Origin: Octopus vulgaris
Taxonomy: Eukaryota
Assembly: GCA_951406725.2 (NCBI GenBank)
Contig: OX597816.1
Location: 47,616,001 to 47,680,000 of the forward strand
Reading direction: 5' to 3'
Length of the DNA stretch: 64,000 nucleotides
Below are positions 1 to 64,000 of the stretch, one piece after another (positions within the stretch are counted from its first letter, which is position 1; every line of letters starts with the position of its first letter). Below the pieces are notes generated by a model, which had not been told where the DNA came from, did no database searches, and worked only from the letters and a program-made list of their open reading frames with translations. A program made the position numbers and the translations under genes.

Positions 1-343
1 TCAGTTTTGGCAAGGTTTTTACAGCTGGATGCTCTTCCAAACACCAACCACTTCACAGTGTGGACTGGGTGCATTTAAGTGGCACCTGCACTGACAGGGT
101 CACCAAGTACTTGCAAGACAAAAACTTTTAAATGGGGAGAAGGCATTGGAAGAGGTGATGATGAAAAGGTTAAAGTGAGACAGATATAGGTGTCTTGCTG
201 TAGAGGAACTACAAGGTTACCCGGCCGGAGAGAGAAAGATCAGGAATGAAGACAGAAACAGGTGTGCTACTGCAAAGAAAATACATGGATGTCCAACCCG
301 AGAGAAGTGCAGGAGAAGGAAAGAGAGAAAGAGTATGTATGTT

Positions 344-377
<34 letters not shown>

Positions 378-382
<5 letters not shown>

Positions 383-595
383 ATCCCTCACCATATTACA
401 GTTCACCTATTGCGGTTTATTATTTAAGCTTATGTTGATTCCTCTGTGGTGTTGGGTGTTGTTTTGCATTTATGATAAAATGAAAATATGCAAATTATTA
501 AAAAAATACTGTACAGTAGTGTTTCTACTTCATGAATTTTCACCTATTGTGGGGGATTTTGGAACATAACAACCGCAATAGTTGAGGTATTACTG
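378..595. mobile_element. Tigger/pogo-like MITE
   Basis: Imperfect terminal inverted repeats TAGTAATCCCTCA...TTGAGGTATTACTG in TA context; no ORF. Confidence 0.55.
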
Positions 596-931
<336 letters not shown>

Positions 932-3900
932 TGTATGTGTCTACTAAATTCTACTCGCTTGATATTTATTAACCGGAAACTAGAAGATACTGTCCAAGAT
1001 GTAACACAGCAGGATTGAACCAAGGGTCACATGATTTTAAAGCAAGCTTCTTAACCAGAGCCATATCTACACCTATTTGCAGGAAAATATATAGCACATA
1101 AAAAGAAAATATTGTATGAAGTTTGACTGAATTAGAAAATATCTGAAAGAAAATTAACATGTTTTAGTGAGAATATGGTAGATAGGAATCTGAAGACCTT
1201 GTCTTCAATAATGTTGCAGTGTTAATGATAATAAAGATAGTTCTTAATAATAGTTTGCAAAATTTTATCAAGTGACCAAAAAATGACTGCGAACTTTGCT
1301 ATTTATTAAAAATACTACCTTATATTTCAATTCATGCTTCAAACATTACATCAATAACAGAATAGAAGTAAATATTAATAACCTGTTCATGACCAGAGTT
1401 TGATTTTATGAGGAATTTCACAACACAAAGGAACAAGTATGGTTTCTGCAGGCTTGTCAAACCGACTTTCATCCAACTTATATTGAGGTCTTTTCTTGCT
1501 GGCTTGGAATGCTTGTGATATTTCTCTGAATAAAATGTAACACCATGTCTTCAAAAGGCTAAAAGTTCATTGCCTTTTTGCTTATGTATATTTTATGCAA
1601 CTCCCAGGCATTTATTCATTGATACATCAATCAAGCAGATAATAAGACAAGATTACCATTTTTTTTTTACCTTTGAATAGCAATCTTATATTTTGATGTT
1701 CTCATCCTTTTGCTCTGTTCCCATGTATCCATTATCAACTTTTAAGAGATGTGGTTGTGCTGTATAAGAATTGTGACTTTTAGGTAGTGATGAATAGTTA
1801 TGAAGCTTGGAAGACAGATTGAACTGCTGCTGCTGCTGTGTTTGGTCACACTTTTACTGTATTATTCTTTTTCCATCTGCACACTGGTATTTCATTGTAT
1901 GCATTCATTGAAATACCAAATGAAACTCTTTCTTCTTTTTTTTCCTCAATCCACTCTCTTTTCCTTTGGAGCAAACAGTTCTCATTGCTTTGACTAATTT
2001 TGCCTTCAATGCTGGTGAAAACCATTATCAATGCAGAAATATGATTTAGGAAAGTGTTCTAGAAAGATTTCAGTAAATTTGCAAAGAAGTATCTTTCTCT
2101 AATCCAAAACTGACCTCTTATTTTTATTCCAGTCACAAGGTTCTTTCTTGGTATGCATAAATGCTTCTCTGTCTCTACAACATTGCATTTCTTTATGTAT
2201 GAAATGGGAGGAGAGTATGTTTGTGATTCTATTTTATCCAAAATTTTTTCTCATACACAAATGCTAATGACCTAAATGTAGGGCATTGATATTTATAAAC
2301 ATGTTACAGAAAGACATTTGATCTATTGAATGTTCACCTTACAACACTGATCTCTCATCCTGGCCTGTAATGTTTTTTGATCAGAATAAACATGAAAGAG
2401 TAATAATTTGAAACCTTTGAGATACTGAAATAATTACCCGAGTGAAGAGGTTGCATACAAATTCTGAAATCAAAGGTTTAAGCAATTTTGGTAACTTCCT
2501 ATAGCAAACATATAACTTCAGTAGTCATAAACAATATTGTTTACATTTTACTGATGGACTTTTAAAATAAACCCATGTGGAAAATATTCCTTTTAAATTA
2601 AAAGATCATTTCCTATGAATATTTTTGAAGGTGGTCTATGTAAAAAGATGAAAGGCATAAATGAGTTAAAAAGGTGTTAAATGTTCTCACTATCCATTTG
2701 TTTCAACATATTTTTCTTCATATTTATTAAACAAATTTATTTAATATTTCTAGAGAAACATTATTAAATTATGCACTTTTTAATCACCTTAGCACATTAT
2801 CTGTTAGAACTATTGAATAATTAACTAAGTGACAAGATTGCAAGTGAATTTTATTTCCCTGCTCTAAACACAACATTCTTAATCAATGGATTTACATGAA
2901 TACAATGTACAGCTTAAGTTTTAAATATTTGTGTCCCAAAATTAAGTAAGCACCATGGTAAACTTTGCAAACCAATTCATAGCTAATATGCTGTTGTTTT
3001 TAGTGTTTGTTTTTTGGTTTTTGTCGTGCTGGATTGAAGCTTTTATAACTCAGAGAATAATGTCTCCCTGGAAGCAATAAAATCTGCACAAACAAGTTTT
3101 TTCAATAATGTTATTGTTGTGTTCTATTTGAAGCAATTATGATGAAAATATGTCTTTTATTATATTCCATAACTTTTATTGCAAAATATTGTTTTGCCAT
3201 TTTTTTTTCTTTTTCGATATCCATATCTTTGTAGAATTTTGGTGCCACCAAATATTTCTAACTTTCCTTTAATCTCAAGAGATAAATCAAAGGCACATTT
3301 AACTGACACAGCTGAAATAAATGTGATAAATTGCAGACACCTTGTTGCCAACAAAATTTACTCTTCAAGTGCTTGGCTTCTTCGGTAGATGTCTATTCCA
3401 TAATGTTATGATAAAAACAGAAATCAGAAAAAAAAACAAAAAACAAAACAAAACAAATAGAATTCATTTAAATTCTTGAAAATATTGTAATTGCAGAAAA
3501 CAAGAGTAAACAGCAGGACAAATGGAGCGTATTCTTTGTTCTGATTGGATGTAATTTAAATTTCAAATTTATATATATATATATACTTTTGTTTCTTTTC
3601 AATGATTCCTGTTTAATGCTTCTTCTGATTTTTCCATGCATGTGTATGCATGTATATGAGTGTGTATGTGAGTATATATGTGAGTGTGTATGTGAGTGTG
3701 TATGGGTGTGCATGCGTAAGAGACATTATATTAACAACAACATTTAGCATATTATATGATGCTTAGTTAATAACAGGCATGCAAAAACAAACATGCAAAC
3801 ATACAAACAAACAAACGAACAAAAACCGATGTTTTGTGATGGCAGTCATATACACAATATATGGAATTCGTCATTGTGACTTGGTTTTTTTTGTGTTTTT

Positions 3901-4223
3901 TTTGTTTGTCAGAGCGTGCATGTGTTATTTCCTGTGTTTGATATTGATTAAACAAATACACTCAGATGATTCTAGGTGATAGTTCAATGAAAATAATATT
4001 ACGTTTAGAAACCAAAATTCCTTTGTCAAAGTTCCGGTGTTCTTATCCTGACAGGATGAGCTGTCAGCTAATATTTTTTTTTTTCCTTCTTGTAGTTTAT
4101 AACAAATGTGAAAAATAGATAAGTGGAAACAGCCTAAAAGAAACAATTGGACGAAACCACAACAGGTGCAGCAGCAGCAGCATCAGCAGCAGCAGCATCA
4201 GCAGCATCAACAGCAGCAGTAGC

Positions 4224-4273
<50 letters not shown>

Positions 4274-4443
4274 ATCTTTCTGCCATTCCACAAGGCCTGC
4301 AATGTTTTCGATGGAGCGGTGCTAATCAATTATATCAACCCTACTCCTGCATAACTGTTACCTATTTTACCAACACCAAAACGATAAAAGATGGTCTCAA
4401 TCTCCAGTATTCAAAAGTAATAATAATAATAATAATAATAATG

Positions 4444-4504
<61 letters not shown>

Positions 4505-5344
4505 GAGAGCGAAGGTTTCATCCTGGCTGCTCAAGATCAAAGCCTATTGACCCGGAACTACCAGGCCAATGTGATGAAAAATGGAACAGACCCAAAATGC
4601 CGATTCTGCAACGACATGATTGAAACAGTGGACCACCTAATCTCTGGATGTAAAGTCTTAGCACCAGTGGAGTATAAATTAAGACATGACAGAGTTGGCC
4701 AATATCTCCACTGGCTAATAAGTCGGCATTACAATATCAAAACTGCCGACAAGTGGTATAATCACCACCCTGAGGCTGTAACTGAAGGAGAAAATGTAAC
4801 CATTCTGTGGGACTTTCCAGTACATACAGACCGAACCATCAAGGCCAATAAACCAGATATTGTTGTGAAAGACCAAAACAATAAAGTTTGCTTATTGATC
4901 GACATGAGCATCCCCTGTGATCATAATATCTCAGCGAAAGAGTTTGACAAGCTCAGAAAATATAAAGACCTACTCATTGAAATTGAGAAAATGTGGCATC
5001 TCAAGGCGGTTACAATACCAGTGATCGTAGGAGCACTAGGAATGATCAAGAAGGGAACCGAAAATTAGATGAGAATGATCCCTGGCTTACCATCCCTGCA
5101 AGAAGTGCAAAAGATTGTCTTAACTGGTACATCACACGTATTGAGAAGAGCATTGTCGATGTGAGAATTGTTGCTGCTCATGTATTTTAATTTAACTTTA
5201 AAAAAACAAAACAAAAAAAAAAAAATGAACGAACTACTGAGTTTGGTTTAATGGCCTACCAATGTACACTATGAGTTTCTTTGCCCTAGGAGTCGGGAAG
5301 ACACTCGGCAAGAAATGGAAGCAAATTTGAAAGAAGAAAAAAAA

Positions 5345-5345
<1 letters not shown>
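4505..5345 (+). mobile_element. 5'-truncated Dong/R4-like RLE non-LTR retrotransposon (copy 1)
   Basis: ORF 4547-5068: CCHC knuckle CRFC...HLISGC, RHD, RLE motif KPDIVV...D...K; flanked both sides by (TAA)n; premature stop at 5068. Confidence 0.9.
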
Positions 5346-5402
<57 letters not shown>

Positions 5403-5419
5403 CGACAACAACAACAATA

Positions 5420-5625
5420 ATAGTTTAGAACTTTGGTAACTGGCCAGCAATTTCTGCTGAGGGAATAAGTCAAAAACATCAATTCCAGAACTCAATGGGT
5501 ACTTATTTTATCAACCCTGAAAGGATGAAAAGCAAAGTCAACCTTGGTAGAGTCTGAACACAGAATGTAAAGACAGATGAAATGCCACTCAGCATGGTGA
5601 CAATTCTGCCAACTTACAACCTTAG
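5420..5625 (-). mobile_element. SINE family B (Nin-like domain), degenerate
   Basis: Reverse-complement match to the 63118 copy. Confidence 0.7.
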
Positions 5626-5656
5626 TAAAAATAATAATAATATTAATGATAATAAT

Positions 5657-5700
<44 letters not shown>

Positions 5701-5721
5701 TGATAATAATAATAATAATAA

Positions 5722-7498
5722 TATTCCAGGGAGACACGCTCTCTCCACTCCTTTTCTGCTTGGCACTGTCACCTCTATCTGATATGCTAAATAGAACTGG
5801 ATGCGGATATAAATGTTACGGCAAAACGATCAGCCACCTTTTATATATGGATGACCTAAAACTATACGCTGCAAATGACAAACAGCTGGAAACACTATTA
5901 AAGACAGTTCATGGATTTACCAAAGGAATAGATATGAAATTTGGATTAGAAAAATGCGCCAAAGTAACCATGAAAAGAGGAAAACTAGTTAAGAGTAACA
6001 ACATCACACTAGATAAAACCAATGAAATAAAAGAATTAGACCAAAGCCAAACTTACAAATACTTAGGAATCCATGAACTAGATAAGACACAACACACACA
6101 AATGAAAGAGAAAATAAAAAAAGAATATTATAGACGAGTTAGATCAATACTAAAAACAGAGCTCAATGCTAAAAACAAGATAATAGGTATCAACACTTTA
6201 GCTGTCCCAGTTATAAGTTACAGCTACAATATCCTTAACTGGACACGAAATGAACTGTCCAAAATAGATATGAAAACAAGAAAAATACTGACAGGATCTA
6301 GGATGCATCACCCAAAATCTGACATAGAAAGACTATATATACAACGTATAGAAGGTGGTAGAGGCCTTATACAGCTGGAAAACTACTATAAAATAACCAC
6401 CATAGGACTGCAAAAATACCTACTTCAGAAGGAAGGGAAACTGATCCAGATAGCAGCAAAACATGAGCAAAACAAAAAACTGTTCTCAGTATTTAAGGAA
6501 GCTGACAAATACAAACAAGAAATCATACCACCTAATAAACACAAAGAAGAAGAAGAAGATGATGAAGAAACAACAAAAGCTATAAAACAAATGAAATCCA
6601 AACTAAAAATAGAACAGCAACGAGCCATGATAAAACGATGGCAAGAAAAACCCCTTCATGGTAAATACTGCACTAAACTAAACGCAAAAGAAATAGACAA
6701 AGAAAAATCCCAGCAATGGTTGAGAAGCTCAGGGCTCAAAGCAGAAACAGAGGGATTTTTAATTGCAGCACAAGACCAAAGCCTCTCCACCAGAAATTAC
6801 CAAAAACATGTAATGAAAAGAAATATTACAAGTAACTGCAGAATATGTGGAGATGGACAAGAAACAATAAATCATATTATCTCTAGCTGCCCAGTCCTGG
6901 CTAAGAAGGAATATATTCACAGACATGACAGAGTTGGAACCTACATACATTGGAAGCTATGCCAACATTATGGAATAACAACAGAAAAAAGATGGTATAG
7001 GCACACACCAGAAAAGGTCACAGAAAACGAGAAAGCAACCATACTCTGGGATATGCCGATACACACAGATAGAGAAATTAAGGCCAACAGACCAGATATA
7101 GTTGTCAGAGATCATGAAGAAAAAAATGCTTTCTAATTGATGTATCAATACCGGCAGATGACAACGTGTCTCTAAAAGAAATGGAGAAACTCTCAAAATA
7201 CAAAGACCTGGAAATAGAGGTAACTAGAATGTGGAACCTGAAAACAGAAACAATTCCTATCATAGTAGGTGCATTAGGCATGATAAAAAATATTCAGACA
7301 AATACATAACAAAAACACCAGGACTTACAAACACATATAACATACAGAAAATTGCACTACTAGGCACTGCACACATCCTACGCAGAACACTTTCCATACA
7401 ATAACCATCAGAGCATCACAACAAATCACAGCACATACCCAAGGCACACAGAGCTGCGCTCGGTAGTGAAGTGAAAGCACGCTATAAAAATAAAACTA

Positions 7499-7501
<3 letters not shown>
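5722..7501 (+). mobile_element. 5'-truncated Dong/R4-like RLE non-LTR retrotransposon (copy 2)
   Basis: RT motifs FQGDTLSPLLF and HLLYMDDLKLYA, CCHC CRIC...HIISSC, RHD, RPDIVV; frameshift in A-run near 7120; (TAA)n on both sides. Confidence 0.93.
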
Positions 7502-7535
<34 letters not shown>

Positions 7536-7549
7536 TAATAAGGATAATG

Positions 7550-7585
<36 letters not shown>

Positions 7586-7794
7586 TAATAAGGATAATGA
7601 TAATAATAATAATAATTATAATAATAATAAAATAATAATGATAATAATAATAATAATAATAATAAATCTAAGTGAATTCTGAATACAACAAATTTCGGAA
7701 TTAGACATACAAGTAACAAGCACAGAAAAATCTAAGTGCATGAAAACCCGTGCTAAAACTGCATGACGACGACGACGACGACGACGATGATGAT

Positions 7795-8290
7795 TGCCCT
7801 GATGCAGTACCAGGCAGTGGTTCTCATAGATTCTGATCTTAACTGATTGGAAGTGTTATCATGTACATTCAATACCACAGTGCTTGTCAGTCACTTGACC
7901 TTAACCAATGAAGTATGTCCCTTAGTGGCTGATGATATGACCATCTCTGATCATAAGCACAAGTAGTAGGGGAGCATCATAGTCATGTGTTGAGAGGGAT
8001 TCTTCAAGAAGAATTCATGGGTGTTTTGTTCATCATCCTTAAACAAACCTTATTCAGGGATTTTTTTGAATGGGATGGGCTACTCAAACTCAAGAAAATT
8101 CTAACTGGGCCCTACCTGCTAGGACATGCACTATTTGTCTTGATATAAGGTCAGCATGTCACGCACAAATGGTTGTGAAGCATGTGCCTGGTTTACCCTT
8201 ATCAGACGGATAGTTATGATAAGCTTCGTATATTGTACTCCAGTGTCACTTAATAACATGCATTGCTCTCTTACTCAATAATAATAATAA
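7795..8290 (+). mobile_element. Unclassified repeat fragment ending in (TAA)n, possibly a LINE 3' UTR
   Basis: Non-simple sequence between microsatellites ending CTCAATAATAATAA. Confidence 0.3.
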
Positions 8291-8689
8291 AGATGATGAT
8301 GATAATAATTATCCTTCCTACTATAGGCGCAAGGTCTGAAATTTTGTGGGAGAGAACTAGTTAATTATATTGTACCCCAAAAGGACAAAAGGTAAAGTTA
8401 ACCTCAGTAGAATGTTTGAACTCAGAATGTAGAGACAAATGAAATGCTGCTAAGTATTTCATCCAACATGCTAGTGGTTCTGCCAACTTGCCCCTTTAAT
8501 AATGATGATAATAATCCTTTCTACTAGAGGCATAATTTTGTGGTGATGCCAGTGGTGGGTGCTAGTCAATGACATTGACTCCAGCATCCATATGGTACTT
8601 ATTTCATCAACCCCCTCAGAACATAAAGCTGGAAGAAATCCCACAATGTATTTTTGCTGGAATGGTAACAATTCTGTCCGCTCACCACC

Positions 8690-8737
8690 TTAATAATAAT
8701 ACTAATGATAATAGTAATAATAATCATAATGATGAGG

Positions 8738-8774
<37 letters not shown>

Positions 8775-8775
8775 C

Positions 8776-8835
<60 letters not shown>

Positions 8836-8836
8836 A

Positions 8837-8889
<53 letters not shown>

Positions 8890-8890
8890 A

Positions 8891-8940
<50 letters not shown>

Positions 8941-8995
8941 AATAATAATAATGATCATAATAATAACGATAAGAATAATAATAATAGTTATAATG
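8690..8995. repeat. (AAT)n/(GAT)n microsatellite
   Basis: Seen directly. Confidence 0.97.
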
Positions 8996-9069
8996 ATGCT
9001 TTCCTCATTAACAACTACATCTTCCTTGATTAACAAAAAAATGATGTAAATGATGGTTTTATGGATTCT

Positions 9070-10620
9070 GGATCAACTGTTAATTGACAAAATGATTCTT
9101 GACGATCGTCACAACAAAAAGAAAAAAGAAAAAAGAAACATCTCTCAGTGGCGCTGAGAGACCACAAGAAGGCTTTTGACGGTCTCCCTCACAGCTGGAT
9201 AAAAGAATGCTGGGAGATGTTCAAAATCTCACCAGTAATCAGGAAGTTTGCATCTCACACCATGAAGCGCTGAAAAACAACATTAATTCTCAACACTGAC
9301 ACTACAAATATAAACATTGGACAACTCTATATTAATTGCGGAATCTTTCAAGGAGACTCATTATCTCCTTTGTTATTCTGTTCAGCACTGTTTCCTCTAA
9401 GTAAACACCTGAATGGAACAAAATGTAGAAACAGGGAATATGAAAAAAAAAAAAACCCGGTTAATCATCTCTTCTCTACGGAAGATTTGAAACTGTTCAC
9501 AAAAAATGTTCAGCAGTTGCAAGCTCTCTTACCTGCAGTCAAACATGTAGTGATAACATCAAATGGAATTTGAACCTGGCAAATGCACCTAGGCTGCATT
9601 TACCAAGGGAAGACTATCAAACACATTCAGCATCACTATAGATAGAGACACCGAGATGAAAAATTAGAACCTAAGGACAGTTTTAACTAGGAGTAGATAA
9701 AGGAGATGGGATTAAACTCTCACTAATGAAAGGAAATATAAGGAAGGAGTACTATAGAAGAGTAAGAAAACTGAGCTGAATACCAAAAGCAAGATTGAGA
9801 CCATAAACACACTGGCCATGCCTGTAATCACCTACAGCTTCAATTTTATAAATTAATCCCTCTCTAAGGTCAACAAAGCTGGTATCAAAATATGAAGGCT
9901 GATGACAATGCATCATAGCCGTCGCTCCAAAGCAAACACAAATTGAATATATCTCCTGAGAAAAGAAGTTGGTTGGGGGTTGATACAATCTCAGCTCTCA
10001 TTAAAAATTGCAACCATAGGACTTTCTGCTTATCTGCAACAAGCAAACGACAGGACGTTAAAGCTGGTTTTGAGGCTTGAAGATATCAAAACGTTGTATG
10101 AGGGGACAAAAATACAAAAATATACCTCTAAGAAATGCATCTAGATAAACCAGTACCTGAAGAAAATGTGTCCACAACAGACAAGGCAAAACAAATAAAA
10201 CTGTAGTTAAACAAACTAGGCTGAAATATATTAAGGAGAAATGTGAGCAAAGGCCACTGCATGGCAAGTACCTGAATAGAATCAGGGACCCTGATGTTGA
10301 TCAAACTCTTACTCATCAGTGGCTCTAATGCACTTGTATTCAACCAGAAATGAAGGGGTATATCATTGCTGCTCAGGAGAAGTCCCTTCCATCTAGGAAT
10401 TATCAAAATTATGTCCTGAAACATGAAAGCAGCTCATCATACTGTATATGCAGAGTGCACCTAGAGATAATTCACCACATAATCTCTGGATGCAGCAATA
10501 TGGCACCAACAATACTTGCAAAGGCATGACAAGGCAGTTCAGTACATACACTGGCCAATATACTGCACACATAACCTCCCTCCCAAAAATGATTGGTGGG
10601 AACACAAGTCAAAGGCAATC
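9070..10620 (+). mobile_element. Old degenerate Dong/R4-like LINE (copy 3)
   Basis: Residual motifs KAFDGLPHSWI, GIFQGDSLSPLLF, NHLFSTEDLKLF, RHDKAV; many stops and frameshifts. Confidence 0.85.
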
Positions 10621-10867
10621 CTAGCTTCAGAGTTCTTACTGTTGGTTTCTTCTTCAATTTTTACACCTGTTGACGGTGTTAATGCCAAGATAGGCAAACC
10701 AGTCAGATTTCTGAGAATTGTCATTTACCATGACCTGAAGCTCTCTGTACAGGTTTCTAAACATAGGTCAGTGTATAAATTTATTCTTCTTTACAGCTTC
10801 CTTTACTTTGTGATGGCTTGAAGATGGTTGGTGTTGTATCATTTACATTTAATATAACACCTGATGC

Positions 10868-11075
10868 AAGGTGGCAGACTGGCAGAAACATAAGCATGCT
10901 GGGAAAAATGCTTGACAGCATTTTGTCTGTTCTTGTGTTCTGAGTTCAAATTCTGCCAAGGTTGACGTTGCCTTTCATTCTTTTGGGGGTCGATAAAATA
11001 AGTACCAGTTGTACATGGGGGAGCGGGGGGGGATCAATTTAATCGACTGCACCCCCTCCTCCAAAATTGCTGGCT
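10868..11075 (+). mobile_element. SINE family B
   Basis: AAGGTGGCAGACTGGCAGAA head, GAGTTCAAA B box, GCCTTTCAT...GGGGTCGATAAAATAAGTACC domain. Confidence 0.8.
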
Positions 11076-11359
11076 TTGATGCAGATGCAGATGGTACAGC
11101 TGTTAAAACCTCAGTCAGCACTGCCGTAAACATTAAGCCTAAAATGAATTCCATTCTTAAACTACCATTATTACACAAGCTTATGAGAAAGCCTCTATGT
11201 AGTCGTCCAGTCTGTAAGAAATAGCAACAAAATTCTCTTATTTATCAACATAATCTCAAAATACCTTTAAAAGATTGGATAGTCAAGGCTGGAAGGCTGT
11301 TTAATCATAGGTCTTCTCAGTCAATATTGATCTGGATAAACATTAAAATATTAACTGGC

Positions 11360-11670
11360 ACATCGTCAGTTATGACGATGAGGGTTCCAGTTGATCTGAT
11401 CAATGGAACAGCCTGCTCATGAAATTATTGTTCAAGTGGCTGAGTACTTCACAGATGCACATATCCTTCACGCAGTTCTCAGGGAGATTCAGTGTGACAG
11501 AAAATGTGATAAAGCCGACCCTTTGAATTACTGGTACAACTCATTTTTGACAGCTGAGTTGACAGGAGCAATGTGAAATAAAGTGTCTTGCTCAAGGACA
11601 CAATGTGTTGCTTGGAATTGAACTCATGATTGTAAGACCATGACCGAATGCCCTAACCACTAAGCCATAA
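11360..11670 (-). mobile_element. tRNA-derived SINE family C
   Basis: Minus-strand GGCTTAGTGGTTAGGGCA head, GAGTTCAATTCC B box, CTTGAGCAAGACACTT block shared with 14690, 31560 and 47105 copies. Confidence 0.75.
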
Positions 11671-12114
11671 TGTTAACAAGAATAAAAACAACCTACTGTA
11701 CATGCAAGATATTCATTGTTATATTTTTTCATATCTTTTACTGGTTTCACTTATTGTATTAAGGTTATGTTGAATCACTGCCTGGAAGCATTTTATTATG
11801 ATATATTGTCTCGAGTGCTTCATCTGGTACTAGAGAAAATGCCATAAGGAATGAAAAGAAAATCTATGCATGGTGTTAAAGAACGTGTAGCTTGGCTGAA
11901 ACTAAGAACCACAAAACATTTTTGTTTTATGCATTGGTTTCCTTCAACCATACTTCTCCTCTTCTCTTCCTTATATTGATACCTATCTCTCTCTCTCTCT
12001 CAGTGTCTATCTTTCTCTTTCTGTCTCTCTACTCTTGATGAAGTTTGTTATCTATGTATAAGGTGATAATCCGAGTTTTAAGTGTATTAATTTTGAAACT
12101 AAACAGTAATCTAT

Positions 12115-12472
12115 ACTTTTTTACTCTTTTACTCTTTTACTTGTTTCAGTCATTTGACTGTGGCCATGCTGGAGCACTGCCTTTAGTCGAGCAAATCGAC
12201 CCTGGGACTTATTCTTTGTAAGCCCAGTACTTATTCTATCGGTCTCTTTTGCCGAACCGCTAAGTGACGGGGACGTAAACACACCAGCATCGGTTATCAA
12301 GCAATGCTAGGGGGACAAACACAGACACACAAACACATATATATATACATATATACGACAGGCTTCTTTCAGTTTCCGTCTACCAAATCCACTCACAAGG
12401 CATTGGTCGGCCCAGGGCTATAGCAGAAGACACTTGCCCAAGATGCCACGCAGTGGGACTGAACCTGGAACC
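12115..12472 (-). mobile_element. tRNA-derived SINE family A
   Basis: Near-identical to many copies in window; (AAAGAGTA)n tail; B box GGTTCAGTCCC. Confidence 0.88.
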
Positions 12473-12781
12473 GTATAAATATTATTATATTGTGAATTCA
12501 ATATATTCATTTTATTATCAATTCTTATGTCACATGTTCGGATTCATCTACTACTCTGTTCTAGTCTGCTACTCTCCTCTGTTCTACTCTGCTGTGTTCC
12601 TGACGTTTAGGCTTCTCCTTCTATATCTACGTTTTGGGCTAGCCTACTTCATCGTCTGGGGGCGTCCACACAACATCACTATCAATATTTATGTTTATAA
12701 AATGTATTTTTATGTTGTAATGAAACAAGTGTTACAACAGAATTAAAAATAATACTATAAATTCCAGTCTTTGTTTATATA

Positions 12782-13894
12782 TGAGGTGCTTTCAAAAAAG
12801 TATCTGAATTTATTTTTTCCTTCCAAAACTAATGCCACGTGGATAAAATCCTCAGAGTAGGAGGTGACGCCACCCTTCCTGCACATACCTGAAAATTTTT
12901 GTGCTGGTAGGTTGTGTCAGTTCTTGGCTGTTATGCCTGGAGTACAGACGTGTAGTGCACATTTGTCGGATTTTCATTTTTACCAAATCCATCAACTTTT
13001 GCCAATAGCTTGGTGATACTCAAGCCCAAACTATCCAGAAGATTCAACAGGCTTTTGGCGATGTTGCCATGAGTAAAACTCAGATCAAGGAGTTGTACAA
13101 CTGCTTCAAACATAGTTGCACCTTAGTGGAGAGTGAGACACACTTAGACAGACCATCCACAAATCTAAAGAAGGAGCTGATTGAGAAGGTTCAGGTAATA
13201 GCCATGAAAGGCTACTGTGTAACAATCCAGGAAATTGCTCATGAAGTGGGAATTAGCACAGGAACAGTGCTTATTTTAACCCTTTTGTTACTGTATTTCT
13301 GTTGAGATGCTCTGTGTTTCTTTCAGTACTTTAAATATATAACAAAGAATTTAGTAAAATAACTTAGTTATCATTCAGCTAGTGTTAGGAACATAAATTG
13401 TGACTAAGGAATGGTGGAAGATTTTAATTCAAAACTTATGGAAACAAGACATTTGTACTCAGAGCCAGAGCCAGTTTCAGCCGGGTTGGTAACGAAAGGG
13501 TTAACAAGATATTTGTGCTTGCAGAGAGTGAAATTCATCCTCAAGGCGCTTGTGGAGCAGTAGAAGCAACTCCATGTAGAAATCACTCAAAACATGCTGA
13601 ACTGTGCAAACCACAACCCAGACTTTATGAAGACCATCCTCACTGGTGATAAGACATGGATTTATGGTCTCTGCTCAATGTGCTCGTTCATCTTGCATGA
13701 AAAAAATCCAATGAGTGTGCACTAAACCTGTGTACTCTAGGTGCAACAGCCAGGAATTGATGTGGCCTACTAGTATGAAAATTTTCACACATGCACAGGA
13801 AGAATGATGTCACCTTCCAACCAAAGGATTTTGCCATGCAGCATTAATTTTAGTGAGGAAAAAGCAAAGCTGGATACTCTTTGAATGCACCTCG
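12782..13894 (+). mobile_element. Internally deleted mariner element with long (~200 bp) TIRs
   Basis: TIR TGAGGTGCTTTCAAA / TTTGAATGCACCTCG with TA flanks; HTH remnant VTIQEIAHEVGISTGTV and TILTGDKTWIYG. Confidence 0.85.
13280..13500. mobile_element. piggyBac-like MITE nested in mariner
   Basis: TTAA|CCCTTTTGTTAC...GTAACGAAAGGG|TTAA. Confidence 0.8.
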
Positions 13895-14467
13895 TATATA
13901 TGAGAATTCTGTTTGATTTATGCAAGAATGGATGATGATGATGATGATGTGATATGCGTGTGTGTGCGTACACGTCTAGCAGGCTTCTACACAGTTTTGT
14001 TTCCCAAATTTTCCTCATAAAACTTTGGTCAATTCAGAGCAATGACAGACATAAAGCACTCGTTCAAAACTCCATGTAGTGATATTGAATCTTAAAGCCT
14101 GTGATTGTAAGGGGAATTTCTTAGCCATAGGATCAGACTTCCACTTATAAATCAACTATGCTCCTACAATGTTCATTACATGTTAATAATTGAGAAAAAC
14201 TTATTGTTTTAGTAGAAACAAAAGCAGTGAGATGACAGAACTTTTAGCACATCTAAACATAATACTTAATGACATTTCTTCCAATTCTTTATGTTCACTG
14301 TTCAAATTCTTCCAAGGCTGACTTTACTTGTTGTCCTTTCAGTGTTGATGAAATAATTACTACCTTGAGAACTGGGGTCAATGTAAAGGATTAACCCCCA
14401 TCCCTAAATTGCTTGCCTCATGCCCAAATTTTCAAACCATTATTTTAAGAACAAACTCTAAGATTAA

Positions 14468-15182
14468 CCCTTTAGCATTCAGATTGGCGTTAGGAAGGGC
14501 ATCAAGCTGTAGAAACCATGCCAAATCAGACTGGAACCTGGTGCAGCAGTCCAGCTTACTAATTTCAGCCAAACCATCTAACCCATGCCAGCATGGATAG
14601 TAGATGCTAAATGATGATGATGTTGATGATTACTCTGTCAAATGTAATGGCTATGTGTTCATATCATTTTAAATTCTGAGACCCCCTTCAGTCACGATAC
14701 AAACCATGGAATTGCACCTCAAAAGTTTCCCTCCCAGGCACAAGTCCGGGCAAGGTTGTTTATGGAAGGCCAGCAGTCGCCCATGCATACCTGCCTCCTC
14801 TCTCCACACCACCAGCGTTATCCAAGGGAAAGGCAAGGGCTGATACAGCTTGGCACCTGTGACGTTGCAACTCATTTCTACAGCTGAGTGAACTGGAGCA
14901 ACGTGAAATAAAGTGTCTTGCTCAAGGACACAACATGCAGCCCAGTCCGGGATTCGAACTTACAACCTCACGATCGTAAACTTGACACTCTAACCATTGA
15001 GCCAAGCACCTTCATTTTAATTTAATTTAATTTAATTTAATTTAATTTTAAATTAATCATGCATTATTTCCCAAATTTGAGATGACACTGTAGGGTAGGT
15101 GTGAAAAGCCAGATCTGACCAGCTTGAAGATAAAACAGGTAGAATATTTTGGCTGGATTTGGCCAGTTTAAATGTTAAAGAG
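14468..15182. mobile_element. piggyBac-like MITE interrupted by an RTE tail and a SINE
   Basis: TTAA|CCCTTTAGCATT...AATGTTAAAGAG|TTAA; reverse-oriented relative of 44646-44864. Confidence 0.7.
14685..15012 (-). mobile_element. tRNA-derived SINE family C
   Basis: Minus-strand TGGCTCAATGGTTAGAG A box and GTTCGAATCCC B box. Confidence 0.8.
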
Positions 15183-15733
15183 TTAAATGTTTGAATGTAT
15201 TCATGTGATTTTTCTTATACAAAGCCAGATTGTCATGCTCACATACACACAAATGCATGCATACAAAGCAAATAAAGAAAAGAGCTGAATGTAGTTGCAT
15301 ATATTGGGTACTGGCCATATTTACTCAACTTGGGAATATAGCCAATGCTCATGATTGATTATAAGAATCTGAAATGGCATGAACCACCACCCCCATGTAT
15401 ACACACGTGTGCACACACATACACACATGCGAATGCATGCACACACACACACACACATACATGTACACACACATCCATGCTCACACAAATTTAAAAACAA
15501 TGCCAAAGTAACAAGATCAATAATGCTTTCTCAATCGGAGCCAAACAGCAGCAAAATTGTAAGAAAGGAGTAAACCATAGCCTATATCATCATATCTTGC
15601 GAGTAATTATGACCAGGTAGCATGTTCTAAAGCTTTAGTAATTGTTTTATGCACCTGTATAGTCATGAACTTACATAGAAATCCTTTCGGTTTATCCAGC
15701 CTTGATTCAATAGAACATAGAAATATGACTGAA

Positions 15734-16060
15734 AAGGCGGCAAGCTGGCAGAAACGTTAGCACGCTGGGTGAAATGCTTAGCGGTATTTCATCTGTTGTT
15801 TCATTCTGAGTTCAAATTCCGCTGAGGCCGACTTTGCCTTTCATCCTTTCGGGGTCGATTAAATAAGTACCAGTTATGCACTGGGGTATTTACAATCGAT
15901 TTAATCCATTTGTCTGTCCGTATTTGTCCTCTCTGTGTTTAGCCCCTTGTGGGTATTAAAGAAATATGTATTTCGTCTGCTGTTACGTTCTGAGTTCAAA
16001 TTCCACCGAGGTCGACTTTGCCTTTCATCCTTTCGGGGTCGATAAAATAAGTACAAGTTA
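15734..16060 (+). mobile_element. SINE family B with partial tandem second unit
   Basis: Match to 63118 copy; body restarts at GTATTTCGTCTG near 15968. Confidence 0.87.
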
Positions 16061-16271
16061 CTAACATATCCATGCATGGTCTTCTGCTCATACATGCTCA
16101 TCCTTTCATCTGATGATATGTTGCAGAATAATCATGTGACTTCTTTGGGCATGTATTTAAGGGATGCTGCACAGGAAGTTGCCTTCCAAGTCTTATGATG
16201 TTATCAGCCTCATGTATCCAAACTTGCTCAAGGGATGCACTTCGACATTTGGTAGTTATGCATGTATGTAC

Positions 16272-16302
<31 letters not shown>

Positions 16303-16782
16303 TGTATGTATGTATGTATGTATGTATGTTTGTGGGTAGATAGGTAGGTAGGTAGGTAGGTAGACTGCTTGAATCATGATCACAAGGAATACCTCTACTA
16401 AATATAATGGTCAGCGAGAGAAATGAACAACACCCTACAATTCTCTCTAGCTCTAATTCTGTTCTCTTACAACATCATTCTATCTGTCTCCACCATTACT
16501 ACTAAACAATGAAGAGAACCCAAACTCAAACTTTACTTCGCATGCTTTTGGATGTATCAAAACCTGCCCGTCAAGGAAAGGTATTTGTAACGTAACGGTA
16601 AATAAATACTTTCTTAAAACTTCATGGAATCTTCATCATTCACATCCTACAGTATGCAATTATAACAACAAATTCTTATTGTCACAACTGTTGACTTCGA
16701 CACATCATAATAATGTTTACCAAACCAATTTCTGCCGTTACAGCTGGTGACCCTCAACTTCAACTAAAAACTTTATCGTTAC

Positions 16783-16814
<32 letters not shown>

Positions 16815-16929
16815 GTGTGTGTGTATTTATGTATGCATGCATGCATGTATGTATGTAGCATGTTTGCATGTATGCATGTTTACATGAATATATGTGTGTA
16901 TTTGTAAATCTGCTTGTATGCATATGAAT

Positions 16930-17372
16930 TACTCTTTTACTCTTTTAATTGTTTCAGTCATTTGACTGCGGCCATGCTGGAGCACCACCTTTAGCTAAAA
17001 CGAATTGACCCCTGGACTTATTCTTTGTAAGCCTAGTACTTATTCTATTGGTCTCTTTTGCCGAACTGCTAAGTTATGGGGACGTAAATTCACCACCATC
17101 GGTTGTCAAACAATGTTGGGGGGACAAACACAGACACACAAACATACACACACACACAGACACACACAGACACACACAGACACACACAGACACACACTCA
17201 CACATACACAGACAGATACACACACACACACATATATATATACGACGAACTTCTTTCAATTTACGTCTACCAAATTCACTCACAAGTCTTTATAGTTGAA
17301 AATATTTGCCCAAGGTGCCACGCAGTGGGACTGAACTCAGAACCATGTGGTTGGTAAGCAAGCTACTTACCA
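16930..17372 (-). mobile_element. SINE family A
   Basis: Match to 12115 copy with internal (CA)n. Confidence 0.87.
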
Positions 17373-18541
17373 GCATGCATGTATGTAGTATGTTTGCATG
17401 TATATATGTGTGTATTTGTAAATCTGTTTGTACTTGTATGAATGTTTACATCCTGTGTATCTTTATGTGATATCATTTGAGCAAAGCAATGACGTCACAT
17501 TTACATTCCCTGTTAACAAAATGCACAGGTATGCAGTGCTTTTGACTAGTAGCATACCCATGGAATAAAAAAAAATCCCCTACATGGAAAACAGTTGAAG
17601 GTTGGGGAAATGGTGAGAGGAAGAACACCCAGTTGTAAAATACTGTCACAAAAAGTTTTTGTCCAACCCATGCCAGCATAGAAAAATAGGTATAAAAACA
17701 CGCAAGCAAATGAATGTGGAGGTACATAAGTAAACATCACATGATTTCTTGTTCACAACTCTACTGATACGGCCTTCTTTTCACTGCAATTAAATCAATG
17801 TTAATGATAAATAATGAATCATTTCATTTGATTTGACGAGAATTATTCTGTTGAGTAATTATACATGATAGCTGCAACGTTTATGTGACAGCTATATTCT
17901 TATGCTAGCTAATAAGTTCATGCTTAATTGATGCTGTAACAAGCCAATTCTAGGTCACAGTTATGATGTAAGTACTGGCTTGGGTGCAGTTACATTGTAA
18001 GAGTATAGCTGTGAAATATGGGCAATAAATGTTGTAGATCTATAGAAGGTGTTTCAGATGCATTAGTATTAGGTGACTTAAGAGAAGCTGAGCTGATTTA
18101 AATAATAAAAAAAGCAATCACTGAATAACCTTTGAAATTGGTTGATTCATGCAGGAGATAGGCATTTATTGCTACAGGTTTATGATTTGAACAGATAATT
18201 CATGCAAGATAGATAAAGTTTTGTGAGTGTGCTGGTGGTGGATGAAATAGTTGTGATGGTGTTGATGTTTGTAGGTAAGTCAGTTAACTGTTGTTATAGG
18301 TGGAGGAGAATCTTTTTATCATTTTAATAATAAAAAAATTAGTGTTTTGAAAGCATTAAAAATTCAGGTCTTCTTTTTTGTAGGATTCTTCGTGGCATAC
18401 TATGCATACACATAAACACACAAAAACTCTTTGATATAGATTGATAGATGGATAGACAGGAGTATAAAAAAATGAAAGGAAAGGCCTCTCATCATGTTTT
18501 GGGAAGCCTCTATTTATTTGTATAAAGAGTTCACTCAGAAT

Positions 18542-18770
18542 ATCTATTTCTTTACTACCCACAAGGGGCTAAACACAGAGAGGGACAAACAAGGACAGAC
18601 AAATGGATTAAGTCGATTATATCGACCCCAGTGCATAACTGGTACTTAATTTATCAACCCCCAAAAAATGAAAGGCAAATTCGACCTTGGCAGAATTTGA
18701 ACTCAGAACGAAACAGCAGACGAAATATGGCTATGCATTTCACCCGGCATGCTAACGTTTCTGCCAGCTC
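18542..18770 (-). mobile_element. SINE family B
   Basis: Reverse-complement match to 63118 copy. Confidence 0.87.
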
Positions 18771-19008
18771 CAGAATACCAACACTTAAAATTTCAAGGAA
18801 GTGAGAAAATTATACCTGATATTTGTCAATGGATGATAAATAAGTTCATTCTCATTGGCTGGTTTTAATCAGACGGTGGAATTATTTGCTGTTTACTGCT
18901 ACTGGCTGCTGAGTACTACTGGATGGTAATAGGGTTGGTATTTTGTAAATGATAAAATGTGGGAAGACAGGAAAATTCCTTCTTGTTCAAGTTAGAGAGT
19001 CTAATATT

Positions 19009-19240
19009 TATTTCTTTATTGCCCATGGGGGTCTAAACACAGAAGGAACAAACAAGAACAGACAAAGGGATTGAGTTGATTACATCGACCCCAGTGCGAA
19101 ACTGCTACTTATTTAATTGACCTTGAAAGGATGAAAGGCAAAGTTGACCTCGGCAGAATTTGAACTCAGAATGTAACGGCAGACGAAATACCGCTTAGCT
19201 TTTCGGCCGGCGTGCTAACGATTCTGCCAGCTCGCCACCC
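19009..19240 (-). mobile_element. SINE family B with 17-bp TSD
   Basis: TTAGAGAGTC(T/C)AATATT on both flanks. Confidence 0.88.
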
Positions 19241-19599
19241 TTAGAGAGTCCAATATTAATAGCAAGATTTTTGAAGAATTATAAAAGAAAGGTTTGTGGA
19301 GGTATCAGTAAGGGTTCATAGAAAATATTAGTAACTAATGACAAACCTATGATTGGCAGTATGACAACAGTTCAAATCTTATATGGTACAGTCCAAACCA
19401 TAAGTCACCAACTAGTTTTCTTCCTTAGATTCAAAGATTTTCATCATAGTATGGAGGATTTAAGAAGAAACGAATCTTGCAGGACGAGAGGCAGAGCTGG
19501 TACACTTGAAATTAGAGCTCATGGTGTAAAGAGTTGGCACAAATACTGCAAGGCATTTAATCTGGTGTTAGCCAATTAGCTAGCCTGTAAAATAAAAAT

Positions 19600-19817
19600 A
19601 ATGATTTCAAATTTTGGCACAAGGCCAGCAATTTCAAGGGAGAGGGCAAGATGGTCACATCAACCCCATTGTTCAGCTGGTACTTATTTTACCAACTCCA
19701 AATGGATAAAAGGCAAAGCTGACCTCAGCAGAATTTGAACTCAGAATGTAAAGACAGATGAAATGTCACTATACATTTTGTCTGGCATGCTAATGATTCT
19801 ACTGGCTTGCTGCCTTA
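19600..19817 (-). mobile_element. SINE family B variant
   Basis: Same head and central domain, different tail. Confidence 0.75.
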
Positions 19818-19859
19818 AGAGTAGTAGTAGTAGTATTAGTATTAGTAGTAGTAGTAGTG

Positions 19860-19916
<57 letters not shown>

Positions 19917-20087
19917 ATGATAATAGTTGCTTCTAATTTAGGCACAAGGTCAGTAGTCTTGAGAAGAGAGATTGGTCGATTACATTGACCACACTGGTAC
20001 TTTATTTTTTATAAAATAAAGTACTAGTCTAGTACTGGATTTGATGTAATCACCTGTTGCCTCTTCCCCCAGCAGCGGCAGCAGCAG

Positions 20088-20280
20088 TGGAGGTGCAATG
20101 GCCCAGTGGTTAGGGCAGCGGACTGGCAGTCGTAAGAATGTGGTTTCGATTCCCAGACTAGGCATTGTGAGTGTTTATTGAGCAAAAACACCTAAGCTCC
20201 ACGAGGCTCCGGTGGGGAAGGGGTGGTGAACCCTGCTGTACTCTTTCACCACAACTTTCTCTCACTCTTTCTTCCTACTT
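20088..20280 (+). mobile_element. tRNA-derived SINE
   Basis: TGGCCCAGTGGTTAGG A box; GTTTCGATTCCC B box. Confidence 0.8.
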
Positions 20281-21629
20281 CTTCCACAAAGCAGAGGAAC
20301 CATGGTGTAACCCACTATGGTGTGGTAAAATTTCAGACCCTAGTCTAGATTGTGAATCCTCTGTACCCCAGGATGGTTCAGCTCTCCACCTGTTAAAAGC
20401 CACTGTTTACGGAATGAGGATAACATTGTAGCTTTTGCGTCCATGCAACCGCAAGTCTATCGCGTGGGGTGGGTGGATTTTCAAGTTGCCACTTGCATTC
20501 TTTGTAGCTTAGAGTAGGCTCGAATTAGAGATTATTTCTTGTGGCTAATGGCGTGAGTCTTGATTGGAAGAAGAAGAAGAAGAAGAGAAAGAAGAAGAAG
20601 AAGAAGAAGAAGAAGAAGAAGAAGAAGAAGAAGAAGAAGAAGAAGAAGAAGAAGACAGCAGCAGCAGCAACAACAACAACAACCATCATTGCTTTATTAA
20701 CCACAGGGTCTCAAAAGGATACAGAAAAGTAAAGTATGGAGAAAGGTTAACTGAGGTGTTTACAAAGGAAGCAAGGGAGGTGGGGGAGTGGTGGGCAAAT
20801 TATACAAAGACAAGGGGAGAAGTGAACACTGTTACACAATATGTAAATTTTAAGGTGAATATATAAAAGCTCAGAAATAACCAAAAATGTACATTGAAAT
20901 TTATAATAAACAAAACAAGATATAGTCACAGAACATGAAACATGAAAGGTTACTGTTTAGGTTAGTTTAGTGGATCCTGTATCTCAGCCTGCCATTGACT
21001 GAATTATTTTGTGTATCTAAAAGTACCAGTCAGCATTTTTTGAGCTGCCTGTGTTGAAAAACATCAGCATCTTCAGGGTAAGATTATTTCAGTTTGTTAT
21101 CATGTCTTAGCTTTGTTTTTACTAACAATCTGTCTTTTGTATCTTGCCAATATTCCAAACCTAACTATGTCTGCTTTATTTCTACATCATTGGAATATCT
21201 ATGGCACCACAGATATAAGATTTATTTGTTAGTTGTTGCTTTGATTTTCGAAGGACAATGAATCTTGAATTTGTCATCTTTTTCATCTTCTTTGTTGTTT
21301 TTCTGAAGAAGTCATCTTTGTTGTGTTTGTCTAAGTTGTTTTCCGTCCCCATCATTTTAGCTGTTTTTTTCTTCTTTGAGACTTTGTTCTGTTTCCTTTT
21401 ATGTTTCCTTGAACAGTCTGTGCCCTTTCATCAGTAATTATTGCCTCTTCCTCAACACACAATGAGGGTGAGGTGCTACTAGTCACTACTATAGAGAATG
21501 GGGTGTTTGCTTGCTTGTTTTTAAGACTGTGCATAGAACAACTTTGCTTGCCATTCCCGGAGTTTTGATTGATGGTGCTTTGGAAACTAAGACTTGCTGG
21601 TCTTGATGCTGCCTCTGATGGCTTTCATT

Positions 21630-21878
21630 ACTCTTTACTCTTTTACTCTTTTATTTGTTTCAGTCATTTGACTGCAGCCATGCTGGAGCATCGCCTTTAG
21701 TCGAGCAAATCGACCCCGGGACTTATTCTTTGTAAGCCCAGTACTTATTCTATCGGTCTCTTTTGCCGAACCACTAAGTGACGGGGACGTAAACACACCA
21801 GCAATGCTAGGGAGACAAACACAGACACACAAACACACATACATATATATATATATATACATATATACGACAGGCTTA
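21630..21878 (-). mobile_element. SINE family A, 3' part
   Basis: Match to 12115 copy. Confidence 0.85.
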
Positions 21879-21986
21879 CCATTTTTTGTTTGTTTTCTTG
21901 GCAACTCTTTCTAGTTCTTCAGGGCAAAAGACACTGAAATACTTTTTAGTATGACAAATGATGTACTTAGGCTTTTTGTTCTACAT

Positions 21987-22341
21987 CAGCGGTTCTCAAC
22001 TGGGATCCATATGGCCCTTGGGGATCCATATAAGATTTTGGCAGGGTCCATGAAACAAAATAGAAAATTGGGTATCCACAATAGTATTTTAAGGGCCCCT
22101 GAAAAAATGTTGTCATTCATGTATGTATTGGTATGTATTGCAAGCAACTGTTAATTTTTCTTTCTCTAACATTTTACATAGTTCAACGAACACACAAGTT
22201 AATATGTGAAAAACAAAATAGGAATTTTGAAAGAAGTTTCTATAATACTAGCTTTTTAGCAGTGAATGGCCATGGGGCAGTCCAACAGAATAAAATAGTA
22301 ATCCAAGAGATCCATAGATAGAAAATGGTTGAGAATCCTTG
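21987..22341. mobile_element. hAT (Charlie-like) MITE
   Basis: CAGCGGTTCTCAAC...GTTGAGAATCCTTG termini; 8-bp TSD TTCTACAT/CTCTACAT. Confidence 0.82.
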
Positions 22342-23601
22342 CTCTACATCATCAAACCCATGTCATTTGTATTAGTATCTTCAGTAGAGCGCAATCCTAG
22401 TATGACTTTGTGGACTTAGGTGGTCTTTAGGACTTGCAAATCCATTTTGATGTCTCCTGACCATACACTTCTCGGATTAGCTTGGCTCTAACTTTTTGTG
22501 CATATTCATCATTTAATGTCCATTTTCCATACTGGTATAGGTAGGATGGTTCAACAAAATCTAACATGCTGCATAGCTGTGTCAGACCCAAATGTCAGCA
22601 TTGGCACGGTTTCTACAGTTGAATGCCCATCCTAACACTAACCATTTCATTGTGTGTACTAGGTGCTTTTTCCATGACACCAACACTTATAAGGCCGCCA
22701 ATCAACTTGCAAGACAAAGAAAAGAAAAGGAAAATATTGACAACCAGCAATGGGTGTACATTGTTTTTCCAATATCTCTTATCATCATCATTATATTTAT
22801 TTGACCATGTACAAGGGCATATTTATAGGCAAAGGTTTTGTTTTGAAATTGTAGCACATAATGCCATAACTTTCCCCCTTATTGGTTGAGAGAATTTCTT
22901 CAGAAACATCTTCAAGTGCTTGTTGTAGTTCTTGTGAAGATAAATTCAACCAAGCTCCATGTTTTCTAAATTGCAGATATACATATTTTCCTTTGCTCTC
23001 TTTTGAATTAGAATTACTGTTTGGCTTCACAAATTTCTCCAAACCATTGTTTCTTGGAATTGTGTTAAGTCTAAAAATTCTTTAAGTTCTGTTTGTTGTG
23101 CAATTGAAGCAGCAATTAGCTTTCGTAGCTCTTCATATAAGCAAATGCTTGCCTCCATGAAAGTGTCACCATTACTGTTGTTGTAACTATCACTATCTTC
23201 GAAATTACCTGTTTGAGTGTTTGGAATATTTTTGATCCATTAATCATTAATTTAAATATCCATATATTCTTATTTTGTTCATTCAATTGTGTATTTTGTT
23301 TTTGTGTAATTTTTTCCTTCTTTGTGGATGCAATGTTCTGTTGTGTTTGTGTTTGAGGGGTACTTTGAAATTGAAAATATTGTGTCAGTAAATAAATGAG
23401 AAAAGGTCAGCAAAAACAAACCTTTTCCTTTCTGTCTACCCCCAGGTAAGGCAGGTAAGATTTCCACAGGTAATTATAATCCTTTATTGCAAGTACTCCG
23501 TAGAAAATTTTGTTTGGTAATAATACAAATAACGTTTATCTTTGGAGTGAAGATAAACACATGTGCATGCTTTGAGAACCAATAATAATAATAATAATAA
23601 T

Positions 23602-23651
<50 letters not shown>

Positions 23652-23956
23652 TGATGATAATAATAATAATAATGCAATAAAGAAGAATAAAATCAACAGC
23701 AACATATAATTCACACATTAGCTGCAAAAACAAACAATGTCAGCGGCACCTGGATACATGCCTGATTACAAATCAAAATATTCTTTTAGTCTATAAGATA
23801 TACTATCTCATGTAAATACAGATATAAGAGAAAAGTTGTTTGCTTAGTACTTAGTAGTAGTAATAGTTTTATATATATATATATATAAATGCACACACAC
23901 ACACATATGTACATATGCATGTGGTATGTATGTGTGTGTTTTCTCACTCTCTCTCT

Positions 23957-24009
<53 letters not shown>

Positions 24010-24035
24010 CACGCATCTAAATACTTATAAATATA

Positions 24036-24076
<41 letters not shown>

Positions 24077-24126
24077 CTACACACAATATATATATGTATA
24101 TATTTATATGTATATATATATATATA

Positions 24127-24157
<31 letters not shown>

Positions 24158-24218
24158 TATATATATATGCACATGTATATATGGATATATATATATATAT
24201 ACATATGTACATGTACAT

Positions 24219-24431
<213 letters not shown>

Positions 24432-24455
24432 CATACATATTCATACATACACACT

Positions 24456-24487
<32 letters not shown>

Positions 24488-25199
24488 CTTACATACATAC
24501 ACACACACACATATGCATGTATTATAAATGCATGTGTAATGTAATTATAAAGTTCCGGCTGTTAATTTGACTCTAATCTTTTGGATAAAAATTCAAAAGC
24601 TGTCATCATCACTACCATCATTCTCACTGCTGATAAATAACCACCATCACTGCCAGCACCGACATCACCAGCAGCAGCAACAGCAGCAGCAGCAGAAGCA
24701 GCAACAGCACCACTGGCACCACCACATTCGTCGTTGGCGTCCTCCTCCTCTTCCTCCTCCTCATCATCATCTTTTACAATGTCATTCTATTGCTCCTCCA
24801 CCATATCACCACCACTACCACCACCCTCGCCACCACCACCACCACCACCCTCACCACATCATCATTATCATCATCACCACCCACCCTCACTACCACCACC
24901 ACCACTATACTCCTGTTCCTCCTCCTCCTCCTCCTCCTCCTTGTTAGTCCTGTTACCACTAATATTGATATTTGTCTTATCACCTATGATAAAATAGTGC
25001 CAGAGCTTTCAGTCATATTACCATCACAACCGTCATCATCATCAATAACATAACAACCAATATTTCCATGATATCATTAAAGAGTGTTGTTATGTTATGT
25101 TACTTAGGACATTGGTGAGTGATGTATTAATGGGAGTAATGATTTACTATGATTTATCATGATTTACTATCATTGTTGTTAGACCTTGCTTAGTTTTAG

Positions 25200-25942
25200 A
25201 GGGTGTTCAGGTTAAATTTGATGATTTTTTATGTCTCTTGTTTTCAAGAACTGATTGCGGTAGAAGGAGTGCGAACAAAAGACGAGGAGTTCCCGTTCCT
25301 TCCTTGTCTACCATGTGATGTCCCATGTATCATGCAAACCAAGTTCTCTCAAACTGTGATGGTCTTTGTGTATGTCACCAGTGGGGGGAGGGATATTATG
25401 CTGCCCCACATCTTTGAACAGGGCCTTAGACTCAATTCAGACAGCTATATGAACCTGTTGTGATCAAACCCTAGTTGGAGAGGGTTGCTATTGGAAGGCC
25501 ATATGTATGGCAGCAGGATTTTGGTCCTTGCCATATCTCTAGAAAGAATCAGAAGTGGTTGATAGAGAATTTCTGACTTCACCTACCCCTAATTTCTGGC
25601 CTTCTAATTCCTCCAATATAATCCCAATTGTCTACTATGTGTGAGGTATATTTGAGAAAGACACCAACAGTTCTGCTTGCAACAACAAGGCTGGTTGTGA
25701 AAATCAAGGATGTGTTCAAAGATCTTCCTAGGGACACAGCAAGGAATGCACATGCCACCTTCCGGAGCTCTCTTAAAGCTGTGCTAGAAGCTGAAGGTAG
25801 CTACCCTGAGAAAACTGTTATCCCCCAGACATAATCTAGTTGATATTTTCGATTTAAAAAAACAAAAAAAAATTTATATTTGAACAGAATATTGTTTGCT
25901 TTTCCTTTTTTATAAACTGTCAAATTTAGCATGAACGTTCTG
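25200..25942 (+). mobile_element. Degenerate Tc1/mariner-superfamily (maT/DD37D-like) transposase fragment
   Basis: Residual TVMVF, GRPYVWQQDFGPCH, FWPSNSSNINP motifs; ends CTG|TA. Confidence 0.75.
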
Positions 25943-26394
25943 TATAAGCTTCTTTTGACAGTCATATATCTTATGAGATAATGATTGTACACCTGGAAAG
26001 TCTTAGTTTGGTCTGTGTTAGTACAGCATAGTAGAAACGATACTGGAATGTACCCTCTCTAAAGTGCAGGCTGGGGCAAGGCTATGTAGGAGGGAATCAG
26101 TCTCAGTCTTCAATACAAAATTGTAGGTATGGGTGTGTGGTTAAGAAGCTTGCTTTCCAGCTGTATGGTTTTTGAGTTCAATCCCATTACAGAATGCTTA
26201 GGACAAGTATTTTCTACTGTAGCTTCAGGCAGATAAAAGCCTTCTGAATGAATATTGTAGAAGGAAAAAAGCCCACCATATTTGTATGTGTGTGTGTATG
26301 TGTTTGTGTATACACGTGCATGTATATGTATGAATATGTCTGTGTGTATGTGTGTGTGTATGTATATATATATATATATATATATACATACGTG

Positions 26395-26628
26395 CAGTAG
26401 AACCTCAGTTTTTGAACAACTCTGATCATGAATAAATTGTACTTTATCTCCTGTCTTTCTCATGTTCATTTAATACAGTAGTACCTCGGTTTATGAATGC
26501 CTCTGATCACGAATAAATTGTGCTTTATATTTTTATATTTATAATTTTTATATTTATATCAATCTCTCTATATATATAAAGCATGATTCATTCACGATCA
26601 GAGTTGTTCAAAAACTGAGGTACTACTG
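26395..26628. mobile_element. Tigger/pogo-like MITE with duplicated left end
   Basis: CAGTAG(A/T)ACCTC at 26395 and 26476; GAGGTACTACTG at 26628. Confidence 0.7.
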
Positions 26629-26682
26629 TGTACATATATATATATATATATATATACAACAGTATATATCATCATCATCATC

Positions 26683-28158
26683 GTAGTCAATCTAGCTAAA
26701 ACCAAAGTCGTAATCAGTAGGAAGGTAGACAAATCACAAACACCTTCAGGTAGATGGCCCTGCTCGATCTGTAGAAAAGGTGTAGGTAGAAACTCTATAA
26801 GATGCACCAAGTGTAAGCTATGGACACATAAGAGATGCAGCAATGTCAAAGGAAGGCTAACTAGGAAGATGGTTTTTGTATGTGGCAGATGCTCAGGAAC
26901 AATAAACACTGAAAATGCTCTGAGACCAACTTCTGTCACTTTCCAGGGAGAAAAACTAGAAATAGTTGATAGTTTCCGTTACCTAGGTGACCAAGTCAGC
27001 AGCGGGGGCGGGTGTGCTGAAAGTGTAACTGCTAGAGTAAGAATAGCTTGGGCAAAGTTCAGAGAGCTCTTACCTCTGCTGGTGACAAAAGGCCTCTCGC
27101 ACAGAGTGAAAGGCAGACTGTATGATGCGTGTGTACGAACAGCCATGCTACATGGCAGTGAAACATGGGCCGTGACTGCTGAGGATATGCGTAAGCTCGC
27201 TAGAAATGAAGCCAGTATGCTCCGATGGATGTGTAATGCCAGTACTCACACTCGGCAGAGTGTAAGTACCTTGAGAGAAAAGCTGGACCTAAGAAGCATC
27301 AGTTGTGGTGTGCAAGAGAGACGTTTGCGCTGGTATGGTCATGTGGCGAGAATGGATGAAGATAGTTGTGTGAAAAAGTGCCACACCCTAGCGGTTGAGG
27401 GAACCTGTGGAAGAGGCAGACCCAGGAAAACCTGGGACGAGGTGGTGAAGCACGACCTTCGAACTTTAGGTCTCACCGAGGAAATGACTAGAGACCGAGA
27501 CCTCTGGAAGTGTGCTGTGCGCGAGAAGACCCGGCAGGACAAGTGAGTCCACAACCCGTGGCCTTCTACATGGGATGGAGCCAGCCTACGTATGCATACC
27601 TTCCCTTCTTGGGACACAAAACTCTACTTGTGAAGACGTGTTGAGGCAAGTGAGGATCAGAATCGAAATCGATCAATGGAAATTGCGGATGTGCTACCAG
27701 TGCCGGTGGCATGTCGAAACTCTGCTTGTGAAGACCCATTGAGGCAAGTGAGGATCAGAATCGAAATCGATCAATGGAAATCGATCAATGGAAATTGCAG
27801 ATGTGTTACCAGTGCCGGTGGCATGTAAGAGAACCTTCCGTTTCGCGACCGTTGCCAGCACCGCCCCGTTTCGTGTTCGTTGCCAGCCTCGCCTGGCCCT
27901 CGTGCCGGTGGCACATAAAAAACACCATCCGTTCGTGGCCGTTTGCCAGCTCTGGCTGGCACCAGTGCGGGTGGCACGTAAAAAGCACCCACTACACTCA
28001 CGGAGTGGTTGGCGTTAGGAAGGGCATCCAGCCGTAGAAACACTGCCAGATTTGACTGGGCCTGATGAAGCCTTCTGGCTTCACAGACCCCAGCAGAACC
28101 GTCCAACCCATGCTAGCATGGAAAACGGACGCTAAATGATGATGATGATGATGATGAT
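26683..28158 (+). mobile_element. 5'-truncated RTE-clade LINE with 3' UTR and (GAT)n tail
   Basis: Open frame 26683-27546: VNLAKTKV, EIVDSFRYLG, LHGSETW, RRLRWYGHV, RGRPRKTW; tail shared by many fragments in window. Confidence 0.92.
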
Positions 28159-28239
28159 ATATATATATATATATATACGTATGTATGTATGTATGTATGT
28201 ATGTATAAAGTGTTTGAAGTGGTGTACAGATATCATATA

Positions 28240-28400
28240 TTGAGAAAAAGAGGCAGTCAGAATGTTGGATAATCCTTTATTAGAGCTTTCATTCATTTCC
28301 GAACTCGTCAAGACAAAATCATTCTCTTGACGAGTTTATAAATGAAATGAAAGTGAAAATATAGGATTATCCAACATTCTCACTGCCTCCTTTTTTCTCA

Positions 28401-28401
<1 letters not shown>
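28240..28401. mobile_element. Palindromic mini-element with hammerhead-like motif
   Basis: Arms 28240-28313 and 28325-28401 are imperfect reverse complements; minus-strand TTGACGA-GTTC-ggaaat-GAAT-GAAA-GC-TC. Confidence 0.65.
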
Positions 28402-28451
<50 letters not shown>

Positions 28452-29249
28452 GGTGTGCAGGTGTGTGTTTGTGTGTATCCTTGTTTTGATATCATTTGGT
28501 AGTTACCAACAAGTTTTGTTTGTTTCTAGTCTCCTGTGAAGAACATGGGAAATATTATTACCTTGCATGGAAACAGGTGAGGGTTGGTGATAGGAAGGGC
28601 ATCTGGCCATAGACAATACATCTCAACAAATTTCATGTGAATCATGCAAGCATGGAAAAGTTGATGTTAAAATGATGATGTTGCTGATGCTGATGATGAC
28701 GACAATGATGATGATATTTAGAAACAAATTTAAGTCTTCAAATACCACCAGTACCACTAGCACCACCAGCTACCGCCAACACTACCAATACAACCAGATC
28801 CAATGCCATCATTGTCATCATCATCATCATCATCATCATCAACAAATCCAGTTTGTTGTTTTGGTTGTAGAACAAAACTTAAAGTAACTAAGATACTGTT
28901 TCTTTTTTCTTTTTTTTTTGTGTGTGAGTTATAAAATCATAATCTTTGTTTAAGCCATGCTAATCATGACAATCTATAACAAAAGACAAATTCTAACAAA
29001 GTTATTTTAATCAAGCAGTGATTCACTAATTGTTGCGCTGTTGTTTCTCTGGGAAACCACCATCAGCATGATTCAATAACAACAATGATGACGACGACGA
29101 TGACAATGACAATGACAATAGCAACAACAACAATGACGAAATCCCCTCCAAAAACATACATTACACTTGACATTATATTCTCTGTTTGAAAGAACTGACA
29201 GAATAACCAAAATATAAGATGTATCTTTCTTCTGATAAATGATAGCATT

Positions 29250-29650
29250 TATCTTTTTTTATCTTCTACTTCTTTCAATCATTGGACTGCAGCCATGTTG
29301 GAGCACTTCTTTGAAGAGTTTTAGTTGACCAAATTGATGCCAGGACTTATTTTTTGTTTAAGTCTGGTAATTGTTCAATTTTCTCTCTTTTGTAAAACCA
29401 CTAAGATATGGGGATGTAAACTAACCAACGCTGGTTGTCTAGGAGTGGGGAACAAGCACAAAGACACACGCACGCGTGCACATACACACACACACACACA
29501 CATACACAATGGGCTTCCACGTAGTTTCCAACAATCAAATTCACTCACAAAGCATTGGGTCAGCCCAAAGCTATAATAGAAGACAATTGCCTGAGGTACT
29601 GTGCTGTGGGACTGAACCCAAAATCATATGGTTGCAAAGTGAGTACAGTC
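29250..29650 (-). mobile_element. SINE family A, diverged
   Basis: Match to family A. Confidence 0.75.
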
Positions 29651-29754
29651 GTACCCACCTCTTTCTCTCTCTCTCACTCCATCCATCTATCCGTCCGTCT
29701 GTCTGTCTGCCTGCCTGTCTGTCTGTCTGTCTGCCTGCCTGCCTGCCTGCCTGC

Positions 29755-29797
<43 letters not shown>

Positions 29798-30856
29798 TCT
29801 ATCTTCTACCTATACAGAGCCATTTGAAAAATCTACAAACTAACCAGTTGGAGCATAAGCCAGCAAGAATACAGAGGTCAGATTTGGAACCAGAGGTCAT
29901 GAAGACGGTTTGCCAGAAGAGGTAGCAGCATTTTGATTAAATTGAAACGATGCAGGTGCTATCACACAGCTTTTTCATTTATAGCTGACAGCCTTGTAAT
30001 ACTAAAGACAGCCAGACAACAGAATTAATGATACTGAATATAGCAGCTTGTCACACAATGCTTTCACTTCACCAGATCTCGATGTAACAGAAACACCATC
30101 CAACAAATTACCAGCACCAAACAGTCAAAGAATTCTTCTTCAAATTTAGCTAACCTCCATTTGGTGTGTATTTAGCCAAATGCAACAGTTCAATTCTGAC
30201 AGTTATGTGATAAAGTATAATTTGTTTTATACTGTTTCTATGGCTAAATTATCTTTGTGAACAATGTATTCCTTTCTGTGTTAAGACAGTTACTATATTG
30301 TAAGAACTATTAAGTTAATTTCTTGCTTCCAAACTGCATGAAGTGCTGATTCAAGTCTCATTAGACCTTTTGTATATAATATTTTTGACCACGTTCGCTT
30401 GTTTTTGACCTCTCCATTGGTTTTAGCCATACTTTCTTTATGTAGTTTCAGCATAATAAAAATCAGTCATTTTTATTATCTTGGTTTGGACATTTATCTA
30501 TAAAATTACCACAGGTGTATGCATCAAGAAAAAGACAAGACTCAATTCTGTTTAATGCCAGTCACATCACACAAGTTGCTAGACTGAAGTTGAAGACAAT
30601 ATCAAATTGCCTTAAGAAGTCTATCTCCTGATTTTAGGTGGTTAAACAAACTTCAATACTTAGTTGGTACTGGTTCTCTTTTTTAACTCTAGAAAAATGA
30701 AAGACATTATTATTAATGTTATTATTTTTAATGCTGTTGTTTTATGTTGTGAGTTCAAATATTGGCATGGTTGACTTTAGGGTTGATAAAATAAGTACCA
30801 GTCAAGTACTTGGGTTAATGTAGTCAACTCCCCAAAATTACAGGTCCTGTGCCTAT

Positions 30857-31072
30857 AATCCTTTCTACTATAGGCACAAGGCCTGAAACTTTGGGGGAGG
30901 GAGCTAGCTGATTTCATTGACTCTAGTATGTAACTGGTACTTATTTTATTGATCCTGGAAGAATGAAAGGCAAAGTTAACCTCAGTAGAAATTGAACTCA
31001 AAACATAAAGATGGATGAAATACCACTAAGCATTTTGCCTGGCATGCTAACGATTCTGCCAGTTTGCCACCT
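30857..31072 (-). mobile_element. SINE family B variant within a cluster of fragments (30640-31460)
   Basis: Family B head and central domain. Confidence 0.75.
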
Positions 31073-31554
31073 TTTCCTTACAATTGAAAGCATTATTATT
31101 AATGTTGTTTTATGTTCAGAGTTCAAATATTACTGAAGTTAACTTTGCTTTCCATATTTTTGGAGTCAATATAATAAAGTACCATTTGAGTACCAGTGTA
31201 AATTTATTTGGCTTACCTTCTCCCCTAAAATTGCTAGCCTTGTGCCAAAATTGGAAAGAATAATTGATGTTGTTGTTTGCCTGTTTTACTTAATTTATGT
31301 TACTTCCCTTAGTATAATGCAAAAGAAAAGTAGGTAGGAACATACAATTGTATTATATGGGTAAAAGCAAGGCAGTGAGCTGGCAGAGTCATTAGCATGC
31401 AGGGTGAAATGCGTTATGGTATTTCACCCATTTTTACATTCTGAGTTCAAGTACTGGGACTAATTCAATCAGTTTATACCAATCTCTCTGAATTTAAAAT
31501 CTTGTTACTATGTTAGGAACAATGTTAAATGATTAGTCTACACTACTCCATAAA

Positions 31555-31775
31555 GAGCATAGGTCCAGTTTCCTAGTTTCTCTGATGTACACATCCCTCC
31601 CAGGGTGGGAAGCTTGTCTGTCCCAGGATTACTCATTTTTACCAGCTGAGTGGAGTGAAGAAATGTGAAATGAAGTGTTTTGCTCAAGAACACAATGCAC
31701 TGCCCAATCCAGGTATCGAAACCACAATCTTATGATCATGAATGTAACACCCTCACCACTAAGCCATGCACCTCC
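31555..31775 (-). mobile_element. tRNA-derived SINE family C
   Basis: Reverse complement of 47105 copy. Confidence 0.78.
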
Positions 31776-32288
31776 AAAAATCAAAGTCAGGGAGTATAGT
31801 ATACCATACAATAAGCAGTTGAGGGTCAAAATCCTTAGAGTGTCAAACAAAATGCCTTGCATCATTTGTTCCTGTTCTAAGGTAATGGTTAGACAGAATC
31901 TTTAGAGCACCAGAAAATATCTTGTTGTATTTCTTCTAGATCTTTGTGCTCTGAGTACCAATCCCCGAGGTCAAATTTGCCTTTCATCCCTTCAAGGTTG
32001 ATAAAATAAAGTATGAGTCAAGTTTTGGGGTCATTGCTATCAACTAACCCCCAACTCTTAAAATTGTTGGCCTTGTGCCTAAATCAGAAAATATTATTTG
32101 CTCTAGCCCTTTAGATTTCATTCATGATTTACCTATATAATAATGGTTTCAAATTTGGGCACAAGGTCAGCAATTACAGAGGAGGGAGCAAGTCGATTAC
32201 ATCAACCCCAGTGCTCAACTGGTACTAATTTTACATTATTTACATTATTTACATTTGACGGATATTTGTCCTCATCTTGTTAGTTGGT

Positions 32289-32334
32289 AACACAATGTTT
32301 CAGCTGATATACTCTCCAGCCTTCTTCAGGTGTC
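32289..32334 (-). ncRNA. Minimal type I hammerhead ribozyme motif (left arm)
   Basis: gacac CTGAAGA a ggctg gagagtatat cagct GAAA ca TT gtgtt. Confidence 0.65.
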
Positions 32335-32644
32335 TTGGAGAAATTTTGAACTTGGGTTCTCATTCCTAAGGTATTTTTCGATGTTGTTGTTATCATTATT
32401 ATTATTATTATTGTTATTGTTCAGAATCAAACTCAGAATCATTGGGTTAGTAGCCTGCGCTCTTAACCACTACGCCATATGCCCGTGGGCATAGTGGTTA
32501 AGAGCATGGGCTACTAACCCCAAGATTTCGAATTCGATTTCAAGCAGTGACTTAAACAATAACAACAACAACAACAACAACAATAATAATAATAACATCG
32601 AAAAATACCTAAGGAATGAGAACCCAGGTTCAAAATTTCCTCAA

Positions 32645-32690
32645 GACACCTGAAGAAGGCTGGAGGGTATATCAGCTGAAACGTTGTGTT
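32645..32690 (+). ncRNA. Minimal type I hammerhead ribozyme motif (right arm)
   Basis: gacac CTGAAGA a ggctg gagggtatat cagct GAAA cg TT gtgtt; stems I and II pair, palindromic AACGTT stem III. Confidence 0.75.
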
Positions 32691-33177
32691 ACCAACAAAC
32701 GAGATGAGGAAAAATAGCCATCGAATGTAAATAATGTAAATAATGGAAATAATGTACATAATTCCTCATCTCTTAAATATAGACCTGGTACTAATTTTAT
32801 CAACCCTGAAGGGATGAAAGGCAAAAGCATACATGCATACATACATACAGTCATGGGTAACATACTGCCTAAATACCAATCTTCAAAAATTAGGCTTCTC
32901 AACACCAGAAAGGAGAAAGCTGATTCGAAGACTACAAATCCAAGCCATCACTGTGAGCATATCTAGATCTGAAAGTATATGCATGTGTAGATATACATAA
33001 AACAAAACATAAAAATCTGCATGTATACATACATACATACATACATACATACATACATACATACATGCATACGTACATATGTAGATACATGCATACATGC
33101 ATATGTACATATATTCTCACACAAACACATACAACTCTATCTTCATATGTAACAGTTCATATATATATATATATATA

Positions 33178-34241
33178 TCTTTTACTCTTTTACTTGTTTC
33201 AGTCGTTTGACTGCAGCCATGCTGGAGCACCGCCTTTAATCGATAACTCGACCTCGGGACTTATTCTTTTGTAAGCCCAGTACTTATTCTATCGGTCGCT
33301 TTTGCCGAACTGCTAAGTTACGGGGACATAAACACACCAGCATCAGTTGTCAAGCAATGCTAGGGGGACAAACACAGACACACAAACACACACACGTATA
33401 TATATATATATACATTTATTACACACATGTGAGTGAGAACACTTTGAGATATTTTTGGTATCTAACATATGTCAGATACTGTGAGCGCTGCTTCTGATTG
33501 GTCAATCCATGCTGATGACCCGAGGTCACGGTGACGGCACTATTTTTGTCATTCATAAGTTACAACTAAACTTCATTCATTACTTTCACGAGCAGGTAGA
33601 ATGTAGCCATGTAATTAAACAAACATACTATCTTTTTTATACCAGATATCACTTAAAGTCAAAGATTCAATCTGTGTTATGTATTTCTTGAACGTGAACT
33701 TGAATGTTAACAAAATTTTAAACAGTCATCAGTTATCAGTCATTTCACCTGAAAACTTAGCGCTATAAAGTCAGACTATCTTCCTGCGGCATGACATCTT
33801 TTACAGTTACACATTGTGACGTCACTGACGTGAAATCAAGCTGTATTCATGCGCGCTTCAACACGATGTGAAGAATTTACTTATTGGGTTAATAAAATAT
33901 GGTCGTTTATTTGTGTTTAATAAATAAAATACCAAACTCATTCCCTATGGATACCGTATTTATTACAATGAGTGGCTTGTAAACGTATCTAACTCGCTTT
34001 CGCTCATTAGATACGTTTACAAGCCACTCGTTGTAATAAATACGGTATCCATAGGGAACTCGTTTGGTATTCTCTATATATACGATGGGCTTCTTTCAGT
34101 TTCCATCTACCAAATCCACTCACAAGGCTTTGGTCGGCCCGAGGCTATAGTAGAAGACACTTGCCCAAGGTGCCACACAGTGGGACTGAACCCGGAACCA
34201 TGTGGTTGGTAAACAAGCTACTTACCACACAGCCACTCCTG
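33178..34241 (-). mobile_element. SINE family A split by an insertion (halves 33178-33400 and 34080-34241)
   Basis: Both halves colinear with family A. Confidence 0.85.
33415..34075. mobile_element. Non-coding element with terminal 65-bp-arm hairpin
   Basis: Arms 33928-33992 and 34007-34071, loop CTCGCTTTCGCTCA; interrupts a SINE. Confidence 0.7.
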
Positions 34242-34289
34242 TATATATGTATGTATGTATGCATGTATGTATGTATGTATGTATGTATG

Positions 34290-34339
<50 letters not shown>

Positions 34340-34396
34340 ATACGTTTAAATATTTGTTGTGCAAGATTTTTTATGTGAAGTCGTGTGTTGAAACAG

Positions 34397-35775
34397 ATAT
34401 TGTTATATTTCGGAATGGTCATATTGCCAGTTTAGCCAATAAAAACACACGCACTATATATTTGGTGTTATTTTGCTTCAGTGATATTTATTTTTTACAT
34501 TAATCTTAATCTTATTTCGGCCAAAGTTCTTTCGTCACACTCCTGTGACCGCATCAGTGGTCCTTTGTTTTCTTCTCACTTACTTGTGTCTCTCCTTACT
34601 AACCGTCAGCCATTTTGTATTTCTATTGTATGTCTTCATTTGCGCATGCTTATATCTCTATGTGCGTCTATGTTTATTTAGTGTGTGGGGGGGGGATGTC
34701 TGTAATATTTGTATCTTCTGGTTATATACATTCTTGTAATTTGTATTTTGTTTTTGTTGTTGTTGCTTTTGTTCTAATTTTGTTCATGTGTTTACATCCA
34801 CCCATTATTATCATTACATATGCTTGTATGTATGTATAACAACAATATTAGTAATAATAATAATAAATCTAATCGAGAAAAAAAAAAAAAAAGAATATAC
34901 ATATACATATATATATATATATACATACACATACATATACATATATATATATACATATATACACACATATATACACATATACATATACATATATATACAC
35001 ATATACATACACATAGATATTCATTTCTATTTCTTTAATTACCTGTGTATTTATTATGTTTGCAGGATCCACTATTGTCATATGTTGTGGTGTGCGCTAT
35101 TGCTCCATTCTAGTTTTCTATTCAGGCTAGGTTTATTTTCTATTATATGTGTAGCTTCTGTAATTTGTCTAATTGTTGCATCTGTTCTATGTGTGGACAA
35201 TATCTTAATCTCTATGTTATTGATTGATCCCCCGTGTTCTTGTTCGGCGTGTTGGTACAGAATCGATGAGCTTTTACCTTCCTTGAGTTGTCTCCAATGT
35301 TCATTCACCCGCTCACCAATGCTTCTTGCAGTTTCCCCTACGTATGTTACTGTCTTGTTACTGCATCGTCCCTCTATACATCTTATACTATAGACCACAT
35401 TTCTGGCTTTACAGTTCGTTTGTGGGCTAAATCTACATACAGTGCAATAGTTATCCGTACAGAGAGTTCTACTAAAAGGATAGGTTCTACCAATTATAGA
35501 TCTGATAGGGTTGCCTGGCTTTTCAACAACCTTAATTCTTAGTTTAAGTTTATCTAGGGTCCTTCTAAAGCGGTACGCTAGTTCACCTCCAGGGGTGGTG
35601 TCAACGAACATGACACTCTGGTATTTATGGCTATCATACCAAGAGTTGGCCTTCCTTATTTTCTTTTTTGTCCTTTCTATAGTGTTCCATGACTTGTTCC
35701 TATAGAGTGGGCAAATCCCATTCCTATCATTACATAATATATTATCAAATTTCTTCATGGCTCCTTTGTATACTC
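34397..35775 (-). mobile_element. Inverted copy of the PLE 3' end (inverted pLTR-like arm)
   Basis: Near-perfect reverse complement of 37808-39195; minus ORF 35078-35758 identical to the PLE C-terminus. Confidence 0.96.
34519..34563 (-). ncRNA. Hammerhead-like motif in inverted PLE arm
   Basis: Reverse complement of 39029-39073. Confidence 0.6.
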
Positions 35776-38505
35776 AACAAGGGGATTGACAGGGACCAAC
35801 AGACAGACATAAAACCCAACACTAATATAAACAACACATACACCAGAAACAGGAACAATGAATATATCACTAGCGATGATAGTAATAATGGCAATGGTAG
35901 GAATAAAGGTAATAACAATAATAGTGGTAGTAGTAGTGGTGATGGTAACAGTAGAAGTAGTAATGAGGATAGTAGTGATAGTTGTGGTGGTAATAGGAAT
36001 ACTAGTAGTAGTAGTAGTAGTGGTAATGGTGATAATAATAATAGGAAGGCTGATGTTGGAAACAGTAACGATAATGAAGATAACCCTAGAGAGACCATTG
36101 ACATGTATACCCATCCCTTTGACACTCAATTCTTCAACGTATGCGACAAAACTTACTGCATGAACCGAATTTATCCAACAACATTACCCTTCAACAAAAG
36201 GGTATACATCCCAAGACGTACTAATGACCACATGGAAGCACAGTTCACTATAGCTAGGACCAAACTTAGACAGATTTTAGGTTTATACATTAAGAGACAG
36301 AGACAGAATAAGACAGATGCCCAACAACTAGGGATTAAACCTGCATGTGGCCTACAGAAGCTCATTCAGCGCACGAGGAACGGAGAGGTGATATGCCTTC
36401 CCACGGATAAGTCAGGCAGGATGTCAATAGACAGCTTACCGAACTACATCCAGGCAATGCAACCTCATATCGCCAATACAAAAGTAACAACTGTACAGGC
36501 GCATGAGGAGAGAGAAAAGGTCCTCAATGCCCACATGATGATGTGGACAATTGTTCTGGGACCTCAGAAACGTACTGCAAAGAATTTCCAAGCCTGGAAC
36601 AATGATATCCCGGCACTGTATGGACTTCGCAAGGACCATAAAGGTTTTACTGACCCTATAGCAGGACCACCAACAAGACCAGTCTGTGGAGCGAATATCG
36701 CTAGCAATTACAGAATCTCCTACTTCCTCTCAATGATCATACGCCCTATAATCAGGATGTCACCTGATGTATGTGACAGCACAGAAGATCTCCTAAGCAG
36801 GATCAGTGACTGTAACAAAACTTGTGACTTGACAGGATGTATAGTAGGTAGCATGGATGTGGTATCCCTATACCCATCGATTGACGTAGATTTTGCAGTG
36901 GAGAAGTGCGTGGAGATGATCAACGAGAGCCAGGTGGAGTTCTGTAATGTCGACACAGAAGAACTGGGCCTCCTACTTAGACTGACTTATAATAGTGAAT
37001 ACTTAGATAAACATAATCTTAGTAGTTTCTGCCCCAGTAGATGTTTAAGAGGTAGACCGCCTACAATTACTTCTATGGCTAGGAAGACACATATAGAAAG
37101 ATGGCGCGGATGGACCAGAGCCATACGGAGCCCCGCAAATGTCCATCAGGTAAAGAAAATGATCGCACATGCACTAGGAGCTAGTATAAGAGTTACCCTA
37201 AAAGGCCACACATTTAAATTTAATAATAAAATATATGCCCAGGACGAGGGGGCAGCCATCGGTGTTAGTATCGCTGGTGATGTGGCCAACCTCTTCATGG
37301 TATGGTGGGACAGAAGGCTTAAAGAATGCCTACTGCAGAAATCCATACTCGTAAACATGTACTCTCGCTATGTTGATGATATCAATATAGTAGTAAAGGC
37401 ACCCCCACAAGAGAGTACGGTTGATATAGTAATAGAAACTAATACTATGGAGAGCATCCAACAAATAGCTAACTCCATCCACCAGAGTATTAAGGTCACA
37501 ATAGACTACCCCACTAAACACCCCAACCATAGACTACCAGTACTAGACACTGAACTCTGGCTAGAAATTGTGAAAAATAAAACCCAAATCCTTCATTCAT
37601 ACTATGCAAAACCTATGGCCTCAAAATACCTGATCCACCGGAACTCAGCCATTGCGGGCAATGCCAAATTCAATATTTTGATGGCAGACCTCGTCAGAAT
37701 AATGAGAAATGTGTCACGCATGTGCGAGCCTACAGAATTAAAGAGACACATACAGTATTTCATTCACCGCATGCAGTTCTCAGGTTACAGCCATAAAGAA
37801 AGGATCAGAGTATACAAAGGAGCCATGAAGAAATTTGATAATATATTATGTAATGATAGGAATGGGATTTGCCCACTCTATAGGAACAAGTCATGGAACA
37901 CTATAGAAAGGACAAAAAAGAAAATAAGGAAGGCCAACTCTTGGTATGATAGCCATAAATACCAGAGTGTCATGTTCGTTGACACCACCCCTGGAGGTGA
38001 ACTAGCGTACCGCTTTAGAAGGACCCTAGATAAACTTAAACTAAGAATTAAGGTTGTTGAAAAGCCAGGCAACCCTATCAGATCTATAATTGGTAGAACC
38101 TATCCTTTTAGTAGAACTCTCTGTACGGATAACTATTGCACTGTATGTAGATTTAGCCCACAAACGAACTGTAAAGCCAGAAATGTGGTCTATAGTATAA
38201 GATGTATAGAGGGACGATGCAGTAACAAGACAGTAACATACGTAGGGGAAACTGCAAGAAGCATTGGTGAGCGGGTGAATGAACATTGGAGACAACTCAA
38301 GGAAGGTAAAAGCTCATCGATTCTGTACCAACACGCCGAACAAGAACACGGGGGATCAATCAATAACATAGAGATTAAGATATTGTCCACACATAGAACA
38401 GATGCAACAATTAGACAAATTACAGAAGCTACACATATAATAGAAAATAAACCTAGCCTGAATAGAAAACTAGAATGGAGCAATAGCGCACACCACAACA
38501 TATGA
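35776..38505 (+). CDS. PLE polyprotein: reverse transcriptase and C-terminal GIY-YIG endonuclease (uninterrupted frame, true start lost; first ATG 36103)
   Basis: [41 protein letters not shown]; CxxxxCxxC linker; NVVYSIRC...[16 protein letters not shown]...H...E...N. Confidence 0.93.
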
Positions 38506-39028
38506 CAATAGTGGATCCTGCAAACATAATAAATACACAGGTAATTAAAGAAATAGAAATGAATATCTATGTGTATGTATATGTGTATATATATGTATAT
38601 GTATATGTGTATATATGTGTGTATATATGTATATATATATATGTATATGTATGTGTATGTATATATATATATATATGTATATGTATATTCTTTTTTTTCT
38701 TTTTTTTTTTCTCGATTAGATTTATTATTATTATTATTACTAATATTGTTGTTATACATACATACAAGCATATGTAATGATAATAATGGGTGGATGTAAA
38801 CACATGAACAAAATTAGAACAAAAGCAACAACAACAAAAACAAAATACAAATTACAAGAATGTATATAACCAGAAGATACAAATATTACAGACATCCCCC
38901 CACCCACACACTAAATAAACATAGACGCACATAGAGATATAAGCATACGCAAATGAAGACATACAATAGAAATACAAAATGGCTGACGGTTAGTAAGGAG
39001 AGACACAAGTAAGTGAGAAGAAAACAAA

Positions 39029-39073
39029 GGACCACTGATGCGGTCACAGGAGTGTGACGAAAGAACTTTGGCC
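39029..39073 (+). ncRNA. Variant minimal hammerhead motif in PLE 3' UTR
   Basis: ggacca CTGATGCG gtcaca ggag tgtgac GAAA gaac TT tggcc; perfect 6-bp stem II, stem I cca/tgg. Confidence 0.62.
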
Positions 39074-39236
39074 GAAATAAGATTAAGATTAATGTAAAAA
39101 ATAAATATCACTGAAGCAAAATAACACCAAATATATAGTGCGTGTGTTTTTATTGGCTAAACTGGCAATATGACCATTCCGAAATATAACAATATATATA
39201 TAATGTTTATAAGTATGTATGTATTTATATACATAT

Positions 39237-39460
39237 ATCATCATCATCATCATCATCATCATTTAGCATCCGTTCTCCATGCTAGCATGGGTTGGACGGT
39301 TCAACTGGGGTCTGTGAAGCTGGAAGGCTTCATCAGGCCCAGTCAGATCTGGCAGTGTTTCTACGGCTCGATGCCCTTCCTAACGCCAACCACTCCGTGA
39401 GTGTAGTGGGTGCTTTTTACGTGCCACCCGCACAGGTGCCAGACAGCTGGCAAACGGCCA
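39237..39460 (-). mobile_element. RTE 3' end fragment
   Basis: Reverse complement of 27935-28158. Confidence 0.9.
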
Positions 39461-40116
39461 TATATATACATTTATTTGTGTATGTGTGTGTATATATATA
39501 GACACGTGTGTACACATATATACATACACAAATATACATATACTTATATATATATATGTATATATGTGTGTGTATATGTAATTATACACATGCACATGCA
39601 CACATGCATATGTGTGTGTATATGTAATTATACACATGCACACACACACATGCATATGTGTGCTTATACATGTGTATTTATATACATGTAAAATGCACAG
39701 ACACACATTTACGCACACATGCACATATGCACACACTTATTTTATTTTTTTAAAAATATTACTTAAATATCAACGCAGTTTCTTGAGGAAAGTTATTAGA
39801 ATGAACTCACATGTATGAAATTTAAGATGTTTGGTGTATTCCCATGATAGCCCAAAAAACTAAATGGAAAACTTGAGCTTAAAAAAGTCGTTTTTGAAGG
39901 TGTTGTTTGCAAACTGTCTTTAAAAAGAAAACGAAAATAAACGTTTTTTTTTCTTAATAATTTGCATGTTATATGACAAAAATAATATCAAACAGAAGAT
40001 ATTTCAAGAAAAACGGGCTCAGATTGCTTACTTAATGATCAGAAATGTGTTAGTGGGAATACTGGAATTAAACGCATTTCAGTTTTAATATATTTAAAAA
40101 TACTCTTTTCTTACAT

Positions 40117-40256
40117 AGGCGCAGGAGTGGCTGTGTGGTAAGTAGCTTGCTTACCAACCACATGGTTCCGGGTTCAGTCCCACTGCGTGGCACCTTGGGC
40201 AAGTGTCTTCTACTATAGCCTCAGGCCGACCAGATCCTGGTGAATGGATTTGGTAA
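40117..40256 (+). mobile_element. SINE family A 5' head
   Basis: AGGCGCAGGAGTGGCTGTGTGGTAAG A box; GGTTCAGTCCC B box. Confidence 0.85.
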
Positions 40257-40392
40257 ATATATATATATGTGTGTGTGTTATAAATAACTGAAAAGTTATA
40301 AATAACAAAACACCGTTCTTTATTCTTTTATTTGTTTCAGTCATTTGACTGCGGCCATGCTGAAGCACCGCCTTTAGTCGAACAAATCAACC

Positions 40393-40433
<41 letters not shown>

Positions 40434-40519
40434 TACACATATATACATATACACACATATGATGGTTCTTCTGGTTGTCCTGCCCAACTTAGATATATAT
40501 GTACACACATACACACATA

Positions 40520-40730
40520 TATTCTTTTGCTTGTTTCAATTATTTGACTGTGGCCATGCTGGAGCACCACCTTTAGTTGAACATATCAACCCCCAGGACT
40601 TATTCTTTGTAAGTCTACTACTTATTCTATCGGACTCTTTTGCCAAACCGCTAAGTTACGGGAATGTAAACACACCAAAATCGGTTGTCAAGCAATGGTG
40701 GGGAGACAAACACAGACACACAAATACGTG
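40520..40730 (-). mobile_element. SINE family A 3' part (short extra piece at 40320-40395)
   Basis: Match to family A. Confidence 0.82.
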
Positions 40731-40758
40731 CATATATATATATATATGTGTGTGTGTA

Positions 40759-40799
<41 letters not shown>

Positions 40800-40826
40800 G
40801 TATGTATATATATATATATATATATA

Positions 40827-41045
40827 TTCAGATGAATATGGTACTTATGTTGAGGTACCAGAATTTAGTACGGTTTTATCCATACAATTTCAAAATAAGG
40901 TGATTAAAATGAAAATAAGCAACAAGGATATCCAGAGGTAATGCAGTATGATCGTTTCAAGCAACTCCATTTAATTGAACAAGGCAATCATTACATCAGT
41001 TTAAATGCAGAGCAATCCTCAGTTGCATAAAGACAGAATTTCATT
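40827..41045 (-). mobile_element. Short element with hammerhead-like motif; same family as 62042-62212
   Basis: Colinear similarity to 62042-62160; minus-strand tgcaa CTGAGGA...GAAA cgatca TA ctgca. Confidence 0.6.
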
Positions 41046-41084
41046 AAGTATATATGTATATAATATGTATAAATATTAATTGAT

Positions 41085-41402
41085 TCGAGTGAGGTTGTAT
41101 TCAAGCAAGGTTGTAGCCAGTGCTGTTAGACTGACTCCTGTGCAGGTGGCATGTAAAAAGCACCATTTGAGTATGGTTGTTGCCAGCACTGCCTGACTGG
41201 CTCTCATGCCGGTGGTACGTAAAAGCAGTCACTATACTCTCAGAGTGGTTGGTGTTTGGAAGGGCATCCAGCTGTAGAAACTCTGCCAGATCAGATTTGA
41301 GCCTGGTGCAGCAATCTGGTTCACCAGTTCTCAGTCAAATCATCCAACCCATGCCAGCATGGAAAGCGGACGTTAAACAATGATGATGATGATGATGATG
41401 AT
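41085..41402 (+). mobile_element. RTE-type 3' end fragment with (GAT)n tail
   Basis: GGAAGGGCATCCAGCTGTAGAAAC...CCATGCCAGCATGGAAAGCGGACGTTAAA. Confidence 0.85.
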
Positions 41403-42027
41403 GGTTAAACTATTTCAAGATAATTTCTTTTCCTCCCTCTATTGTGGTAATATTTTGGTATATACTCAAAAGTATTAAAAAAAACTTTTTATACTTTTGT
41501 TATAATATTCTTAATCTTCTGAATAACCCTAAATTTTAACTCTATACAATATGGCAATATTGTTTAAAATATTTAATTATAGTACCACATGATAAGATTT
41601 TCCCCGTTTCATTATCAATGGTTTACAAGTGGCCTGCCCCTTTAAATGTCAGCTAACATTTTGATTTAACATTTCCTTTACCAAGTCTCATGATATTACT
41701 TCAAATAAATCTTGATAAAATCACTCCAATTGCTTCAACTCACGAATCAAAACAGTTCTAGAAGTTTTGAATAAAGAATCTCATGAATTTTATTTTCTGT
41801 CACTATTTATATAATCTCTACTAACACTACAGAATTCCAGAAGGAAATCTAGTAGTATATTCATTTCTACTGTATGATGATATCAGGTGACCAATAACTA
41901 TGAATGAGCTTTACACAACTTTCTACAAGCTTATTTTACCCAAATATAACTTTATATATATATATATATATATATGGATAAAAAAAGTCAAGATAGAAAA
42001 TCTAAAATAATTTTATAAAAAACATTT

Positions 42028-42063
42028 CAGTACCGGTTTCAGTCATTGAGACTTTTTCAACTG
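42028..42063 (-). ncRNA. Minimal hammerhead motif, U3-A8 variant
   Basis: cag TTGAAAA agtc tcaat gact GAAA ccgg TA ctg; all three stems pair. Confidence 0.7.
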
Positions 42064-42169
42064 TAAGTATGAAAAACAATTAAAAGTTTTTTTAAAAGAA
42101 TATTTGCATAGTGTTCAAATACAAGTGGCATTTTCCTTGTTTCTGGCTGTCTCTCTCTCTCTCTCTTTG

Positions 42170-43102
42170 GAATGTCATCCTTGCTGTAAGTGACTGAGCA
42201 TTATCCTGATGGAAGAACACCTTTCATCTTGAAGCCAAAGATGGTCGTTTTCCTTCTAGCACTGACTTAAGCTGCTCAAGCTTCTCACAGTAGATCTCCT
42301 TTGTTATTGTTTGATTTGGGTTTAAAAGTTCAAAGTAGACTAAACCTTTCATATCCCACCAAACAGATAACAACACCTTACGTGGGTGAAGACCTTCTTT
42401 GGCCTGGGGTGCTGGTGTTTCTACTTTCCTTACCTACTGTCTTCAGTGCTTGACATTTTTATGGAGAACCCATTTCTCATCACCAGTCGCTATTCAGTCC
42501 AAAAAAGGTTCATTCGTGAGATGTGACAGCAAAGAAGAGCACACATTCACTCTCTGCATGCAATTAGTCTCGAAAAATTTGCAAGGAACCCATTAGTCCA
42601 ATTTGCCTACTTTGCTAATGGCATGCAGGTGTTGATGAATGGTTGAATGATCAAATCCATGCTTCACTGCTAGTTCCTGAACAGTTATGATGGGATATTG
42701 TTCTACCAGTGTTTGCAGGATATCCTTGCCAAGCTCTACAGATCGTCCAGGATGAGGCTCATCATTTCTGACTCAGAATTTCTGGAATCACCATTGACAC
42801 TGCCTTATCCTTATTGTCATATACTGTATTAATATTCCTCACACTTTCTGTTGCATTGTTGCCTTTATTAAACTTATTAAGCAAAATATGCTGAATGTGC
42901 TCCTTTGGCACTTCCATTATAGCTTTGAAAATATAACAGTTAAAATCGAACTGCACTCTTCAAATCTTGCACAAAGAATAAGATTAAAGGTAAAATTACT
43001 ACCTGCTTTTATAGCAAGTTGATGCAAGTATTTTATCCTATCCTCCTCCGACTTTTAGTTCATGCAATTAAAAAGAAACGCATTATTTATGGGATGACCC
43101 AA
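42170..43102 (-). mobile_element. Degenerate mariner element
   Basis: MEVPKEHIQHILL...GNNATESVRNINTVY N-terminus; VFFHQDNA; end TA|TTGGGTCATCCCATAAATAATGCG. Confidence 0.85.
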
Positions 43103-43767
43103 TATATAGATTTTTATATATGAATTTTTATATGTATGTATGTGTATGAGTTGCTTATATAAAAAGAAACCTGTTACTGTTTTATTAATATCTATAAGCT
43201 TTCTCAACCCATGAGCTAAATTTTTAAAACAAACTTACATTTATATTAATTAACTATTTATTTACCATTAATTAATTTATTCTTGACATGCATGATTTCT
43301 CTTTAATTTAAAATTTCTTTTTGACTCAAGGTTGTGTTTGATTTTATTCAACATGATATTTATGTCATTTCTATTTTCAATTTTAATTTTTATTTGTATT
43401 TTATTTTCTATTTGTATATTTACTGTCTCAACTTGCATACTTCTGAAAGACTGTTAATAGAAACAACCAATCAAATTCAAATTTGTATCTGTCAATGTGA
43501 ATTATATCAAAATATTAATTATATGTACAACCTCAATTCTTATTCCATTCTGGATCACGACTACCTGATGAACTCTGAGTAGCAGATTTTTGTGATATTT
43601 TTGAGATGTTTTTGCAGATTTAATAATAAAGTATATATATATATAAATAACAAACCGAGGAAAAGAGATCTTTCAAAGGGGTGTGTTAAACATCCAAATC
43701 ACTGGTACGTCAACTGAATACCATATAAATATTGGTATAATACAATTACAAAGATAAATTGAACAGG

Positions 43768-44194
43768 GAGATACTATTGACAATCCAATAATTCATTTAT
43801 ATTATAATATTACATGATATGCTATGAATATAATATAACATAACTATAAAAAACCCATAAAAAGCCAACAAATTGTTTCGACTTATATACATTTTCTGAT
43901 ATACATACACAATAACAGTTCCCTTATATATAAGTCACTTCAGGGTCATGGTATAAAGTTAGACGAAATTCCATCTATCTTTAAACCATGACCCTGAAGT
44001 GACTTATATATATAAGGGAACTGTTATTGTGTATGTATATCAGAAAATGTATATAAGTTGAAACAATTTGTTGGCCTTTTTATGTTTTTTTTTCATAAAT
44101 TTTTCATGTTATATAATATTATGTTATATTATATTCATAGTATATCATGTAATATTATACTATAAATAAATTATTGGATTGTCAATAGTATCTC
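43768..44194. mobile_element. Palindromic mini-element with hammerhead-like motif in each arm
   Basis: Arms about 43768-43958 and 43979-44194; CTGAAGT-gacttatata...tatataagt(c/t)-GAAA-caatttg-TT. Confidence 0.75.
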
Positions 44195-44239
44195 TCTCTC
44201 TAAGTTATATATATATATATCTTTATATGTGTGTGTGTG

Positions 44240-44277
<38 letters not shown>

Positions 44278-44645
44278 GTATGCACACACGTACATACACA
44301 CACATGCATGCATGTGTGTGCATATACACACATGCATGTGTGTGTATGTACGTGTGTGCATACATATATGTATATATATATATATATAAATGTATGCACA
44401 CATGTACATATACACACATGCATGCATGTGTGCACATACACACATATACATACACCCACACACACACACACACATGTATCATGGGCTTTCACACACTTTC
44501 TATTTACAGATTTCACTCCCACAGCATTAAGAAGACACTTGTTGAAGGTACAATGAAGTAGAACTGAACCAAAGACTACATAGTTGCGAAGCACTACATA
44601 GCTTAATATACTAAGTAACATTTTGAAGGGAAGTCTTTTGTTTAA

Positions 44646-44864
44646 CCCTTTAGTATTTAAACCGGCCATATCCGGCCAAAATAGCTAATCTGTTTTATGT
44701 TCAAACTGACCAGATCCAGGCTCTCACACCTACCCTACAATGTTATTCTACATTAAGTAATTACACCATCAAGATCTTGAAGATATGAGATAATGCATGA
44801 TTAATTCAAATCAATGGGAATCAATAGGCATTATGTTTGATAGAATAATCTGAACACTAAAGGG
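44646..44864. mobile_element. piggyBac-like MITE
   Basis: TTAA|CCCTTTAGT...ACTAAAGGG|TTAA. Confidence 0.82.
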
Positions 44865-45458
44865 TTAAACAGTATCAGTGTTTTTCATTTATGGCTTAAA
44901 TAGCTTCAGAAGGAAAATTGCATTAGGAAAGATACTCTGTGAGTTAGAGTTATAATTTCTGATATACATTAATTTGTTACATGCTGCAACAGAGAACCTT
45001 CAAAATTGAATGATATAATATGATGTTTCATGCTTGTTCAGATAGCATCCCACATTTAGTCTGTGTTCTTACCAAGCTTTTAAATCTTCCTCTCTATTAA
45101 GCACTTATCTATCATCCTAAAAGCAAGATGTTGTATGTCCTATCACCAATAAGGTAGCATCTTTCTAACTCTGCTAACACTTTCTTTCAGTTATAATGTT
45201 TCAAAGATGATAGAAGCAAATCATTGAAGACCATCTCCCCTGGCACCTTGGATTTCGTGGTGACCTTTTATCAAGTAGTAATATGGATTTCATAAAGTTA
45301 TATCTGGTAGTAATTAAGATCATTTCTATGATATACAAGAAGTCTCAAGTACAAGAAAACTATCATTTATACAAAAGTTGCTGAATACAATAACAAAAAG
45401 GTGTTTGTTTCATTCACAAACAATATTATAACAACTACTGCTAAGATTTTGGTTTCTT

Positions 45459-45880
45459 ATTTCTTTATTGCCCAGAAGGGGCTAAACATAGAGGGGACAA
45501 ACAAGGACAGACAAAGGGATTAAGTTGATTACATCGACCCCAGTATGCAACTGGTACTTAATTTATCGACCCCAAAAGGATGAAAGGCAAAGCTGACCTT
45601 GGCGGAATTTGAACTCAAAACGTGTGGGTAGTAAAGAAATACCTATTTCTTTACTACCCACAAGGGGCTAAACACAGAGGGGACAAACAAGGACAGACAA
45701 ACGGATTAAGTCAATTATATTGACCCCAGTGCGTAACTGGTACTTATTTAATCGACCCTGAAAGGATAAATGGCAAAGTTGACCTCAGCGGAATTTGAAC
45801 TCAGAACGTAGCAGCAGACGAAATACGGCTACGCATTTCGCCCGGCATGCTAATGTTTCTACCAAGTTGCTACCTTTAAT
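45459..45880 (-). mobile_element. SINE family B tandem dimer with 24-bp TSD
   Basis: ACTACTGCTAAGAT(T/C)TTGGTTTCT at 45435 and 45881. Confidence 0.88.
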
Positions 45881-47104
45881 ACTACTGCTAAGATCTTGGT
45901 TTCTGTCTCCAACTAAGAAAGAAATTTCAATAAATGAAGAATTCATTCTGTATAGCATTGAGTATGCCACCCATTAGCTTAATTATCCAAATTCATGCTA
46001 GTGGTTCATTTTAATTACTTCCCTTTGCTCATTTCATTGTTGACTAGCTTAAAAGCCACATTCCATGTGGACTTTTAAGGTAGCTCCTGTGAAGGGCTAA
46101 TTGAGCTTACAGTCCAAACCTAAAGAGAGCAATAATAATAAAGCATTTATTGCTGCCCTACCAATATGGTATTACTTTCAATTCAGTTTAAATTAAAAAC
46201 TTGTAAGTTCACAAATTTAGGGAGTTCTTTTAAAATTAGAATTTTCAACTGTTAGCATATAACAAAACCTCATCTAGACCTGATTTCAATGCTGGATGTT
46301 CAAGAACCAAGTTGAAGGGCAGATTTTTAATTTTGGGATCATCCTGATTCCCAAAAAGGTATCGTATGTCTATGTAGAGCAACTGTGGACTGAGATATAG
46401 GGGTCCTAGATGGACAGGCAAACAGAATTACATGTTAATTATTATAGATTATATAAATTAGGCTGGGAAAAACTTATTCATAACTATTTTTCTGTTTATA
46501 AAAATCTATGTTAATTGATTATCAAGTTTGGTTAGACAATAGTAAGCTGATGAGGTCTGATAGGCTGAAACATTTCATAGTTGTTTTTCTTTGGCAACAA
46601 TGTTCACAATTGTTTTCACTTAGGTATGCATATCAGGCATAGGCACAATTTTTTGAGAAATGGTGTGAAACATGGCTCATGGTGGGGCCATGCTACTAAA
46701 AAAATTTTCATTGATGTTCCTTCTAGAAAGTCCCACAATCTGCAATTTTCTGATGACAGATGTAAATTAACTTTGAGAAATTAATCATCAACTAATGAGA
46801 CATGTGAATATTTCATGGAATTAATGGTAAACCTACTGGGTTATTTCTGAAAACTTTATCCAAAACATCTGAGAGCGTAGTCTGTGTCTGTATGGAAAGA
46901 TAGTTGCACATCTGCTCCTCATTGAAAAATGGAAGAAATTGGAATAGGATGATTACATAATGCATTTATATATACACATTATATACTTTAAGCACAATTT
47001 TATAGATTTAATTACACAGTACTCATCAAATAAATATATTATCTTATTTTTCCTTTTTTCCCCATAAACAAAAACAAATATCACCATAGTTAAATTGAAT
47101 ATGT

Positions 47105-47350
47105 GGAGGTGCTTGGTTTAGTAGTTAGGGTGTTGAACTCCTGATCGTAAGGTTGTTGTTTCAATTCCTGGACTGGGCGATGCGTTGTGTTCTTGAGCAA
47201 AACACTTCATCTCACATTGCTCCAGTCCACTCAACTGGCAAAAATGAGTAATCCTGCGGCGGACAGGCATCCTGTCCAGGTGGGGAATTTCTACGCCATT
47301 GAAACCGGGAAACTGGCCCTTGTGAGCCTGGCATGGCTTGAGAAGGAGCA
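47105..47350 (+). mobile_element. tRNA-derived SINE family C
   Basis: TGGTTTAGTAGTTAGGG A box; GTTTCAATTCC B box. Confidence 0.8.
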
Positions 47351-47769
47351 TTTATTACCTATTTTATTTTAAATTGTATATGTCTGCCACATAAATAAGC
47401 ACAAATATTTCATAGAATTGTACTTATGTGCATGTGTAAAGTGATAGGGGATACAAAAAGCTTAGTTCAATTAAAAAAACATTTTTCACTATTCACTCGC
47501 CACCGCCACCTCCACCACCACCACCACCACCACCACCACCACTACCACCATCACCGCCACCACCACCTCCACCACCACCTCCCCCTACCACCACCATCAC
47601 TACCACCATCGCCACCACCACTTCCATCTCCAGCAGGATCAGCACCACCATCATTATCTCTCTCCCTGCTCTCTCTCTCTGTGCTTGACTTTACCCTCGT
47701 CATCAGAACATCACCCCTCTGCTAAAATTATATTTTTAACTCTCCTTCTCTACCATCAACTAACTTTTT

Positions 47770-48245
47770 TAACCATGTAATAAATATTACGTTCTCCTTA
47801 CCTCATGTCAGGGATGCTTCTCTCTCCCTCTTTTCTTCTCTTCATCTTTTTCTCTTTCCTTTTTCTTTCTCTCTCTTGATCTTCCTTTCCCTTCAACATG
47901 AAATCATTACAATTACGTTTCCTCCTCTACCCCACGTCATGGACGCTTCTCTCTCCTTCTTTTCCTCTCTCTGTCTTTTTCTCTATCTCCCTCTTTTTCT
48001 CTCTCTGTCTTTTTCTCTCTCTCTCCCTCTATTTCTCTCTCTGTAATTTTCTCTCTCCCTCTTTTTCTCTCTCTCCATCATTTTTCCCTCTCCTTTTTCT
48101 TTCTCCCTCTTGATCTCCCTTTCCCTTCAACAGGAAAGCATTAAAGCATTACAATTATGCTTCCTCCTCTACTCCATGTCATGAACACTTCTCTCTCCCT
48201 CTTTTTCTCTCTCTGTCTTTTTCTTTCTCCCTCTTTTTCTTTTTC
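47770..48245. repeat. Pyrimidine-rich imperfect tandem repeat
   Basis: CCTTTCCCTTCAACA...ATTACAATTA...TCCTCCTCTAC..CA.GTCATG recurs near 47885 and 48120, partially near 47775. Confidence 0.75.
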
Positions 48246-48954
48246 TAATCATGTGAAAGTGCTACAAACCAGCTAAGTATTGGAATGACAAGCAGAATTA
48301 TTATAAGATTGCTTGAAATTGTCTCCCCTTTTCTTTGAGATTTACTAAGTTGCCTCTAAGTTTTCTTTTCCCCAACTAAATAAGATTCACTACTCCACAT
48401 ATTTATTTAAATGTTCATTTTTTTTTTCATCCCTTCTTTCTCTTTGTTTTCATTTTTATTTCTTCTTGAAATTCTGCCAACAGCCACAGCTAGTTCTGTT
48501 GTCATCTAATCTAACAAACACAATCCTTCTTTTCTTCATATTGGATTCTTAAATCCAATATTGTGTTCATTGTTAAAAGCAGTGGCTTCAAGAATCATCC
48601 ACTTCCCATCATTCTACTCTTCCTAGTGGCTTAATAATCCTGTAATATTTAATGACATCGAAATCCGCTCTCCATGCCCCACAAAAACTAAAGAACCAAA
48701 AATATTATAAACCTTCAAAATCTTTGCTTTGCTATGCAATCCAATCTGATATTCTGCACTTTAATTGAAGTTTTTCATTAGCAAAGTTTTAAGAATATGA
48801 TTTGTTTTAAAATATTGGAATTTGACTGAATTATTTTTATATTGCAAGTGTTATGGCATCAGGTGTTGTATTCTCTCACAGAACATCTTAATTTCTTCTA
48901 TAGCTATTTTGGTAATAGATAATATGCTGCAACCCTTGTCTTCTGGTTGGAAAA

Positions 48955-49600
48955 ATCATTGTCATTGTCGTCGTCATCATTATTGTCTTTGCCTTTGTCA
49001 TTGCTGTCATCATTGTCATTTGTCATCATTATCGTCGTCATCATTTTCGTCGTCATCATTGTCGTCATTGTCATTGTCATCATCATCATTGTCGTCATTC
49101 TCATTGTCGTCGTTGTCATTGTCATTATCATCATTGTCATCGTCATCATTGTCATTGTCGTCATTGTCCTTGTCATCACTGTTGATGTCTTCATTGTCAT
49201 TGACGCCATTTTCATCATCATCATTGTCGTCATTATCATTGTCATCATCATCCTTGTTGTCGTTGCTATCGTTGTCATTGTCGTCATCATTGTCATTGGC
49301 ATTATCATTGTCGTCGTCATTATCATTGTTGTTGTCATTGTGTCATTGTCATCATCATTGTCGTCGTCATTGTCATTGTCGTTGTCATTGTCATCGTTGT
49401 TGTCATCATTGTCATTGTTATCATCATTGTCTTCATTGTCATCATCATCATTGTTGTTGTTGTTATTATTATCACTGTCATTGTCATCATCATTGTTGTT
49501 GTCGCCATTGTCATCTTTGTCATCATCCTTGTCATTGCCATTGTCTTTGTCTTTGTCATGGCCATTGTCATTTTTGTCATTGTCATCATTGTCATCATTG
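48955..49600. repeat. Cryptic (TCA/TCG/TTG)n low-complexity repeat
   Basis: Seen directly. Confidence 0.95.
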
Positions 49601-49849
49601 GTGGCAGCAGCATTTTAGCATCTACATTTCCATGCTTGATTGGATTAGATAGGATCCATTGATGTAAGTATTCTCTGGTCGGATACTCTCCTTGTTGCCA
49701 GTTCTCACCTGTTTCCAAGCAAGATAATATTTACCCTAGTCCTGACATGTTTCCATGGAAAATTGAAAACAAACATCACTGCTTGTACAACAGTGGCGTT
49801 GCATTTATATTTAGCACACAAGCTAAGTGGGATCGTAGTTGGGGGATGA

Positions 49850-50290
49850 TGCTAGAGTCACATAATTGTAACCTTTCGAGTGTTGGACCTCACGAAAGCA
49901 ATGTGATTAAAGCTGATGCTGCTTGTTGTTGTTGTTGTTGGTCACCTCAAGCACCTGAGGATAACTCTCAGAAGTGCTAGAGCTGCGGAAGGGAGACGAA
50001 TCATCTCATCCATTGTAGCCTTTAGTTTGCAGATATATCTTTCCACCATCAAGGCCGGACATCTCAGCCAGAGATGTTCTGAAGATTCTACCTCCTCATT
50101 ACAGAGTCTGCATTGATCTGTGATACTGCGTTCTGCCATCTTTTGCCACTGCCCGAGTGCTGGATGATAACCACTATGGAAGCGTATCATGTCTGTGAAG
50201 TCCACCTTTGAGAGGGCTACTTTGGTTCTTTCATCCAGCTTCTTTGTGAAGACTTCCTTCAGACGGGGGTGTTGAATTGGTGTTGGCTGG
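49850..50290 (-). mobile_element. LINE 3' fragment with CCHC zinc knuckle
   Basis: RFHSGYH...CRLCNEEVESSEHLWLRC then stop and (CAA)n. Confidence 0.75.
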
Positions 50291-50630
50291 AATGTTTGAC
50301 ATGCTGCATAACTAGCACCTGTGCTGGTGGTACCTTTTGTGTGTTGGGCCTCATGGAGGCAATGACAAGTGACCAAGACCCATGGCAATATGCCATGTTT
50401 GTGTAAAAGACCCAACAAACTAAGCGAAATCATAGTCCTGGAAGATACTGGTGTCACACAAATGACACCTGTGCTGATGGCATGTTTGGCATTAGGAAGG
50501 GTATCCAGCTGCAGAAACCATGCCAAATCAGACTAGAGTCTGGTGCAGCCCTCTCAGCTAACTAGCTCTGGTCAAACTGTCCAACCCATGCCAACATGGA
50601 CAACAGATGTTAAATGATGATGATAATGAC
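50290..50630 (+). mobile_element. RTE-type 3' UTR fragment
   Basis: Shared tail and (GAT)n. Confidence 0.78.
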
Positions 50631-50702
50631 ATAATATCAAGACATGGAGACAGAAAATCACTCACCTACTCACTCACAAATACATACATAAGCACTAATA
50701 TA

Positions 50703-51985
50703 CACAGACATGCAGGAAGTAAATAGACACCTTTAATTTTCAAAATCTTTTATTTAATACGCAAAGTAAACAATTGAAATGTAATCGATAGGTAGGACTA
50801 CATACTTTAGTATTTAGTTGACATTCCGTTTGCAGTTTTTAATTCAGAAACTCTCTTTGGTATTGAACTGATGAGCTTTGTGATTGTCTCTTGTGGAATT
50901 TCTGCCCACTTTTCACGCACCAATTGAAACAATTCATCTTTAGATTTAGGTTTCTGTTGAGTTTTTTGTATAGCTCTGTCTAGAATACTCTAAAGATTTT
51001 CATTTGGGTTCATGTCAGGAGATTGGCTCGGCCAAGGAAGCTTTTTGATCCCATTTTTAGTCAGTCATTGTTGATTCCTTTTCTCTGTGTGGCATGGAGC
51101 CCCATCTTCCATGAATAAAAATTCATTTTTCGTTATGTTATCGTGTGAATACATCGGAAGTAGTCCTTGCTTAAGTATTTTGATGTATTTTTCAGAGTTT
51201 CTGGTTCCAACACATTTGATCAGCTCAGAATGACATTTGCTGGTGACAGCTCCCCATAACATTACAGAGATATTGCCATGTTTCACAGTTTGTTGGAGTC
51301 ATTTCAAATCAAATCAATTTCTTGACTGGGAAGCCTCCAGACCCAAACACGTTCACTGTCTGAAAATAATGCAAATCTGGATTCATCTGTGTAAATCACT
51401 TTATCCCAAAATGAACTGGATTTTTGTGACATCTCCTTATAGCCCATATCTTTCTTTTCCTGATATTAATTGGTTGAAGGAGAAGTTTTCTTCTAGCTGC
51501 TCATCCATGATACCCAAGCTTATGCAGATATGTAACACATGTTCTTGGACTAACTTCTAGCTGTTTTGCAATGTCAGAAGTCTTTGAATGGGGTTCATTT
51601 TCCACAATTCTCTTCAAACAGCAAAGCTTCCTTTCCAAAGGCCCAGGTCAGCTGGGACGAGAATCTTTGATTCTTTTCCTTGGCTTTTGAATTGCACTAT
51701 AATTCTATTAACAGTAGCAAGAGGAATTTGAAGATTTTCGACAATTTTTCACTGGCTAAGACCAGCCTTAGATTGCCCAACAATACAACCTCTTTGAAAA
51801 TCTGACAGTTCTGCTGAATTTTATGTACATGGCATGGTTACTCTTTACAAATGTTTAATATAATGGCATCTGGAATGAAAAAGAATAATTACATTGTAAA
51901 TTCTACACTGCTGAAAACATATTAAGATGCTTAGACTAGAAATTTTGAAAATTAAAGGTGTCTATTTACTTCCTGCATATTTGTG
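50703..51985 (-). mobile_element. Tc1-like transposon, degenerate, both TIRs present
   Basis: TIR CACAGACATGCAGGAAGTAAATAGACACCTTTAATTTTCAAAAT and its complement, TA flanks; KHGNISVMLWGA, FMEDGAPCH, WPSQSPDMNP. Confidence 0.92.
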
Positions 51986-51989
51986 TATG

Positions 51990-52210
51990 TCTTTTATCTT
52001 TTACTTCTTTCAATCATTGGATGGCAGTCGTGTTGGGACATAACTCTGAAGGATTGTAGTTGAACAAATTGACACTAGTACTAATGTTGCTTTTTAAAAA
52101 TCCATCAGTCTCTTTTTGCTGAACAGCTTGGTTACAAGGATGTAAACAAGCCAACAATGTTTTTCAAGCACTTTGATGGGAAGTGGGGTTAACAAATAAA
52201 AATACAGTGA

Positions 52211-52249
<39 letters not shown>

Positions 52250-52470
52250 CAGGCATGTGCACATGCACACACACACACACACACACAAGGACGTGTGCAC
52301 ACACACAAGGACATGTGCACGCACACACACACACACACACTCATTGATGGGTGTCTGCACAGTTTCTACAAGATTTACTCATAAGATATTGGTCGGCTTG
52401 GGGCTATAGTAGGGATACATGCCACAAAGTGGGACTGAACTCTAAAGCACTTGGTTACAAAGTGAGCTTC
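51990..52470 (-). mobile_element. SINE family A, diverged
   Basis: Match to family A. Confidence 0.7.
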
Positions 52471-52537
52471 TTAACCATACTATCACATGAGGGGTTATAT
52501 ATGTATATATATATGTGTGCATGTATGTGTGTGCGTG

Positions 52538-52579
<42 letters not shown>

Positions 52580-52584
<5 letters not shown>

Positions 52585-52825
52585 TTTTATCTGTTTCAGT
52601 CATTTTGATTGCTGCCATGCTGGAGCACCACCTTTAGTTAAACAAATCGACTCCAGGAAATATTCTTTGTAAACCTAGTATTTATTCTATCGGTCTCTTT
52701 TTGCCGAGCTGCTAAGTTATAGGGATGTAAACACACTAACATTGGTTGTCGAGTGATAGTGGAGGGACAAACACAGACACACAAACATATACAGACGTAT
52801 TTCAGTTTCCGTCTACCAAATCCAC
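52580..52825 (-). mobile_element. SINE family A (continues 53265-53430)
   Basis: Match to family A. Confidence 0.8.
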
Positions 52826-52839
52826 CCTGTATATATATG

Positions 52840-52871
<32 letters not shown>

Positions 52872-52880
<9 letters not shown>

Positions 52881-52909
52881 ATATTTCGGAATGGTCATTT
52901 TGCCAGTTT

Positions 52910-52910
<1 letters not shown>
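52872..52910 (-). mobile_element. Tiny fragment of the PLE 3' terminus
   Basis: ATATTGTTATATTTCGGAATGGTCAT.TTGCCAGTTTA matches 34397-34434. Confidence 0.85.
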
Positions 52911-52993
<83 letters not shown>

Positions 52994-53085
52994 GGTTGTG
53001 TCTGGGGAGAGTCATTTTCTTTTTGTACCTTATAATTTAACACACTCACCAACAAAATTTCCACTTATTTCTTATTTTTATTTTC

Positions 53086-53122
53086 CTAAAATTTTCGTTA
53101 TTTCTTGCAACATTTTCAATAG
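53086..53122 (-). ncRNA. Minimal hammerhead motif, U3-A8 variant, in a 150-bp island within (TA)n
   Basis: cta TTGAAAA t gttg caagaaa taac GAAA at TT tag. Confidence 0.55.
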
Positions 53123-53163
53123 TCTTGAAAATCCAAAAACGAAGTATATATATATATATATAA

Positions 53164-53218
<55 letters not shown>

Positions 53219-53949
53219 GCATACATACATATATGCATCTCTCTCATGCACACACACACACAAATGATGGATTTCAGTTTCCACTTACCCAGTTCACTCA
53301 CAAGGTTTGTGTTGGCCCCAGTGCTATAGTATGAGACTCTCACCTAAAGTACAGTGCAGTGCAGTGTAGAGTCTGATCCTGAAACCATGTTGTTACAAAC
53401 TAAACCTCTTAACCACACAACTATGCCTGAAACTAATTCTCAAACACCCCATACCCCATCCCCCAGACACACCTCCACTACTGATTATACTTTATGAGAT
53501 TTCAAAACAAGTCTTGGAGTTTATCTTTCCTGTTATATTAAGTGAAATAGCAGCACAGATAATAAATCTTGGCATCATAAAGTACATGCCAATACCTCTC
53601 AGGTCAAATACTATTATTCTATAAGTGGAACATCTGAATTAAGTAGCTCCATCCTGTATGAAATAATAATAAGAGGCAAATATGTTTATTATGTTTTGGT
53701 TATTGTTTTATGAATAGCAATTCTTTTTGAGTGGGAAGAAGGCCACCATTTGCAGAGAATTAACCAGAGTAAGGTGAATCACACTCACAGTTCTACTAGT
53801 ACTGTTATGTTACCATGCCCTTCTTTTGTTAATTCTTTTGAGAATTGAAAGGCAAAGTCAACTTTAGTGAGATTTGAACACAGAATGAAACTGCAGGGAC
53901 CAAAGGCATTTTAATCTGATGTTCTACCTTGTTCTACTATCTTCTGCCA

Positions 53950-54860
53950 CGATCCTCTGCAAGGCAGTTAATTGGCTGAGTTCTTAGAGCATTGGATTGA
54001 TTGCTTCATGGCTTTTTGTTCTAGGCCTCTGTATTCTGAGTTCAAATTTCACCTTGGTCAACTTTGCCTTTTATCTTTACTGGGTAGATAAAAAATGAGT
54101 AAAAATCTTGGGCAGTAGATTGCTGAAACTGTAAAGATACACTGTAATGTTTGCCATGACCCATCTGTCTTTACATTCTGAGTTCAAACTCTGCTGAGGT
54201 CGACTTTACCTTTTATCCTTTCAGGGTTGATAAATTAAGTACCTGTTGTGTACTGGGTCGATTTAATCAGCTGGCTCCCTCCCGCAAAATTTTGAGCCTT
54301 GTGTCTTGAGTAGAAAAGAATATTTGCCATGACTTAGGTGGCAAGTTACCAGAATTGTTAGCAATCTGGGCAAAATGCTTAGTGACATTTTGTCCACCTT
54401 TGCGTTCTGAGCTCAAGTTCTGCTGAGGTTAACTTTGCCTTTCATCCTTTTGGGGCCAATAAAATAAGTCATTATTTAATGTCTGTTTTCCATGCTGGCA
54501 TGGGTTGGACGGTTTGTTTAGAACTGGTAAACAGGAGAGCTGCACCAGGCTCCAATCTGATTTGGCAAGATTTCTATGGCTGGATGCCCTTCCTAACATC
54601 AACCATTCCGTGAGTGTAATGGGTACATACCACCAGCATGGGTCCCACTAACACAACGCCAGTAATGGCCACAACTATGATTTCACTTGGCATGAAAATG
54701 TCTTCTCAAGCACAGCATATCGTCAAGGGTCTTGGTCACTTGTCATCACTTCCATGAGACCCGACATTCATAAGTACCTGTTGAAAATTGGGGTTGATGT
54801 AATCGGCTTATCCTCTACCTACTGCTGGCCTTGTGCCAAAATTTGAAATCAGTATTTGTT
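53950..54860 (+). mobile_element. Cluster of SINE family B fragments with a minus-strand RTE tail (54470-54770)
   Basis: Repeated GAGTTCAAA...GCCTTT.ATCCTTT motifs. Confidence 0.72.
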
Positions 54861-55498
54861 CTGACTCTTTGTACCCCAAGTTCAAATCACACCATAGCCT
54901 AGTTGGGGTTGGGGTGGGTGGGGTAGACTTAATATGTTTCCTGGTTTAACATCCCCACCTTCTGTCACTTTGGGTACCTTTAGTGTGAATTCCACTTTGT
55001 TTTAAGCATTTTGGCCAGGTGATCAGTCAGGGGATAGCTTCCACTCTCCTTGCCACCATTCTTAGATTCTATGACGAAATTTGGGTACTGCCTTCCCTTA
55101 TGACATATCATCATCCTCATCATCATTATCATCGTCATCATCATTTAATGCCTGAGCAATTCCATGGATCAGACAGAGTTCATTCTTTAAAACAGATTTT
55201 ACACCGGCTGGATGCCCTTCCTGTTAACAATCCTCACCTGCTTCCAAGAAAGGTAATATTTCCCCATGGCCAGATGTGTTTTTCCTGTGGAAGACTGGAA
55301 ATTAATGGTGTTGCTTGTATGACAATGAATCTTGTTTACAACCATCACATGATGTCAGGCCAGGGGTACATATATGCAAACATAGGCACAAACATACACA
55401 CACACATGCATATATATAGAACAACAAATACGGACAAAGAAAATTATATCTTGATTTTAGATCTCACCTTATAAATCTGACAATTGTTTCAATAGCAT

Positions 55499-55614
55499 TT
55501 ACCAACCACATGGTTCCGGGTTCAGTCCTTGGGCAAGCGTCTTCTACTATAGCCTCGGGACAACCAAAGCCTTGTGAGTGGATTTAGTAGATGGAAACTG
55601 AAAGAAGCCTGTTG

Positions 55615-55649
<35 letters not shown>

Positions 55650-55862
55650 GTGTGTATATGTTTGTGTGTGTGTGTCCCAACATTGCTTGACAACCAATGC
55701 TGGTGTGTTTATGTCCCTGTAACTTAGCGGTTTGGCAAAAGAAACCGATAGAATAAGTACTAGGCTTACAAAGAATAAGTCCTGGGGTGGATTTGCTCGA
55801 CTAAAGGCGGTGCTCCAGCATGGCTGCAGTCAAAATGACTAAAACAAGTAAAAGAGTAAAGG
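55499..55862 (+). mobile_element. SINE family A
   Basis: Match to family A with AAAAGAGTAAA tail. Confidence 0.87.
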
Positions 55863-55914
55863 AGATATATATATTTGTATATTAAATATATATACACAAA
55901 TACATGTACATATG

Positions 55915-55965
<51 letters not shown>

Positions 55966-56930
55966 ATATATATGTGTGTGTGTGTGTATATATTTATATA
56001 TATATATATACATGTGTGTGTCTATGTCTGTACATGTATTTGTGTATGTATATATATAGATACATATATATGTATGTATGTACATATATATGCATAAATA
56101 CATGTACACACACAGACACACATGTATATACATATATATATATATATGTATAAGATATAATTAAAATTAATATTAATATTCTTGAAAATTCATGTTTGCC
56201 CAACATTATCAAGGCTATCCAAAATTAATGAAATTTCAACTGAACATCTGAAAAATTACCAGTTTATAAACGCTAATAAAAAGAACACCTAAATTGAATT
56301 CAACCTAAAGCATTCCTTCATCTAACTAATGGCAACGTCACTGGATAGCAAAAATGTTACACACACACACACACACACACACATGTACACACACACACAT
56401 GCACGCACACATATGTACCCATATGCACACATAACAGGCTTCTCTTAGTTTCAATCAACTAAAATCCGCTCGAAAGGGTTTGCCTGGCTCGGAGTTATAG
56501 TAGTAGATGCTTGCCCAAGGTGCTGTGCAGCAGGACTGAACCTAAGACCATTTGGTTGGGAACTAAGCCTCTTACCTATGCAACTATGCCTGCACCCGAC
56601 TATAAGATACAAAAAAAAAACAAATATTATTTCTACACCACACTGGTTGTTTTATAAATGCCATCATCATTGTCGTCATCGTCGTCGTCGTATTCATCAT
56701 CATCATCATCATCATCATCATCGTCATCATGATGGTCATCGTCGTTGTCCTCATCATTTTATGTTTTAATGCTGGGCTCTCAAACTCTACTCTACCCTTT
56801 CAGGTTGTCCATCATAATAGATCTATTGTTTCCCTTAGGTCACTCTTTTATTGTCATTCATCACTTCCTTATCACTATTTCAACTATTCCTCAATAGTAC
56901 TCTCTCACTCTCTTTCTTTCTCTCATTCTA

Positions 56931-56961
<31 letters not shown>

Positions 56962-57867
56962 TACCAACTACCATTTTAGCCGCCACTCTCTTTTCCTTAG
57001 GTCATTCATTATTAACATCCATCATATTCCCCTATCACTGACCATTTCTACAACTATCCATCATTTGTTCTATCTTTTACAAGTAAATATGTACCTACCA
57101 TTAGTGTCTCTCCTATATTACTCTCTGCCATTACTCACTCTCTTTCTCTCTCATTATATCCTACCCTCACTACCTCCCTTTCATTACACTTTTCAATATT
57201 ATCTCTCCCATTTCTTCCTCTGCTTTCATATTGTCAACCCAATCTCCGTTTCCTCCTCCTTTTTTTCATTTCTTTTTCCTTTTCATCTTAGTTTTATCTT
57301 AGCTTTATCTTCTGCAATCACTTTTCCTTTTGTTGGTTTCATTGCCCTCAATGAGTGGAAATGATATAGAATAGTAAGGTCTCTTTTATTTCGTAGGATA
57401 TAAATCAATTCCATTAGAAGTGGACCTACAACAAAATAATGCACCCTCTGTCTTCTGTGAAGCTACTGGGAGGTTAAGGAGGGCAGGCTGTCCATAGAAG
57501 CCATACTAAAACAGAACATATAAGTGAGACCTGATTCCCTCAACTGCTCATCGATAAGGGCTTGGGCTGTGATGACGCGGCCGATTCATGCCAGCATGGA
57601 AAGCAGATGTAAAAATGATGATGACGGTGAGATGATGATGACGATGACGACGACGATGATGATGGTGATGATGATGATGATCATCATCATCATCATCAAT
57701 ATCCTCCTCCTCATCATCATCATCATCAATATCCTCCTCATCATCATCATCACATTTGTTGTCACTGTTTTCATTGCATCACCATTACTATGACCAAACA
57801 ACATTCCTTCCAAATACCAACACCACCAAATACCACTGCTACTGTCACCACCACCACTACCACCACC

Positions 57868-57899
<32 letters not shown>

Positions 57900-58504
57900 C
57901 AACAATATAAAAATATATTTCTTTTGATGGCTAGATGACGTTGGTGCATTAGCTACCTTCATCTTCTTCTCCTTTTCTCTCTCTCTCTCTCTCTTTCTGT
58001 CCATTTACCATCCATTCCACTTATTTACCATTTGGCCCACGAAAAGTCAAAAAGCAGATAGACACACAGACAAACACACACACACACAACAAATTCACAG
58101 ACTCAGACAGACAGACACACACACACACACACACAGCAAGACTGACTGTACATTGTAAGCTGTGCTTTTGACATTTGATGTGATAATCAAAACTTATGTA
58201 TTATTAATTATATGTATTATATTTAATTTAGTCTTCAGTTAACACTTAGTTCCATGTAATTCATTTTAAGTAGATTTCCATGTCAGAAGTTTTTCTTATG
58301 TTTCTGGATATTCCCAGCCAACATTGCTGTAGAAATGTTTCGTTGGTGTCTTTTCTTCGTAAAAGATTGATTGATTCGTTGATGTGATCTACTTTTTATT
58401 GTATGGTTTCTGTATCACAATGTCTTGGTAGGACAAATAATCTGATAGAGAGAGAGAATCAAAGAGACTGAGGCAGACATCGATAAAAATGAGACGTGGG
58501 TGAA

Positions 58505-58537
58505 AGAATTGGGTGGATGCGTGGTATGCGTGTGTGT

Positions 58538-58583
<46 letters not shown>

Positions 58584-59970
58584 TTAAGTGTTTGTGTTTG
58601 AGTGTCTGTGTGTTTGTGCATGTGTATGTGTGTTTGCGTGTGTGAGCATGTATGTATGACTGTGTGTTTGTAAGTATATGTGTGTATGTATTTGTGTGTG
58701 TGTTTGTGTGTATGTATCTATGTATGTATGAGTGCTTCTGTGTGTATATGTGTATGTGTGTTTATGTGTTTCTGTGTGTATGCGCATGTGTGACAGTGTG
58801 TTTGTAAGTGTATATGTGTGTATGTGTATGTGTGTGTGTTGTGTGTGTTTAAGAAATAACGATAAAGTATTGAAATATTGAGGCAAAGTGTGTGTGTGTG
58901 AGAGAGAGAGATAGAGAGAGAGAGAGAGTGTGTCTGTGCATTTGTGTGCCTGAGTGTGGGTGTATGTGTGTGTGTGTTTGAGTATTCGTGTGTGTGTGTG
59001 TGTGTATATACATAGGTATGTATGCATGTATGAGTGTATGAGTGTTTGTGTGTTTAAGTGTGGGTGTTTAAGTGAGTGTATGTGTGTATGTGTGTGTGTT
59101 TGAGTGTATTTGTGTGTGTGTGTTTGTGCGTGTGTGCCTGTGTTTGTGTTTCTGTATGTGTGTGCTTGAGTGTGGATGTTTTAGTATGTGTGTATGCATG
59201 TGTTTGAGTGTGTGTGTATGAGTGTGTTTGAATGTATGTGTGTGTGTATGTTTGAATGTTTGAGTATGTATTTATGTATGTATGTATGTATGATTGTTAG
59301 TGTGTTTGTATGTGTATGTATGTGTTTGTGTGTCAGTTTATGTATGTGTTTATGTGTGCTTAAGAAAAGATGATAAAGATGTATCGAAATATTGAGGCAA
59401 AGTGTGGGTGAGAGAGAGAGAGAGTGTGTGTTTGTGCATGTGTGTGCTTGAGTGTGGGTGTTTAAGTGTGTGTATGTGTTTGTTTGAGTGTATGTGCATT
59501 TGAGCGTATATGTGTGTGAGTGTATTTGTGTGTGTGTGTGTGTGTCCCTGTTACAGAAATAATGATAAAAACAAAGAAATTTTGAGGGAGATAGAGAGAG
59601 AGAGAGATAGACAGACAGAAAAGAAGTGAAGAGAAATAATGTGAGTGTATGTGTGTGTGTGTTTATATAGGTGTGTGTGTATGTGTGCATGTATGTATGT
59701 GTATATGTGTGTGGGTGGTTTTGTTTGTGTGTATTTGTTTTGGAGAGAGGGGGAGGGAAAATAGAGTGGAAGTGACATGGAAAGAGAAAGTAAGGAGAAA
59801 GTCAGAAATATTGATGGATATGGACTGAAAAGAATCTCTGTGTGTGTGTGTGTATGTGTGTGTGTGTGCGTGTGTGTGTGCGTATGTTCGTATGTGTGTG
59901 TGTGTGCTCATCTGTTCCTCTGTGTGTGTTTGTGTGTGTCTGTGCGTATGTTTCTCTGTGTGTGTGTGTG

Positions 59971-60012
<42 letters not shown>

Positions 60013-60441
60013 TATGTGTGCGTGTGTGTGTGCTCATATGTTCCTGTGTGTGTGTGTTTGTGTGTGTCTGTGCATATGTTTCTCTCTGTGTGTGTGTGTC
60101 TGCATGTGTTTCTGTGTGTGTGTGTGTGTGTGAGTGTGTGTGTGTAAAAGAGATGAAACTGGAATGTCAGAGAAATGTGTCTTAGAAAGAAAGATAAAAA
60201 AACCAGAAAGATGGCTGGTAGAAGAAGACTGTAAGTATTAGAGAAAGCAATAACGAGAAATTCATTTACACACACACACATACACACGCACTCATGTGTG
60301 TGTCTACATGTACATGCAGATGAGAGAGAGTGTGTGCGATAGAAAAATAAAGATTAAGGTTGACATGTATGCATATATACATACTTATACACGCACACGC
60401 ACACACATATCTACTATAGCTTCTATATATGAATATATGTA

Positions 60442-60502
<61 letters not shown>

Positions 60503-60602
60503 ATATATATATATAAAATATATTTATATATATACATTCATATACATACATATATATGCATATATATATATATATGTATATGTATATGTATATGTATGTA
60601 TG

Positions 60603-60644
<42 letters not shown>

Positions 60645-60645
60645 C

Positions 60646-60689
<44 letters not shown>

Positions 60690-60998
60690 CTATCTATATC
60701 TATATATATATATGCATCTATCTATAAATATATATATATATATTTACATATATATAGATATGCATCTATATATATATATACATATACATGTATATGTATG
60801 TATATATATATATATATTTATATGCATACATATATCTATCCATCTATCTATCTATCTATCTATATATATATTTATATATATATATATGTATATAGATATA
60901 TATATATGTATATAAATATATAGATATACATATATATATATATATACATATACAAACACATGCACACACACACACACACACATACATGAGATGAGTAT

Positions 60999-61060
<62 letters not shown>
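58505..61060. repeat. Long degenerate (GT)n/(TA)n/(GA)n microsatellite field with an internal duplicated block (58850 and 59360)
   Basis: Seen directly. Confidence 0.93.
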
Positions 61061-61065
<5 letters not shown>

Positions 61066-62041
61066 TGTCTTTTTCATGTAAATGAAGTAATTTCTCTTAA
61101 TTTTTCCTTCTTCATCAGAATGAAAATATATTTAATAACTGAGAGAGACTGGTATGTTGAGTTGTGGATTTTGATTACAAAATCAGAAATAATTCTTTGA
61201 TATTATTCTTACATTTCTTTGATATTTCCAGAACACCTTTACGCAATGATTGCTTATGATTTTTAATAAATTTTAATCAATCACTATAATATATCTTTGA
61301 TCTTTAAGTGTTCTTCTCACGGCTTTTGTAAATTTCGAGAGATTATGAACCTGAGAATGTAGGACTATTAACAGCTAAGCACATTAACCTAGACAGATTT
61401 TCTTAAGATGAAGAATATGATAGAATTTCTCTTCAGCTTCTGTCTTTGACTGAACAAAAATGGGATGTTGATATGTAGATCTAATGTTAGAAATAATTGT
61501 AACAGTAAGCTTCAAATTCCAATTGAAAATTCTTCACAGCTTTATGAATTATAAATATGGGTGCTACCAAAGTTGTGTAGTGAAGAAGTTAACTTTGTAA
61601 CAACTTGGTTTTCAAGTTCTACCACACTTGTATCTTGAGCAATTGTCTTTGGATAACCAATGCTTTACATGTGGAATTGGTAAATGGAAACAGTATGAAA
61701 GGCCATTCATCATCGTCATCATCATTCTAACATCCACCTTTTCATGCTTATAAGGGTCAGATGGAGTTTATTGAGGCAGAGGTTTTATAAGTTGATGCCC
61801 TTCCTGTCACTGACCCTCACCTGTTTATTTCCCCATAGCTTGCCATGTTCTTGAGGATAGTGGAAATGAATGTCAAGGCTTGTATGACAGCAACAAACAT
61901 TTTATAAATATCAGGCAATGCCGAGACAAAGAGACACAAGCCTATACACACCCATACTCAGATTTAATTACACATTTTTCAATGCTTCATCATTTGCATT
62001 CTAATTTTATATATATATATATGTTTAAGTAAAAATTTAGA

Positions 62042-62212
62042 TTCAGTTGAATTTGGTACTTAAGTTAAAGGCACCAGAATTTGGTATGGTATTATCCATA
62101 TAATTCAAAATGGGGTGATTACAATCAAAATAAGCAGCAAGGATATCCAGAGGTAATGCATGAAACAATCGTACTGCATTATCTCTGGATATCTTTGTTG
62201 CTTATTTTGATT
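62042..62212. mobile_element. Fold-back mini-element, family of 40827
   Basis: Arms 62123-62160 and 62175-62212; spacer TGAAACAATCGTAC holds the 3' half of a hammerhead core. Confidence 0.7.
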
Positions 62213-62222
62213 ATATATTTAA

Positions 62223-62282
<60 letters not shown>

Positions 62283-62289
<7 letters not shown>

Positions 62290-62671
62290 TTAGAGACAAA
62301 ACCACTATTATGCAAATCAAACAAAGAAAGACTTAATCCAATACATAAAAAATTTTATATAAATTAAATATAATTAAGATTAATTAAGATATCCACTACG
62401 ATCGTTTCTTGTCACTTCAATGGACATTCATACCTGATGAATGTCTATTGAAGTGACAAGAAACGATTGTAGTGGATATCTTAATTAATCTTAATTATAT
62501 TTAATTTATATAAAATTTTCTATGTATTGGATTAAGTCTTTCTTTGTTTGATTTGCATAATAGTGGTTTTGTCTCTAATTAATATTATATTATATTTTAC
62601 TATAAAATTGGATTCAATCCTAAATCTGATTTTTCCCTGTAAATTTGGATTTATTCCCTAATATTTATTAT

Positions 62672-62676
<5 letters not shown>
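62283..62676. mobile_element. Palindromic mini-element with hammerhead at the pivot
   Basis: Near-perfect ~150-bp arms 62283-62431 and 62437-62585, spacer ACCTG; flanked by (TA)n. Confidence 0.85.
62431..62474 (+). ncRNA. Minimal type I hammerhead motif
   Basis: tac CTGATGA a tgtc tattgaagt gaca a GAAA cgat(t/c)g TA gtg; other arm gives palindromic ACGATCGT. Confidence 0.7.
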
Positions 62677-62753
<77 letters not shown>

Positions 62754-63117
62754 TATATATATATATATATATATAGTTAGGATAGTTGAAATGTTTGTCA
62801 GACATTTCAACTGCTAAAGGCAAATAAAATACACTACAGTTACTGTGGAGAAAAATCTCTCTTGAGGTAAAAAGGTGTGAAAACATCAGTCGGTTCAGTG
62901 TCGCCATCTGTTAGGAATCTCAGACATCGATGTTTCAAAATATGTGACAAACATATTTTAATTAACCTAGACTGTTATCAAACCTAACCACTGTTTTGTG
63001 CCAATGCTTCGTAATTTATCTCGATCAGGTAATCTACTAGCACAAATCAGTTACATGACTGAATTATATATAAAACTACAAACTTTATTTAGTTTGTTCA
63101 AAGTTGCATATTTTAGA

Positions 63118-63535
63118 AGGCGGCGAGCTGGCAGAAACGTTAGCATGCTGGGCGAAATGCTTAGCAGTATTTCGTCTGCCGTTACGTTCTGAGTTCAAAT
63201 TCCGCCAAGGTCGACTTTGCCTTTCATCCTTTCGGGGTCGATTAAATAAGTACCAGTTATGCACTGGGTTCGATATAATCGACTTAATCCGTTTGTCTGT
63301 CCTTGTTTATCCACTCTATGTTTAGCCCCTTGTGGGCGAAATAAGAAATATTAGGTGAAATGCTTAGTGCTATTTCGTCTGTCTTTATTTTCTGAGTTCA
63401 AATTCCGCAGAGGTCGACTTTTCCTTTCATCCTTTTGGGGTTGATAAACTAAGTACCAGTTGTGTACTGAGGTTGATCTAATCGACTGGTCCCCTCCCCT
63501 AAAATTTTGGGCTTTGTGCCTTGAGTAGAAAAGAG
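63118..63535 (+). mobile_element. SINE family B with partial tandem second unit
   Basis: AAGGCGGCGAGCTGGCAGAAACG head, GAGTTCAAATTCC B box, GCCTTTCATCCTTTCGGGGTCGAT domain resembling the Nin SINE domain. Confidence 0.88.
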
Positions 63536-64000
63536 TTTCATCTCGTTTGGCTGCTGCTTGTTTGTGAACTCGATTTGCATTATTCCCATGTTTTCTTGTT
63601 ATTGTACTAGTTTTTGTTAAAATTTAAACTGTTATCAATTTGTTAACTGTAATTTTCACCTGCGAGGCAGAAAATCGTGAATTTTTGTTATTGGAAAAAA
63701 AACTACTTTTGAACTCTGTGTTTTTTACCCTTACAGGGTATAAAAATATCATTTTTATCATTTTTTGGCAAAAGTTATTTTTTATAAAAAAGAAATTATT
63801 TTTTGTAAAAGAAAAATTCTTTCAATTCCTTTTGAAGGAATTCATTTTGTAATGGAATTTAGCGTCATGTCGAGGAAAGATTTCCCAGAGATGAAGGAGG
63901 CACCAGAAAAAAAGCTCTTAGCGCAAAGCAAGTGTCTGGAGAGAAATCCAGTTTTCGGCTGCCGTAGACAGGAATATGAGAGAGATAGAGGTAACAATGA

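What the first reader, a model, noticed from the sequence alone, without database searches (positions are those of the whole stretch)
28240..62676. Dispersed system of non-coding fold-back mini-elements carrying minimal hammerhead ribozymes, alongside a PLE with the same architecture
Seen: about eight mutually unrelated sequences (28283, 32645, 39029, 40942, 42028, 43994, 53086, 62434) share the order stem I, (C/T)TGAnRN, hairpin, GAAA, very short and usually palindromic stem III, TH, stem I'. Five small ones are head-to-head palindromes and most sit in or beside (TA)n. The PLE has the same inverted-3'-end layout. Known: PLEs carry minimal type I hammerheads with palindromic stem III, often insert with an inverted pLTR, and are the proposed mobilisers of retrozymes. 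Inference: these are PLE-mobilised non-autonomous elements or extreme 5' truncations, forming a diverse ribozyme-bearing palindrome class that standard annotation would miss.
Basis: partly seen in the sequence, partly recalled or inferred. Interest (0 to 1): 0.9.

Follow-up and report, generated by a model that had tools for sequence, protein, structure and literature searches.

The report
Octopus Penelope-element stubs with hammerheads
The small hairpin-shaped, hammerhead-bearing repeats are real, but each is the short 3' stub of a full-size Penelope-like jumping gene of the same genome, a known kind of sequence; what is new is that paired stubs almost always have one long and one short outer end, and that one family carries a tRNA-like segment that may act as a promoter for SINE-like copies.

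Summary
The eight hammerhead-like motifs are in the sequence and are unrelated to each other. They are not a new class. Each of the seven small elements belongs to a genome-wide family (643-3,944 first-look candidates) whose longer copies run into a Penelope-like (PLE) reading frame on the same strand: three Hydra-type, three Neptune/Nematis-type, one Poseidon-type. The eighth is a young PLE family. The fold-backs are extreme 5'-truncated, inverted PLE insertions; opposite-strand minimal hammerheads, the U3-A8 core and inverted ends with a one-sided tail are already published. The scan found the same thing earlier in other (shark-like) genomes. Two points go beyond the papers I read. (1) 128 of 139 head-to-head pairs have exactly one tailed arm, none has two, and the tailed arm is as often the shorter (31 versus 31); this likely reflects priming from both target ends rather than simple snap-back. 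(2) The 32.6-kb family has a tRNA-derived segment about 25 nt after the PLE stop codon where 5' ends pile up, possibly a polymerase III-driven SINE-like form. Cleavage was not tested; RNA reads show no cut site.

The parts
28206..28410 (.). F28: head-to-head stub of a Neptune-type PLE; left arm carries the tail; hammerhead motif on both arms (cores near 28312 minus, 28326 plus)
   Evidence: same-strand RT upstream in L305, L312, L324
32230..32785 (.). F32: head-to-head stub of a Poseidon-type PLE: tRNA-like head, (AAT/AAC)n, hammerhead (core 32650 plus; mirror near 32329 minus); tail on right arm
   Evidence: RT and EN upstream in L259, EN end in L241, L260
32486..32556 (+). tRNA-derived segment (A box, B box; degenerate in this copy) at the fold-back centre of F32
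   Evidence: A box 29 of 30, B box 28 of 30, spacing 34 nt in 26 of 27; aligns to this genome's tRNA genes, best tRNA-Arg(TCT), z 6.6; not called by ARAGORN or Rfam
34341..35775 (-). Inverted, 5'-truncated arm of the young PLE, with the 56-nt tail and a hammerhead motif (core 34557)
35683..38505 (+). 5'-truncated PLE reading frame: RT, CX4CxxC linker, C-terminal GIY-YIG endonuclease (Neptune/Nematis type by motifs)
   Evidence: weak RVT_1 E 0.002; 388 homologues, best 99% to a protein labelled Octopus vulgaris; 150 of 150 scored genome matches 99-100% identical
38506..39195 (+). PLE 3' UTR and pseudo-LTR with hammerhead motif (39032-39074, C9, U17, non-palindromic stem III); tail-less end in (TA)n
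40828..41060 (-). F40: single 3' stub of a Hydra-type PLE; canonical core at 41022 with a long stem II insert and ACGATCGT-type stem III (mutated here)
   Evidence: EN with CxCX5C linker directly upstream of the UTR repeats in L209
41975..42165 (-). F42: single 3' stub of a Neptune-type PLE; U3-A8 core at 42060, stem III ACCGGT
   Evidence: same-strand RT in 7 of 20 loci, RT plus EN in L331
43668..44208 (.). F43: head-to-head stub of a Hydra-type PLE; core 43994 (U9, U17), long stem II insert; tail on left arm
   Evidence: EN colinear with the UTR in L214, L215, L217
52995..53143 (-). F53: tail-less stub with a 17-nt inverted tail piece at its 5' end; U3-A8 core at 53119, stem III AATT, U17
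   Evidence: EN related to the window PLE upstream in L172, UTR shared with L287
62120..62215 (.). Second, smaller fold-back of the F40 family, joined inside the hammerhead
   Evidence: read by eye against the F40 copies
62271..62650 (.). F62: head-to-head stub of a Hydra-type PLE; core 62434, stem III ACGATCGT in the family; tail on right arm, left end in (TA)n
   Evidence: RT (DKT), CxCX5C linker, EN and about 3 kb UTR in L186, L182, L188, L199, L201

Best explanation
The seven small elements are 3' end stubs of at least seven protein-coding Penelope-like retrotransposon families, carrying the ordinary pseudo-LTR hammerhead motif, and their fold-back shape likely arises during insertion when both ends of the cut target prime reverse transcription, one from the distal start site (giving the tail) and one from the proximal site, and the two short cDNAs are joined head to head. 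Shown: family membership, same-strand linkage to PLE reading frames, variable centres, one tail per pair, arm lengths independent of tail side, short microhomology or 1-9 nt inserts at young joins, (TA)n targets in most families. Inferred: the twin-priming step, that both cDNAs come from the same source locus, and that the hammerheads work only as dimers in the parent transcript; in the stubs they are likely passengers.
For: Parents: F62, F43 and F40, F32, F53, F42 and F28. Centres differ per copy. 128 of 139 head-to-head pairs in six old families are tail/no-tail, 0 tail/tail, 6 neither, 5 partial; at most half would be mixed if the two ends chose independently (p about 1e-26). Adjacent pairs: tailed arm longer in 31, shorter in 31, unresolved in 25. 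Young family, 20 head-to-head insertions: 16 clear tail/no-tail, tailed arm longer in 10, shorter in 6, by up to 2 kb (window: 1388 versus 3415 nt); 12 joins with microhomology averaging 2.6 nt against 0.65 expected, 10 of 12 at 2 nt or more (p 3e-7), 8 with 1-9 nt inserts. In F32 the tail is on the shorter, partial partner in 13 of 17 informative pairs. Partner arms share minor alleles more than arms of other loci (F62 0.58 versus 0.08; others 0.12-0.27 versus 0.03-0.12). The tail equals ORF codons about 9-27 in the full copy L409, as in Frangieh 2024, who found two RT start sites flanking the tail and extension of both target strands.
Against: Frangieh 2024 saw no difference in start site between top and bottom strand in vitro, which alone would give tail/tail pairs; an asymmetry has to be assumed. 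Some F32 partners keep a hairpin remnant plus a distal piece (L248, L249, L256, L257), so one-arm deletions do occur and could hide a snap-back origin. Arm lengths in the young family are weakly correlated (rho 0.41, p 0.07). F40's link to EN rests on one locus and F53's on one locus plus a shared UTR. Of the 20 young pairs, two run on into tandem copies, one has a partial tail and one end was not found. Samples are the best-scoring 40 copies per search, not random.
Confidence: 0.6

Rival explanations
1. Same PLE stubs, but the inverted arm is made by self-priming (snap-back) of one strand; the endonuclease trims the second strand at an AT-rich site, giving one tail-less end, and later one-sided deletions at the palindrome centre scramble arm lengths.
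For: Explains one tail per pair without further assumptions (128 of 139). Self-priming was proposed by Arkhipova 2013 and EN-mediated resolution of the tail by Craig 2021. 5' ends cluster at natural short hairpins in F32 and F53 (16 of 30 at reference 42-53); hairpin remnants with one-arm deletions exist.
Against: Without deletion the tailed arm must be the longer; it is the shorter in 31 of 62 resolved old pairs, 6 of 16 young pairs at about 99% identity and 13 of 17 F32 pairs; some tailed arms are 15-27 nt and do not overlap the other arm (window F53, L162, L175, L251).
Confidence: 0.3
2. The stubs are self-standing non-autonomous elements (retrozyme- or MITE-like) that are transcribed, self-cleave and are mobilised in trans as fixed palindromic units.
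For: High copy numbers of short forms; in F53 all 30 loci found with a 3'-only query begin within about 50 nt of the core; F32 forms tandem arrays of about 190 nt (L242, L243) and has a fixed-looking 5' end at a tRNA-like head.
Against: No two fold-backs share a centre in the copies printed; every family leads into a PLE frame; RNA reads show no discrete starts or ends and 83-85% run on into unlike flanks (raw reads of a related species label). Only F32 keeps a real chance of this reading.
Confidence: 0.08
3. The motifs are chance matches in AT-rich repeats.
For: The relaxed window count (8) was reached by the best of 200 shuffles; three families have non-canonical N9 or U17.
Against: Palindromic stem III 3 versus 0.155; eight unrelated families place the motif at the same distance class from the PLE 3' end, with different stem III palindromes and C3-G8 or U3-A8 cores.
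Confidence: 0.02

Closest known systems
Minimal hammerheads (min-HHR) of metazoan PLE pseudo-LTRs (Cervera and de la Pena 2014, PMC4209133)
   Same: Short stem I, palindromic stem III, extra base between positions 9 and 10.1, U3-A8 variant, many unrelated families per genome, pairs 100-700 bp apart on opposite strands, mostly from truncated PLEs.
   Different: Here two families have 45-70 nt inserts in stem II, and two have U9 or C9 in place of A9, one of them an apparently active family; activity untested.
EN+ PLE insertion unit with inverted 5'-truncated copy and one-sided tail (Craig 2021, PMC8557442; Arkhipova 2013, PMC3846280)
   Same: Head-to-head inverted copy, tail at one end only, (TA)n targets.
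   Different: Those passages call the tail optional or often one-sided; here it is counted (128 of 139 one-sided, 0 two-sided) and is independent of arm length; tails reach 56-85 nt against 30-40.
Hydra clade PLEs, including Hydra-1_Obim (Craig 2021)
   Same: DKT motif, CxCX5C linker, C-terminal EN, (TA)n insertion, hammerhead; Hydra-1_Obim also has U17 and an odd-length palindromic stem III like F43.
   Different: The F62, F43 and F40 parents have 3' UTRs of about 2.5-3 kb, against elements generally under 3 kb in all; their hammerheads differ from that listed for Hydra-1_Obim.
Schistosome Sm-alpha/Sj-alpha SINE-like hammerhead elements and non-LTR retrozymes
   Same: tRNA-related head plus hammerhead, dispersed and tandem copies; retrozymes proposed to derive from PLE pseudo-LTRs.
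   Different: F32 has a minimal, PLE-type hammerhead, its head lies inside the 3' UTR of a PLE reading frame, and most copies are head-to-head rather than tandem; polymerase III transcription is not shown.

Membership tests
EN+ Penelope-like elements | RT plus GIY-YIG endonuclease on the same strand as the 3' end | tested here: met
   Window ORF; parents of F62, F32, F42 with RT and EN, F40, F43, F53 with EN, F28 with RT
EN+ Penelope-like elements | Pseudo-LTR overlapping the ORF start, with tail from the first codons | tested here: met
   Full copy L409 of the young family; not checked for the seven old families
EN+ Penelope-like elements | Inverted 5'-truncated copy and one-sided tail | tested here: met
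EN+ Penelope-like elements | Placement in a named clade by RT phylogeny | not tested
   Clades assigned by diagnostic motifs from Craig 2021 only; no tree built
Hydra clade | DKT motif, CxCX5C linker, (TA)n target | tested here: met
   F62 parent has all three; F40 has the linker; F43 EN matches the F62 EN at E 8e-17
PLE minimal type I hammerhead | Core, stem I/II, palindromic stem III | tested here: met
   the young PLE's stem III is not palindromic and N9 deviates in two families
PLE minimal type I hammerhead | Self-cleavage (as dimer) | not testable with these tools
   No discrete read ends in three raw RNA runs, which cannot exclude it; cofold gave the stem III dimer as lowest-energy form only for F42 of 8 motifs
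Non-LTR retrozyme | Tandem units each with a type I hammerhead and no ORF | tested here: not met
   All families link to ORFs; tandem arrays seen only for F32 (2 loci); window copies are not tandem
Non-LTR retrozyme | Circular RNA intermediate | not tested
   No suitable data
tRNA-derived SINE (F32 only) | tRNA-derived head with A and B boxes | tested here: met
   ARAGORN at lowered thresholds was not clearly above shuffles (4 of 30 versus 19 of 300)
tRNA-derived SINE (F32 only) | Fixed 5' end at the head, independent of a parent ORF | tested here: inconclusive
   31 of 37 heads match the upstream parent sequence for 9 nt or less (at least one, L259, is mis-scored and does extend); 3 of 26 head-selected arms reach the ORF; a natural hairpin at the same spot could also explain it
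tRNA-derived SINE (F32 only) | Polymerase III transcription | not testable with these tools
   No T4 run in the reference copy or in 4 of 4 full copies matched is only consistent
MITE | Fixed terminal inverted repeats and constant internal sequence | tested here: not met
   Variable centres, unequal ends

The most novel reading that the evidence does not exclude
An autonomous Poseidon-type PLE has captured a tRNA-derived polymerase III promoter in its 3' UTR and spawns thousands of 300-nt hammerhead-bearing SINE-like copies from it, a living link between PLEs and Sm-alpha-type ribozyme SINEs; and all PLE clades here insert by an asymmetric two-ended reaction that uses the distal start site at one target end and the proximal site at the other.
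Probability: 0.35. Interest if true: 0.65.

Novelty: new member of a known kind. Interest (0 to 1): 0.33.

Why it matters
The main finding is ordinary: PLE stubs with their known hammerheads, easily mislabelled as MITEs or microRNA hairpins. The value lies in two testable leads. How PLEs make their inverted ends and tail is called undefined in Craig 2021; the strict one-tail rule with free arm lengths, in a family with many near-identical full-length frames, narrows the models and names a likely active element for an assay. The tRNA-headed family, if polymerase III-driven, would show how a PLE can give rise to a ribozyme-bearing SINE.

Tried and rejected
Rfam scan of the window: only microRNA-type hairpin noise among the rows shown. 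Pfam found nothing for the window ORF at E 0.001. A DNA search with the window PLE's 3' end returned nothing, not even itself: uninformative; the protein search replaced it. A tRNA-like pattern search found nothing. ARAGORN and Rfam do not call the F32 head a tRNA. Run search: no RNA holder listed on record. RNA lay: abundant F32-family reads in three raw runs of another species label, both directions about equal, no place where many molecules begin or end; depth is about four times higher over head and body than over the ORF end, and the dip just before the head is partly due to a variant of the reference copy; this neither shows nor excludes cleavage or polymerase III transcription. Folding of single motifs and dimers was not decisive. 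An idea that upstream sequence of F40 and F43 codes on the opposite strand, or that these are Naiad ends, was dropped when C-terminal Hydra-type EN was found on the sense strand. F32 as a free-standing SINE was weakened when the head proved to lie inside a PLE UTR. In one search a faulty duplicate filter kept 23 of 30 loci; one search recounted all 30. In one search six pairs scored tail/tail by a loose end threshold; the identity-based one search gave none. F40 gave no adjacent pairs under the rule and was left out. Lunse et al. (PLE hammerhead variants cleaving as dimers) is not held; only its title was seen.
Full report
Setting. The window lies at G000:C3:47616001-47680000 in a 2.8-Gb genome. 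The best homologue of its large reading frame is 99% identical and labelled Octopus vulgaris. [quoted passage not shown] A search with its endonuclease part gave 10,021 candidates; all 150 scored were 99-100% identical, several with open frames of 1,310-1,312 aa. It is a young, likely active PLE family (activity inferred).

Observation. The eight motifs are present. In the window alone the relaxed descriptor is only moderately above chance (8 versus 2.1 +/- 1.5, maximum 8 in 200 shuffles; palindromic stem III 3 versus 0.155) and misses three named sites. Family copies settle it. Commonest stem III and cleavage-site base among copies matched: F62 ACGATCGT/A 34 of 42; F40 ACGATCGT/A 14 of 26; F42 ACCGGT/A 27 of 37; F28 AGCGCT/A 10 of 33 (most others single CpG-type changes); F32 ACGT/U 28 of 44; F53 AATT/U 46 of 46; F43 ACAATTTGT/U 16 of 18. 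Cores are C3-G8 (F62, F40, F32, F43, young PLE) or U3-A8 (F42, F53); F28 has U3 or an inserted U. Four of the seven small window elements are palindromes, not five.

What they are. Each small element is a family: first-look candidates 1104 (F62), 643 (F28), 1050 (F43), 1073 (F42), 3944 (F40), 1482 (F53), 2800 (F32); these are not copy numbers. Walking upstream through longer copies reached a PLE frame on the hammerhead strand in all seven. F62: RT with DKT, CxCX5C linker, EN and about 3 kb of UTR in L186 and colinear loci, matching the Hydra diagnosis of Craig 2021 section 11. F43 and F40: Hydra-type EN in 4 of 10 and 1 of 10 extended loci on the element strand. F32: RT thumb and EN end in L259, EN end in L241 and L260 (Poseidon type by recalled resemblance). 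F53: EN close to the window PLE in L172, UTR shared with L287. F42: RT in 7 of 20 loci, RT plus CX4CxxC and GIY-YIG in L331. F28: RT in 3 of 20 loci on the element strand and one on the opposite strand. Centres of the fold-backs differ between copies. The tail-less end abuts (TA)n in 40 of 41 F62 arms, 27 of 34 F42, 16 of 22 F40, 16 of 25 F43, 14 of 34 F28, but 7 of 48 F53 and 0 of 39 F32.

How the fold-backs likely form. In six old families 128 of 139 head-to-head pairs have one tailed and one tail-less arm, none has two full tails, 6 have none and 5 are partial. Independent choice at the two ends would give at most half mixed. The tailed arm reaches further 5' in 31, less far in 31, unresolved in 25 adjacent pairs. 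In 20 young insertions (19 fetched plus the window) 16 are clearly tail/no-tail, the tailed arm longer in 10 and shorter in 6; 12 joins have 0-5 nt microhomology (mean 2.6 against 0.65) and 8 have 1-9 nt inserts. Partner arms share minor alleles more than foreign arms. In the full copy L409 the tail is the start of the ORF behind the 5' pseudo-LTR. Frangieh 2024 (PMC11167929, parts 1-2 of 4 read) found two RT start sites flanking the tail, extension of both target strands, a predicted dimer, and hammerhead catalysis dispensable for insertion. I infer twin priming with one end at each site (about 0.6 including the identity claim, which alone I put near 0.9). The rival, self-priming as proposed by Arkhipova 2013 (PMC3846280, passages) with trimming and later deletion, stays at about 0.3, because 5' ends cluster at natural hairpins and one-arm deletions are visible in four F32 loci, and because the in vitro work saw no strand difference in start site.

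The F32 family. A 70-nt segment about 25 nt after the PLE stop codon has an A box (29 of 30 copies), a B box (28 of 30) at 34-nt spacing and aligns to tRNA genes of this genome (z up to 6.9 over shuffles; best score tRNA-Arg(TCT); 30 tRNA loci, not all isotypes). ARAGORN and Rfam do not call it. It is followed by the hammerhead body in 28 of 30 loci. Of 26 head-selected arms reaching the head's first base, 23 end within 29 nt and 3 run into the ORF; most ends map 4-9 nt before the head. The sense strand has no T4 run. This fits a polymerase III start, but a natural hairpin sits at the same place, so I give the SINE-like reading about 0.4. Searches for tRNA-headed or polymerase III PLE derivatives returned only the schistosome Sm-alpha precedent (PMC2770079 and PMC6765202, passages); one search returned no listed paper holding both 'twin priming' and 'pLTR'. 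Repbase, Dfam and most subscription papers were not searchable.

Expression. Three raw RNA runs of another species label hold many F32-family reads on both strands, 83-85% running into unlike flanks, with no pile-up of starts or ends. This shows co-transcription of embedded copies and says nothing on cleavage.

What is known. Cervera and de la Pena 2014 (PMC4209133, parts 1-2 of 4) describe these motifs, the U3-A8 core, the extra base after position 9, opposite-strand pairs 100-700 bp apart and low dimer activity. Craig 2021 (PMC8557442: passages, sections 6 and 11, supplement hits) describes inverted copies, the one-sided tail and an octopus Hydra family. The 2026 retrozyme preprint (part 1 of 5) derives retrozymes from pseudo-LTRs. 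The O. vulgaris repeat paper (PMC13282606, part 1 of 3 and passages) lists 31 recently active PLE families and does not mention hammerheads in its main text. PMC7229834 and PMC6962438 were seen as passages. Earlier notes of this scan reached the same 'PLE stub' reading in other genomes; they are not independent evidence.

Verdict. Real features, known kind: new octopus members of PLE 3' stubs with minimal hammerheads. Interest 0.33, carried by the tail rule and the tRNA-headed family.

Noticed in passing
window 26475-26629: Fold-back with about 80-nt arms and TA-rich centre and flanks; looks like a small TIR element (MITE-like) rather than a PLE stub.
   Followed up: no
window 33920-34079: 160-nt fold-back (85% self-complementary) of another family; no hammerhead found by the descriptor; could be another PLE end or a MITE.
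   Followed up: no
window 46547 (+) and 54794 (+): Two further relaxed hammerhead-like hits, within the number expected by chance.
   Followed up: no
window 4505-7136, 26587-27546, 49942-50532: Fragments of other non-LTR retrotransposons (RVT_1 and zf-RVT; PHD-like finger before an RT end).
   Followed up: no
G000:C19:14371871-14386224 and other sites: Tandem and inverted arrays of the young PLE with open frames up to 1,312 aa; a candidate active family.
   Followed up: partly
L186:3312-3700, L209, window 35800-36100: Asparagine-rich (AAY)n stretches inside three unrelated PLE frames, recalling the N-rich inserts of rotifer PLEs in Arkhipova 2013.
   Followed up: no
L186, L209, L217: Hydra-type parents have 2.5-3 kb 3' UTRs with microsatellites and internal duplications, longer than described for the clade.
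   Followed up: partly
L242 (C30:17.29 Mb), L243 (C24:27.71 Mb): Tandem arrays of 3-6 F32 hammerhead bodies of about 190-250 nt, retrozyme-like; in L242 only the first unit has the tRNA-like head.
   Followed up: partly
window 39032-39074 and 43990-44076: Hammerhead cores with C9 or U9 and U17 fixed in whole families, one of them young; activity unknown.
   Followed up: no
L021, L024 (F62): A sub-lineage changes stem III from ACGATCGT to ACAATTGT, keeping the palindrome (3 of 42 arms); CpG decay could produce it.
   Followed up: partly
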